This document shows positions 1 through 64,000 of a DNA stretch of 64,000 bases, piece by piece; the first letter of the stretch is position 1, and each line of letters starts with the position of its first letter. The translations under genes and the position numbers were made by a program. The stretch is taken from the NCBI GenBank assembly GCA_035221665.1, contig CM069143.1:20770001-20834000 (forward strand), in the 5' to 3' direction. Below the pieces are notes generated by a model that was not told the DNA's origin, made no database searches, and saw nothing but the letters and a program-made list of their open reading frames with translations. Source of the DNA: Okamejei kenojei (taxonomy: Eukaryota).

Positions 1-401
1 GCTTCTTCTTACCAACTAAGTTGGATTCAAAGGCTACTATTTTGAAAGGCAAATAGCGGTTCTGTATTATCACAGTTTTACTGCAATTCGCAGTTCCTTT
101 AAAATAGATGACCAGGCTGCAGATGAGCACAGGGCTGCAGCTGGATTTCTCTCTAAAAAGAGTAGCCATGGAAACCAAGTTGTAGTTTTTTAATCTGTGA
201 ACAAATTAAGCTTGGTTCACATAAATAATCATAATCAAACTGCAATCAAATATTTTTTGTTCTCAATAAAGCAAAATTAAAGAGCATTGGTGGGTGGGTG
301 AGGTTTTGATACACCCCATCCTGGTGTGAGTATACATAGAACTACACTTGCAAATTCTGTCCCTCCCTATCTGGAAATCCCATGCCATTCAATCCAATAG
401 A

Positions 402-750
402 GTGGCACAGTGACATAGCAAGTAGAACTACTGCCTCACAGCACCAGCAAGCTGCATTCAATTCTGACCTCTGGTGCTCTCTGTGTGGAATTAGCATGCT
501 CTCTGTGTGATGATATTGGTTTCTTCAAGATGCTCCAATTTCCTTCATAACCCATAGAGATGTGGGTTACTAGAGAAAATTGGCCATTGTAATTTGCCCA
601 TGGTTTGTTACTGAGTAATTGAAACAGAAGGGTAGGGGAGTTGATGGGAATGTGGGGCAAATAAAGTGGGACTAGTGTGGTAACCATGTAAATAGGTGTG
701 TGATAATATCACAGATTTGTCAGGCAGAAAGGCATGTTTTCATGCTGTTC
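402..750 (+). mobile_element. Degraded tRNA-derived V-SINE (HE1-like)
   Basis: Has a tRNA-like head (GTGGCACAGTG...CTGCCTCACAGC), a V-core-like stretch (TGTGTGGAATTAGCATGCTCTCTGTG) and a CR1-like tail. Similar to copies near 22610, 13973 and 63590. Confidence 0.7.
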
Positions 751-814
751 TTTGACTTCTACACTTTCAAATTCTAAGATAAAATTGACTTAAGGAGAAT
801 GTTGCCCAAAAACC

Positions 815-1080
815 AAAAAGCAAACTGCTGCAATAACCCAACAGATCAAGAAGCATCAGCAAAGGGAAAGGGATAATTGATGTTTCAGGTCAGGAACCTG
901 CATCAGCACTTGAGTGTGCAGAGAGAAGATAGTAAGTATAAAGCGGTGAGTGGGAAATGTGAGGCATAGGCTGTCAGGTGATAGATGGAAACAAGTAAGG
1001 GGAAAAAAAGGCAGATGGAGCGAGGTGAAGAAGGGGAGGGGAAAGGTAGAGACAAGAGGCTGGTAGGTGATTGTCTCCAT
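815..1080 (-). mobile_element. Degraded Penelope-like terminal-repeat fragment
   Basis: The reverse complement resembles the short unit found at 6200 and 60381, next to a purine-rich tract like the one at 36900-37260. Confidence 0.5.
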
Positions 1081-2744
1081 AACAATGTGGTTATTTTTTG
1101 GCTGAACTCACCATTCTCCAACACCTTTTGATCAAAATTTAAATGTTGCCACAGTAATAGGGAGCTATTTAATACTGCTATAAAAAACTTTGATTTATCT
1201 GTGAATCAAATTAAAAAATAACAGATTTTCAGTAGCCAGTTGTAACAAAAAGGATTTTTAAAAGACACAAATTATTGAATTGGTCTCAGGGGGCTCTGTT
1301 ACTGCACACAAAAATCTACATTAACAAAAAACATGTTTTGTCTGCAGATGAACTTAAATGTTCTAAATACCTTTATTGCATTACACTGTCGAATGTGGCA
1401 GCTAATTTACTTCCTGCGCCACCTATGACTCAGATTAATTTACTTTTTAATATGATTCTTCTAGTAGAGTACTGATGCAACTCGATTTTGTGTGATGATT
1501 TTCTTCTTCATAAAATGCAATTATTGAGTTAATATGCTTCAATTTCAATATCTTAAGGATTAACCTCACTGATGCATCTGAATCAGTTTCTGACACATAA
1601 GGAGCGCCAGGAGGCCATTCGCTCCACATCCCTGTGTTGGCTCACTGAAAAAAAAATATTCAATCCTTTCCATTTAGTCCTGAAAATAAATCTATTTCAA
1701 GCATTTATCCAATTTTCCTTTGACAATGAATGTCAACACCAATTTTTTCACTTTTTCAGACTGAACCTAAGAACCAGCTGCAAAAATATAATTTTGCCTC
1801 TTCACCATCTCAATCAATATCTTTGGGTTACAGATTCCTCTGCCAGCAGAAACAGTTTCTCTCTCCAATGATCAAAATGCAGCTTTAATCTGTCCTTCGA
1901 TGTGACTCTGACTGCTGTTTTCAGCTGCTAAAGAGGAAATCAATTGGGAAATATGGCCAAATGTTCTTTTACAGTGCAATGTCATCGCCATAGTCAATAG
2001 GCTATGTTAAGTATCCTTATGTTATTCAGGGGAATAAATGTGACGTTATTTTCATAGGAAAATTCTTGTTCAAAAAAGAATACAGGTCCATAATCGCAGT
2101 CTCAAGAGGGTGACCCAGCTTTAAATTATTCGAGATTATCACAAGCCCTCATTACACCACTAGCCACATTAGCTAACCATCTGCATATCTGATGAGGGCA
2201 CAAATAATTTCTGAAATATTTATGCAGACTGTAGTTTTTCCTTCCAGTATTATAGAAACTAAATGCATGCTGCCAAGTGGTTATCACTGAAGTTACAATT
2301 AAAAAAAACGCAGGGTCCTGGAATCAAAACCCAGGCTGATACTTCAAATATAAGCATTGAATGCTGTACAATTGAAGTGGCTTCGTCAAGATTTAAATAT
2401 TAAATGAAGTCTTCTCAATTTTTGGGAGTATTAAGCATGGTTAATAAGGAACCTTACGAGGGATGGTTAAGAAAGGAAACTGGAATAGGAAAAAATGAGG
2501 CGCACAGTACTTGAAGGAGATTGTGAAAGCTGATGGGATGTTCTTGGAAAAATTGAGTTTTCGGGTTTATAAATATGTAGAGGCAGCATGTTTAGAGGTT
2601 GCATGCAGACAACGGTTAGAAAAGGTTACCAGCCATGTCAAAGTCTGAAAGAAAATGGTAGGCTGGTGATTGTTACCAAATTCTTATAATATCAAACCCA
2701 ATACTTGCAGTTGGCATCATTCTATAGATTTTACAGTAGCAATT

Positions 2745-5690
2745 TTACTTCGGAGTCACATTAGTGATTCCGTGAAGAAGCCCACGAGTTCGCATGCGCG
2801 TCATTACGTCTGATACATGGCGCAACATGGCTGGCAGGCATGTAGCTCCACCAGCGGTAAGTTTTAAAAATCCTCAGGTAAGTGTTTAAAAACTTAGTTG
2901 ATGGTCAATTTCTGCAGTCGGTAAGTCTTGTTGCAGGGGCAAGTTCAAACCATGGAGAAAATGACTAAGGGAAGGTCGAGGCAGGCCGCCGGGAGAGCAA
3001 CTATGGAAGACCGCGGGAGTCGGGTGGCCGTCTATCTCGCCTTCAGAGTCACTGGCGGCACGGTCAGTGGCTTCCGACTTGGTGCCGATTGAAAGCACCG
3101 TGGCTACTCCGGTGGGACGGAAGGCCACTAAGAAGTCGGTAAGGCCCGTTGACTCGGACAAGTCAGGCCAGGAGGATTCCCCTCCCACAATGGATAGCGT
3201 CTTCGGACGTTTATCCAGGATGAAGCTCCTGATGGAGAGGATGCTCCATCACGATATGCTCCAGCAAATGGTTCGTTGAAGCCCGTTCAAGCCAAGGACC
3301 AAGCCGGCCCTTGCCAAACATGCGCAATTGGCGCACTCCAACATTCTTCCCCGCTAAAACACGGGGGCAGAAATTTCCACCGGCAACCATGGAGGTAGGT
3401 GGATCGGGTTCTTTTCAGAACATATCATGTATGGATCAGTTACAAGTTGGTGGGAGATTACACTTGTTTTTCAATGAATGGTGTTGGATAACATCAAATT
3501 CGTTTATACTGCACAGTATACAAGGGTTCCGAATAGAATTCCTTTTCAATTTGCGTCCACCTACACAGCATACACCAAGCCGGACATTGGGTTTTTCACA
3601 ACAAGAGTCTTTGGATGTAGAAACTGAAATTGAAACTTTGTCTAAAAAAGGGGTAATTGAGAAGTCATTTCATCAATCTCACCAATTTGCGTCTAATATT
3701 TCCCAGACAAAAGAAGGATGGTGGGTGTCGAATCATTCTTGTTCTAACTTGACTTAACTCCTATGTGCATTATAAACATTTCAAAATGGAAACTGCTAAA
3801 CAACTGGTTTCCAAACGATGTTATATGGCATACTATTCAGTACCCATTCATTACATTCACAAGAGATATTTGAAGTTTAGCTGGATGAGGCAACTATGGC
3901 AGTTTAAAGCATTGTCTAATGGGTTAACCGGCTCCTAGATTATTTACAAAATTGTTAAAACCGGTATTGGGCCTACTCCGGGCTCAGAATCATATTGTAA
4001 TGGACTATTTGGATGATGTCCCAATCATAGGCAAGACTCAGAAATCAGCTGAATTATCTGTTTCAGCTACCAAACTCAGAGGTTGGGGTTTCTCATTCAT
4101 CCAGTTAAATCCAAATTGATACCATCTGGAGTTATTGATTATTTGGGATTCACCATTAATTCATCTCACATGTCTGTCATTCTGCCTAGGGGTAAGAGAG
4201 CAGAGTTAACAGAAGCTTGCAACAATCTCGTTGATGAGCAACAACCATCTATTCGGCAGGTGGCTAGTATAATTGACAAATTAGTGGCTGCTTTTCCAGC
4301 TGCACAGTTTGGGCCTTTACATTATCAAAATTGACAACGTGGAAAGGAGCAGGCACTCGAAAGACATGCAGGTCACTTCAATAGACCCATGCGAATACCA
4401 ACTGAAGCCATTACTGAGTTACAGTGGTGGATAGTGAATATTTGGCATTGCTCCAGTAAAATTCTGGTTGATAAATCTTCAGTTATTTCACAAACTGATG
4501 TTAGTGCTCTAGGATGGGGAGCTACTGATACCATCTCTAGCTGCGGTGGCAGATGGAATATGCCTGAGGCATTAATTCTTCAATCACATGGTATTAACTA
4601 TTTAGAGTTGTTGGGAGCACTCTATGGCTTAAAGGCAAATTAACTTGCATGTTCGGCTTCAGATTGACAACACTACAGCAGTGGCATACGTTCATTGATC
4701 ATGTGATAAATCACACGGGTGGAATCAAGTCAGTATCATGTGATAAATTGGCTAACCTTATTTGGCACTACTGTATTACAAGAAACATCTGGATTTCAGC
4801 TATCTACTTACCAGGTAGATTTAACATGGTGGCGGACACCAGGTCATAAAAATTCAATGACAACAAAGAATGGGTGTTGAATCATGAAATATTTAATGAT
4901 ATTGTTGCTCGGTATGGCGTACCAGATATTGATTTTCATCCAGACTGAATCACCAGCTACCAAAGTATTTTTCATGAGAACCTGACCAGGGGGCAGTAGC
5001 GGTAGATGCATTCTCACTACACTGGGGTGGAATTTCCCCCATTATGCCTCATCAGTCGGTGCTTGCTTAAGATCGAGCAGGACTCCGCTTCAAGCGTTTT
5101 GGTAGTTCCCGACTGGCCTACACAGCCATGTTTCCCCACTCGTTCTCAGACTAATAACACAGCCTTTTATGGCTGTCCCCAAATACAGTAACCTGCTGGT
5201 TCACTGGGGAGAACCATCCACTACATGACCGTATTAATCTATTGTTTTGCAAATTCTGAGGAGACCGTTTCTGGGGCTCAGACTATCAGGTCGTACGGTG
5301 GATGTGATTACTGCGGCCTGGAGGGATAGTACTAAAAAACAATACATCTCTCATATCAAGAAATGGGAGGTGTTCTGCTTGCAGTCGAACATATCATATC
5401 ACACGGCAAGCATACCGGATGTGTTGGAATTTCTTTCCACACTATATTTTGATGAGCAACTGAGCTATAGTGCCATCAACAGTGCCAGGAGTGCCTTATC
5501 ATCCTACCTGTGACAGGAATCGAACAACACTCTGTTGGGTCTCACCCTTTAATATCCCGGTTCATGAAGGGCATTTTTAACTGTAATCCCCCCAGGCCCA
5601 GGTACACGGAGATTTGGGATGAGAGCGTGGTTCTCACGCTGCTTTGCCAATGGGCTCCAGCTACATCCCTGTCTCCAGCTACACCGAGTT
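2745..5690 (+). mobile_element. Degenerate DIRS1-type tyrosine-recombinase retrotransposon (partial gag, RT, RNase H, methyltransferase-like region, YR N-terminus), 3'-truncated
   Basis: Domains occur in DIRS order: VGGRL..GFRIEF (3311 ORF); YLDD near 4005-4017; KSKLIP..YLGFTI (4083 ORF); RNase H motifs TDVSALGWGA, INYLELLG and YLPGRFNMVAD; VVPDWPTQP; recombinase N-terminus RDSTKKQY..SAINSARSAL..HPLISRFMKG. Many stops and frameshifts. There is a small hairpin at the left end. Confidence 0.9.
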
Positions 5691-5739
5691 AGGTAACCTG
5701 AGTTAGGGGGAAACTCTTCCCGGTCTGGAATCATTCCCA

Positions 5740-6430
5740 ACACAGAAGATGATGGTTGTTGGAGGCTAATGATCTTAGCCCCAAGATATCACTGCAGGAC
5801 TTTTGTGGGAGAGTGTCTTACCTCCCAGTCATCTTTAGTTGGTTTATTTTCCCTCCAACATGTTAGGCATTAATGCTTGCACTTAACTGAACCATGTTGT
5901 GAAAATTACAAGTGCTCAGATAATGAAGCGTGCAACAAAATCTGGACATATTTATTGTCACCGTTGACCAGGAACATAAATGGGCAAGCTGTGTAAATAT
6001 TGTAACTACAATTCAGAAGTTGGATATTCTGAGGTGTATGACTCAATTCATGACTCATGAATTCATGAATCCACCATCATCTACGAGGCAGAAATCAGAA
6101 CTGTGATAGAATTCTCCCCACTCACCAAAATGAGTGAACTGCTCCACTATCCAGATCTATTTGGACCCCTGGCTCTCATCAATCCACTAATGTAAACTTG
6201 GTCTGAAGAAGGGTATCGACTCGAAACATTACCCATTCCTTCTCTCCGGAGATGCTGTCTGTCCCGCTGAGTTACTCCAGCATTTTGTGTCTATTTTCAA
6301 TGTAAACTTCCACTCTGTTCAGCAGTCCATCATTTACAAGTGTTTACAACTAAAGAAGAAACTCATCACAGTTTCTCAAGGACAGTTAAAGATGGGAAAT
6401 AAGTGATGGTTAATATCCCACCCATAAATT
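5740..6430 (+). mobile_element. Highly degraded CR1-clade LINE fragment
   Basis: Remnant RT-like words (QDITAG-like near 5785, IYxAxxRxVxExSP-like near 6075). Interrupted by the unit at 6200. Confidence 0.4.
6200..6298 (+). mobile_element. Short Penelope-derived unit with hammerhead-like core
   Basis: GGT-CTGAAGA-A-GGGT(ATCG)ACTC-GAAAC-ATT-ACC. Flanked by the direct repeat AATGTAAACTT (6189-6199 and 6299-6309). Confidence 0.75.
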
Positions 6431-6894
6431 AAAAAATCACAAATGTATTAATTGTACCTACACTTTGAAGTCTGTTTGCAATGCAGAAGCAGATGGATAA
6501 AACACGACATTTGGCGATGTTGACCAAACTCTGACAGCAATAACAATTCCGACATTTCATTATTTCTGAAATAGCCTGCACAGCAAAGGCACTAGCCACT
6601 GGCAACAATAATGTGCAGCAATCACTTTATATCATCAAAATGACAGCCTTTCTTTACAAGGCTGAAGAAAACATTTATTCTTTGAAACCCAACATTAATA
6701 AAACTCTGAATTGATCTCTGGTTTGTACTGAACTTGCCATTCCAGAGCGGTTCAGGAACGCTACAATCTATCCATAGCCCTTAATGTTAGGATGAGAAAA
6801 TGTGGCCACAGTTCCTAATCCTGACTGCAATCCAGTGATCCCTACTGTAAGTGTATAAGACTAAACAAAACTGGGAAGAGGATTAAACATCTTT

Positions 6895-8005
6895 CTGAAA
6901 TAAAAACAGAGAATGCTTCAATATTCAATAAGTTAGGAAAGAGAAACTGTGCCTTAGGTCTGAGACCCTCAAACAGAATTGGGAAAGGGAGAAATAAATT
7001 GGTTTAGGTATTAGAAAAGCTGGGGAGGGACCTCAAGGAAAACATAGGAAAAGGATTTGCAGGAAAAATACATGTAGAAAGAAAGATTAGTTATCTAAAG
7101 TCGGAGAAATTAATATTACGTCCTACAGGCTGCAACGGCCCAGAAGGAAAATAAGCTGTTATTACATTAGTCTGCACTGCAATAGTGCAGGAAGACATAG
7201 ACATAGAGGTTAGGATAGGAAGGCAAATTAAAGTGGCAACAACAGGCAGCTCAGGGTCACTCCTGTGGACTGAAGGCAAGTGCTCTATGAAGCTATCTCC
7301 CAATCTATTGTCTGAGTCTATGTATCCATGATACAAGATGCAGGAATTCATTGTACCTCTGCCTGGATTGCTAAATGGTCCACTCATAAGCTAAAGGTGT
7401 AGTTCAGATCTGCGGCCCTTGCATTTCTGTTTTATCTGCACTTTTTCTGTAAATCCAACACTATATTCTGCACTCAGTTTTTTTTTCCTTTTTCTACTAC
7501 TTACGTAATGGCTTAATTGTACTCATGTCTTGTATGATCTGACTGGATACCATGCAAACAGATTTTTTCACGGTCTCACAGTACACATGACAATAATAAA
7601 CTAATACCTCACTGTATTTGGGCATATAACAATAAACTCATTTGACTTGATCTGCATTTGGTTTCTCCAATGTAAAGGACTCATTGTGAACTCTGAATGG
7701 ATTGGTGAACATCTGAGAAAGCACATATTTTCCCAGCGAACAAAGAGCCATTATGGACTCCGCCTTTCATGAGGTCATCTGTTGCCGGTGGTTTTGTTCT
7801 GGCCCTTTATTCTCCTCCAGTTCACTTCAACACCCTACCTCAATCTTTCAGCCTAAGGAAGGGTTCTGACCCGAAATGTTACCCATTCCTTTTCTCAGGA
7901 GATGCTGCCTGACCTGCTGAGTTACTGCAGTATTTTATGTCTATCACCAAATTGGAAGAAGTGCAAGTGAATATCAGGTTTGCCTGGAAAGGCAGTTTGA
8001 TTTCC
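6895..8005 (-). mobile_element. Penelope-like element 3' part (GIY-YIG endonuclease remnant) with nested insertions
   Basis: Minus-strand remnants TCTSSNLV (near 7945-7970), YIGETK (near 7655-7675) and RLGDSFIEHLPSV..LPVVA (7091 ORF), split by later insertions. Confidence 0.7.
7730..7945 (+). mobile_element. Penelope terminal-repeat unit with mutated hammerhead-like core
   Basis: AAGGGTTCTGACCCGAAATGTTACCCATTCC...GAGATGCTGCCTGACCTGCTGAGTTACT, same family as the 6200 copy. Confidence 0.7.
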
Positions 8006-11000
8006 AAGAGGACAAAGAGAGTTGAAAAGAGGAGAAAGAAACACCAGTCAGGTAATTGGAAAGAAACTGGTATTTCTGAATAATATTCAAAATCTGTTCA
8101 TTTACGTAAGATAGAATGCAAACCTTGACATCCAACTAGCTAAAATTAGCTCAGCTACTTTGGGACACCACAGCAAAATAATTATTAAAATTATAAAGAA
8201 TGCCGGTAATTTGCTCAAAGATCCATTTGTCATGGTACAAATACTTAAAATAAATTTGTCGATGATACTAATAAAATAGCTGGGAAAGGAATTTATTATG
8301 GATGCATTTTAAAATTTGAATGGTTTAAATAATATCTTCCAATATTTTAACTTCCTCTCCCTTGCCAGGCCATGTGATTTAATCTTCTCCTGTGAGGGAA
8401 TCCGAAACAATTTAAGGAAATGCAGTCCAGTATCTAGCATTCATTTCAAACTTGCTTTTCGAGTGAAAATGTTATCAAGCAGATTGGCATGTTTTGTTTA
8501 AGCATGCCTCCAGTTAATGAATTTTCCATTATTTCATACCCCACACAAATGGGAGACTTTGAAAGAGTAGGATTTTTAATGTAATTAAACCTGCCTTGCT
8601 CTATGAAAGAATTTAGGCAGTTGGCATTTTTTTTGTCAATTCTGCATTTCATCAGCACAGTGTGTCGTATTTTTAAATAGTCAAGACTGTCCTGTAACTA
8701 AAAGGTTAAAGTCAAGGGATGTGATTTCCACTGCTTTGTAATCTTTTCATATCAAAATATCCAGCCTAAAAACTCATAAATCCAAAATCAAATCCGAAGT
8801 CTGAAACAGAATTAGATTACTGGAAGAAGCACTGGATTGGAATTCAGAAATTAAAATATGATTGAAACAACAGATTGAAATATATACCAAAGAGGAAGTT
8901 AACACAACATGAGAAAAACCAAGATTTATGATAATAAAATCTGTGACACGTTAGAATACAAAACCTTTATGAAACATGCTACCCGAAATTGACTTTGACA
9001 CGATAAAATTAACAAGAGCATTTGAGTAGGTAAGTATTGTATTACTATTTTTATTCATTCATTTTGACGACCAAAATGTATGATTTAATAATGATTCAAA
9101 TAATAATACTTTCTATCTCATATCAGCACAAAGCTGCTTTGATCAAGTATGATGCAAATCAGCAGCTCTTAGCTTTGCCCCGACAATGTAACCAGCTCCG
9201 GCCTAAATCATTTGAGAAATCCCCACTGCATATTTCTTATGTTCTAAGGTAGCAGGTGATGTTCAGTTGATGACATACAAGATTCTTACATTATTTTCCA
9301 TCATATGATCTCTGAATCTAGAGAGGCTGACCATCAAGATCTCAACTCTTACAACTTCATGCAAGGGTCAGGCTGCCACATACTACACTCCGCATCTGCC
9401 TAGTTTTCTCCATTATTTTCTTCTAACTCATTGACAGTTCAGTTATGTGAGAAAGCTCATACAGTAACTATTCTTTACCTATAAACTTTGAGTGAGTGTT
9501 AAAGCCTATGGGATGTAATGGTGAGGGGTGGAGGGGTAGGTGCATCACAGTTGAACTTGCCCTGGGCATATACATATTTCAGCAGAGGTTACAGTGGCAG
9601 GCTTGTTAAGCTATTCTACTGAGTCGTGCTGCAACATTTATCTGTAAGCGGTGATCCACCTATTTGCACTTACACACCCCCAGCATGCCTACAATTACCA
9701 GAATGAGTACAATCTTCCTTGAAACACTGAAAGAATTTGACACATAGTACACCAATGTGTTACCTTCGTACCTCAGTAATTACTAGGGCTGAGAATATTT
9801 GTACAACACATCGCTTCCAATCTGATCCTTATCACAGTTATGGAATATGTTGTTCACTGCAAGCTTCTTGCCTTAATGATGGAATTTCCAAAACATCAGC
9901 GACATCCTGACCTTTTAACAGCAATCTATCCTGTACCCTATATATCTGTATCACTAATTATTGCTGCAGTTATTCACTACTGAGTATTCCATCTTGTAAT
10001 AAACATTATGATTTTTTATTACCTTACTTGGACTGTGCAGTCATTATCAGCTAGCTAAAAACATTGGCAGTGCAACTCAATACCACCAGTACGGCTATTT
10101 TTTTGGTTTGGCACTGATAGTAAGGTTATCGATAGCAATTACCTTGAACCATTAGTTATTAGAATTATCAGCCTTCCAGCACATTTCTGATTACATTTAT
10201 ATTCAGTGATACAAACAATCTACAAGAAATATCACTGGAGCATTTAAATAACTTTTTTTTTTTCATTTGTTTTCAATACATGTGTGTTGGTTCTAAAATA
10301 GTGGAAGTGAGGGAAAAACAATCATCTGGTTAGTGCCACAGGAATGTTGAATGCTGGAAATTGTGCAACAAAGTCTCTAGGAATTGGCAAGCAGGCCAGC
10401 AGTGCATCATTAGAGAACAGCTCAGTGGAAAAATAGCTCAAATGTCTTAACACAGAGGAGAAAGTAGATAACGGCTGAAGTAGAACCACTTGAAATTCAG
10501 GAAACCGCGAAACAACGGTTGATCAGCCAACCTTTTAGAAAGCTCTTGAAACACTGCACACAGTTGTACCCTGGAGGGAAGAGATGATGATTTCCAAAAG
10601 TCAGGGGAATAGTAAGTCAACCCTATCTATGATGGGAGTGAAACCAGCAGCAGGCAAATAATGCTGAAGTTAAAGCAGAAACAGCGTGCAATTGGAGGGT
10701 ATTTGGTAGATAAAGGCAAGATCACGGGAGGATGTCACTTTGGAATCAACTTTCAGGTGATTTGAGATATAAGTGTTCTATTTATACTGACTGTTGGAAA
10801 GAGCTATCAACCTCTTTGAAGCATTAACATCCCAATTAACAATGGCTGGCCAGCAAACAGTCATCCGTGCTTGTGACCACGCAAAGCCCAGTCTTTCTCC
10901 AAAAGTTCAACAGAGATGCAAGTGATTCAACTGAACTCTCAATCTTTGATTGGATTACTGTTTAAAATGTAGTTGTTACTACTCCATTTGGCACAATATA

Positions 11001-12170
11001 ATCAGCAAATTAAATTTCTCATTGAGGATATTACTGCCGAAGGCTAAATGATTTTCACTTAGATTGTAATAGTGAAATTACTGCAATTTGGGGAAAGTAC
11101 AGTCTGCTAAGCAATGAAGCACGCCTAGTTACTCAGTGTATACCATGTTTTATTGTGCTCTGTCACTGACGGAGACATAGTCAAATGGAAACTTTGTGGA
11201 ATGACCACACAACTCTTGGGTTCTTTGTTCCTGGTAAAACTCAAATGAATGGAAAGTTGTCTTGAGAGACATTATCATTTTTGCACTCACTGTTCTTGCT
11301 GCAATTAAAGACAACACTCAGACTATGGACAAAAGGAAACTTGCCAGCAGCTTTACCTCCTTGTCACAAATGTGTTGCCTTCACCGCAGGGAAAATTGTA
11401 CCCTGCTGAGGGAACCAATAAGCCTACAAGCCTCCTTTTAACCACTACTTTTCTTTCTGCTCTACTATTGTATTTGCTGGCTTTAGCTGTTTACTGCAAA
11501 TTCTGCATTGCAAATCTCTTAGTTATTCATTTTGGGGAAGCAGTGGGGTAGGGGTTGGGTGCTGGAGGTGTGTGTTTGGGTGAGACAATGGGTAGGCGGT
11601 TATATTTTCTGAATGCACTTGTGCACAAGTATTAATGCTTATAGCTGACATAACCTAGAGAATGCATTGGCCAATGCAGCAAATAACGCCAAAACCTGAC
11701 GACTGATGCATATAGTATAGGGTCCTTAATGGGCATTGTACTTATGTATGGCACAATATTATTGAACTGTATCCAAAAAAAGAATCTCACTGTACCTTGG
11801 TACATGTGAAGAACCATTGAACCAATGTTCAGCACACTGTGGATAGATGAGACACATTGATAGCCTCCCATCAAGAAAACATGAGAGTCTTGAGCGTACA
11901 TTGACAAGTGTGAAATAAAATATGATTTTAGATTTAACCTATGCAATTCTATTAACGGTTTTTGTATTAGTCTTTTTTTTTTTTCCAGTATTTTGGAATT
12001 AATTCTCAGAGGCTTTATAACCTTTTTGGATGTGTATTATGAGATTTGAGCAAAGGCTTTCACTTAAGCTATTAAAACCTTGTATAACTGAATCATTTAT
12101 GCCACATAAAGGGCACTTTTCCAATGCTTAAAACTGTCAATTTCCATGTCAGATTGTCACAGATTCAAAT

Positions 12171-12442
12171 CATGGACACAGAGAGAAACTGCACAGTAAC
12201 AGGCCCTTCGGCCCACAGAGTCTATACTGGCAACCATCCATTTACACTAATCCTACATTAGTCCCAATTTTAACACCCTAAAATCTCATCACCTCCCACT
12301 AAATTCTCCTACACATTAGGACAATTAACCTACCAGCCTGCCCCTCTTTGAGATGCGGGAGGAGACTGGAATACCTAAAGGAAACCCATGCAGTCAATGG
12401 TAGCGTAAAGCAATAGCTGTACCAGCTGCGCCACTGTGCCGC
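12171..12442 (-). mobile_element. V-SINE (HE1-like)
   Basis: Ends in GCTGCGCCACTGTGCCGC (reverse complement of a tRNA-like head). Carries the tail ACAGGCCCTTCGGCCCAC. Confidence 0.75.
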
Positions 12443-12757
12443 GTCAAATTACACACTAGTTACTCCAGCGAACTGCTGCTCCTGTAATCGCCAGGATTTA
12501 AAGCAGGGTATGGAAATCCCACATGATTGAGATAATTTGCTTGATGGTGGGAAAACGTATTATGTGTGTTACTTAACAAAACAATAGTAAATATAAAACT
12601 TAGAGCCAAGTGATTCTGGTGTACCTACTGGGAGGCACTGTAGAGCAACGCTAATGTTCAAGTTGGCCTTAGAAGGCCTGCTGCAAATTTCAGTTGGGAC
12701 CATGGCCTGGTAGCACATATGTTCATGCGGTCACCAGTCAAGACCATGTTCAAGGAT

Positions 12758-13066
12758 CAAAGCACAAATGCTGGAGCAATTCAGTGGGTCAGGTTGAGTG
12801 TCAGGGTCAGGAAGAATGGCCCAACCTGAAATGTCACTTATCCGTTTCCTCTGCAGATGCTGCCTGACCTACTGAGTTAGCCAGCATCTTGCGTTTTACA
12901 ATTGGAACTAATGTAGGATTAGTGTAAATGGGTGGTTGGCAGTTGGCATGGACTCTGTGGGCTCTAGAGCCTGTTACTGTGCTGTTTCTCTCTGTGTCCA
13001 TGACTTGACCCTGTGACAATCTGATATGGAAATGTCAAGATTCCAGCATCAGCAATTCCTTGTACT
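12758..13066. mobile_element. Head-to-head Penelope-derived unit containing an inverted copy of nearby DNA
   Basis: Perfect 14 bp flanking direct repeat CCATGTTCAAGGAT (12744-12757 and 13067-13080). Internal 12900-13033 is an inverted copy of 12140-12269. Confidence 0.75.
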
Positions 13067-13563
13067 CCATGTTCAAGGATGTAGGGCGGAAAGGTCCAAT
13101 GGAGATGTTCTCTGATCAAGTTGGTGGCAGGTGATGCATACAGCCTGGAAATGTTAATGCCTTGGATTAGTAGTCAGGGTTAATCTGAACCTTACAGGGA
13201 TTCCAGCAATCCATTGCTGTGGTCTCAAGACCCTGGTATCCTGCGATTACCAACGGGATATCAATAACATTCCAAGATCTCACAAACTGCTCCTTAAGGA
13301 GCCCTTAAGGTGACAGGCACAGAACTCATATCAAGGGATCCACGCACTCATGCCAGGAAGGGCCTGATCAAATTTTTCAAATGGCTCAAAACAACCGAGA
13401 TGTGGTTGCTATTGTGTTTCACTCCAGAAAATTAATCAATTTGCAATAGGAAGATGTCAAAAGAAAATGTGAAAGTTTTGTATTTAAAAGAATAGATCTT
13501 TATTTTGCACAAATATGCAAAGAGAAATGTTAGATTTACAATTAATTTGTACTATGATTTGTA

Positions 13564-13762
13564 CAGATGCTCCCCGATTTACGTTGCTTCGACTTGCGAT
13601 ATTTCGACTTTACGATTGGCAAATGCTCGGCATTGGCAGTGAACTGAACGTCACTTCCGGTCACGTGTTTGCAATGTATTTAATGCGTTTTAGACTTGCG
13701 ATATTTTCGATTTACGATGGGTTTATCGGAATGTAACTCCATCGTAGGTCGAGAAGCAGCTG
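13564..13762. mobile_element. Tc1/mariner (pogo/Tigger-type) MITE
   Basis: TA on both sides. Terminal inverted repeats CAGATGCTCCCCGATTTACG and CGTAGGTCGAGAAGCAGCTG. CpG-rich internal subrepeats. Confidence 0.85.
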
Positions 13763-13972
13763 TAATGTGAAACTTGCATTTCTCCTCATCCTGCAGTTCA
13801 ATTTATTGGCACTATTTGCATGACAATGGGAAATCTGTTGATGGTTACTTATTATTCACATCAAAATTACTTTCAACTATTGTGACTACAGTTTAAAAAA
13901 AATGTAATTGGCTCTAAAATATTTTAGGTACCCAGAGCTTAATAAAATGGTCCATATATAGGTCCGTTTAGT

Positions 13973-14250
13973 GACACAGTGTGGAATTGGGCCCTTCGGC
14001 CCACCTAGTATGTGTCCACCAACAATCACCTGTACACTAGCTCTATCTTACACACCGGGAACAATTTACAGAACCCAATTAACCTACACAACTGCATGTC
14101 TTAGGAATGTGGGCTGAAACCAGAGCATCAGGAGAAAACCCATGCAGTCACAAGGAGAATGCACGCACTCCGTACAGACAGCATCCATAGTCAGGATCAA
14201 AGCAGGGTCACTGGCACTGTAAGCCAGCATCTTTACCACTGCACTGCCTA
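13973..14250 (-). mobile_element. V-SINE (HE1-like)
   Basis: Reverse complement of the 22610-22890 SINE (GGAGAAAACCCATGCAGTCAC...GTCAGGATCAAA). Confidence 0.8.
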
Positions 14251-14956
14251 GAGTTCTTTATTAAGGAGAATAACTAAGATACTAAATATCTGAAACTATT
14301 GAGATGGGAGGCTTTTAATTTCCAATTAGTTTCCCAAAATGTTGCCTCTGTGTCTGCTGTTCAACTCTGCTAAACATTATTTGTCTCTGCTTGGGCAATG
14401 TTTAAGATTGATAATAAAGACTTAAAAGGGCATTCCGTGCATGGTGGTCAAACTCATTGCTTTCAGAGGCGAGCAACCAGAATGTGATGTGTGGGTGAAG
14501 TTTTTTTTGTGACAACTTCACCTGCAAACAGCATGCATTTGATGTCAAACAAAGGAGACAAAAGACTGCTTTTCAGGACTACTTCAAATAAATAGGAGGC
14601 ATCAAGAATTCTTGCTTCACCAGAAGTTTTTGTTCTTGTGTTTTTTTTAGAAAAAGAGATTAGGCCACAGTGCCTGCTGACTACAATTGGAAAATCAATA
14701 TGTGCATATGTGCATTCATTGAAAGAAAACCGCCGTCTCTGAGAAGCTTATGCCATTGCTATTCCTGCCTAGCCAGTGCATTATTGGCTGCAGTTGCAAT
14801 ACAGATGTGAATAGAAGCCACATTGCTTTGATGTGTATTGGAAAATCAGAAGTACCCTCATTAAACAGAGAGGACAGAACTCTGATTACTGGCTTATTAT
14901 TGCCACTGTGATTTCTAATGATTTCCACACCAGATTTGTTTTTCACTTCTATTTCA

Positions 14957-15200
14957 CAGGAGCACATGCTGAGGGATGCACTGTGCAGCCAGTGCAAATG
15001 CTCCGTGTGGAAGGACAAGAGTCTAGGATCCTTCCGCTGCTGGAGATTGAGGGGATGAGTCCGGTGGGGAAACCTCTGCAACACAGGAAGGGAGTCATCC
15101 CAAGGGGGTACATGAGTGGCAATGGGCCATGAATAAACAGATGCACAAAACCTGAAACACTGAATGCAAAGACCAACACTAAAAATGTGTTAAAAGCTTT
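14957..15200 (+). mobile_element. Tx1/L1-like ORF2 C-terminal and 3'UTR fragment
   Basis: QEHMLRDAL...AASANAPCGRTRV* resembles the recalled Tx1-type ORF2 end (QEYVLRDAL...WGKTTV*). Confidence 0.5.
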
Positions 15201-16945
15201 GAACTGTGTTTTTTGTACCTATAATGATTACGTTTATTTTTGAAATTAAAAAACATTTTTGGGCAGATTGTTGCACCGCACATAGAATTACCTGGAATTA
15301 TGATTAAATTATAAAACCAAATTGCAGCCCAACAGTCTTGTGTTGGTGTGCATCATCCAGACAAACTGTAGCTCTTGTAGCTCCAGCCCACTTTTTTCCC
15401 TTTACCATTTATCTCCTCTCTCGCTCAATCATCATCTAATCTACTCCTAAATGTTGTCAAGGTTTCTGCTTCAATCGATAACTCTGGTGGTGCATTTTAC
15501 AACCTCGTAAACCCATTGTACAAAAAAGAATTTCCTGCGTTCTGCCATTTTAATCTTAAATCTATTTCCCCACATTTTAAATCCCTCCTTCTCTGCTCCA
15601 GGTTCCAAATTCAATTCCTGTCCTCACTCTTTTGAAGATGTTATCAACCCACTCGAAACAAATGGTCTGATGCTAAACTACCAAGAAGAAGAGAATCATG
15701 TGAATACATAAAATGTGCAAACACCCGTAACTCACACTACAGTTTCATGTTTTTAAATGTGTTTCTTCTGCATATTCCTAGTTCCAGCCAGGGTTATGAC
15801 ATGATCACCTGGCAACAACTGCATTCAGTTGTGATATTGATTAATAAAACAAATTTTTGCATGCTTTGTTAAGAGCAGAAAAGCACCATTTTAAAAAGAG
15901 CAATGCAGCATCGCAGGTCAACCTGTGATGAAAACACTGTTCATTTATGTCCCCGATGGACCGGTTAATTGCTGTAACCAGGTAAATGGAAAACACAGTT
16001 TTACAGGGTAGAAGAAATGATTTTAAAAATGAATGACTGTAAGACACTAGATATTAGATGCACTGTTTATAATAATTCAACAGTCACTTTGACCATTCCT
16101 GACTAAAGTAGCTCAAATCACTAATGTGCAGACCAAAGGGACTGCAAATATACCAGACCTCTTAATGGAAATAGAATTTGATGCCAATCAACTTATAATA
16201 GCCTGTGGGTTTTCAAGTCAGGTAAAGGAGGAAAATACAGACAGAAGCAAGCTGAGATTATCTCTGATCCAGGGCTTTGCAGCATAACTTCAGTGTTTTA
16301 AAATGATTCAGTTTCTAATTTTATTATTATTGCCTTTACGTTCTAACAATCTACCCTGTGTCTTCCCAAACTATGTTTTCCAGCCATTTCTATATTGAAA
16401 ACGATACCTTCTCATCTACTTATAGTACAAATACTATAAAAACTGAAATTGTAATACATATCATAAAATTGTGTTATACTGACTTCAAAATCGTGTAACA
16501 CAGATTTGAAATGGAGCAATACAGTTTGGAAATACACGTCATCTCTCAAACTGATGTAATAATGATTTTGGCTACTTGCTCTTTCAACACTCAGGTTTGT
16601 TCTAGTAGCAGATAAAATAAATCCATAGGGTTGCGTGATGAATCAGAATTAACATATTTTCACCGTTTTCTTGGGATTGCAATTATCCTTCATTTTAATC
16701 AAATATAAACATAATGTTCAGGTGGGGAATGCAATACTTTCTGATGAGCCATTTTCGTCCAAATACTGACACATATAAAGCCAACAATCAGTATATATTT
16801 GGGGACTATTTTCAGACATTTGTAATTATATTTATAATCAGCAGGTGCAAGTTAAATAGTTCCCATCAAATATAATTCTACCTTTTAAGTGAAGGGGCAG
16901 TATTATACCACATATGGTTCTGATTTTATTTAATTCCTTACCAAC

Positions 16946-17504
16946 TGTATTGTGTACAGTGTTGGTCTCCTAATTTGAGGAAGGACATCCTTGTGATTGA
17001 GGCAGTGCAGCATTGGTTCATGAGATTGATCCCTGGGATGGCGGGACTGTCATACAAGGAAAGATTGAAAAGACTAGGCTTGTATTCACTGGAGTTTAGA
17101 AAGATGAGGGGGGATCTTATAGAAACATATACAATTCTAAAAGGACTGGACAGGCTAGATGCAGGAAAAATGTTCCCAATGTTGGGCGATTCCAGAACCA
17201 GGAGCCACGGTCTTAGAATAAAGGGGAGGCCATTTAGGACTGAGGTGAGGAAAAACGTTTTCACCCAGTGAGTTGTGAATTTGTGGAATTCCCTGCCACA
17301 GAATACAGTGGTGGCCAAATCACTGGATGGATTTAAGTGAGTTAGATAGAGCTCTAGAGGCTGGTGGAATCAAAGGATATGGGGAGAAGGCAGGCACGGG
17401 TTATTGATTGGGGACAATCAGCCATGATCACAATGAATGGCGGTGCTGGATCGAAGGGCCGAATGGCCTCCACCTGCACTTATTTTCATTGTTTCTATGT
17501 TTCT
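16946..17504 (+). mobile_element. 5'-truncated CR1 LINE (HER1-like)
   Basis: RT C-terminus RLIPGMAGLSYKERLKRLGLYSLEFRKMRGDLIETY..RTRSH, followed by 3'UTR and a TTTCTATG-repeat tail. Confidence 0.92.
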
Positions 17505-18339
17505 AAGTGCTATAGTTCACTGGTACAAAATTCCCAGTGAGATCATGGCCTTGGTTGTGCTTCATTGGGCTTAATAGGTATTATAATTTCACATTTATGA
17601 GTTAGTTTTCATCCCTTTGTGTCAACTCTTCATTAAGGCCCGAGGAAATAGAGCAAACCTGTGCCTCCAGTTGCAATGACAACACACTGACAGGATTGTG
17701 TTGAGTTTTTAGTTTGGACACAATCTTCGGGAACTAATTTTTACTATTTTTCAGTCAACATTTTATCTACTTTTGTTCTGAACAGTTTTTTGTTTTGTTC
17801 CCCTACTCTCTTAGTTGTGAGTTTTGCTGAGGTACCCAAAACAAAACAGTTGTGACCAGTTCCCCAGTTGCCAATTTTGGAACTGACATATTCATCCCTC
17901 CAACAAAATTAGAAATCTGTATTTACTTTGGCTACATTGTGTACAAAACCTAATGGAAATATAATTTAGGTTAGGTGATAAGTTCCAAGGTACAAGGAAA
18001 AACTTTGTTTTGTATGCCATCCAATCAGACCAGATATACTATACATAAATACAATCAAGTCAAACTCATACATAGAGCAAAGGGGAAGGTACAGAGTGCA
18101 GAATATAGTTCTCAGCATTGTCACGCATCGGTTCCATAGCCAAAGCCCAATGGCTCAATGGAAACTTCACCACCTCCAGTTTAAATACCAGTTGGAATAT
18201 TTTGGAGGACCAAGTAACCAAGAAAAGAGGTGAATTGGACAGTTTATGGCTTATGGAAGGACTGTTTGGAAGCCTGAATGGAAACCTAATGGGAACACGG
18301 CAGAAAATACTTCCAGAAAAATTCTGTTCACTTATGTAG

Positions 18340-18848
18340 CACGTTGAGGAAGTGCAGAGAAGGTTCACCAGACTGATTCCTGGGATGTCAGGACTGTCTT
18401 ATGAAGAAAGACTGGATAGACTCGGTTTATACTCTCTGGAATTTAGGAGATTGAGAGGAGATCTTGTAGAAACTTACAAAATTCTTAAGGGGTTGGACAG
18501 GCTAGATGCAGGAAGATTGTTCCCGATGTTGGGGAAGTCCAGGACAAGGGGTCACAGCTTAAGGATAAGGGGGAAATCCTTTAAGACCGAGATGAGAAAG
18601 ACTTTTTTCACACAGAGAGTGGTGAGTCTCTGGAACTCTCTGCCACAGAGGGTAGTTGAGGCCAGTTCATTGGCTATATTTAAGAGTGAGTTGGATGTGG
18701 CCCTTGTGGCTAAGGGGATCAGAGGGTATGGAGAGAAGGCAGGTACGGGATACTGAGTTGGATGATCAGCCATGATCATATTGAATGGCGGTGCAGGCTC
18801 GAAGGGCTGAATGGCCTACTCCTGCACCTAATTTCTATGTTTCTATGT
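18340..18848 (+). mobile_element. 5'-truncated CR1 LINE (HER1-like), younger copy
   Basis: Uninterrupted 134 aa RT C-terminus QRRFTRLIPGMSGLSYEERLDRLGLYSLEFRRLRGDL..., followed by a TTTCTATGTTTCTATG tail. Confidence 0.93.
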
Positions 18849-19119
18849 TGAAAATAGATGTGGTTCCACACATAGTATATCTACCCGATGGTCCCCACTA
18901 CTTATTGTGTAGGAAGAAACTGCAGATGCTGGTGCATGGTCTGGCTAAATAATGGGAAGGTTATGGGTGGCAGCCAGGGGCTGTCTTTCCAAATCCTTAT
19001 GTAGGGTTAGCCCTTTACCATTGACTGTGCTTCTCCTTCCACAGGTGCTTCTTAATCTGCATTTTCTGTTTTAATTCCCCAGAATCAGTGCAACATTAAC
19101 ACATAACAGATAAACAAAG

Positions 19120-19250
19120 ACACAAGCGAGACTGCAAATGTTGTAATCTGGAGCAAAAAAACACCTGCTGGAGAAACTCACTTGGTGAGGCAGCATTTGT
19201 GGAGGCAAAGTGAGGGCCAACGTTTTGGGTAGCACCCTGCATTAGGACGT
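19120..19250 (-). mobile_element. Penelope-derived short unit (degraded)
   Basis: CTGCTGGAGAAACTCA..GGCAGCATTTGTGGAG..AACGTTTTGGGT is the reverse complement of the family consensus. Confidence 0.6.
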
Positions 19251-20677
19251 CATAAGAATAAAAATAAACAAAGACATTACAATTAACCAAGCCTCTGGTA
19301 CTGGAGAGTTATGGGACACATGCTGTAGCAATACAACAATTTGAATAGTGTGTTTAATGTAATAAAACAAGGCAAAGTTCTTCATGGAGTACAATCAAGA
19401 AAACCAGTTGACACTGTGATTAGGAACAATAATCAGAAGGTTGGTTAAAGAGGTTAATTTTAAGCACAGACACTCACTTAACAACTTGGCAGTATGTGTA
19501 GGTCAGTGCAACCCTTGCCAGTGGAGTCATCATCATTATCTATATTATAAAATATCTTTATTCACTATGAAATGAAGTGTGTGGGTTTATATGTCAACCA
19601 ACTGGTTCTAAATCTTTGAAAAGCCGGATCCTCTCAATTTTATTTCACTTTATGTAGCTATCCTAAAAATCAGGTCAAACTATTTTAATGATGATTATTA
19701 AAAACAGGGGCTGTTTTAAAAGCGTTACATGCCTTTTACTTTGAAAAAACAACAAAATTTTTAATGCAGCTGCCCGATAATTGTAGCATATTCATCATAA
19801 GAAGGTTAATCTAAGTGAGTCATTATTGCCAGGGTTATAGATTTCTCTGGATGCATGTAATACAAAAGAGGAAAAATGAACAAATGTGTTTGTAAATGAA
19901 CAAATTGCGAGCAAGCAGTATTTTCAGATATGAATCAGTAATTACCATTCATGTAGTTCAGTGACCAGAGATAAAAATTAAATCTACAATTTTACTGCAC
20001 ATCTCTCGTTGCAGCATTGTCTGTTCAGCATCCTGTTCTTACCAAATTAAATGGAAAGTTTAAGTTCAACAGCTCCTGTCTTTGTGCTACACACAAATAA
20101 AAATGGTAGAATAATGGATGTTATGGACAAGTAACCTGGAGAGCTAGATTAATGATCCTGAAACTCAGGTTTAATTCTGCAGCAGGTGAAGGATTTTGAT
20201 TCAGCTGGTATTGAACAGGCGACTTGTATCATAAATGGTGCCTATAAAACTACCGGAAGATTATAAAATCCTCCATGTCCTCTAATGTACATTAGTGAAA
20301 GATTTTTGCTGCCCTTATCCAGCATATCCTAAATGTGCCTCGAATGCAAGATTTTTAACTGCCTGGTGAACAGTCAAGCAAATCACTCAATTGTATGAAA
20401 TCGTTACATCAAAGCATGAGAATGAAATCGAACGGGCCACCCTTCATTGGTCTCAGTGTTGGTTATGGGCCCAACAAAGGCATACACAGCCCAGTCAGCC
20501 GCACAAAATACTCTGCACAAATATCTGGGGACTTGAGCCTAAATTGGAGAGCTGTCCCACAAGTAATAACAGAAAGTGCTGGAGTAACCCATCTGCTCAG
20601 GCAGCATCCATGAGAGGGAATGGACAGATGAGATTTCAGGTCAGGATGGCTGAATTCTAATCCTATCCTTTATGACC

Positions 20678-20810
20678 TTATGTTTAAGAAGGAACTGCAG
20701 ATGCTGGAAAATCGAAGGTAGACAAAAATGCTGGAGAAACTCAGCGGGTGAGTCAGCATCTCTGAAGCGAAGGAAATAGGCAACATTTTGTGCCGAAACC
20801 CTTCTTCAGA
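20678..20810 (-). mobile_element. Short Penelope-derived unit with hammerhead-like core and TSD
   Basis: Near reverse complement of 60381-60513. Flanked by CTTTATGACC (20668-20677 and 20811-20820). An older copy lies at about 20570-20647. Confidence 0.8.
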
Positions 20811-22609
20811 CTTTATGACCCTTTTTCAGACCCACCAGTGGAAGTGGCACACTCACATACAGTCCGGAAGGAATGTCCCAAAAATTCTCATCAATGAATT
20901 CAGACCCTGTAAAATTTCATAACATTAACTCAAAGATGGGCAAGGGAAATTCCTGTTGTTTACCCATCTACACCCTCACTCAGGTGACAAATCAACCTTC
21001 CTTCACGGTGGACGTGACTTGAAAAGGCACAGACTGTACCCTAGAGAGCAACTTCAATGTTCATCAGTTAATATTACCATTACTGACTGAATTAAGAAGG
21101 GCACAGCTTCTTACCTAGATCTTTGTCAGTTTATAAGAGAATCAATGCAAGGATTAAAACAACGTAAACTTGTCCTATCCACTATAAGTAACTGAATCGA
21201 AACAGTATTGGTGGTACTATCTCTCATCTCATCTTCACCCTCCACATGTGTGATACCACGTTATACCCATTATCCTGCACACTGTGGACAGTTTGATTGT
21301 AATCATGTAGTATTTTCGTTGACTGGATAGCAAGTAACGAAGCACTTTTCACTCACCTCAGTACACGTGACTATGATTAATTGAACTAAACTAATATACA
21401 GGATGGAACACAAAGAAAAGAAAAACTCCAGCAATAAAGAAAAAAAAAATGTTCCTAACACCCACACTGCCTGTAGCTTTTGTGATCTAGAGGCTGTTAA
21501 CAGGTGCTGCATAAAACCAAATATTTCAAAAGAGTTGTTTTTTATAGAATAATAATTTATAGAATTAGAATCTATAGAATTATAATTAGTCAACTAGAAT
21601 TTTTAATACTATGGCATGCAGCAAACTTAAGCATTAGCATCAAGTCGGGGGGGGGAGCAACTATAGTTCAGTAAAAGCCCCAAGAGACCTAAAGCAGATG
21701 TTAGGTCCTGATGAAGCTACAAAACCAAATAAACAGTAAAACTAACATACTATACAAAGAGCTGCACAAACCTGCAGCTAATTGATTGAATATCGCTCTG
21801 CAGTTGTGCACAAAACTGGAGACAGTAGCCAACCCAAGTCTGAGTATTCGGGAGGAGAGGCTTTCAGAACATCCCTTTTCACAACAACTAAATAGTTCAG
21901 GAGAAAAAGATCAGGGTAATTAAACGTCTAACACATATTCTAATGTCCACTCAAGAACTATCCTTACATTGTTGTTCTTCATACAATGAACAACCATGTG
22001 GCATGAAATGATATTTGACGAGTAAAACTATTTAACATAACTTTTATTACCCCTGTTCAGAGCAGGGCCTGGGATGTTTCTCTGTATTTGTTGTGCACCA
22101 ATACAAATGATGGGTTCAATGTAGTTTATGACATGGCCTCAATGATAATTGTTCTTGTCATCATGTGCGGCACAGACAATGTGGGCTAAAGGGCCTGGTC
22201 CTGTGCTGCACTGTAATACGTTATTTTAAAAAAACTGAATGAACCCATGCAAAACTGTCTGCTTCCTTTAATTTGCGAGGATTTCTTCAGTACAACATAC
22301 TCTCCTCAGAAGGAAATCATCTGCCCCCCCTGTTGTTAACTTTTCAGTGCACTGTCCTTACTTGCCTTTTAATGCTCTTCTGACCATACACCCTTAGCTC
22401 AGTCATGCTGCCCCCTTCGATGTACAGTTTTGAAAACTGTGGCTCTGCTTCTTTTGGTCAACTTTGTTCCTTCAGAGTCCAATGCTCCTTCCTTTATATA
22501 AACCCCATTGTACAGTTACCACATACCCACGTTGAATTGTGCTGTAGGTGTGTGGTCTGCTATTACTTTCCCAGTACAGAAAACTAATGATGGTTTAGAC
22601 CATCACACG

Positions 22610-22890
22610 CAGGACAGCGGCAGAGTTGCTTCCTAACAGTGCTAGAGACCCGGATTCGACCCTGACCATGGATGCTGTCTATATGGAGTTTGTACATTCT
22701 CCCTGTGACCGTGTGGGATTTCTCTAGAATGTTCTGGTTTCATTTCCACATTCCAAAGACATGCAGGTTTGTAAGTTAATTGGCATCTGTAAATTGTCTC
22801 TAGTGCGTAGGTTAGAATTATGGTAGGGTGATTGCTGGTCAGCATGGACTCAGTGGGCCAAAGGGCCTGATTCCACACTGTAACTCTAAA
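22610..22890 (+). mobile_element. V-SINE (HE1-like)
   Basis: B-box-like GGATTCGACCC, V-core ATGGAGTTTGTACATTCTCCCTGTG and tail GGGCCAAAGGGCCTG. Confidence 0.85.
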
Positions 22891-23999
22891 CAAAACTAAA
22901 CCAATCCCAGGAGTGCAGGCCACAGACATTGAACCACACATCATTTCTTAACTGTACACCTCTCTTGTTGGAAGCAGCTGCTTGACTGTGAAACATGTTC
23001 TGATCAATATGAACTTCGGCCAATAGCCCTCTGCAGCATTAACAGTTATTGGTAACACCCACCCCTCTTTGTCCTTCAGTAACAAAGTCAAACATTTTCA
23101 ACCAGGCTGAACTGGACTTCAGTATGAAGTATCCAACAAAAGCTGTCTAAATGGCATAACATTCAGCTGTTTGAAGGCAGACAGCGAGGAATAATTTCCA
23201 GGCCATTGTTAAACAATGCTCTTCAACCTCACCCATTAAGGAGAAATTCCTGTTCTTCCAACATGAATATGCAACAGTCAGGAAGTTCTTTTTTCCCCCC
23301 AAAAATATCAAACCAACACTTTACACCGGTAGTATTTATTTTATTTACACCAACCTTATTGCAATTCCACTACAACCTTAGAGTTACTTTTACAAAAACA
23401 GTGAATGAAAGCCCTGTGCTTCTCTCATTTCACACCGTCTTGTGCACTAAAACGTAATAAAAGATGCACCTGGCTTACAGGGCTCAGGCAATACTTTACG
23501 ATGCAGATCAGCAGTAAAATGAAGGCTTTGAATTGCTTCCTCCTCTTACAGATCACACTCACATCAATTACAGCAATCATGTCACTTTGTGTCCTTTTAA
23601 AAACTTTGTTTAATTAGTGACCTACAATATAAGCAATTCATTAACCGTTCACGTACAAAGCTTGAGTCCCAAATAATTGAATAACTCACAGACACGATTG
23701 GCTTGCTCTTTTTAAAGGCATTTTCTTGCATTACTGAATCAGCACGAGTGGGTCTCACGGGGTTTATGAATCTGCCAAATATAAACTGACTGCCCTCTAT
23801 TCAGCCATTAGCAATGGACCCCCATCTGTACTTGGGGCTATGAATCTGCACTCAGTATTGCCACCTGCTACAACAGTCTTGTTAATGCAGTCAGGCTGAC
23901 TGTGCATCTGTGAGCTAGCTCTCTGTATAGAAGCTGCATTGTATCTGTATGGTGCATTTGCCCAGCTCAGTGCCAGTTCTGAGCTCATACTATACTCTT

Positions 24000-24640
24000 T
24001 TTTTAAAGATACAGAACCTGTATGTTTAATTCCTTAATGACCTCAGGATATCTCAACACAGTTTAAAACCAGTAGCATCATGTTGTATAAAAGGAGACAC
24101 GGCAGCCATTATGTGCACACCAAGATCAGCCATGTGATGTTGGCCTGATAATGTGATGTTTAGAACTGATGTTGGCTATGGTAAGTATCAGACAATCAGA
24201 AGTCCATATCATCATTTGGAATCATATCCTGTGCAGCAGGATCTATGATTGGAGATTTTTTTAATTAATCACTGTAAAGCAGCTGATGTCAGCATAACAT
24301 CTGCTCAGTGAACGGTGTATTGATTTAAAAACTAATGCATTTTATAGCTATTTTTATACAGAAAAAAATACCTTGAGGAAATGTTATGATACAAAGTCTG
24401 ACAATGAGACATATAGAGAAATATTATGGCAAATTACTAATAAAAGCAGATTTTAGCAATAATCTGCAAGAGGCGAGAACCACAAATCATGATAAATGGA
24501 ACCTTCCCTCCCTACTATCTACTGAATTGCAATTCCAAGAACACACCAGTTGCTTCCCAGTGGACAAAAGAACCCCTTCAGGAAAGCTATACCCCAGGCA
24601 GCTCACATGTGCCTCCTAGTGGCTGAGACTGACACCACAA
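24000..24640 (-). mobile_element. Old DeuSINE-like (SacSINE/AmnSINE-like) remnants
   Basis: Shares words with 47335-48270 (GCAGCCATTATGTGCACACCAAGATC). Assignment is from recalled consensus only. Confidence 0.35.
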
Positions 24641-27600
24641 GTGTAAGCTGGAGAACAGGTTCCCCAACATCCTCAGTTGATCACAGCAAGTCAAAACATG
24701 GAGAACTCTCTCCACATAACAAAAAAGAACACCCTAATCTCCACAGTGACAAGGCTAAGCTATGACTCCTGCATCCATTTTGTTCAAATGTAATTATGTG
24801 CCTCAATTCAAAATATTAAATTGAGTACTTGTTCTCTATTGATTATTGTATTTGGTGGTCTTTGTTTTTGAGTTGCGTGTTTGGAAGTAATGTTTCTCTG
24901 TGTTTTTTGGCAGGATGTACCAAATACCTCCCTTGTTGCTAAAACTGAGATTCAAATGAATGCACAGTATTTTCCAGCCCCCTCTTTCCCTCTCAACAAG
25001 TCCCTTGAAGCAGAAAATCAGTTCCCTTTCCAAAAATATCTGCATGCACCTCAATTTGATAATTAAACTTTTGAAAAACAGTTGTTTATTTAATGTGCAT
25101 TTTAAAGACTGTGACATTGTGAAGGCCTGGTCCATGCTTGTTTTAGCATGTCATGTCCCCTCCCCCACCCCTTTATTGTGCGTCAGACTGTCTACAAAGG
25201 TCAAAGTAAATGATTAGCAGTTGGTGCATTTAAAATGTTTCATTAATTATGAGACATTTCCTAGTGACACAATCTCAATACTATGCATATAGCGCAAAGA
25301 TTTATAGAACACATCTGGACATTTGGACTATCATTTTATTAGGAAAAACCACAAAATATGAGTAAATTCTGCTTCAGTCGTAGTTGCCAGTTTTCCCTCG
25401 TCCCTCTGGGTCATATTTTGGCAAAAAGTACAACATTGAAGTTTTACAGGCGCAGCTCGAAGCTGGCTACCACAGTGCATGCAGCTTCTCCAAGTCCAAG
25501 CTGGCCAGCAGTGCTGCAATGTAACAACTACCCCATTCAAAGAAATGTGTCATCGCTTCTTTGTCTCTCCATCTTCCCCAACCCCCATCACTTCCACCAC
25601 CCACCTTGCTTACATTGTCAGATACCCTTGTAATGCTAGCAAGCTGACCTCATTCTAATACATCCTGGAGCTCAGTCTTGCCGTTCCAATGGTTTCCTCG
25701 CATTGTTTCAGAAACGTTTAGTGTAAATTTAAACAGGCAAGAGAGTTACAAACTCAGTACATTTCAGTCTTTCCGTTGTCAATGAATTTCATCAGACATT
25801 CTTTTTAACAGGGGGTGAAATTAAGATGGAGGTGTTTTGTTTCATTTAGCCAATATGAAAATTTAAAAAAACTTTTAACATAAAGTTAACAAAAAGTAGC
25901 ATAAAATAAATTGGACAGCTGATTGCCATAATGTGGCCAAAAATTAAGCTAAAATGTATGTCAATATTAATCTAATCAGCACCCAAGTGACTCACGTGCC
26001 TATGGTACCCAGTAGGTTTTATGTCCCTGCCTCGTGACTCTGAATTACAAATATCTTCCCACTTTAACACTGAGATCAATTGCAGGTCTCTGTAAGCTGC
26101 AAAGTACAGTGGCTATTGAGTGGGCCTCACTGATTACTGCCCTTGAACAGGCGTAGCCTAAAACACAGTCCTTGAACAGGCACAGCTTAAAACAACGAGT
26201 TAGTACAATGACATTGACTGTGGCATTCTGTTGTTTCACGAGAGTCAATGCCTCACAATGTCAGACACCTGGTTCTCGACCTGAAACATCGCCTATTCCC
26301 CACAGATGCTGTCCAACCCGCCCAGTTACTCCTGCTTTTACTCCAGGAGTTTGCAAGTTTTCCATGAACAGCTTTGTCCCAAGTGCACCAGTTTTCTCTC
26401 ATATTCCAATGACATGTCAGTTGGTACCATGATTAGCCACTGTGAAATGCCTCTTATGTGAAGGCAATCAGTGGAATCTGGGGGGGTTGATTGATGAAAA
26501 TACGAGAATTTTAAAAAATGGGTTTAATGCATTAAAATAAATGGATGATTGATGGCCTGCGTGTCCTTAGTGGGCGTCAGGCCTGTTTCCATGCTGGATC
26601 TCTCTTTGACTCGGATTCATGGGGTTTTAGTTAATTTTAACCCCTCTGCACTGGTATAAATGGCATCATCAAAACACATCTGCACTTTGTAATATAAAGC
26701 AACTGTGCTGACCTTCATTTATTCCTCTGGTATTGGTAAGAAGTAATACCAATACTTAGATCTTTTGTAGAAGCTACGTTTTGATGAGAAGATGCCGCCT
26801 GGATGACATTAAATGGGATGCCATTATCATGGAAAGAGTCTAGTCTAATCCAAGCTTTCAGACAGATCACATAAACACCCGAGGTGGCCATTTGGATGAC
26901 AATAGGTCACATGTGAAGGCACACATTCTTTCCACGGGTGTACCATGTATAATTCAGACAACACAGGCATTTTTGTAACCTCTCTGATCCTTGTGGAATG
27001 TGCCTGTATTGGGGTATTTCACACAATAGGTTCAACCATAGTTTTTTATAGGTCAATAACCTATATTGCAACCCATGCCTGCAGTGGTTTTGACTTTACC
27101 TTATCTTGATGAATGATAATTGGAACATGCCTGCAGTACCTTCCTTTAACAAAACAGTAGAAATCTAATCTAAGCAGTAAATATTTGATTAAATGGTACA
27201 GATTTCCATGCCTGATAACTGAAAATTGCATTTAAGGGCTTTGAACTGATGCTCAGTCATAAATTACAGAACACATCCACCAGAAACTAAAAGAAGAGTT
27301 ATTATAAATAATCATTTTACATTGCCTTATTTAAAATATTATTCAGTTGAGTATTTGACTAACTATTAATCATCCTGCCTATAGGGTGTCACAAATGAGC
27401 ATTGCATTAAAAACACCCACTAATTTACCCAGTAGTATTCCGAGACTAGGATGGAAGTCAGACAAAGAACATCATGCATTTAAATAGCACCCGTCAAGAA
27501 CAAAATGCCCAAAACATTTTTACAGACAACACTTTTTAAATTATAGTGAATGTTATAATTTGAGAAGTCTGGAAACCAATTAGCATACACCAACTTCACA

Positions 27601-30600
27601 CAGACAACATTATGGGGATCAGATAATTTATGCATAAATTAATTCTAGATTCTAAGGACCTTTTTAATTCACTAAGTTTAGAAAATGAAACATATCTTTA
27701 TCAGGATTAAAGAGGAAAAAGACAAAACATTAAATAATAACTGCATTTAAAAGCTATATCCTTCCAAGAGAACACTTGCCCGCACTTCCTACACCTTGGT
27801 TAGTCTATATTTCCCCCCCTCGTCCATTCCCAGTATCTGAGAGAAAATGGCCTCTGATCCTGGCCTACGATGTGCATATTATGGAACCTGTTCAGATTGC
27901 CCCAAAATCCATTTTTCTATCTCTTTCCACATTGACATCTCTTCACCTTTGCTCAATTGCTAGCCCAGCATTGTGACTAAATTTGAAGATGCTAATGTGA
28001 GATAACACTGCAAAACCCATTTTGCACTGGCTTATAAGGTTCTCTGCCATGGAAAACTGCCATTTTTATTTTTGAAATAGTTAGCCTTGTTAAATTGTTA
28101 GCACATGGTTCAGTTATGTTATTGTGATGCTATCCCACAAAACACACTGCTCCACAACAGGGTAACTATTGCCTATAAACCAGTTGTGTACACCAGTACA
28201 CACCAGCTGTGTGTATCAGGGGTGATAAAAGTATGACACTGTTCTGGGGAAGGGTGGGGGAAGAAAAATGTAAATATCATATTTACTTGAACTATGCAAA
28301 TACAAGACGGACACCCACAAGTAAAGGACACAAAACACATGTGTAGTTCAGAATATTTTTTTTTCTTAATGGTGGCTAAATACTCTCACCAAGTAATTAA
28401 TGGGTAAATTTGTGAGAAGCATGTAGCCCAGGCAATAGGGTAACTAATGTCAAAGGATATTAAAATCAATGCTGCCTTCCTTTTGACCATTGTGATCATG
28501 GTAGATCAAGACAACATAGACAGAAGCTCATTGCAAAACAGCTGCTGGAGCCAAACAAGAGTGAGTTCTGTTGATTCTGCTGCTACAGTCCTACATGAAC
28601 TGTTTCTTCGTTGATGTCAAGTGCTAGCACAATATCACCAATGCTAATTTAAATTTGAATTTAGCGGGGGTGGGTGGTTGGACAGATAATGTTCAATGAT
28701 GCGCATTGATGTACTCAACCAAATCATGATTATTGATATTCAGTGACACTCTCATGAGATTTACATGACTGACAAAAATTCAAAATGTAGCACCCGTCAT
28801 GCTGAATCTAAAATCCAGGTTGTGTAGCATCACCTTTTGCATTTAACAAGGTATTTTTCCTATCCATTTAATATGATACACCTCAATTATATTTACGTTT
28901 TGGTGCATAAAATGTACTTACTTTTCTTTATAATATACAACCTTACCAATTTTTTAGATTCCATTTTTTTTGTTTATAATCAGAGAAACCGGTTCAATTG
29001 CACTTTTTCACAAATATTTATTGTATTCAACTACTTTTTTTGTCTGCGGAATAAATTAAACTTTCAATCTATTATTTAACTGGCATTCACTGCTGTGTGG
29101 AGTGCCTCCACATCCAGGAAAAAAGGGAGGCAAATGAGCTGAAAAAGAATTGAAGCTTAGTGTGGTGAAAAGTTTGTGAGGAGAATATTACCTTCCAAAC
29201 ACAACCTACATTCTACAAAGCAAATAATCCCTTGGACAAACTAGGTGTTGAAATACTCTTCACTGCCCTTTGCAAATCATACTTTCAAAACTGATGTAGA
29301 ATTGGGATTGTTTGAATGACCAATCAACCAGAGGTGGAACTATAAAACACAACCATTTTCTGAATGCCTTTGTCCAGCAAGAAAAGAAAAAAAAACTTTC
29401 TGTAGAACAACAGGTCAGGAAGAACATTACATTCAGTAGCTAAATAAGACGGGGTAGATAAGACTTTTGCTGATATAAGAAAGGATTATTCAACTTTTTA
29501 ATAAAATGCAGATTCATCTCCCAATATATTTATAATAGCACTATTGATCTCCCACTACTTGTGTTTGTTTCTAAACGATTCTCATTTGTTTCTGCATTCA
29601 AGCTCCCAGGATTTCCTTCTTGCTTTCAGTTTAACTTTTTACAGCTCATGGAAGCTTTCACAAACATGTCCATGCTTTCTGTTTTGTTTTCTGAGAATAA
29701 AGATTAAAGCAATCATTATGTCCTCCCTGTGTTCTTGTTGATACATCAAAAAGTTTTCTCCAAGTCCAAACATTTTCACAATCTTCTATGTTCCACTTTT
29801 TTCAGCTTCTGTTGTTACTTCACAACATGACAATCATCTCCTGTTTAATGTTTCAAAAATATCTTAACCTCTTCCTTGCTGTTGTTTCATTTTACAAAAT
29901 ATATTGCCAAATCCTTTGTTTCAGTTTTCACACGCCACAATGTCTGAAAATGACCTGCCTAAAGCAACACTCTCCAGTACCACAAAGTGAATGCTGAAGT
30001 TCAAGTATCTTCAGAAGTGTTCCAAGCAAGGCATTTGATCAAAGATGCTACGCCGTCCAGCATGGCTCACAATCCACCCCTCAGCCACCCTGATGGTGGA
30101 GTAACAGAAATCTTACATATCATTGCAGCACAAGTCAATTGAAGCTTTGTGCAGAGAGCCTAATAGGTCAGCACCACGGTTTCACTCACCCTGTGCGCCA
30201 CATAAAATGTCCAGGAAAGAATGAGCAGTCCCATTAATTGTGTCATTATGTAGCTAATTTGCTATCCCTTGAATCATTTAAGTTGAATTTACAGTGAAAA
30301 TAAATAAGTAAAATCCAAAACATTCACAACTCCAACACTTGATTGAATTGAGCCAACTTTACTGAGCCAGTTACCATGTGCTTGTTAACTCCTCGAAAGA
30401 TAATTTTTAAAAAATGTATGTTTTGTTAAAGCAAACTATGTCCAACTGACGTTTACTTTGTAAAACTGCAATTCATTCCAACATCAACTTGATTATCAAC
30501 ATCACATGGCAATAGAAGGAGTGAAACTTATCAAACCATCAATTAAAGGTGGAATCAATAGGCAAGTACCAATTTGGGGTTTGCATGTAAAATGGTTGAG

Positions 30601-30607
30601 TGAAAGG

Positions 30608-30613
30608 ACTCAC
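30608..30613 (-). other. PCDH19: Consensus 5' splice donor of the PCDH19 first coding exon
   Basis: Minus-strand AG|GTGAGT lies exactly where similarity to PCDH19 ends (after PLPE). Confidence 0.9.
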
Positions 30614-33103
30614 CTCTGGAAGGGGCATCCCATTGATGATGAGGTCTGGCTGTTGTTGGGAGCTCTGGGTGTTAGTGAAAGTGTGATACACGTGGTTTCC
30701 ACTGGCGTTCCTGGAGTTCTGGTTCTCCACATTTAGAAAGGTAGCCTCTGACCTGCGACAACCCAATGGCAGAGTTTGCTGGTGGTAGTCAAAGTAGTTC
30801 AGGGAGGAGGTGAGGGAAGAGCAGCTGACCACGTTCATTTTATCAGTCTCCTCCATGTCTCTGGGCACCAGCCTGATATCATTTTTGTTGATCTTATTCT
30901 TTTTCTTCGGTTTCTTCTGCTGTCCATAAGAATACTCCGCCACCCTACAGTTGTACGTCCTGATCTCCTTATTGTCTCGCTTGCACTTGACTGCTACAAA
31001 GATCATGGTCACGAAAAGGATTGCAGCTATGGACCCCAAGGCGATGATGAAGATTAAAGATAAGTTCAGGGACCCTGTCGACTCCTGGGCATCTAAGCCA
31101 GGGGAGAGATAGACGGCGATCAAGGCAGTGGCGGAGAGGGCAGACTTGCCGTGGTCCTGCGCCACCACGATCAGTTCATAGCTGGTCTCGGCCCCGTCTC
31201 CGAAACTTCTGGTGGTCCTGATTTCCCCACTCGTTTGATCCATCTCGAAGAAACCTCGGTCACCATCCACGATGCCGTAGGTCAAGCGGCCGTTGTCGCC
31301 TTCGTCGTAGTCGTCAGCTTTGACCACTGTCACCAAATAGCCAGAGCCGACGTTCCTCGGGATGTAGACATCGGTGGTGCCATTGACCAAAGGCGGCGCC
31401 GTGATAATGGGAACATTGTCATTGACGTCCAGGACAAACACCTTCACCGTGCTGTTACTCTCCAGGGCGGGCGTGCCCCCATCTTTGGCCATGACCTTAA
31501 ACTCGAACGACCGGGTCTGCTCGTAGTTGAAGGACCTGAGTGCGTACACGTCCCCCGAGGTGGGGTTGATGGACACGTAGGTGAAGACTGGCATGTCCCT
31601 CACCTGCGACGGGACTATCTGGTAGGAGACGCTGCCGTTCAGCCCCAAATCTACGTCCCTGGCGGACACGGAGAGGAGATGCGAGCCGGGGGTGTTGTTC
31701 TCCCGCACGCTGACCTGGTAGAAAGGCTTGGTGAAGTGAGGAGGGTTGTCGTTCTCGTCTGTGATGCGGACGGTGAAGGACTTGGTGGACTGGAGCGAGG
31801 GGGAGCCGCCGTCCTTGGCCAGGATGGTCAGGTTGTAGAAGTCCCTCTGCTCCCGGTCCAACCTCCCATCCACCAGGATGGTGTAGAAGCTCTCGTACTC
31901 CTGCAGTTTGAACGGGACGGCGCCCAACAGTTCGCACTGGACTCTGCCATTGGCGCCGGAGTCCCGGTCGGAGACTCGCACCAGGCCGATCACGTAGCCG
32001 GGAGGAGCGACCTCGCTCACCTCCACCGTCTCGCTGTTGACCGAGAACAGAGTGATGACCGGCACATTGTCGTTCACGTCCACCACGTTCACCGTCACCT
32101 TGCAGTGGGCCGGGATGGAGTTGGGTCCCAGGTCCTTCGCCTGCACGTCGATCTCGTAGATGCTCCCATCCTCGTAGTCGATGTTGCCCTTCACCGTGAT
32201 GGCCCCGGTCCGGGGCTCCAGTTTGAAGAGTTGCCTGGTCTTGTCCGGCACGTAACTGTTGAAGGAATAGACGATCTCTCCGTTTGTCCCTTCGTCCGGG
32301 TCCGAGGCGTTCAGGTCGATGACCAGCGAGTTGACCGGTGCGTTCTCCAGCACATTGACCGTGTAAGTGGTTTGTTCAAACACCGGGTAGTTGTCGTTGG
32401 AGTCGATGACTTTAACGTTGAGTTGGGCCGTGCCCAGGTTAGGTGGTTTGCCCCCGTCCAGGGCTGTGATCATGTAGCTGTAGTGAGACTGGACCTCCCT
32501 GTCCAGGGCTTTCTCCACCACCAGCTCGGCAAAGCGGGAGCCGTCCCCCCGGCTCTTGATTTCCAGCCCAAACAGTTCGTTGGGCGTTATCTGGTAGGTC
32601 TGCACTCCGAAATCCCCCGAGTCGGGGTCGTAGGCGCTCTCCAGGGGGATCCTAGTGCCCGGACTGGCCGTCTCCGAGATCTCCAGGTCGATCTGCTCGG
32701 TGGGGAAGCTGGGCGAGTTGTCGTTGATGTCCAGGATCTCCACCTTGACCACACAGATCTCCATGGAGTTGACCATCTCCTCCAGCGAGATCACGCATTT
32801 GCTGTTCTGGCCGCACAGCAGGTCTCGGTCAATCTTCTGCTTGGTTACCAGCAGCCCACTGACCGGGTTGATCTCCAGCAGATGCGGCGCCGAGTTGGAC
32901 AGGACGCGGAAGAGAGGCACCGGCTGCTCCCAAGTTGAGAAGCCAGCGTCTTTCGCTATGTTTCCGATCACTGTCCCGGCTCTCTCCTCCTCCACCACCG
33001 AGTATTTCAAATTAATCACGGCCGCGGCCCGAGCCCAGAAGAGCAGCACAATCAGCAACATCAAACCCATGCCCGAGCAGTACCTGTTGATTTCTAGATT
33101 CAT
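30614..33103 (-). CDS. PCDH19: Protocadherin-19, first coding exon (signal peptide, EC1-EC6, transmembrane helix, proximal cytoplasmic tail); CDS continues in exons not recognised here
   Basis: Matches recalled PCDH19 sequence: [45 protein letters not shown], DxNDNxPxF repeats, [27 protein letters not shown] and [14 protein letters not shown]...[13 protein letters not shown]. The ORF-track start at 33148 is TTG. The first ATG is at 33103; an alternative ATG with stronger Kozak context is at 33070. The exon ends at CCAGAG|GTGAGT in phase 0. Confidence 0.96.
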
Positions 33104-35700
33104 CACAAACAGCTTCGAGAGGCTGGCATGATGAACAACGACACACAAATCCTCACCGTCCCTCTACAGAAGCAATGCACGGACAGACACGGAGAAGCGC
33201 CGACACGTTTCCATTCACCTTGCACTTATCCTCAATAAAGTATTTTACGAAAACGAGCACGGGTCGTGTGGTTTCCCGCTGCAAAGCTCCAGAAACTGGT
33301 GTGCGTAGAAAACCTTGCTCCTCCTATTCGTGCAGCACTTACCTCAGCACCCAACCGTATCCAGATCTACAGAGAGGTTGCATGCTGCGGCAGGAGGTTT
33401 AATTTGGATTCAGATCTCAACCCGGTGCTGTTTTATTCCGACCGAAGTTTATTTTGGATCATGCATTCTTCGCAGGTAGAAGGAGCGTGTGGGTTGGGAG
33501 CCGCTGCTGCCGGCTGCCGCGGGTCCGACCTCGCCGCGCTGCAATTGCAAAGTGCAACTGGAGAGTGGCGTCTCCGCTCGGTGCGGGCTGAGTCCCGGGA
33601 CCAGTCCACCCACAGCCAATGAGAGCCGAATGCAGAGCTTGATCGGCAGCTTCAAATTAACAAGTTCTTTTCAACATTCTCTGGAGCCGAGAGGAGAAGC
33701 CGCCACTCCTGTGGTTTCATCGCGGAAGGTGGAGTCTGTGATGCGTGACTGAGTGTGAAAGGGAGCGAGCATCTATCTGTGTGATGAGGGTGCGTTTGAG
33801 TATGTGGTGAACACTGTTTTTTTCTATCACTGGCTCCTAGGGTGGATGGCTGTGTGTGAACGTGATTTGTGTGAGTGGGTGAGGGTGTACATGTGTGTAC
33901 GTGCGAACGCGTGCTAGCCCGAGCTTGCATGTGTGTGTGCAAAAACAAAAATAAATCAAGTTGCAGATAGCATAGAATTGGACACAATTGTATCCCCCTT
34001 TCAAAGGGCTGTACAAAAGCCACTTCGTTAACAGACCAAAAATAAAGCAAATGGAATTCATTCTTGGTTCCTTGAAGGACTTTTACAGTCTCATTAAAGG
34101 GTTGAGAAGTGGAGATTACCATGGATGTGATCTAAATAAAGGTTCAATTTGAGAAGACCAGTATAACCGCGCTGTTTAAATGCCGCAATTAAAACCTGTG
34201 TTAAGAGCAGAGACAATGTCCATTTGCCGCCTGTAATCGCCTCATGAGCCGCAAAAAAATCAGTGTTATTGGACATTAATCCACATAAATGAAAAACCGA
34301 CATCTCTCTCCAACTTACAACCGTATTAAATGTTGCCCGCGCGTCTCTGTACTCGGATTGCTGGAGTCTTTCAGCAGAATCTGTGTGTGCGCATCGAAGG
34401 GTTGGGGGGGGGGGGGGGTAGTAGAAGAAGGGCAGGGGGATGCATTAGCCTGACCCCACTGCCGCCCAACAAAGCAAATAGTTCAGAGGTCGGACTCCAG
34501 ACTGTCGGCATTCTGCTCCTTGTGCAAGAAAATCGTTCTCAGCTACCAAGTCACCGAGGACCAGCATTCTCCATGTCCAGATAGAAACAAGAGCTGCTTG
34601 AAACATATGCGAACCGATGGTTAACTTGCGTTGAACCCACTGTCGGAGTTGCAACCGAAATGATTCAGCAAGGTTTTTTTTTCACGAAGCTCAGTGAGTT
34701 TATTTACTTTGTTAATATGTACGTTGATAGCATTCTGTGGTTGAAATCTGTCCGAACTAGTGATCGATAAAACTGAAGTGGCGCCTGTAATATTTGATGG
34801 AGTACCAGAATACAGTCTGAATGAGATTCTGTGCTATTAACAATCCCCCAGGTAAATTGAAATGGAGGAAAGATTCAGGTAAAATTATTAACGTTGTAAT
34901 GGCTTTCACATTAAATCATTCGGCGACAGACGACAAGACAACACACATCAGCCGAATCGTGTTACCTCGGGGAAGACTAAATAGGGTGCCTGTCTCTCGC
35001 TGTCTTTTCCGGCTAAATAATAGGAGATTCGCAGCCAAATCTTATTTCGTTATTTCTATCACTGCAGCCGCCAGGAGAGTCAAAACGGAGATTTTTTTAA
35101 ATTTAAAAAAAAGGACAACATTCCTCAAATCGAGCGCGCACCTTTCCTGCAACAAGATAGCTCCTTGCAGAAGGAGTGGGCATGCTGTCCAATGTGGTAC
35201 ATGTGAGTTGTGATTAATCACAGTGGAAGTATCCGAATGCAATGCGACCTGGTTAGTGAAATAAAGTAAATGCACTTGTGTAAACTGAGACATTCAGCCG
35301 AGACATCAGCCTGCAAAGTGCATTGTGAGCCGGGCCAATGTGAGAACGCTGCCGGCATTAACAATTTGTTTACTGGATCGGCAGAGGCCATGCGGTGTGA
35401 ATTTCATCGGGTCCGCATAACCTCTCATCCGTCTGCTCTGCTGTTAAATACAATCCCCGAGATTTGCAATGCAAACCTCAGGGATAGGCGGGGGGGGGGG
35501 GGGGGGGGGGGGGCGGGAGATGGAGATTTATCTGATGGTTGTGCAGCAACATTTGCGTTCAGTCATTCGGGCTGCTTTGTGAACAGGGTCGATGCGAACA
35601 GTGAGCAGCTACTGTCACCATCCTGAGAAGCTTCCTCGTTGGATCTGGCACTCAAGCCACACGTCCAGGGAGAGTCAAGAGTGTCCATGATTATTTGAGC
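31100..35700. promoter_or_regulatory. CpG-island-like domain over PCDH19 exon 1, 5'UTR and promoter
   Basis: Sharp rise in GC and CpG against an AT-rich, CpG-poor background. No recognisable repeats. CCAAT near 33617. The transcription start cannot be placed from sequence alone. Confidence 0.65.
35487..35517 (+). repeat. Poly-G tract (G-quadruplex potential); a second tract lies at about 34404-34418
   Basis: A run of more than 20 G upstream of PCDH19. Confidence 0.85.
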
Positions 35701-36139
35701 CAATATTACATCGAATACGGCGACGACATGCGAAATAAATAATTATAATTAATTAGATTACATAATTATTTAATTGATTCAGTGTCTAAAACTCCTTTAT
35801 TAATATACATTGTCTTGAGCAGTGGAAAGGTCTGAGCGAATTATCTTCACTAGCGCCACTCAGTGGGCGAATTGAAAGGAATTTATGAACCCGATCAAAG
35901 GGGACAAGAAGCAGATGAACGCAAAATAACTCTGCTACCTTTTAGGGAATCACGAGATAATGGTTTCTCGGATGCATGTTTGACAAACGTACATCATTTT
36001 GCATTTCACGTGTAAGATTGCTGAAAATCATAATATTTGATGCTTAAATAATGACATGTCTGATATTCCACTTGTAGGTTTGCATTCAGGTATTTGGTTT
36101 CCCCACCCCTCACTGAGCTCAGTTGTTAAAACAAAGGAT

Positions 36140-37345
36140 AACATACTGCAAGCAGGGAAAATCTAAAATAAAAACAGTGTCGGAAGTACTCAAGAGGTCA
36201 GGTAGCCCCCGTGGAGAGTGAAAGTTAATGCTCAGGATGTTGAATTAAGCTGTGAAGTCAAGGTATTTCATTAATTACATCTCCTCCCACCCTGTATCTT
36301 GTAAAGATGCCGTACAAGTTACACCTCCATTTCCTGTAATCTGCTCTCATCCTGCCTCCCCTGGACAGAATAGGGATAGAGTCTTCGGCTTGTACCCATT
36401 AACATTTGAACGGAGCACATCATTCTTTGATATTTCTCCCAGTTACAAAGCGATCTCCCCATCTGTCTCATTCCTCCCTCCCTTTCTGCTTTCTGCAGAG
36501 ACAACTCTTTGATTCATTGGTTCCCTCATCCCTCCGCCTCCCCCGGAACTCTCCCGTGCAACAATAGGAGATTGTCCCTATATCTCCATGCTCACCACTA
36601 TCCAGGCAGACAATCTGTTGTAATAGGTACTTTCTCTGTGGCCTCCTATACATCAGTGACCATCGACGCTTTGCTGAGCACCTACACGCTGTCCGCAATG
36701 TTCACCTTGATCTCCTAATTGCAAGCTGCTTCAATTCCCCTCCACATTCCCACCCTGACCTTTTTGTCCTCTGCCCCCACTGCCAGGGTGAGGCCAAACA
36801 TAACCAAGAGGGACAGTGCCTCATATTCTGACTTGGTGGTCTAATGGCATGAACATCGAATACTCTAATTTCAGTTAAGGTACTTTTCTCCTTTTAGTCT
36901 TTTTAGCCACTCGGATCCTCTTCAGCCTTCTTTCCCACAACACCTATCCCCCTCTCACGCAGCGTCTTCTCCACCCAGTCCATCTGCCCATCACCAACTT
37001 GTGTCCCATTAGTTCCCCTGTACCAGCTGTTTCCATCAGCCCACCCAACCTCCCTCTTTGGTCCCCTACAGATTCCATCAAGTGTAGCCCATGGTCCCTC
37101 ACCTATCACATCCCAACCTCTGTTGTTGTTACCTCTGCCCCTCTCTCCCCCACACCTGACCCCATCCACCAATCCATTCTTCCCTACCTGGGTCCACTAT
37201 CAACTGATAGCTCTTGCCCCACCCTCCTCACGATATTGTATAGCCTATCTCCCTTCAACTCTTTCAGTCCAGAGGAAGGGATTTGACCTGAAACATCAAC
37301 AATCCATTTCCCTCCACAGATACTGCCTGACCTGCTGAGTTTCTT
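36140..37345 (+). mobile_element. Penelope-like element 3' portion with an inverted terminal-repeat copy at its 5' side
   Basis: Degraded RT/GIY-YIG remnant (36290-36880), pyrimidine-rich tract, terminal unit GAAGGGATTTGACCTGAAACATC..CTGCCTGACCTGCTGAGTTTC (37265-37345), and an inverted partial copy at 36140-36240. Confidence 0.75.
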
Positions 37346-39012
37346 GTCTTTTGTTTGGGCAGTTTGTCAGTGAGTTTCAGTTGATTTGATTTTTTTTTAA
37401 AACAGCATTAGTAAGAAATGTGAAGTTATTTCTAACTTCTTAGGCAACTGATGATATTGTAGTTCGGAGAAAAAAAAGTCATTTTTTATTGCTTTAGTTG
37501 GCTTCAATGCTTTGCAAGAATCTGACTTCATGATTGCCAAAACACAGTTTACATGATACATGGTAAAGAAGAAGGCTAAGTGATTATCACCTCTGCGTTA
37601 TCTTTGGACAGTGATTTGGCAAAAAAATAAATAAAAATCTGGGGAATATAAAAGAAAAACAGTGGGCACCAGTGAGCCACTGCAGCACCATTGATTGCTA
37701 CAAGAGGAGGGTGACCTGGAGAGATTCTTGATTTGGATCGGGTTTCACGTTCCCTGCAGATTATATTGACACATGAAGGATGCAAAAGTCCCAACTGGAG
37801 CAATTTTTAAATCCTTTCAAAACACGTGTAAAAAAAAAATCTGTCATAAATTTCTTGACAGTGCTGCAGGCAAGCTATGTGACATTTTTAGCTCTGTGTG
37901 TGATAACAGGATTCACAAAACGTGAATATTGCCTGCCATGAAAAATATATGAAAGACTAACTTATACTAATGTGCTTTCAATGAAGTTATGATTTGTTTG
38001 GGGGAAAGAGTTCAATTAATCCTAGATGAAGTCTTGTAAGTGGGTTTTTTTACAGCTGGGAACAGACTTCAGTTTTGCAAAAATTGAAATAAATGACCAT
38101 ATGTTATTACTGGAAGAATTTACAATGGTATTTTGCTTTAAAAATGTTTGAATGAGCAACGCTGCTGCCTGCATGCGAGACCATCATTAACCTGGGTATT
38201 CCACTACCGATTTATCTGTCAGTTGGTTACCCCTCACTTAATCTGTGATTTATGAGTTTATTTTAATTGTGCTATGGGTGCCAGTATTTTTTGTGTGGAT
38301 CCAATCTTAATTTAATACATATTGTTTTTTTTAGTCTTGGTTGGTTTGCTACGCATCTACAAGGTTCATGTACTAATTCCTGGAGAAAGATGCGTGCCAG
38401 CTCAAAGCAGACTTGCGTGTCACTTAATATATGACAGTACAATAAGTGCTGATGCCACAAAAGTGATGTTAAAATAAAAAACAATTTCAATTGATCTGCC
38501 AGCTAATCTGGATGTTATAATTTACTGTCTCCAATGTCATTATTTCTTAACTTTGTTTGCCTATTGTTACCCAAAATCCATAAACTATTCTGGTAGATAA
38601 TTTGTTTCAAATACTCTTCTTTTGGACTTTGTTCCTTCTTCATCTATTTATATCTGTGGCTCTTCTGATGCACAGGCTCTTTTGAGCATTTTTGGCACTG
38701 GTACAACTTGCTATTTCACCATGGGTAAGGGTTTAATTGACACCCCTCTCCAGATTACTTTTCCAAACATGCCCCAACTAATCTCTTCCCTGCTTCAATA
38801 AAACCAGTCCTATCAGTGACAGTGATTTTTTTTTAAATCCTTGATTACACACATTTTCTCCAACTAGACCTTGCTGTTGTTAGAACCTAACCTATGGCCA
38901 AATACATAAGCCGGTCAGATGTGTCCTTTGTTGTATTGGGAAAGGTACTGAATCTGCATCCTGTTTTTTGGTTTAACAAGGAAAATATTATTGATTGTAT
39001 ATCCAATTACAT

Positions 39013-39135
39013 AACTAAGGGTCTAGACCTAAAACATCACCTGTCCATGTTCTCAGAGATGCTGCCTGACCCAATAAGTTACTCCAGCACTTTGTGTCCT
39101 TTTGTGTATTAACAAGCATCTGCATTCTTTGTTTC
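39013..39135 (+). mobile_element. Short Penelope-derived unit with degenerate TSD
   Basis: AAGGGTCTAGACCTAAAACATCACC..GAGATGCTGCCTGACCC. Flanks TCCAATTACAT (39002-39012) and TCCAATCACAT (39136-39146). Confidence 0.7.
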
Positions 39136-41714
39136 TCCAATCACATTAATACTGTTTTCTTCTATTTCTTGTATGTATGCATTTCTTTACACATAGATTT
39201 ATTGCCTCACCAATTCCCAAACTCATGTAGTTTACACATTCCATACAATGTCAATAGATCCATCAGTCTGTTCCTCATATCTGCTTTGATGTCATGATTT
39301 TGATGTTGATATAGCATAGTCATCATAGCAGAAGATCACCAGGAGGATGGTGAAAGTTCATGGCTGCCCCGCAGCCTTAATGAAAAAATGTTACATCTTC
39401 ACCAACTCACGGGAATCCTTGGTCCATGATGATTCAAAAAAGGAGTATCCAGGTTGGAACTGTGAACCTTGACTCTCATTGCCAAGTCCATGTGGAAGCC
39501 CAGTACAAACATCAGAAAGAGCTGCACCTGCTGCACACTCGTCTAGCCACGCCTGCCTCACCTGTGGAACCGACGATGAGTCCCACATTGACCCTACCAG
39601 TTATATTGGAACCAACAAAACTGGAATAAAATGAAATCACATTTGACCACAAGGGACCACCTAAGATAAAGGTGGAGAAGATGATAACCTAAATACTGCT
39701 AGCTGTTGTATGGAACATTAACCAGACATCACACATTTTAGTTATTACAGAAGGGATTAACAGGAAAATTAGGAAAGGAATCCAGATGGCTAGGAAATAG
39801 GATTTCTTACCACAAGCCGGAGGTGATATATATATTTATATCATTTTTAACGTTACAAAAGGACAACATGGCTGACAGGTAAAAGCAAAGTATTAAGTGG
39901 TCCAGGATGGGAGTAGGAAAATGTGATTGGACAAGTTGGTTAATGGTGAAATCACTCAGAAAAATCTGATGGCTTTGATGATTTCCTTTTACGCTGGTAA
40001 ACTCTGGCTTTAAGATTTGGACCTTTGGAAGAGTTATGTATTCCCTTAATGGGGACACATTAACAGAGGGCAAAATTAGAAGAAATCTACTGGTGCAAGA
40101 TAAAAACTAAAGATTACCTTGTATCTTGATGTTGCCTCTTGCAAATGTGATATTTGTTACTTGCTGTTATATAGGCATAATGCAACAAGGCTAATGTTGC
40201 AGATTTGTCTTGGATCCATCATGGGAACTTAATATTATGGTAAACTCTGCTTCAACAGGATCAAATGTTGTCTGGAGTTCATCCTGAGCCCATGGTATAA
40301 CAATTTGATAGCCAGGACACGATGGCAGGTACATGTTGAATTATTTTTACGTGTACCTTCCAAAGTTTGTGGTGGATGTTATTAAATTGCCTGAAGTGTG
40401 TTCCACATATACTGGAACTCGAACTCATTTACTGTATCTAAATCATCAACTATGATGGATATATCCCAAAGGAATTCCCACCCTGACTAATTTACTTGGC
40501 ATTATATGGCAGCAGGAGTTATGAATAATAAAGAGGAAGTGCTGGCAGGAAAAAGTAAGCAATGACTGCAATTACATATGAAACTAGCTATTAAGTGAAG
40601 AAAAAAATGCACAAAAAGTAATTGTGACTGCAAATTAGCATTATTTTACACATTAATGTGAATTAACCATTCCATCAATGCAAGTTCTTTCTTTCCATAA
40701 CCCGAGCAGGCATAGGCTGAGATGCAACTGCATGGAAAATCTCATCCAATGATTTGAAGCTTGGTGCAAGACTTAATTTTGACAATTGTTCAGCAACAAC
40801 AAGGATTTATTTTAGCACCACACTTTCTGCCCTCCAAGAGCAAAGGTTATAAAGGTTGTACACAAATTTGAAGCTTAAAATTATGTGTCTAATATTGTAC
40901 AACCAAAGTTTGTAAAGTGTGAGGCACTGTTGCTGATTGGACTCAGTAAATTTTGAAATAATACCTTCTCTTTCTCTAAATTGTGGAATAATTCCCTGAT
41001 TTGGCCATTGGGATTAGAAATGTCACGCATCCATTTCTTTAATTTACTCTCCATTTGGCTGTATTGTGGAGCTTCAAATGTGTTTATGTCTTTTCTTCTT
41101 GCCATCTCACAGCTTTACTTAAACATTATGACAACCTATTATTCTTTTTATAATTACATTAGGATGCATTTTGGAGATGCAGGAAATTCCAACCCTTTTC
41201 AAAATACCAAATTATTTGTTTTTCCCAACTTACCCGATGACATATTATTTAATTTGGAATCTATTTAAGGTCAATAAACATCTTATGCATGTTCCCATCC
41301 CCATCAAGGTTCCAATAATTACCTATTTAAGTTGTTAAGCCTCCTTAAATATCCTCAGCAAAATTGGGCTATGAAGGGTGGAATTGTGATATGGCCATTA
41401 CTGAAACATGGCTCAAATAGGTGGAGAAATAGCAAATCAATGTTCATGGTTATAGAGATTTAAGATTAAATAGTGGTGTCAAATAGAAGGTTAAGTGGGG
41501 ACATCCAATGGCAATTGTTAAAGGATCAAATACAACAATGACAAAGCATATGCTAGAACAATTAACAAAATAAATCCATATGTTTTGAATAGTAGGATGG
41601 TGATGAGGTTCTTATATTGTTTTTAGTGTGGTAGCAAAATACCAAAATGAGCCAAAAGTGAAAATATGTAGGCATGTTTCTGCCGTGAGAAAACAGTAAA
41701 TTGGTAAAAGTTTA

Positions 41715-41934
41715 GGTGGATACAAGGAACTGTAGATGCTGGTTTACAAAAAAGGTACAAAGTATAGTAGTAACTCAGCAGGTCAAACAACATCTCTGAA
41801 AAACATTGATAGGTGACATTTCAAGACAGCCTCAGACATCTTCAGTGGAGAGAGAAATAAACCCAAACGTCACCTATCCATATTCTCCAGAGATGCTGCT
41901 TGATGCGCTGTGTTACTCCATTATTTTGTGTATT
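41715..41934. mobile_element. Head-to-head Penelope-derived unit with degenerate TSD
   Basis: A minus copy is followed by a plus copy. Flanks TTGGTAAAAGTTTA (41701-41714) and TTGGTAATAGTCTA (41935-41948). Confidence 0.7.
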
Positions 41935-42142
41935 TTGGTAATAGTCTATAATAACAACATTGAAGAGTCAATGTTGGATGCAGAGAAACAGGGCAGAATT
42001 CTTAAAATGTATTCAGATGTTTTAGTTTGTTTGCAGCAAAACCAACAAGATAGTGGATGGTTCTGGGCTCATGGTTACTCAATTCTCAACATGGAGATGA
42101 TAGGTTGAATGAAAGGTCAGTTTTTATGTTGCATGACTCTAA

Positions 42143-43465
42143 TAGCTTTAGCCAGGCCCATAGCTTTAGCCAGCATATTGTCAAATGTCTTAGAAAGAGT
42201 TCTGCTGGATAGAATAAATTAGTTTGTTAACTCCGCAGATAACCAGTTTGGCTTTAAAGATAAACATGGCACTGACTTATGCATATATGCCCTAAAGGAG
42301 ATTGGAAACAAATATAGAGGCAAAAACTCTTCAATCCTTATGTGCTTTATTGATGCTTCCAAAGCCTTTGACCGCGTTAATCACAGAAAGCTGTTTGGTA
42401 AAATGAGTCAAAGAGGGGTGCCTGAATACATTGTTAGAATTCTGGCCTACTGGTATGCCCACCAGACTATGTAAATAAAATGGGGCAATAGGGTCTCAGC
42501 CCCATTTGGGGTTGGCAAAGGTGTTAGACAAGGGGGAATTTTGTCCCCAGTCCTTTTTAATCTATATATTGATGATCTGTCTAAACAATTGAAAGCCTGT
42601 AACACTGGGTGCGTGATTGATAATATTTTAGTGAACCATATTATGTATGCAGATGATCTTGTGGTCTTTAGTCCATCTAGCGCTGGTCTCCAGCAGCTCC
42701 TTACTACATGTTCCGTGTATGGTGTGGAACATGACATTAAATATAATGCTAGTAAGAGTGCTGTTATGGTCTGTAGAACCAAAGAGGATAAAAGCTTAAA
42801 ATATCCTGATTTTAAATTGTCTGACAACAATCTTAGTGTTTGTGATAAGATAAAATATCTAGAGCATATTAGTACAGAACAAATGACAGATGATGAGGAA
42901 ATTTATAGGCAACGACGCATGCTGTATATGCAGGCGAATATCCTCTTGCGTAAATTTGATGCGTGTGCAGATGTGGTGAAGATGTCGCTATTTAGAGCAT
43001 ACTGCACACCCCTCTACACTGCGCACCTGTGGTCGAACTATTTAAAGACAAGAATGCAGAGACTAAAGGTAGCATATAACGATGCCATGAGAACACTGCT
43101 AAGGTATAGTGCCAGTAATATGTTTGTGGCTGCAGGAGTCAGTACTTTAGAAGCTATCCTAAGATTCATTTGCAGGATAAATGTGCTTATTGTGGCCTTG
43201 ACAAACATAAGGGTTAGCACTACACGCTACGAATCCCAGCTGTGGAGACACTGGTATCGTTGTCTCGTTGTACGACATTGATCATCTTACTCTGGATTTT
43301 TAACTTAAGTATTGTGGGTTTTTTAAATATATAAATAATGATGTTTTTATGTGATTTACCATGATTTTATATATATTTATGATATTTGATATGCAATGCA
43401 TTTTTAATGTAATGTTGCCCCTTGTCTTGACCTTGAGTCCGTAATAAAGTTATTATTATTATAAT
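42143..43465 (+). mobile_element. 5'-truncated non-LTR retrotransposon (RTE-X-like RT)
   Basis: RT motifs QFGFK, FIDASKAFDRVNH, GVRQGGILSPVLFNLYIDDL and MYADDL. The 3' end has AATAAA then (TTA)n. RT identity is firm; the clade is tentative. Confidence 0.85.
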
Positions 43466-44759
43466 TAAATAACTCCACGATACTCGTGAGTTGCAAGCAG
43501 CATGAGTGGGAGAGTATTTTGGTGGTAGCGGAGTCGTGGAACCTGAATCTGAAGTAAAACTTCTCCAATGGAGAAATACCAATTTTATTTATGATATAAT
43601 TTACTAAAAGTGTACTAGTAATGGTTGCCTGATGGCAAACCGTATCAGGCGACATTTGTAGAAAGAGAACTGGAGTTAAAGTATCAGGTTGATGACTAAG
43701 ATATTTCATTGCAACAGATGGTGATCAACCTGGACAGTTAACTATATTTCTCTCTCCATTGAAGCTGCCTGACCTGCTTATTTTCCTACGTATTTTTACA
43801 TTGCAATCAACATATCAATTATCGATGGTATTTTGCCTCTATGTTTAATGGTATATCCATCAGAGTATTACAAGAAGACCAGCTGAAGATTCAGAGAAAG
43901 TATATTTTCACAAGAAATGAATGGGACTCCAAAATCACAAGCCTTCTGTTTGAAGAGAAGCATACAGCATAGGAAACTAAAAGAAGCTGACTGGAGTAAG
44001 AAAAGTATCAATTTAAAAATGTTATGAGGTAGAAAGGAAGAATGAGAAATATTGACAAAATAAGCATATTAACCAACATCTGTTAAAAGCGTCTGCAAAT
44101 CTGTGATATTTCATTCTGATGAGAGTTTCCAGATCCAAAACATTGACCTTTTTCTTTTTTTACAGACTGCCTCACTTGTTGAGTTTTTTCAGCATTGTCT
44201 GCTGTTTTGGAAACACATGCAGTTTTCTTTTGTAAAAACAGAAAGAGCAAGAGCGCAACTAAGAGAAGAGTAATAAGGCATATTAAAGACTTAATTTGAT
44301 AGGTTTTGAGGTGGCATGGTTTGTGATAAATACTTTCCAACTATTTTTATAAAAGAGGGTGATGTTACAGATATTGTAAGTAAGGAGAAAGTGTGAAATA
44401 TTGAGTGAGAAAAAACTAGTGAGGGAGGAAACATGAGGTTCTCTAAAACAAATAAATTGCTAGAATCCAATTAAAAATATCCCAGCCAGTTGAGAGGAGC
44501 AAGAGAGGAAATAATGTTGGCTATAAACATCATATTCTGATCCTCTATGGTACAGGCTTTGTTCCAGAGCACTTAGTTATCAGTTATCAAAAGGGAAAGA
44601 AATAGACTGGGGGACCTTAGGGTGGTTAGCCAAATGTTTGTTAAGACATAGAATATAAGAGCAGATAAAAATACTCCTGAGGTCACATATAGGTGAATGA
44701 GCATCATATTGCAGAAAGGGTGTGATAACATTCATGACAATATTTACAAGCAAATTGTA

Positions 44760-45130
44760 ATAAAAACTTTAGGCACAAAGAATGATTTCTGGATCCATTT
44801 CTTTTGGAACAGTAGAGGCTGAGGGAGATTTAACTGAGGTTTTGGAAGTTATGAAGCATCTAGATGGAGTGGATTGGAAGGCCCTCGGTAGAGTCATCAA
44901 TAACTAGGTGGCATTGAGTTGAAGTTATTGGTAGAAAAATGAAAGGGGAATTGATGAAAGTCTTTCCACCCAAAAAATAAGAGCTCTGAAACACTTTGCC
45001 TTAAACAAACATTACAATAAAAAACTACTTGGAAAACTATTATGTAGCATAACATTTGGGCCAAGGCCTGGGGAGAGGCCTGGGTTACTCTTTTAGCCAG
45101 CGTGAACACACTGGTTCTTTCTATGCTTTA
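44760..45130 (+). mobile_element. Degraded CR1 3' fragment
   Basis: TTGGAACAGTAGAGGCTGAGGGAGATTTAACTGAGGT is an LExRRLRGDLxEV-like remnant. Confidence 0.6.
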
Positions 45131-45162
45131 AATTTGTATGGTATGTCTATGATATCCAAATG

Positions 45163-45303
45163 GGGTGGAAGATTGCAACCTTCACGTGGTCCGCCCTGTT
45201 TCGACAAATGCAATCAACCCGGCGTGCACAACCAAATAAGATCAAATAGAACAAGTTGTCCTACAACTTTAGGCTGTGCACGCCAACGCAAGAAGAAGAA
45301 GAA
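45163..45303 (+). mobile_element. Young 141 bp retroposed insert with (GAA)n tail and 12 bp TSD
   Basis: Perfect TSD GATATCCAAATG (45151-45162 and 45304-45315), tail AAGAAGAAGAAGAA, and several internal stems. Confidence 0.85.
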
Positions 45304-45766
45304 GATATCCAAATGATGCCCTGTGCAATTTGAAGGTCCTATCATGGCATCTTGTCCTTGAAGATTTGCTTTTCTTGTAGTGGAAACGGTTAAAGGGAGG
45401 GTTGAATAAATCTGTCCAAAATTATGACATTACAAGTAGAAAATCTTGTGGACAAGAAAAGCCTGGTAAAAACACAAATGTCAGTCAGACATCACTCTTG
45501 GTGAGAAAACAAAGTTACATAGAATTGTTTCCAATGGGAGAAGCATTAGTAACCAGAGGATACTTAATTAAGATAAATGGTTGAAAAATAAATGGAGGAT
45601 GTGAGGACTTATGTTATTTAAAGCAAGTTATTATGATCGGTATTACATTGCATGAAAAGATGGTGGGAAAATAATTAAAGAGTGTTGGTTGAATACTAGA
45701 CACAGGAAGAATTTGCAGCGCCACGGGTAAGCGCATGGGACCAGTATGAATTAGATCTGATTAGAT

Positions 45767-46553
45767 AATAAGCGAGTTTGGTATTCTGACTGCGCATGCC
45801 CAGGTCATAGGTCACTCGCAATAAACATTCTCGGCAACTGTGCTGCTGCATGAATACAGACCTGCGTTTCATCCGTAGTCAGGATCAAACCCGGGTCTCT
45901 GGCATTGCAAGTGCTGTTGAATTGTTACTGGACCATTCCCGTTCCCTCCCAAGTGTCCCATCACTGTCCGGGGGCAGCCAGTGATGTCCGGGGTGACCCT
46001 AGACTGACGGGACAACGGCCTGGAACAGTGGTGGCCCAGGATTACAGCCAGCGTAGAAAAGACGCGCTAACTCCAGCTCAACTCACCCTGTCCTTCCGGG
46101 TTAACCGACAGCCCTGGACTGATGGGACACCAGCCCGGAGCAGTTTAGTTAGGGTTTCTTCTCCGCGCTGGTTGTAAACCTGAGCTGCCACTGCAACGGG
46201 CCAGTGTCCTGTCCAGGGCTGTCGGTTATCCCAGCGGGACAGGCAGAGTTGAGCTGGAGTTCTCCACGCTAGCTGTAAACCTGGGCCGCCACTGCAATGG
46301 ACCGGTGCCTGCCAGTCCAGGGTCACCCCGGACATCTCTGGCTGACCCAGGATAGGGATGGGACACTCGGGAGGCGATGGGGACGGTCCAGTAGCAATTC
46401 AACAATGCTGGAGACCCGGGTTCGATCCTGACTACGGTTGAAACACAGGTCTGTATACATGGAGCAGCACAGCTGCCGAGAATGTTTATCGCGAGTGCCC
46501 TATGACAAATCCCATGATTCCTTGTGTTTTTCAGAATACTGAACTCGCTTATT
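45767..46553. repeat. Long imperfect palindrome (foldback-like element)
   Basis: Arms of about 370 bp are reverse complements, e.g. CCGTAGTCAGGATCAAACCCGGGTCTC with GAGACCCGGGTTCGATCCTGACTACGG, and GATGTCCGGGGTGACCCT with AGGGTCACCCCGGACATC. Confidence 0.9.
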
Positions 46554-46779
46554 GGCCCAGGCACGATAGCCAGATAGTAAGCTTCAGCAGCATACAATTC
46601 TTCAGTGTGAAATTCTTCACACTTAAGCATATCAACGCAATTCAGACTCAGGTGAAGGGCAGATGTGATCTCAGTGTTAATCAAGCTACAAATACAGTCA
46701 TTTTGACAACACTCACTCTTGGTCCAAATCATAGTACAATGTAGACAAGTACAATGCACTTTGTTCATGACAACCATGA

Positions 46780-47320
46780 TGACTGTCTATGTTAATCGCT
46801 TTTGGTTTGCATTTGACCATATCCCTCTATGCCTATCATTTCCAAATACCTCTACAAATGCCTTCTAAATGTTGTCATTGTGTCTGCCCTCTCTACCTTC
46901 TCAGGGAGCTCGTTCCAGATATTCATTACCCTCTGTGCGAAATACCTACCCAACAGATCACATTTACATTTCTCCCCTCTCTCTTTAAACTTGTGCCCTC
47001 TTGTTCTAGTCTCCTCTGCCCTGGAAAACCATATTATGACTATCTATCCTATCAATGACCTTCATAACATTATAAACCTCTTTATATTTAGACCTCAGCT
47101 TCCTATGTTCCAGTGTGAACTGACCTTGTTGTCCAATCTCTCCTAATAACTCAACCCTTCAAATTCAGGCAACATCCTAGTGATTCACTTCTACACTCTC
47201 TTTCTCTTTTACTACCATATCCTCCTGTAGTGAAATGACCAAGATTATACATAATACTCCAAGTGAGATATAACCAATGCTTTGTACAACTGTAACATAA
47301 TGTCATAATGATTTTTTGCT
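46780..47320 (-). mobile_element. Degraded CR1 3' fragment
   Basis: Reverse-complement CR1 hallmarks, including TTCCAGATATTCATTACCCTCTGTG, AAACTTGTGCCCTCTTGTTCTAG and GGCAACATCCTAGTGA. Confidence 0.7.
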
Positions 47321-47334
47321 GTTTTACTCCACCT

Positions 47335-48270
47335 TTAAAAGACAAGTGTTTATATGAAAACCTCTGTGATGACACAGGAATTTACAGTCAAATAAATATT
47401 TTTTTCGATATGGTCACAGTTGTGATGTCAGAAGTGTATCAGCCAATTTGCACATAGCAAACTGCAACACAATGATAAAACCTCAGGTTGGAGGATGATT
47501 ATTAGCAAGGGCACCATGGATATTTTTTAAGGGGCTGTCCCGTTTGGGCGACCTAATTGGCAAGTTTAGAAGAGTTTGAAAAAAAGACATGTTGAAGACC
47601 TCCTTCGACTATGTAGAAGACCTCCTTCGACCTCCTTCGACTATGTTGAAGATCAGCTTCGACTAACATCGGGAAAATTGGACACCGAATAGTGGAGAGT
47701 GAAGACAACCTCCTTCGATCTCCTTCGACCTCCCTTCGACTATGATGAAGACTATCTACAACTACCTTCGACTACCCTCAATTACCTACGACTAACATGC
47801 CGACCTACTACGACCTACTACGACCAAACCTACGAGTAAAAAAAAGTATCGATTTTTTCCATGGCGACTCTTTTTTACTCGCTGGCATTTTTTAACATAT
47901 TGAGAAAAATGTGGCGACCTAGCTGAGACCTCGAGTATGCGTAGACCACTCTCGAGCATGAAGGAGAGTCACGAAGAGATCCTACGACCTCGTGTCGACA
48001 ATGCTGCGAGTATGAGTAGAGGGCAAACTCGCCTGAACCTACGGATTAGGTCGCCCAAGTGGGTCAGGCCCTTTAAGCTTTTCATTAGAATAGAGTATGG
48101 GATATTTTGTATTCACCCAAGAAAGTAAAAAGCTTCATTTTCAGATTTCATCCAGTTGATCCAACAATAACGCATTCCTTGAGTTTCCACGAAAGCCTTT
48201 GAAGACAGACTTAAGACCATGAACTTGTGACTCAGAGGCAGGCAAGAAGTCTAACCAGTGAGCCACAGCC
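47335..48270 (-). mobile_element. DeuSINE-like old SINE interrupted by a Harbinger MITE
   Basis: Deu-core-like words (AGCCAATTTGCACATAGCAA, ATGGGATATTTTGTATTCACC) and a tRNA-like end TGACTCAGAGGC..AACCAGTGAGCCACAGC. Assignment is from recalled consensus. Confidence 0.5.
47530..48072. mobile_element. PIF/Harbinger-type MITE
   Basis: Terminal inverted repeats AGGGGCTGTCCCGTTTGGGCGACCTAAT and ATTAGGTCGCCCAAGTGGGTCAGGCCCT. TTA on both sides (47527-47529 and 48073-48075). Internal CCTTCGAC/CTACGAC arrays. Confidence 0.85.
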
Positions 48271-51200
48271 AATCTATTTCTGCCACCATGCATATTTAAT
48301 TTGTTTTAAAGATATTCTACTCGGCATGTAGCAAATTACTGGAAAAGACACAAGGCACAAAACAAGCCTTAATGCAGTTTCCTTTTCATTAACATGTTAT
48401 TATAATACACAAGAGGCAGGCAACAGTTCCTTTATAATGGTGGTGGAAAAGGTTGAATACTTGAATGGACAACATAGCACACAGATAACATAATAAGGTA
48501 AAATGAGAGCACTTTATAATCATAAGTTCCACAATATTTGTTGTTATTTGCATTTGCAATAACTGATGTTGATTTTTTTTTAAACCTATGACAGTGGCCT
48601 CCCTCAGTCCCCTGGGCCCCAGATCCAATCCTTCACTCTTTAGTTTGATATGTGTGTCACACCCTAGAGAGTGAGTTACTGTAAATTTCCCAAACTACAT
48701 GCCGTGTGCGAGCTCCTGAAGGCATCAGCTTGTAATGGAAATGCTGAAGCATAGCTCGGGTGTTTACTGCACGCTATCACAGATGATTAGGATGGTGGTC
48801 ATCATATAAGCATTACAAACTGCTGGCTGGACAAATAAAAACAGAGAATTAGAGTAGGGAAAAAAAAAATCAGCACTGCAAAAATCTTGACTAAAATGAA
48901 ATGCAGGAGGATCTGCAGTGGTCAGCGGCATGACACGAGTGCGTATAAATCACGTCAAGGACCTGAGGTGCAAGGATCGACCTTAAAGAGGCCATGCACC
49001 TTTTATTTTGGTTGAACTGACATCAAATAGTAACATTTCTAATGTGTTTCTTGTTCAGAGGCCTTCTGTTGGCTCCTGACTCATTGGTAATAATTAATAT
49101 ATTGATCGTGCTCAGAAGGAAATCTTTGAGCATCATTCCCTCGATTTTTATTGTAATTTGAAGCTATTCTCTACATAGAGGCCATTTCCATTGAGCATAA
49201 ATACAAAATAGAACAGTCAGATATCAGCATCATAGTGCATGATTGACATTGTGGCAATGTAATGCAGAACTTGATTTGAAGTAATGTCAGGAGCATCATT
49301 TTGTACATGAGATAGATATTGTTTTGGAGGCTTAAATGTACTGTAAGTGCATGACAGACTACGTGTCAGAGAAATGTAGCCAAACACATACAAGGTATAA
49401 AATGTATAAATACAAAGCTGGCCCAGAAAATATAATAAGTATGAATGGGTTACTTGTAGTTTAGTTCCAGTCAGGGACTCATGTACCTCAAAGACACTGG
49501 AACCGGATATCAGGACCCTTTTAAATTTATTGTGGTTTCCTCTGTATTGGATACATTAGTGATGATTTCAAATAGGTTTTCATTGATTGACATCACATAC
49601 CCACACCATGTGTAAACTTCCATCATGTCACATTCAGCAGCAAGCTTTATAATAACTAAGTAATTAAACATTTCATGGATCATCATTCATTAGGTAATAA
49701 CACAGAAGGATGTCTTTGAAATTCCAGGAAATGGAGAAAAAAAATCTCCTGAATCCTGTTTCAAACCAACTCAAGTAAATAAATGCTGGCAGGATATTGT
49801 GTCCAAAGCTTTTCTGTGGCTCAAGCGCCATAAATAATACAAAACAACCAGTTTGAGCACTTTTATTAAGGGTCAACCCGATTTAGCAGGTCAGTGCAGA
49901 AAACCTGATGAATTGTAAATTGTAAAAGTCCAGATCTTTAATCATGCAAAAATTTGAATCTCTTCTTTATACGTTATGAATTAATAGGAAATTCCTAAAA
50001 GAGATACCAGGTCAGATCTTGCTCATTTGGTCCCATTGCCTGCATTCACCACCTACAGTTCTTCCCCATGCACCTGCTTACCAAATCCTGATGCAGAGTT
50101 CCAATATTGTAGTCCTGAAGCAACTTTAGCCATGACTTTAGCCACGAGACAGAGTGGTGGCAGGGGCCGCTGATGATGCAGCCATGGAGCGATGCCCTGG
50201 AAACAGGTCTGATAGCACTGACATCTGTCAAAACCCCACCCTCAGCCTTAGCAGCGGCAAAGGTTGTGAAGGATGTTTATAAGCTTTTAACTGCCCTTAA
50301 TGTTCAAGAATATTAAAAGGTTATAATTATTAATTTAAAAAAGTCACCTTGAAACATAGATGATTACAGAAAATATTTGCAAGACTCATTAAGTCAGGAT
50401 ATATCTGCAGAAAGAAAAGCAGTTAACTTTCAGGTTGAGTGCCCTTTGTCAGTTGAGATGAAGAGATCTGGACCTAAATGTTTAGTGGGTTTCTTCCTAT
50501 TGATTCTGCTGAGTGTTTCCAGCACTCTCAATTTTTAATCCAAATTTCTAATATCTGTGCAGTTTTTTTGTTTTAATTTTCAACAAAAATAGTTGAACTC
50601 ATTAAATCAAAGCAAAAACTGAAAACTAATTAAGGAAAGTAAACTTCCTTCCCCTTTGCCTTCTAATCACCAGCCTGCAGTACCAATTGATATAAATGGA
50701 GCCCGAGGTTCTGAGAGCCAATTGCCCAACATACGTAGTGGGAAATCTCAACACAACAGGGCTCCGCAGTCACAGAGTGAAGTGACAGATTCAGTGTTCT
50801 TGGGACTTGAGTATTTGACAGTGCACATGCAGAGGTCCTGGACTTAATGTTGCTTAATCCACTAAATGCTGATGTCCCATTTATAGTTGTTAGCATGAAC
50901 ATTGCATATCAGTCCAAAATCTTTACATCAGGATGTCACTGTACAGTGTAAACATGAATATTTAATACATTATTTATCATTTAATATATAATTAACAACT
51001 GTATTGTACTTTTGAAACAAAGCATATTGTGCCACTGATATTTTGGACATACCTTTGGTCCTTAATATTGATTTTTAATATAATCTGTTTATCCATATCA
51101 TAAATGTTCCCTGTGGCATGGATGGGGCTAATGGCTTAATAACACAGAAACGGAGCATTCATACTTAAAACTTACTGAAAGGTTGTTCATACTGCCTTTT

Positions 51201-51554
51201 TATTTCTGTTTGTGGAGTTGCTGCAATGTTAGGGGCATGTCCATACAGTCCAGTATTGCAACAATCTTACTGATGCATTCATATAATTTAACTGGACTAT
51301 AATTGGCAAGGTCTTCACATCTCATGCCACAAATTCCTCTACAAAAACCAGGCCAATGCTTTTATCTTATTGTCCAGACTTGTTAATTGATTTTACAGGA
51401 TTAAGGTTGTCAACTTTGTAATGAAATCATAAGCTTGAGCACTAGCCTTTTACAGAGCAAGTGACCACATTGTCCATGCTTTCTTTTGAAGTTGTGCACT
51501 ATATTTGGGAGAGATTGGGGCCAGAGTTTACAAGAATTGCTCCTTTGTCATAGA

Positions 51555-51850
51555 CCGGCTACGATGGGAGAATCTAGAACCAAAGGGCACAGAGTAAAAT
51601 GACATACATTTAGAATGGAGATGAAGAGGAATTTCTTTAAGCAGAGGGTGGTGAGTCTGTGGAATTAATCACCACAGAAGGCTTCAGAGGCGGTCATTGT
51701 GTATTTTTAACGTAGGTTCTTGATGAGTAAGGATGTCAAAGGTTATAGGGAGAAGGCAGGAGAATAGGGTTGATAAGGAAAAATAGACCAGTCATGATCA
51801 AAAGGCGGGCCATACTCGATGGACTGAATGGCCTACTTCTGCCCTCATAA
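51555..51850 (+). mobile_element. CR1 3' fragment
   Basis: GAGATGAAGAGGAATTTCTTTAAGCAGAGGGTGGTGAGTCTGTGGAAT and the 3'UTR word GAATGGCCTACTTCTGC. Confidence 0.8.
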
Positions 51851-52118
51851 AAATAAACTGGAATTAATGGTGTAAACACAAAGGAAATCTTACCCAGTTT
51901 CGCACCATCTGAATGGGAAGAGGAAGAGTGTAAATATTAAGTGGTGGATTTTTACATTAGTACATTGTAGGCTCTGCTAGACTTGCAGGGTGTTTACTGG
52001 TCACAGCTCATTTGGAAAGTATGAGTTCTGGGCTGAGAGTTACATGAACATGTAGACAGAGAGAGTTGGCAGACTACTTATGAATAACAGAAATAAAAGT
52101 AATTTTTGAACTGGAAAA

Positions 52119-52574
52119 TGTCAGAACTGAACGAGGACACAAATGCAGGCTCAGACATAGGGCAGATCCATATTCAGAGTTTAATCGGTCCAAGTCGGTA
52201 CACAGGTAAGCAAACACTGAAGCTACAGTAATCTAGCAGCAGGCAAAAACAGTGGTCAAAAAAACAGGCCGCGGTCGAGTACACAAAGTCACAATATTTC
52301 TAGAGATGGAACGAGGTGATACCAGGTAGCATACACAACGAACTGGCAAAGAAACCTAAAACACAAAGGCTTAAATACAGACTTAACAGGGGATAACAAG
52401 ACACAGGTGAAACACATCAGGGCAGGATCAACAATCACATGAGGGTAAACGACCCGACAGGAAATGACACCTGAAACAAGAGGAGATGTGAAGCACTAAA
52501 ATAAAGCAAGAATGCAACCTCAAATACTCAAAACCAATAAGGAACAGAAACTAGATTCAACGCGAGACCCGACA
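52119..52574 (-). repeat. Complete 3' LTR (456 bp)
   Basis: TGTC...GACA termini, adjacent to the polypurine tract GGAGGGTGGGGTAC (minus strand). Confidence 0.92.
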
Positions 52575-55500
52575 GTACCCCACCCTCCACGGCCAGCTAC
52601 TGACGGCCCAGGATCGTCAGGATGTTGGCGCTGATATTCCCTGATAAGTTCTGGGTCGCATATGTTGCGAGCCAGCACCCAGGACCGCTCCTCAGGTCCA
52701 TAACCCTCCCTATTCCACAAGATACTGACAACCACGACGGCGCATCCCCAGCAACCGGCTGACCGTAAACACTGGACCCCTATCAGGGAACCGGGGGGGG
52801 GGGTGTGGAGGCAGGGACCAAAGAACTCTCCTTAACTGGCTTCAGTCGGGAGTCATGGAAAGTGGGGTGGACGCTCATGGCACGGGGGGAGTCTGAGATG
52901 AACCGCCACAGGATTGATGATCTTCGAGATCAGGAAAGGACCAACAAAACAAGGAGCCAGCTTCCGGGATTCCATCCTCAGAGGTAAGTCGAGTGGAGAG
53001 CCACACCTTTTGGCCCGGCGAGTATACTGGAGGCAGCGTTCTTCCACGATCAGCCATCCTCTTGTAACGCGCAGAACTGCACAACAGCACCTGACGAGCC
53101 CCATTCCAAACCTTGCGACAGCGACGGATGAGAGCCTGAGCAGAGGGCACACTGGACTCCTTCTCCACAGCAGGGAACAATGGCGGTTGATAACCATAGG
53201 CACACTGGAATGGAGAGAGACCAGAGGATGAGCAAGGAAGTGTGTTGTGTGCATACTCCACCCAAATAAGGTGCTTGCTCCAAGTTGAAGGATTCTGTGC
53301 CACCAAGCACCGCAGTCCTGTCTCCAATTCCTGGAGAAGGCATTCAGTTAGTCCGTTGGATTCCGGGTGATAACCAGATGCAAGGCTGACCGTGGCATCC
53401 AACAGAGAACAAAACTCCTTCCAAAACCTGGACACGAACTGAGGCCCCTGGTCAGACACAATGTTTCTGGGAAATCCATGAATTTGAAAAACATGAGACA
53501 ACATGACCTCTGCCGTCTTCCTGGTGGAGGGAAGCTTGTGCGACGGAATGAAGTGGACCATCTTAGAAAATCTGTCCACCACAGTCATGACTGGTGTTAC
53601 CTTCAGAAGAGGGCAGGCCCGTGACAAAGTCCATGGAGATCTCTGACCAGGGGCGTGAGGGGACAGGCAGCGAATTCAGGAGGCTAAAGGGGGGGCCGAC
53701 ACGAGGTCTTGTTCTGAGCACAAATACTGCAGGCGGCGACATACTCCTTAATCCCCTTCTCCATGGAAGGCCACCAAAACTGCTGTTGGGCCACAAACAG
53801 AGTTCGACGGACACCGGGATGACAGGAGATCCGAGACGTACGAGCCCAGTGAATCACCTGTGAGCGAAGAGACTCGGGAACAAACAGACGATTAGAAGGA
53901 CACCCTAACGGAGACTGAACACCAGCAGTAGCCTCGGAAACTCTCCTCTCAACCTCCCAAGTAACTGCCCCAACAAAACAGGAATCGGGCAGAATGGGGG
54001 TTGAAACCTTGGGGGACGGGTCAGGATCAAACTGTCTGGAGAGAGCATCAGGTTTGCCATTCTTGGCACCAGGGCGGTAAGACAGTACAAAATCAAATCG
54101 ATTAAAGAAGATAACCCAGCTAGCTTGGCTCGAGTTGAGGCGTTTGGCTGACTTGATGTACTCCAGGTACTTGTGGTCTGTCCAAACTAGAAACGGCTGC
54201 TTGGTACCCTTTAATCAATGTCTCCATTCCTCCAAGGCTGCTTTAACCGCTAACAGTTCACGGTTACCCACATCGTAATTTCTCTCAGCAGGAGAAAACT
54301 TTCTTGAGAGGAAAGCGCAGGGATGTAGTCGACCATCTGTGGAGGATCTCTGGGAGAGTACGGCCCCGATGCCCACACCTGAGGCATCCACCTCAACCAC
54401 AAACTGGAGTGACGGGTCAGGGTGAACCAGGATGGTGGCTGAGGAGAAGCTCCTCGAGTCTCATAAATGCTGTGTCTGCTTGAGGGGACCAAGAGAAATG
54501 CACGTGGGGTGAGGTGAGAACATGGAGTGGTGCAGCAATAACACTAAAGTTAAACTTCCTATAAAAATTAGCAAACCCAAGGAACCCCTTATGTCTGGAG
54601 GGTGTAGGCCAGGTGGCCACAGCACTGACCTTGCCCGGATCCATCTGTATCCAATCAGGTGACACAACATAACCAAGGAATTGAACAGTGTTAACATGAA
54701 ATTGACATTTTTCATCTTTCACAAACAGATCATTCGAGAGCAAACTTTCCTGCACCTGGTGTACATGCTGCACATGGGAAGATTCATCTGGAGAAAAAAA
54801 AAAAATCAAAATGTCATCAAGGTACACAAACACAAATTTGTTCAGTATGTCCCATAATACATCGTTCACCATGCCTTGAAAAACGGCTGGAGCATTAGTA
54901 AGACCAAACAGCATGACCGATATTCATAATGACCACTGGGTGTGTTAAATGCAGTCTTCCATTCATCCCCCTCCCTTATCCTTACTAGATAAGCATTTCT
55001 AAGATCCAACTTAGTGAATATTTTAGCAGTTCAAATTCAGAGGAGATAAGAGGAAGAGTGTATCTGTTCTTAACAGTAATGTCATCGAGTCCTCTGTGGT
55101 CAATGCAGGGCCGAAGTGTTCCATCCTTCTTATCCACAAAGAAGAATCCAGCTCCTGCAGGTGAAGAGGAAGGTCTGATGATCCCAGCAGCAAGGGCGTC
55201 GTCAATGTACTTTTCCATGGCGAGTCACTCAGGTGAAGACAAGGAATAAAGACGACCCTTAGGAGGCGCTGTACCTGGCAGAAGGTCAATGCAGCAGTCG
55301 TACGGTCTATGCGGCGGAAGAGAGGTGGCCTTGGCCTTGTTGAACACCTCCTTAAGGTCTAGATAACACAAGGGAACCCTGGTGAGATCTGGAAAATCCC
55401 CCTCCTTAGAACGGGGAGGCTGCCAGAGGGTGGTCCTGGAAGATCCCAGCAAACTGCTCCTTGATGGATCCTTCATAGACTCAGGAGAGGAATCCTGTAG

Positions 55501-56486
55501 ATAGATGAGTTTACAGTTATTACCCCAAGAAATTACTTCCCCAGAACCCCAGTTCATATGAGGATTATGGTAAGACAGCCAAGGGAGCCCCAAAACCAGA
55601 GGATGAAGAGAACAGTCGAGGAGATGAAAACTGATGGTCTCCAAGTGATTACCTGCCACGATGAGTTGAACAGGTGAGTTTGGTGAATCACCCTGTACAT
55701 TAAGCGCCCATCCAGTGCACTAGCCTGCAGCGGATGTTGAAGCTGTTCACGTTCCAGCTTCAATTCATCAGCCAAGCAAATGTCCATAAAGTTCTCATCT
55801 GCCCCAGAATCAACCAAAGCCTGCAGGGAGCGCCACTGGGAATGCACCAACAATTGTACAGTTGCGAGTTGACGAGAGGAACGGCTCATAGGAGTGGTAC
55901 AACTCACCAATGTCTTCTCTTTCATTGGTGAGCCTTGTCTCTTTACTGAACAGCTGTTCAACAAATGTCCCAGCTCCCCACAGTAAAAACACCTCACCTC
56001 CCTTAGGCGGCGCTGCCATTCCTCTGGGCTGAGTTTGGCTCGTCCCACCTGCATGGGCTCCTCCGAAGAGACAGGTGGCGCTGTGGGCTGACTGGACCAG
56101 CCGAGAGGGACGAAAGTCCCGACCGGACGGCGAAGGGCGACGCTGCCACCACTGTTGGGAGGAGGACCAAACTTCCGCCGATCTCCTCTCTCACTCTCTT
56201 TTTCTCAGCCCAGTGTCAATCTGGACAGCCAAGGAAATCATGGACTCTAAGTCAGAAAGCAGGGTTAGTGGAGCCAACTGATCCTTGATAGCTTCAGAGA
56301 GCCCATTGCGAAAAGCATCCAACAAAGCAGACTCATTCCATCCACTCTTAGCAGCAACAGTTCGAAATTCAATAGCAAAATCCATAACTGAGTGATTAGC
56401 TTGTTTCATGGAGACCAGGATCTGTGAAGCCTCTCGGCCAGGATTGGAGTGATCAAACATGCAGGACAGAGCTTCCATGAACAGGA

Positions 56487-56691
56487 CTTAAATACAGACT
56501 TAACAGGGGATAACGAGACACAGGTGAAACACATCAGGGCGGGATCAACAATCACATGAGGGTAAACAACCTGACAGGAAATGGCACCTGAAACAAGAGG
56601 AGATGTGAGGCACCAAAATAAAACAAGAATGCAACCTCAAATACTCAAAACCAATAAGGAACAGAAACTAGATTAAACGCGAGACCTGACA
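56487..56691 (-). repeat. Truncated 5' LTR (about 205 bp)
   Basis: Direct repeat of 52370-52574 with about 10 substitutions by manual count. Joins directly to gag-internal sequence. Confidence 0.92.
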
Positions 56692-57059
56692 GAAAAGTAA
56701 ACTTGCAGATAGCAAATTGAAAGCACACAATAATTTCTCTTTTAAATGACTTGAGAAACCTCACACCGATCTGCCCTGCTGATCAGTTCATCAAATGCAA
56801 TCTGGGAGGCCAAATAGAGAAATGAAGTGTCTCCCACTAAGAATGAAATGAAGTGCCTCCCACAAAGGATCTGAATGGGCAGATTAATGTCACCTGTTCC
56901 AAATTTTAGAATACATGGCCATGATATCTTCACTTTTTGTGGCAGGTTACTACAGAGGCACTTGTAGATTCAGTTGAAGGTTGTCCACAATCTTTGAGGT
57001 CAAGGCCAATTGTCCTTGTTGTATGGTCAGTGATGATATAACTACTCTGCACTGGATAT

Positions 57060-57219
57060 GTGTAGGAAGGAACTGTGGATGCTGGTTTAAACCGAAGATA
57101 GACATAAAATGAAGGAGTAACTCGGTGGGACAGGCAGCATATCTGGAGAGAAGGAATGGGTGGCATTTTGGGTGACCTGAAACATCACCCATTCCTTCTC
57201 CAGAGACGCTGCCTGTCTA
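57060..57219. mobile_element. Palindromic head-to-head Penelope-derived unit with perfect 14 bp TSD
   Basis: TCTGCACTGGATAT at 57046-57059 and 57220-57233. Arms GACAGGCAGCATATCTGGAGAGAAGGAATGGGTG and CACCCATTCCTTCTCCAGAGACGCTGCCTGTC. Confidence 0.85.
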
Positions 57220-60200
57220 TCTGCACTGGATATTTCTTATATCCCTTGTATTTGGAGATTGAGTCTGTGTCTCACATGGGTGCTGGCTGGTGTTAAAAAT
57301 CATTGTTGGTACAGTTTTGTGAATGGGTATGATGTCATTCTGTTTTATGATAAATGGCAGGTTTAGTTAAATCTTACTTTTTTCCCTATTGAAGCCAAGA
57401 GTAAAATCAAAGGAGCATCTAAAAGAAAATTGTGATTTACTATTGCGTGTATGTGCAAGCACCCTAGATCAGTTTAGCCCCTGATGTTATAAAGCCTTGT
57501 TGTGAAGGAAATCAGTTCAAAATGCTAAGTTAGCAGGTATGTGCCTTGGGGGAGACTGTGTGATCTTGAAAGTCAAGAGGAATATCAGAAGTACAAATAA
57601 TCAAATGCAAGTAAACAATTGCTACCTGGCATGAATATTTACGATTCATGTAAATACATTATCCAGAAATGTTTTTCAAACAAAAAGGTTGGAACAGAAT
57701 GTAAGTACAAATAGAGAGAGGAAATGGAAAGAATAATGTCCTGGCAAGATACCACAGTAAGGATCTGAGAACATGATTTATATCTCAGCTTTGACCGTGC
57801 ATCATTTTTGTCTATGATGCATGCAGAATAGCAACAATCTCAGTTTTGGCCAAACTTTAATATTGGCCAACAGCTGAGATTGAAATCACTTGCACTTAGC
57901 TGGCTACTAGGAAATCTTAACTTCTGATGGATGATTCTCTCTCATATTGAGCTTCCAACTTGGAATCCTCTGTCTTGACTCCTAACAGAAATGCTAGTTT
58001 GTCGCTGTTGAGATCTTCCTCTCAAAACATAATTTCAGGATCAGATGAACCCTGAACTCAGCATCTATACACAAAGTGTTCAATCCCATATCCTCTCTCA
58101 GAAAATGCTGACAAATTTCCACTCCTATAACCTTGCCAGCTTCCGCCCTGAACATATCTACAAATGGAATCTTAATTCTACAACCTGAACTTCTGGGACC
58201 TGGCCCACCACGTGGTGGTTTACCTGCATACCGTTGCTCACACACAAACTCCTATTCTGGATGCAAAGGGCCATTCTCACTGACCCTCTGCACCCTGTCT
58301 TCAGGCAGGGAAGTGCAGGTGGTAACTAGTCTTCCAGTGGCATAGTCCTGAGGTTCTCTCCCTGGAACTGGCCTGACACAAGGCAAAGTTGGGGACAGAT
58401 CTTTCCCTTGTGTGGTATGAAAGGGCAGTTTGACCATTCTTAAATATTTCTGACATTTACAGCCCTATTTGAAAACATTAAAATTAAATATTAGTTTGTA
58501 AGTAAAAATGATTAAAACCTTTTGTCAGATAAAATAAATGGAAGTGTATTAAATGCTACATTAGGAATCATTTTAAACTAAAATAATAAAAACCTATATA
58601 ACTATTAAACAATGAATCAGGATTAATGAAGTAATTAGAACACTAATTATGATGGAACCTGTTTGAATTGTACTGTTAACCATTGTATTGTTAACCATTG
58701 AACTGTTAACCATTAGGAGAATGTCATTATTTTTGACCGGTTCAAAGTAAAACATTTTGGCTTAATAACCTCCAAAGACATAAAATAGTCATTGTGTTCC
58801 AATGTCTGTAACCTCCTTTAGAACCATGAACCTTCAATCTTTACATTGCTTTATTTCTATTGTTTGTGCGTTCCCATTTTCCTTCACCCTACCGTTGAAG
58901 GCCATGTGAGTCACTATAAAACTTATTTTTGTCATATAATAAAATAGCCTTAAAATGAGATGCTATTAAAGGAGACAACCAGCAAGTCAGGTCATTCACA
59001 TTTGTGTCCAGATCTGGTTTGATTATCTCTCACTCTTCAAATATTCTTTCCCTGTCTTATGAATTATTTTTCTCTAAGCTCACTCTCTCTCTTCCTTCGT
59101 ATCACATCCCATTCTGCAGTGTCTTATTCTTCTAGCACTTCCGATGTGATCTGCACAATGATCTCGCCCAGCACCCCATGCTACATGTTGTATTCCACAC
59201 ACGCGGTAACCCATCCTATCCTGGATAGTCTCACCATTACCATCGCACTCTGTATAACCGTGATATCAATTATACCCTGTACAGTCCCACACATCCAGCA
59301 TGCTGCTCTATCTTTCTCTGTTTTATTCATCCAGAGCACCCTCTCACACTGTACAGTACTTCCCTCACCCATCATTTCTGAATTATTTGGTTCCTTAATT
59401 ACTGAACACCTCAGGCTTAAAATTCCCAATCAGTGATTTCATTATTTTATAACCTCTCTCAATCCCTTTCTTTAAAAACTCTCTTTTCTCCTGACTAACT
59501 TCATATTTCCACTTGAACGTTACAATTTTTGAAGCCTTCCTTTAACTGATAGCTCCCTATTCTCTAATTCACTTCTTATGTGTCTACTTCTATCTTATTC
59601 TCTTTCTTTTATACCACCTCTTTGATCAATCTTTGATCATTTCTCCTTATCTCTTTTGTTTTGCTTGGCATCTGTGTTTGGTTGTAACGGTTCTGTGAGG
59701 TGTCCCAGATCACGTCTCTGCAACCGATTTGCAGGATCCACGTTCCTGTGTAATTATAAGTTGTGCTGTTTTAATGCATAAGTACGTAGGAGGGCGAGTT
59801 AGTTATCTGTTCAGCTCTTTAGTGTAATAAGATCATGACTGGTCTGTGCCATAAATCCATATATCTGCCTTTTACTTTTTTCCATTATAACTTTGGTTAA
59901 CAATAATCAATCAATTTCAGATTAATAAATTAAAAATTAACCTGGAGCCAATTCACATTAATGGAACAGTTCCAATTTTTTACCTTCATCGGTATGTGGA
60001 AGTCATACCTAAATCCAGCCCTACGAGATATGGTTCCAATGCTTTGATGATTTCTTATGGACTTAGATCTTCTAATAATGGCTGTAGTTATTTCCTGCAA
60101 GTGGTATAGGGCCTCTATTTATTCTTCCTATAATTCCTAAACCTGTACTTAACTTGTGCAAAGCTCTCTGCAAGAACTTCCTGAACCTAGCTCTAACCTG

Positions 60201-60299
60201 ATTGATAAGCCCGAGATAAATACTTTGACAGCCAGTGAAGCCATACTGCTGGCAGAATCTGCTGTGAATCGTTGTCGACTGACATGAATATTTATAATC

Positions 60300-60611
60300 C
60301 AACAACCTGCATTAGCAATCGTTGGACATGCAACAGGTCTCATCCAGTGGAGGCAGATTCCCAATTACAGGAAGCTACTCGGGTCTGAAGAAGGGGTTCT
60401 GCCCGAAACGTTGCCTATTTCCTTCGCTCCATAGATGCTGCCGCACCCACTGAGTTTCTACATCACTTTTGTCTACCTTCGATTTTCCAGCATCTGCAGT
60501 TCCTTCTTAAACAAATCTGCTAGTTGCTTTATGGTCTCCAACAACCAACTGTGGAAGAGATATCTGAAATGCAACTATTGCATGTCCAATGATTGCTAAT
60601 GCAGGTTGTTG
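60300..60611. repeat. 37 bp inverted-repeat pair (MITE-like) enclosing a Penelope-derived unit
   Basis: 60300-60336 and 60575-60611 are complementary at 35 of 37 positions. Confidence 0.8.
60381..60513 (+). mobile_element. Short Penelope-derived unit with the best-preserved hammerhead-like core
   Basis: GGT-CTGAAGA-A-GGG(GTTCTG)CCC-GAAAC-GTT-GCC at 60382-60415. Confidence 0.8.
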
Positions 60612-61899
60612 AAATCAGCTTTCAAGTTCACAGATAGATCTAATTAGACACTAAATGCCTTGCCCAACCTAATGACAAAATCCACAAGTCCATTGACATT
60701 GTGCATTCATTTTCTTCCACAAGTGGTATCTCTATTTATTTCTTCCACACAGTATTCACCCACTGAACTCTCCCCAGACCTACTAGTACTTATTTTTTAC
60801 AAAGGATAGGTTATCCTTGATATATTAGGCTGCTTGGTGAGTTACTCCAGCTCTTTGTGTCTACCTTCAGTTTAATCTAACATCTGCAGTTCCTTCCCAC
60901 ACATGTTGCACATTATTGTGGAAGTTATAAAATGAGGATTGTAAAAATAAGTCAAAATATACTACTTCTCAATAAACAGATACCTGGAGTGGGGTGGTTG
61001 CAACATAACTCTGTGGTGTCCACGTTTCCACTGACATGTCATGGAGCAAGCACCATCTTAAGCTGGTGAATTGCTTGAATAGAGTTGCTCAGGCTCTCAT
61101 CTTAGTTCTCGTACAATTGTGGTTGCACTAATCTTCATCCATGTGTAGGCTGAGCACATTTATGGGGATGTAACAAAATTATGGTAATGACAAACATTTT
61201 CCTAGGCAGAATGGCATATTCATTGTATTTCCTTTGCCAATAACCCAAATATGAGTTTATATAATGTGCATATCTTACCACATCTCCTTGAGCTGGGGCA
61301 AACATTCTTGATTAGTACAGGTGTCAGAGGTTATGAGGAGAATAGGGTTAGGAGGGAGAGATAGATCGGCCATGATTAAATGGCAGTGTAGATGATGGGT
61401 TGAACGGCCTAATTCTATGACCTTATAACATGCAACTATTGTTCCTTCTACCAGCAATGGAACATCCAATTGATGTGCGTAATCACCGACAGTCACCTCA
61501 CTCTGATTTCCCTGATGCCACCAATTGGCATTTGCAATCAGAATATCCTTACAGGAAGCTGGTGGCCTTCTGACCTTGGAAAAGCACCCCATCTCAGAGA
61601 AATTCTATATTCAATATGTTCAAGATCAGGATATAGAAGTTTGAATCACTGATCCAGAGAAATAGACATGAATACCATCATGAAAGTTGGGGAACTTCAA
61701 TTATAAAGTGATTAAACAACTTTGAAATAAAAATAAAATAGCTCCTACCAATAATGGCGGTCATAAAACGGAGAGATTGTAATGTAACAAATTTGAGCCA
61801 TTCAGGTCACTACGCCTTTGCTGTTTGCAAAATAGTTGCCCAAGCAAAGCCCAACTTCCATTGGCGCATTTCTGACATCACTTCCATGCCCCTGAAGAT

Positions 61900-62600
61900 C
61901 TTAATTATGCAGATCACATTCAAATATTGTTAAAATCTGATGCGTTTATCTTCCTCAAACAACATTGAAAACAAAAGGGTTCAAACTACTATCATCCACT
62001 GGATGACACTTTTATTTCTTTTCATTTCCGATCTTTCTAAATGTACTGTATGCCCCCTGATTTAAGACCCCTCTGCTCAGAGAGATTAGGTTTCCCTATT
62101 TAAATTATGTAGGTCCCTCATTATTCTATGCACCCATATGAAATCTCCCTTCAGTATCATCTGTTCCAAAGAAAAACAACTTATCTTTTGCAATCTTTCA
62201 TTGTATCGGCAATTTTCTTAACCCAGTAACATGATCATAACTCCTCTCTGCCTTTCCTCCAGTGCAATCACACATTTCCTGTAGTGTACTGACCAGGACT
62301 GTACACATTACTTGATATATAGCCTGATCTGTGTTGAATACATTTCTAGCAAGGGTAATAAAGGAAAGTATCCCACAGGCCCTTTTAACCACCCTATTGT
62401 TTTGTCCTGCTTCTTGCAGACATATATTCTGAGTTCTCTCTGTTCTTCCATACCACTCAATATTGCAGCATCCCTTGTCTGTGCCTCCCAAAATGCATTT
62501 TCTGACACGTTTCTACATTAAAATCTATGATCCACTGTTTCTGCAACTCTCCAAACCATCCATACCTTCCTACAAATAGAACTTTCCTTCTCGCTGTCAA
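61900..62600 (-). mobile_element. Old CR1 fragment
   Basis: Reverse-complement CR1 remnants (CTCTGCCTTTCCTCCAGTGCAATCACACATTTCCTGTAGTG..GACCAGGACTGTACACA). Confidence 0.6.
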
Positions 62601-62660
62601 ACATACAGCCATGTTTTGTGTTATTTATTTATCATGTTCCCACAGTTAAAACTGGGACTT

Positions 62661-62880
62661 AATGGCCCGTCCCACGTAGGTGACTTTTCAGGCGACCGCA
62701 GGAGACTATGCAGACGCCACATGGTCACATTAATGGATGCCTTCGTGGTCGTGAGGAGTTCCCGCATTCTGGGAGCTAGTCGCGGCTTCATTATGGTCGC
62801 AGCAAATTTTCCAACATGTTGAAAAATTAGCAGCGGCTAGAATGAAGCAGCCATGGAAAGTAGAGAGAATTCTTGTGCTG
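62661..62880. mobile_element. Truncated Harbinger-type MITE fragment
   Basis: The left end ATGGCCCGTCCCACGTAGGTGAC resembles the 47530 terminal repeat. The other end is missing. Confidence 0.55.
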
Positions 62881-62941
62881 ACCAAATTCTGTTGGTCTAA
62901 TTATTGTCTAAAAATAATTTTAGACAATAATTACAGTGGTC

Positions 62942-63055
62942 TCCCAGAAACATCACCCATTGCTTCTATCCAGAGATGCTGCCTATCAAGCTGAGTTACT
63001 CCAGCATTTTGTGTCTATCTTCAATGTAAACCAGCATCTGCAGTTCCTTCCTACA
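62942..63055 (+). mobile_element. 5'-clipped Penelope-derived short unit
   Basis: GAAACATCACCCATT..GAGATGCTGCC..GCTGAGTTACTCCAGCATTTTGTGTCTATCTTC..CCAGCATCTGCAGTTCCTTC. Confidence 0.75.
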
Positions 63056-63589
63056 TATCAAGTAAGGATAAAATGGCTTGTTCCATGCAGTCATTGATTA
63101 TTCATTGAGAACTTAATTAAAAAGTGGTTTTACTGTATCTCAATGAGGTAGAAGGCTTTAATACTGAAGTACAGATGAGACAACAAGAGAATTGGTGCCT
63201 GCTTCACTCAACAACAACTTGTCTTATACCTTTAAATACTTTATATTACACCTTAAATCCCAAGGCCATTCACAAAAAAATTGTTGCTGAGCCATGTGTG
63301 TTTTTTAAACCAAGTAACTGATTTTTCTTTCCCAAAATGTAGGTTTAAAGGAGGAAGGAGATTTCAGCTCAGTCCTCCTTTCTGCCTCAAGTGACTTACC
63401 ATCTATGGACTGTATGGAGATTATTAATCAGTTCACTTCATCTTTGCAAGTCTCAATATCCATGGACCATTGAATATACCTTGTGATTCCATGATCTACC
63501 ATCTATTTTTAGCGCCTACCATTTAAGCAGTAGATGCCCCAAACTATCCTTCTCTGTCCCAGTAAAATATCAAGCACCCATTTACAATA

Positions 63590-63840
63590 ATCCTGCACAA
63601 ATCTCATTTTATTTCACCAATTCTCTTCATTTTCCTTCCAGATTTTACCACCCACCAAAATACCTGAGCAATTTACGGTGGTTACTTAATCCATCAACCC
63701 AAATATCTTCGGGATGTGGAAGAGAACCCATGTGATCACAGGGAGAATGTGCAAACTCCCCACAGGCAACACTGGAGGTCAGGATTGAACCCGTGCCCTT
63801 GGAGTTGTGAGGCAACTGCTTGACTAGCTGCCCCACTATG
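63590..63840 (-). mobile_element. V-SINE (HE1-like)
   Basis: CACAGGGAGAATGTGCAAACTCC..GGTCAGGATTGAACCC..GTGAGGCA is the reverse complement of the V-core, B-box and head. Confidence 0.8.
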
Positions 63841-64000
63841 AAGACCATACATATCCTGTGCATATTTAATTATATTCATGCCGTTAGAAAAAAAAGTGAT
63901 TTCCAATTTCTATAAATGAATCTCACATCTTAAAAATGCGCATTCTTTTGTATGTAAATGATTTTAGACAATAATTACAGTGGTCCCTTATAACTCATCC

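Follow-up and report, generated by a model that had tools for sequence, protein, structure and literature searches.

A ~130-base repeat of a skate genome, the 3′ terminal repeat of Penelope-like elements, and its predicted hammerhead ribozyme

What kind of element places a ~130-base repeat once every few kilobases across the 64,000-nt stretch of skate DNA analysed here (the window)? A sequence-only reading had proposed a hammerhead-bearing retroposon that moves in its own right, recurring at 18 named positions. A profile built from window copies gave 21 matches at E≤0.05, against none in five shuffles and none in the reversed window. A longer profile, built from 12 copies, raised the count to 25 pieces at E≤0.5, of which 22 reach E≤0.01; together they occupy 3.4% of the window and include all 18 positions, the pair at 50400 being a weak match. 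Single copies decay after insertion by CpG mutation, which was seen in 8/11 and 9/11 of the aligned window copies. A central-unit pattern matched no locus in metagenome, viral and prokaryote collections. The copies are as follows (TSD, target-site duplication; PLE, Penelope-like element).

815..1065 (−): long form; old unit 821-906, ~160 nt of pyrimidine-rich, PLE 3′ UTR-like sequence upstream; limit set by eye
6200..6298 (+): short copy; starts at hammerhead stem I, tail-less 3′ end, core 11/11; TSD 6189-6199 / 6299-6309, which also matches the unit's next bases
7704..7946 (+): long form; ~145 nt upstream ending in a pyrimidine tract and CAG, then the unit; nested within the second PLE endonuclease relic; TSD search negative
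12758..13066: head-to-head composite; inverted piece 12756-12793 (−), unit 12803-12897 (+), tail 13042-13063, with an unrelated repeat (12896-13033) inserted between unit and tail; TSD 12744-12757 / 13067-13080
18908..18934 (−): tail-only fragment (longer profile, E 0.003)
19122..19263 (−): old copy with tail; TSD 19110-19121 / 19264-19275
20566..20833 (−): nested pair; old copy 20566-20645, its 5′ part at 20817-20833; young full copy 20678-20810 (−) inserted into it, TSD 20668-20677 / 20811-20820
26271..26340 (+): degenerate copy (longer profile)
36162..36218 (−): inverted unit piece upstream of the main relic, a PLE 5′ inversion; weak, E 0.018-0.047
39013..39135 (+): copy with tail, starting at about model position 10; TSD 39002-39012 / 39136-39146
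41712..41934: head-to-head composite; 41720-41845 (−), 41857-41935 (+); TSD 41701-41711 / 41935-41945
43716..43783 (+): old degenerate copy (E 2e-4)
44115..44229 (+): old copy, core to tail (longer profile)
50367..50528: weakly matched old pair, head to head (E 0.006 and 0.19)
57060..57219: head-to-head composite with its junction inside stem II (57171-57175); TSD 57046-57059 / 57220-57233
60381..60513 (+): best-preserved copy, tail reaching 60513; TSD search negative
60827..60901 (+): 5′-truncated copy with tail, from model position 54
62935..63057 (+): full-tail copy, starting within stem II

The claim that the unit ends Penelope relics was borne out at one locus, the main relic; the window also holds a second relic.

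36312..36873 (+): linker and GIY-YIG endonuclease relic, frameshifted, of a Neptune-type PLE (iE 1.5e-14)
36874..37345 (+): pyrimidine-rich 3′ UTR ending in CAG, then the unit at 37266-37345
6940..8013 (−): second PLE endonuclease relic; FTCTSSNL at ~7950-7971, YIG motif at ~7660-7680, C-terminus at 7309-7076; split by two later insertions and followed by a pyrimidine tract and, near 6980, a unit so degenerate that it was seen by eye only and is not significant in nhmmer

An endonuclease profile matched 36613-36873 (iE 1.5e-14) and 7309-7076 (iE 6e-6). The chain of relatives ran from the relic protein P0001 to P0002 (69%) and on to 113 relatives, including P0090, P0092 and P0008, in which a reverse transcriptase (RT), below the Pfam cut-off, accompanies GIY-YIG; the relics in the window are without RT. 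Pfam recognised neither P0001 nor P0002, a word-index search for relatives of greater length came back empty, and the matches of an Atlas search were all below 0.8. The CX2-5CxxC linker occurs in 61 of the 75 relatives having a YIG motif and is degraded in the window itself. Upstream of the unit at 815..1065, 100 nt were 70% pyrimidine (window mean 50%, sd 8%). An unrelated PLE (L003) carries the same hammerhead motif ~90 nt past its endonuclease stop. We conclude that the unit, judged from its sequence context, is the 3′ terminal repeat (pLTR) of a PLE. Its assignment to the Neptune type follows the linker and not an RT tree, since no RT was seen in the window, and Nematis also has the linker. 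No full-length autonomous element was seen; the window holds only broken endonuclease relics.

The pLTRs of metazoan PLEs carry minimal type I hammerheads (Cervera and de la Pena 2014; PMC4209133), and the motif proposed for the unit is of this kind. In the copy at 60381, where it is complete, the layout is:

60381-60384 (+): 5′ arm of stem I
60385-60391 (+): core
60392 (+): extra A
60393-60404 (+): stem II
60405-60408 (+): GAAA, with the predicted cut after 60412

The CUGANGA/GAAA core, the extra nucleotide between 9 and 10.1, the G10.1-C11.1 pair and a palindromic helix III (15.2-16.2) with no loop 3 are all shared with the motifs of PMC4209133. The extra A had been called non-canonical and is instead a conserved feature of PLE hammerheads (PMC4209133). 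The skate unit differs in its helix II of 3-4 bp (7-8 bp in Schistosoma) and in a weak helix I of 2-4 bp. The intact core holds for the family and not for most of its members: the majority sequence keeps it in four of four runs of public contigs, whereas only two of 11 aligned copies (6200 and 60381) retain all 11 positions.

A match to Rfam hammerhead models failed to appear, both in the window (E≤5) and in 60340-60540 (E≤10). The predicted covariation of the stems was not borne out within the family either: pairing was 71.6%, against 26-51% when slid, yet 411 of 500 shuffles reached the covariation score. Across families, four of the five stem I pairs change on both sides (1/500 shuffles) in a set of only four sequences, from which L002 was dropped as a chance bacterial match. 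Minimum-free-energy folds of monomer and dimer did not yield the hammerhead, an expected and uninformative outcome because the helices are so short. Hammerhead patterns had no hits in metagenome and viral collections and three in prokaryote genomes, none of which belongs to this repeat family. Single genomic copies of the predicted hammerhead are likely to be inactive relics.

The 3′ ends of the copies fall at two sites 36 nt apart, a distance that corresponds to the optional 30-40 bp PLE 'tail'. On the copy at 62935..63057 the two family-wide clusters map to 63015-63023 and 63055, and joints at 63015-63023 and 63055/60512-13 were present in all four runs. Behind 63055 there were 1648, 1619, 1264 and 239 loose ends across these runs (agreement 0.36-0.37). 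Of 24 3′ ends in the window, 11 are at model position 128 or later and 10 at 88-102, two values being set by hand.

The 5′ ends are likewise non-random, as had been claimed: 17 of the 25 pieces begin in a 31-nt interval, −12 to +18 of the hammerhead start (P≤5e-5 in a simulation of exponential truncation), and all four single-piece TSD-flanked copies begin within −12 to +10. Majority letters upstream of the core are AT-rich and differ between runs, being heterogeneous in X4 and X6. In X21, which is probably a DNA run and whose end data come from contigs, the loose ends before 60383 (61 contigs, agreement 0.42) resemble the long forms in being rich in C. The cluster may be inflated, since no alignment joins the three long copies to one another upstream of the unit, so that old long forms can escape detection. 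Its cause may be a transcript start, a stall or a splice acceptor; starts at the hammerhead edge likely reflect a stop in copying rather than a separate mini-element.

All six direct repeats reported earlier are present: 6189/6299 (11, exact), 12744/13067 (14), 20668/20811 (10, exact), 39002/39136 (11, one mismatch), 41701/41935 (11, one mismatch) and 57046/57220 (14). A seventh, at 19110/19264 (12), was added. The chance of a random exact match of at least 10 in comparable windows is 0.4%. Three of the six flank individual copies as had been stated; those at 12744, 41701 and 57046 enclose two-piece, head-to-head inversions instead. Such inversions occur at four loci, in addition to the inverted piece at 36162-36218, and match the inverted, 5′-truncated adjacent copy of PLEs. 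The duplications are AT-rich and 10-14 bp long, and insertions are nested into earlier copies. The TSD search found none for 899, 7750, 26271, 44115, 60381, 60828 and 62937, and flanking matches of only 7-8 bp for the relic, 43716 and 50400. Of the 886 joints from public contigs 15 were listed, and none of these marked an empty site. Craig et al. (2021; PMC8557442) count a tail, an inverted 5′ copy and truncation from the 5′ side among the traits of PLEs, and the inversions and two-site tail are an ordinary outcome of PLE insertion.

Could the short copies nevertheless stem from another kind of element? In a non-LTR retrozyme, tandem units would self-cleave, circularise and reinsert, the dispersed copies being monomers from circular RNA. 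Monomeric derivatives and one chondrichthyan genome with retrozymes are described in a preprint (bioRxiv 10.64898/2026.07.22.740005), and retrozyme TSDs may exceed 4 bp (PMC7229834). That origin is nonetheless very improbable here, and the label had to be dropped: the window has no tandem array of the unit, none of the 25 pieces starts at the predicted cleavage site or is permuted, the 15 of 886 joints listed include no unit-length go-back joint, and the unit has a minimal hammerhead, unlike the canonical ones of characterised retrozymes. The SINE label, in its tRNA sense, did not survive either, as there is no tRNA and there are no sense-strand A/B boxes. A tRNA- or 5S-derived SINE was rejected, five copies lacking a sense A+B pair; one antisense pair with one mismatch was found, in 6200 only.

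A more serious alternative is that solo pLTRs, transcribed from an internal PLE promoter or by read-through, are short non-autonomous masters mobilised in trans by Penelope protein and forming SINE-like subfamilies. The 5′ cluster and the TSD-flanked starts speak for it, as do the copies at 20811 and 60381 (90% identical, both ends agreeing within 2 nt), the heterogeneous upstream letters in X4 and X6 and the very high abundance. The two proposed subfamilies, of GTC and GTT type, were recovered in a 16-copy tree with weak support and no starred branch. The long form 7850 groups with the short copy 6200 (support 90/90), and the GTC group mixes both forms, while the GTT group is short in four of four window copies (weak, 72/84). 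Since one subfamily is common to long and short forms, we favour run-off or stalling over independent short masters, against which the C-rich long-form ends at 60383, the missing Pol III signal and the perhaps inflated cluster also count. We therefore regard such masters as a tentative explanation, rather unlikely on present evidence, and the earlier claim of an independently mobile terminus was not upheld. A related and similarly doubtful proposal is a solo, monomeric, hammerhead-initial pLTR of 115-135 nt as a SINE-like Neptune partner, in the order of 10^5 copies or more in several related species, with the PLE transcript start or a helix I splice acceptor at its 5′ end.

We consider it probable that a Neptune-type PLE carries the unit, with its predicted minimal hammerhead, as its 3′ terminal repeat, and that the element's own RT-endonuclease makes short copies by stopping at or just inside the 5′ edge of the hammerhead. 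The endonuclease would nick AT-rich DNA, and reverse transcription would start within the RNA, either at the short end or at the end plus tail, and proceed 5′. Long copies, truncated at random, would arise when a downstream repeat serves for priming. The common product of 115-135 nt would arise when priming takes place on the repeat with which the transcript itself begins, or when the enzyme stalls at the hammerhead fold. Since copies span the predicted cleavage site, their template was probably RNA that had not been cut, and the ribozyme, if it acts at all, probably does so in the full element, as a dimer or aided by protein. In the Anolis Poseidon PAc (Frangieh et al. 2024; PMC11167929), two RT start sites are separated by the length of the PLE tail, and the enzyme uses RNA that is uncut.

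Some observations sit less easily with run-off or stalling. The tight 5′ cluster and the AT-rich, run-variable upstream letters are both predicted by short masters; the GTT-type group is all short, and no full-length autonomous element was seen. Short masters may also coexist with run-off or stalling.

The family resembles several known systems. Like the motifs of PMC4209133, those of the skate are mostly single and dispersed, with close opposite-strand pairs, and recall the link to fish Neptune, Poseidon and Xena elements; the skate unit appears far more abundant than the 4,000-9,000 motifs of coelacanth and Xenopus, and two supplement files of that paper contain no shark or skate terms. With Neptune-clade EN+ PLEs (PMC8557442) it shares the C-terminal GIY-YIG, the CX2-5CxxC linker (in relatives), the hammerhead pLTR, 5′ truncation, the inverted 5′ copy and the 30-40 bp tail, and it differs in having only broken endonuclease relics without RT in the window. 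Anolis PAc (PMC11167929) likewise has its 3′ ends at two sites separated by one tail, inserts at AT-rich targets and leaves copies that span the cut site; it belongs to a different clade, and the available text does not report for it the strong 5′ cluster at the hammerhead edge. Metazoan non-LTR retrozymes (PMC7229834 and the preprint) are likewise short, non-coding, pLTR-related, type I hammerhead elements with dispersed monomers, but are defined by hammerhead-bearing tandem units and circular RNA; no tandem units of the skate unit lie in the window. The SINE-like Sm-alpha and Sj-alpha of Schistosoma (reviewed in PMC6155905 and PMC6765202) are also short dispersed retroposons with a type I hammerhead; they have a promoter ahead of it, whereas in the skate unit the hammerhead comes first and the search for Pol III boxes was negative.

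The unit is thus a very abundant family of an already known kind and mostly ordinary; it is not surprising in itself, since PLE hammerheads and dispersed solo motifs were known. It is also a very large natural data set on the poorly understood PLE transposition cycle. Very many copies are available for counting the two 3′ start sites, the inversions that break inside the hammerhead and the sharp mode of 5′ ends at helix I, and such counts would separate transcript run-off, ribozyme stalling and short non-autonomous masters. If short masters proved true, they would constitute a Penelope-dependent, non-tRNA, non-tandem SINE-like class in a vertebrate.

A profile of the window copies matched the window 21 times, with no match in five shuffles or in the reversed sequence. 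With a profile of 135 positions derived from 12 copies, 25 pieces were recovered from the window (22 at E≤0.01), which make up 3.4 % of it and cover all 18 positions named in the sequence-only reading. The six flanking direct repeats described there are all present, but three of them bracket head-to-head two-piece insertions and not single units. A seventh was found at 19110/19264. Exact matches of at least 10 bp occur in 0.4 % of random window pairs, and the duplications are 67 % AT compared with 59 % for the window.

Evidence beyond the window came from one mapping of public contigs (four runs, likeness at least 85 %). The summed contig depth over 62927-63027 was 14.4 million in run X4, compared with ~30 on unique flanks, and was alike in two further species; summed depth is not copy number and was used solely as an order of magnitude. 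It points to an abundance of the order of 10^5-fold, agreeing with the window's own density of approximately one locus per 3 kb. In organism E, contigs join copies 60381, 60827 and 62935 to unique flank, so these copies are common to more than one species. Our literature search found no paper on this family in cartilaginous fish; Repbase and Dfam may well already contain it as Penelope/Neptune.

We are nearly certain that the unit is the end of a Penelope-like element (PLE). The frame at 36610-36828 (P0001) led to a relative, P0002, at 69 %, and a search with P0002 gave 113 proteins at E≤0.001, RT plus GIY-YIG proteins among them. When ten relatives were scanned, GIY-YIG was present in nine and both RT and GIY-YIG in three. 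The YIG motif occurs in 75 of 111 relatives, 61 of these 75 having the CX2-5CxxC linker described as a trait of Neptune and Nematis (PMC8557442). The profile of relatives marked two relics:

36613-36873: first relic (iE 1.5e-14)
36383-36571: first relic, further profile match
7309-7076, minus strand: second relic (iE 6e-6)

The first relic is followed by a pyrimidine-rich UTR and then by the unit, bearing out the claim that the unit ends a Penelope relic; a weak inverted unit piece lies upstream. The second is interrupted by the 7704-7946 copy, and its terminal unit is discernible by eye only.

Before 62947, the majority letters in all four runs (800, 649, 756 and 165 contigs) give an intact core of the predicted hammerhead, with an extra A and stem II. 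The proposed core thus holds for the family majority, but all 11 core positions are kept in only 2 of 11 aligned window copies. Helix III, of a dimer-type design, comprises a single core pair and a CG palindrome. The extra A had been called non-canonical; Cervera and de la Pena (PMC4209133), however, describe a nucleotide between 9 and 10.1 and the helix III palindrome as conserved in the minimal hammerheads of PLEs, and report the motifs mostly as lone dispersed copies, probably truncated PLEs, and in some cases as close opposite-strand pairs. At the two CpG sites, 8 and 9 of the 11 aligned copies carry mutations, always to TG, CA or TA. In-register pairing was 71.6 % compared with 26-51 % when slid, but in the suggested covariation check within the family the observed score did not exceed that of shuffles, which reached it in 411 of 500 cases. 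The hammerhead changes in window copies are post-insertion decay.

Two hammerhead pattern matches on animal-like contigs of a prokaryote collection, L001 and L003, have the same core and other stem I pairs. Across families, four of five stem I pairs differ at both positions, a result reached in 1 of 500 shuffles, in a comparison of four sequences only; the search pattern did not include stem I. A third match, L002, was excluded as a chance hit in GC-rich coding DNA of bacterial appearance. An intact GIY-YIG frame precedes the L003 hammerhead by ~90 nt. The source contigs are bacterial MAG contigs (CBDDTI01) with animal-type PLE hammerheads, L003 also with an intact Neptune-like endonuclease frame, and are probably host contamination.

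The best-supported 3' joints in public contigs were at 63015-63023 and 63055, 36 nt apart. The latter corresponds to 60512-13 in the other subfamily, and loose ends behind it have no common sequence (agreement 0.36-0.37). The 24 window 3' ends fell at model position 128 or beyond (11), at 88-102 (10) or earlier (3), with 12810 scored as tailed across its insertion and two ends set by hand (7850 from 105 to 99; 6200 from 110 to 100, as its TSD coincides with the unit bases that follow). The 36-nt difference is the optional PLE tail, given as 30-40 bp (PMC8557442) or 34-37 bp (PMC2377424) and corresponding in vitro to the stretch between two internal RT start sites (Frangieh et al., PMC11167929).

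The window is vertebrate DNA, to judge by such repeats that of a cartilaginous fish. The neighbouring features are:

30539-33163, minus strand: protocadherin-19 first exon (best match 6vfu, E 1e-209)
52370-56692, minus strand: Ty3/Gypsy-type LTR retrotransposon (LTRs 52370-52575 and 56487-56692, 95 % identical)
42475-43281, plus strand: LINE-type reverse transcriptase fragment (RVT_1, E 7e-17)
16997-17501, 18344-18849, 51618-51850, 61305-61428, 12140-12276, 12896-13033: fragments of a different abundant repeat
60300-60336 and 60575-60611: 37-bp inverted repeats (95 %) bracketing the 60381 copy
457-526, 47526-48076, 62782-62941, 63719-63985: other dispersed repeats that contain short tandem units

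Unit copies below 30539 presumably lie in protocadherin-19 introns, and we take the fragments of the other abundant repeat to be probably CR1/L2 3' ends with a SINE partner; one of them lies inside the 12744 composite. The RT and integrase frames of the LTR retrotransposon are broken. The 60300-60611 element is probably a MITE that received the 60381 copy; contig depth over it is near single-copy. The 62935 copy was inserted into another repeat, since 62904-62941 matches 63948-63985. The 6200 TSD (window 6189-6309) matches the bases that come next in the unit itself, and at 20811-20833 the insertion of the 20811 copy hit an older copy within stem II; both hint at microhomology or self-targeting at insertion.

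The 5' boundaries are not scattered. By our own assignments, 17 of the 25 pieces begin within -12 to +18 of the hammerhead start (a cluster with P≤5e-5 under exponential truncation), four reach more than 100 nt upstream and four begin further in. This count includes both pieces of each inversion, which are not independent of each other, and it may class old long forms as short, since three of the long copies have upstream parts that cannot be aligned with one another. It is firm for four single copies with TSDs and for the inversion junctions, of which that at 57171-57175 lies within stem II. A real 5' mode is supported by the upstream majority letters, which vary from run to run and in X4 and X6 are AT-rich. 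Long forms exist as well: the loose ends ahead of 60383 in run X21 are rich in C (61 contigs, agreement 0.42). Two of the long copies end with a pyrimidine tract and CAG at the helix I edge. For Drosophila Penelope, an intron end at helix I (PMC4209133) and a transcription start inside the pLTR (PMC2377424) are described.

The sequence-only reading had seen a retrozyme- or SINE-like system. Retrozymes are defined as a class by tandem units (PMC7229834; bioRxiv 10.64898/2026.07.22.740005), whereas the window holds no arrays of the unit and none of its 25 pieces is permuted or begins at the predicted cut; a circular retrozyme is thus very improbable. The unit is not a Pol III SINE. That independent short masters produce the short copies is conceivable but rather unlikely. 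In a tree of 16 copies, none of whose branches is starred, the long copy 7850 groups with the short copies 6200, 62937 and 57173 (90/90).

In the in vitro work of Frangieh et al. (PMC11167929), targets were AT-rich and the main substrate was uncut RNA. We consider it probable that the unit is mobilised by the PLE RT-endonuclease from an uncut RNA template, and that short copies arise where the enzyme either runs off the transcript at its 5' repeat or stalls at the hammerhead.
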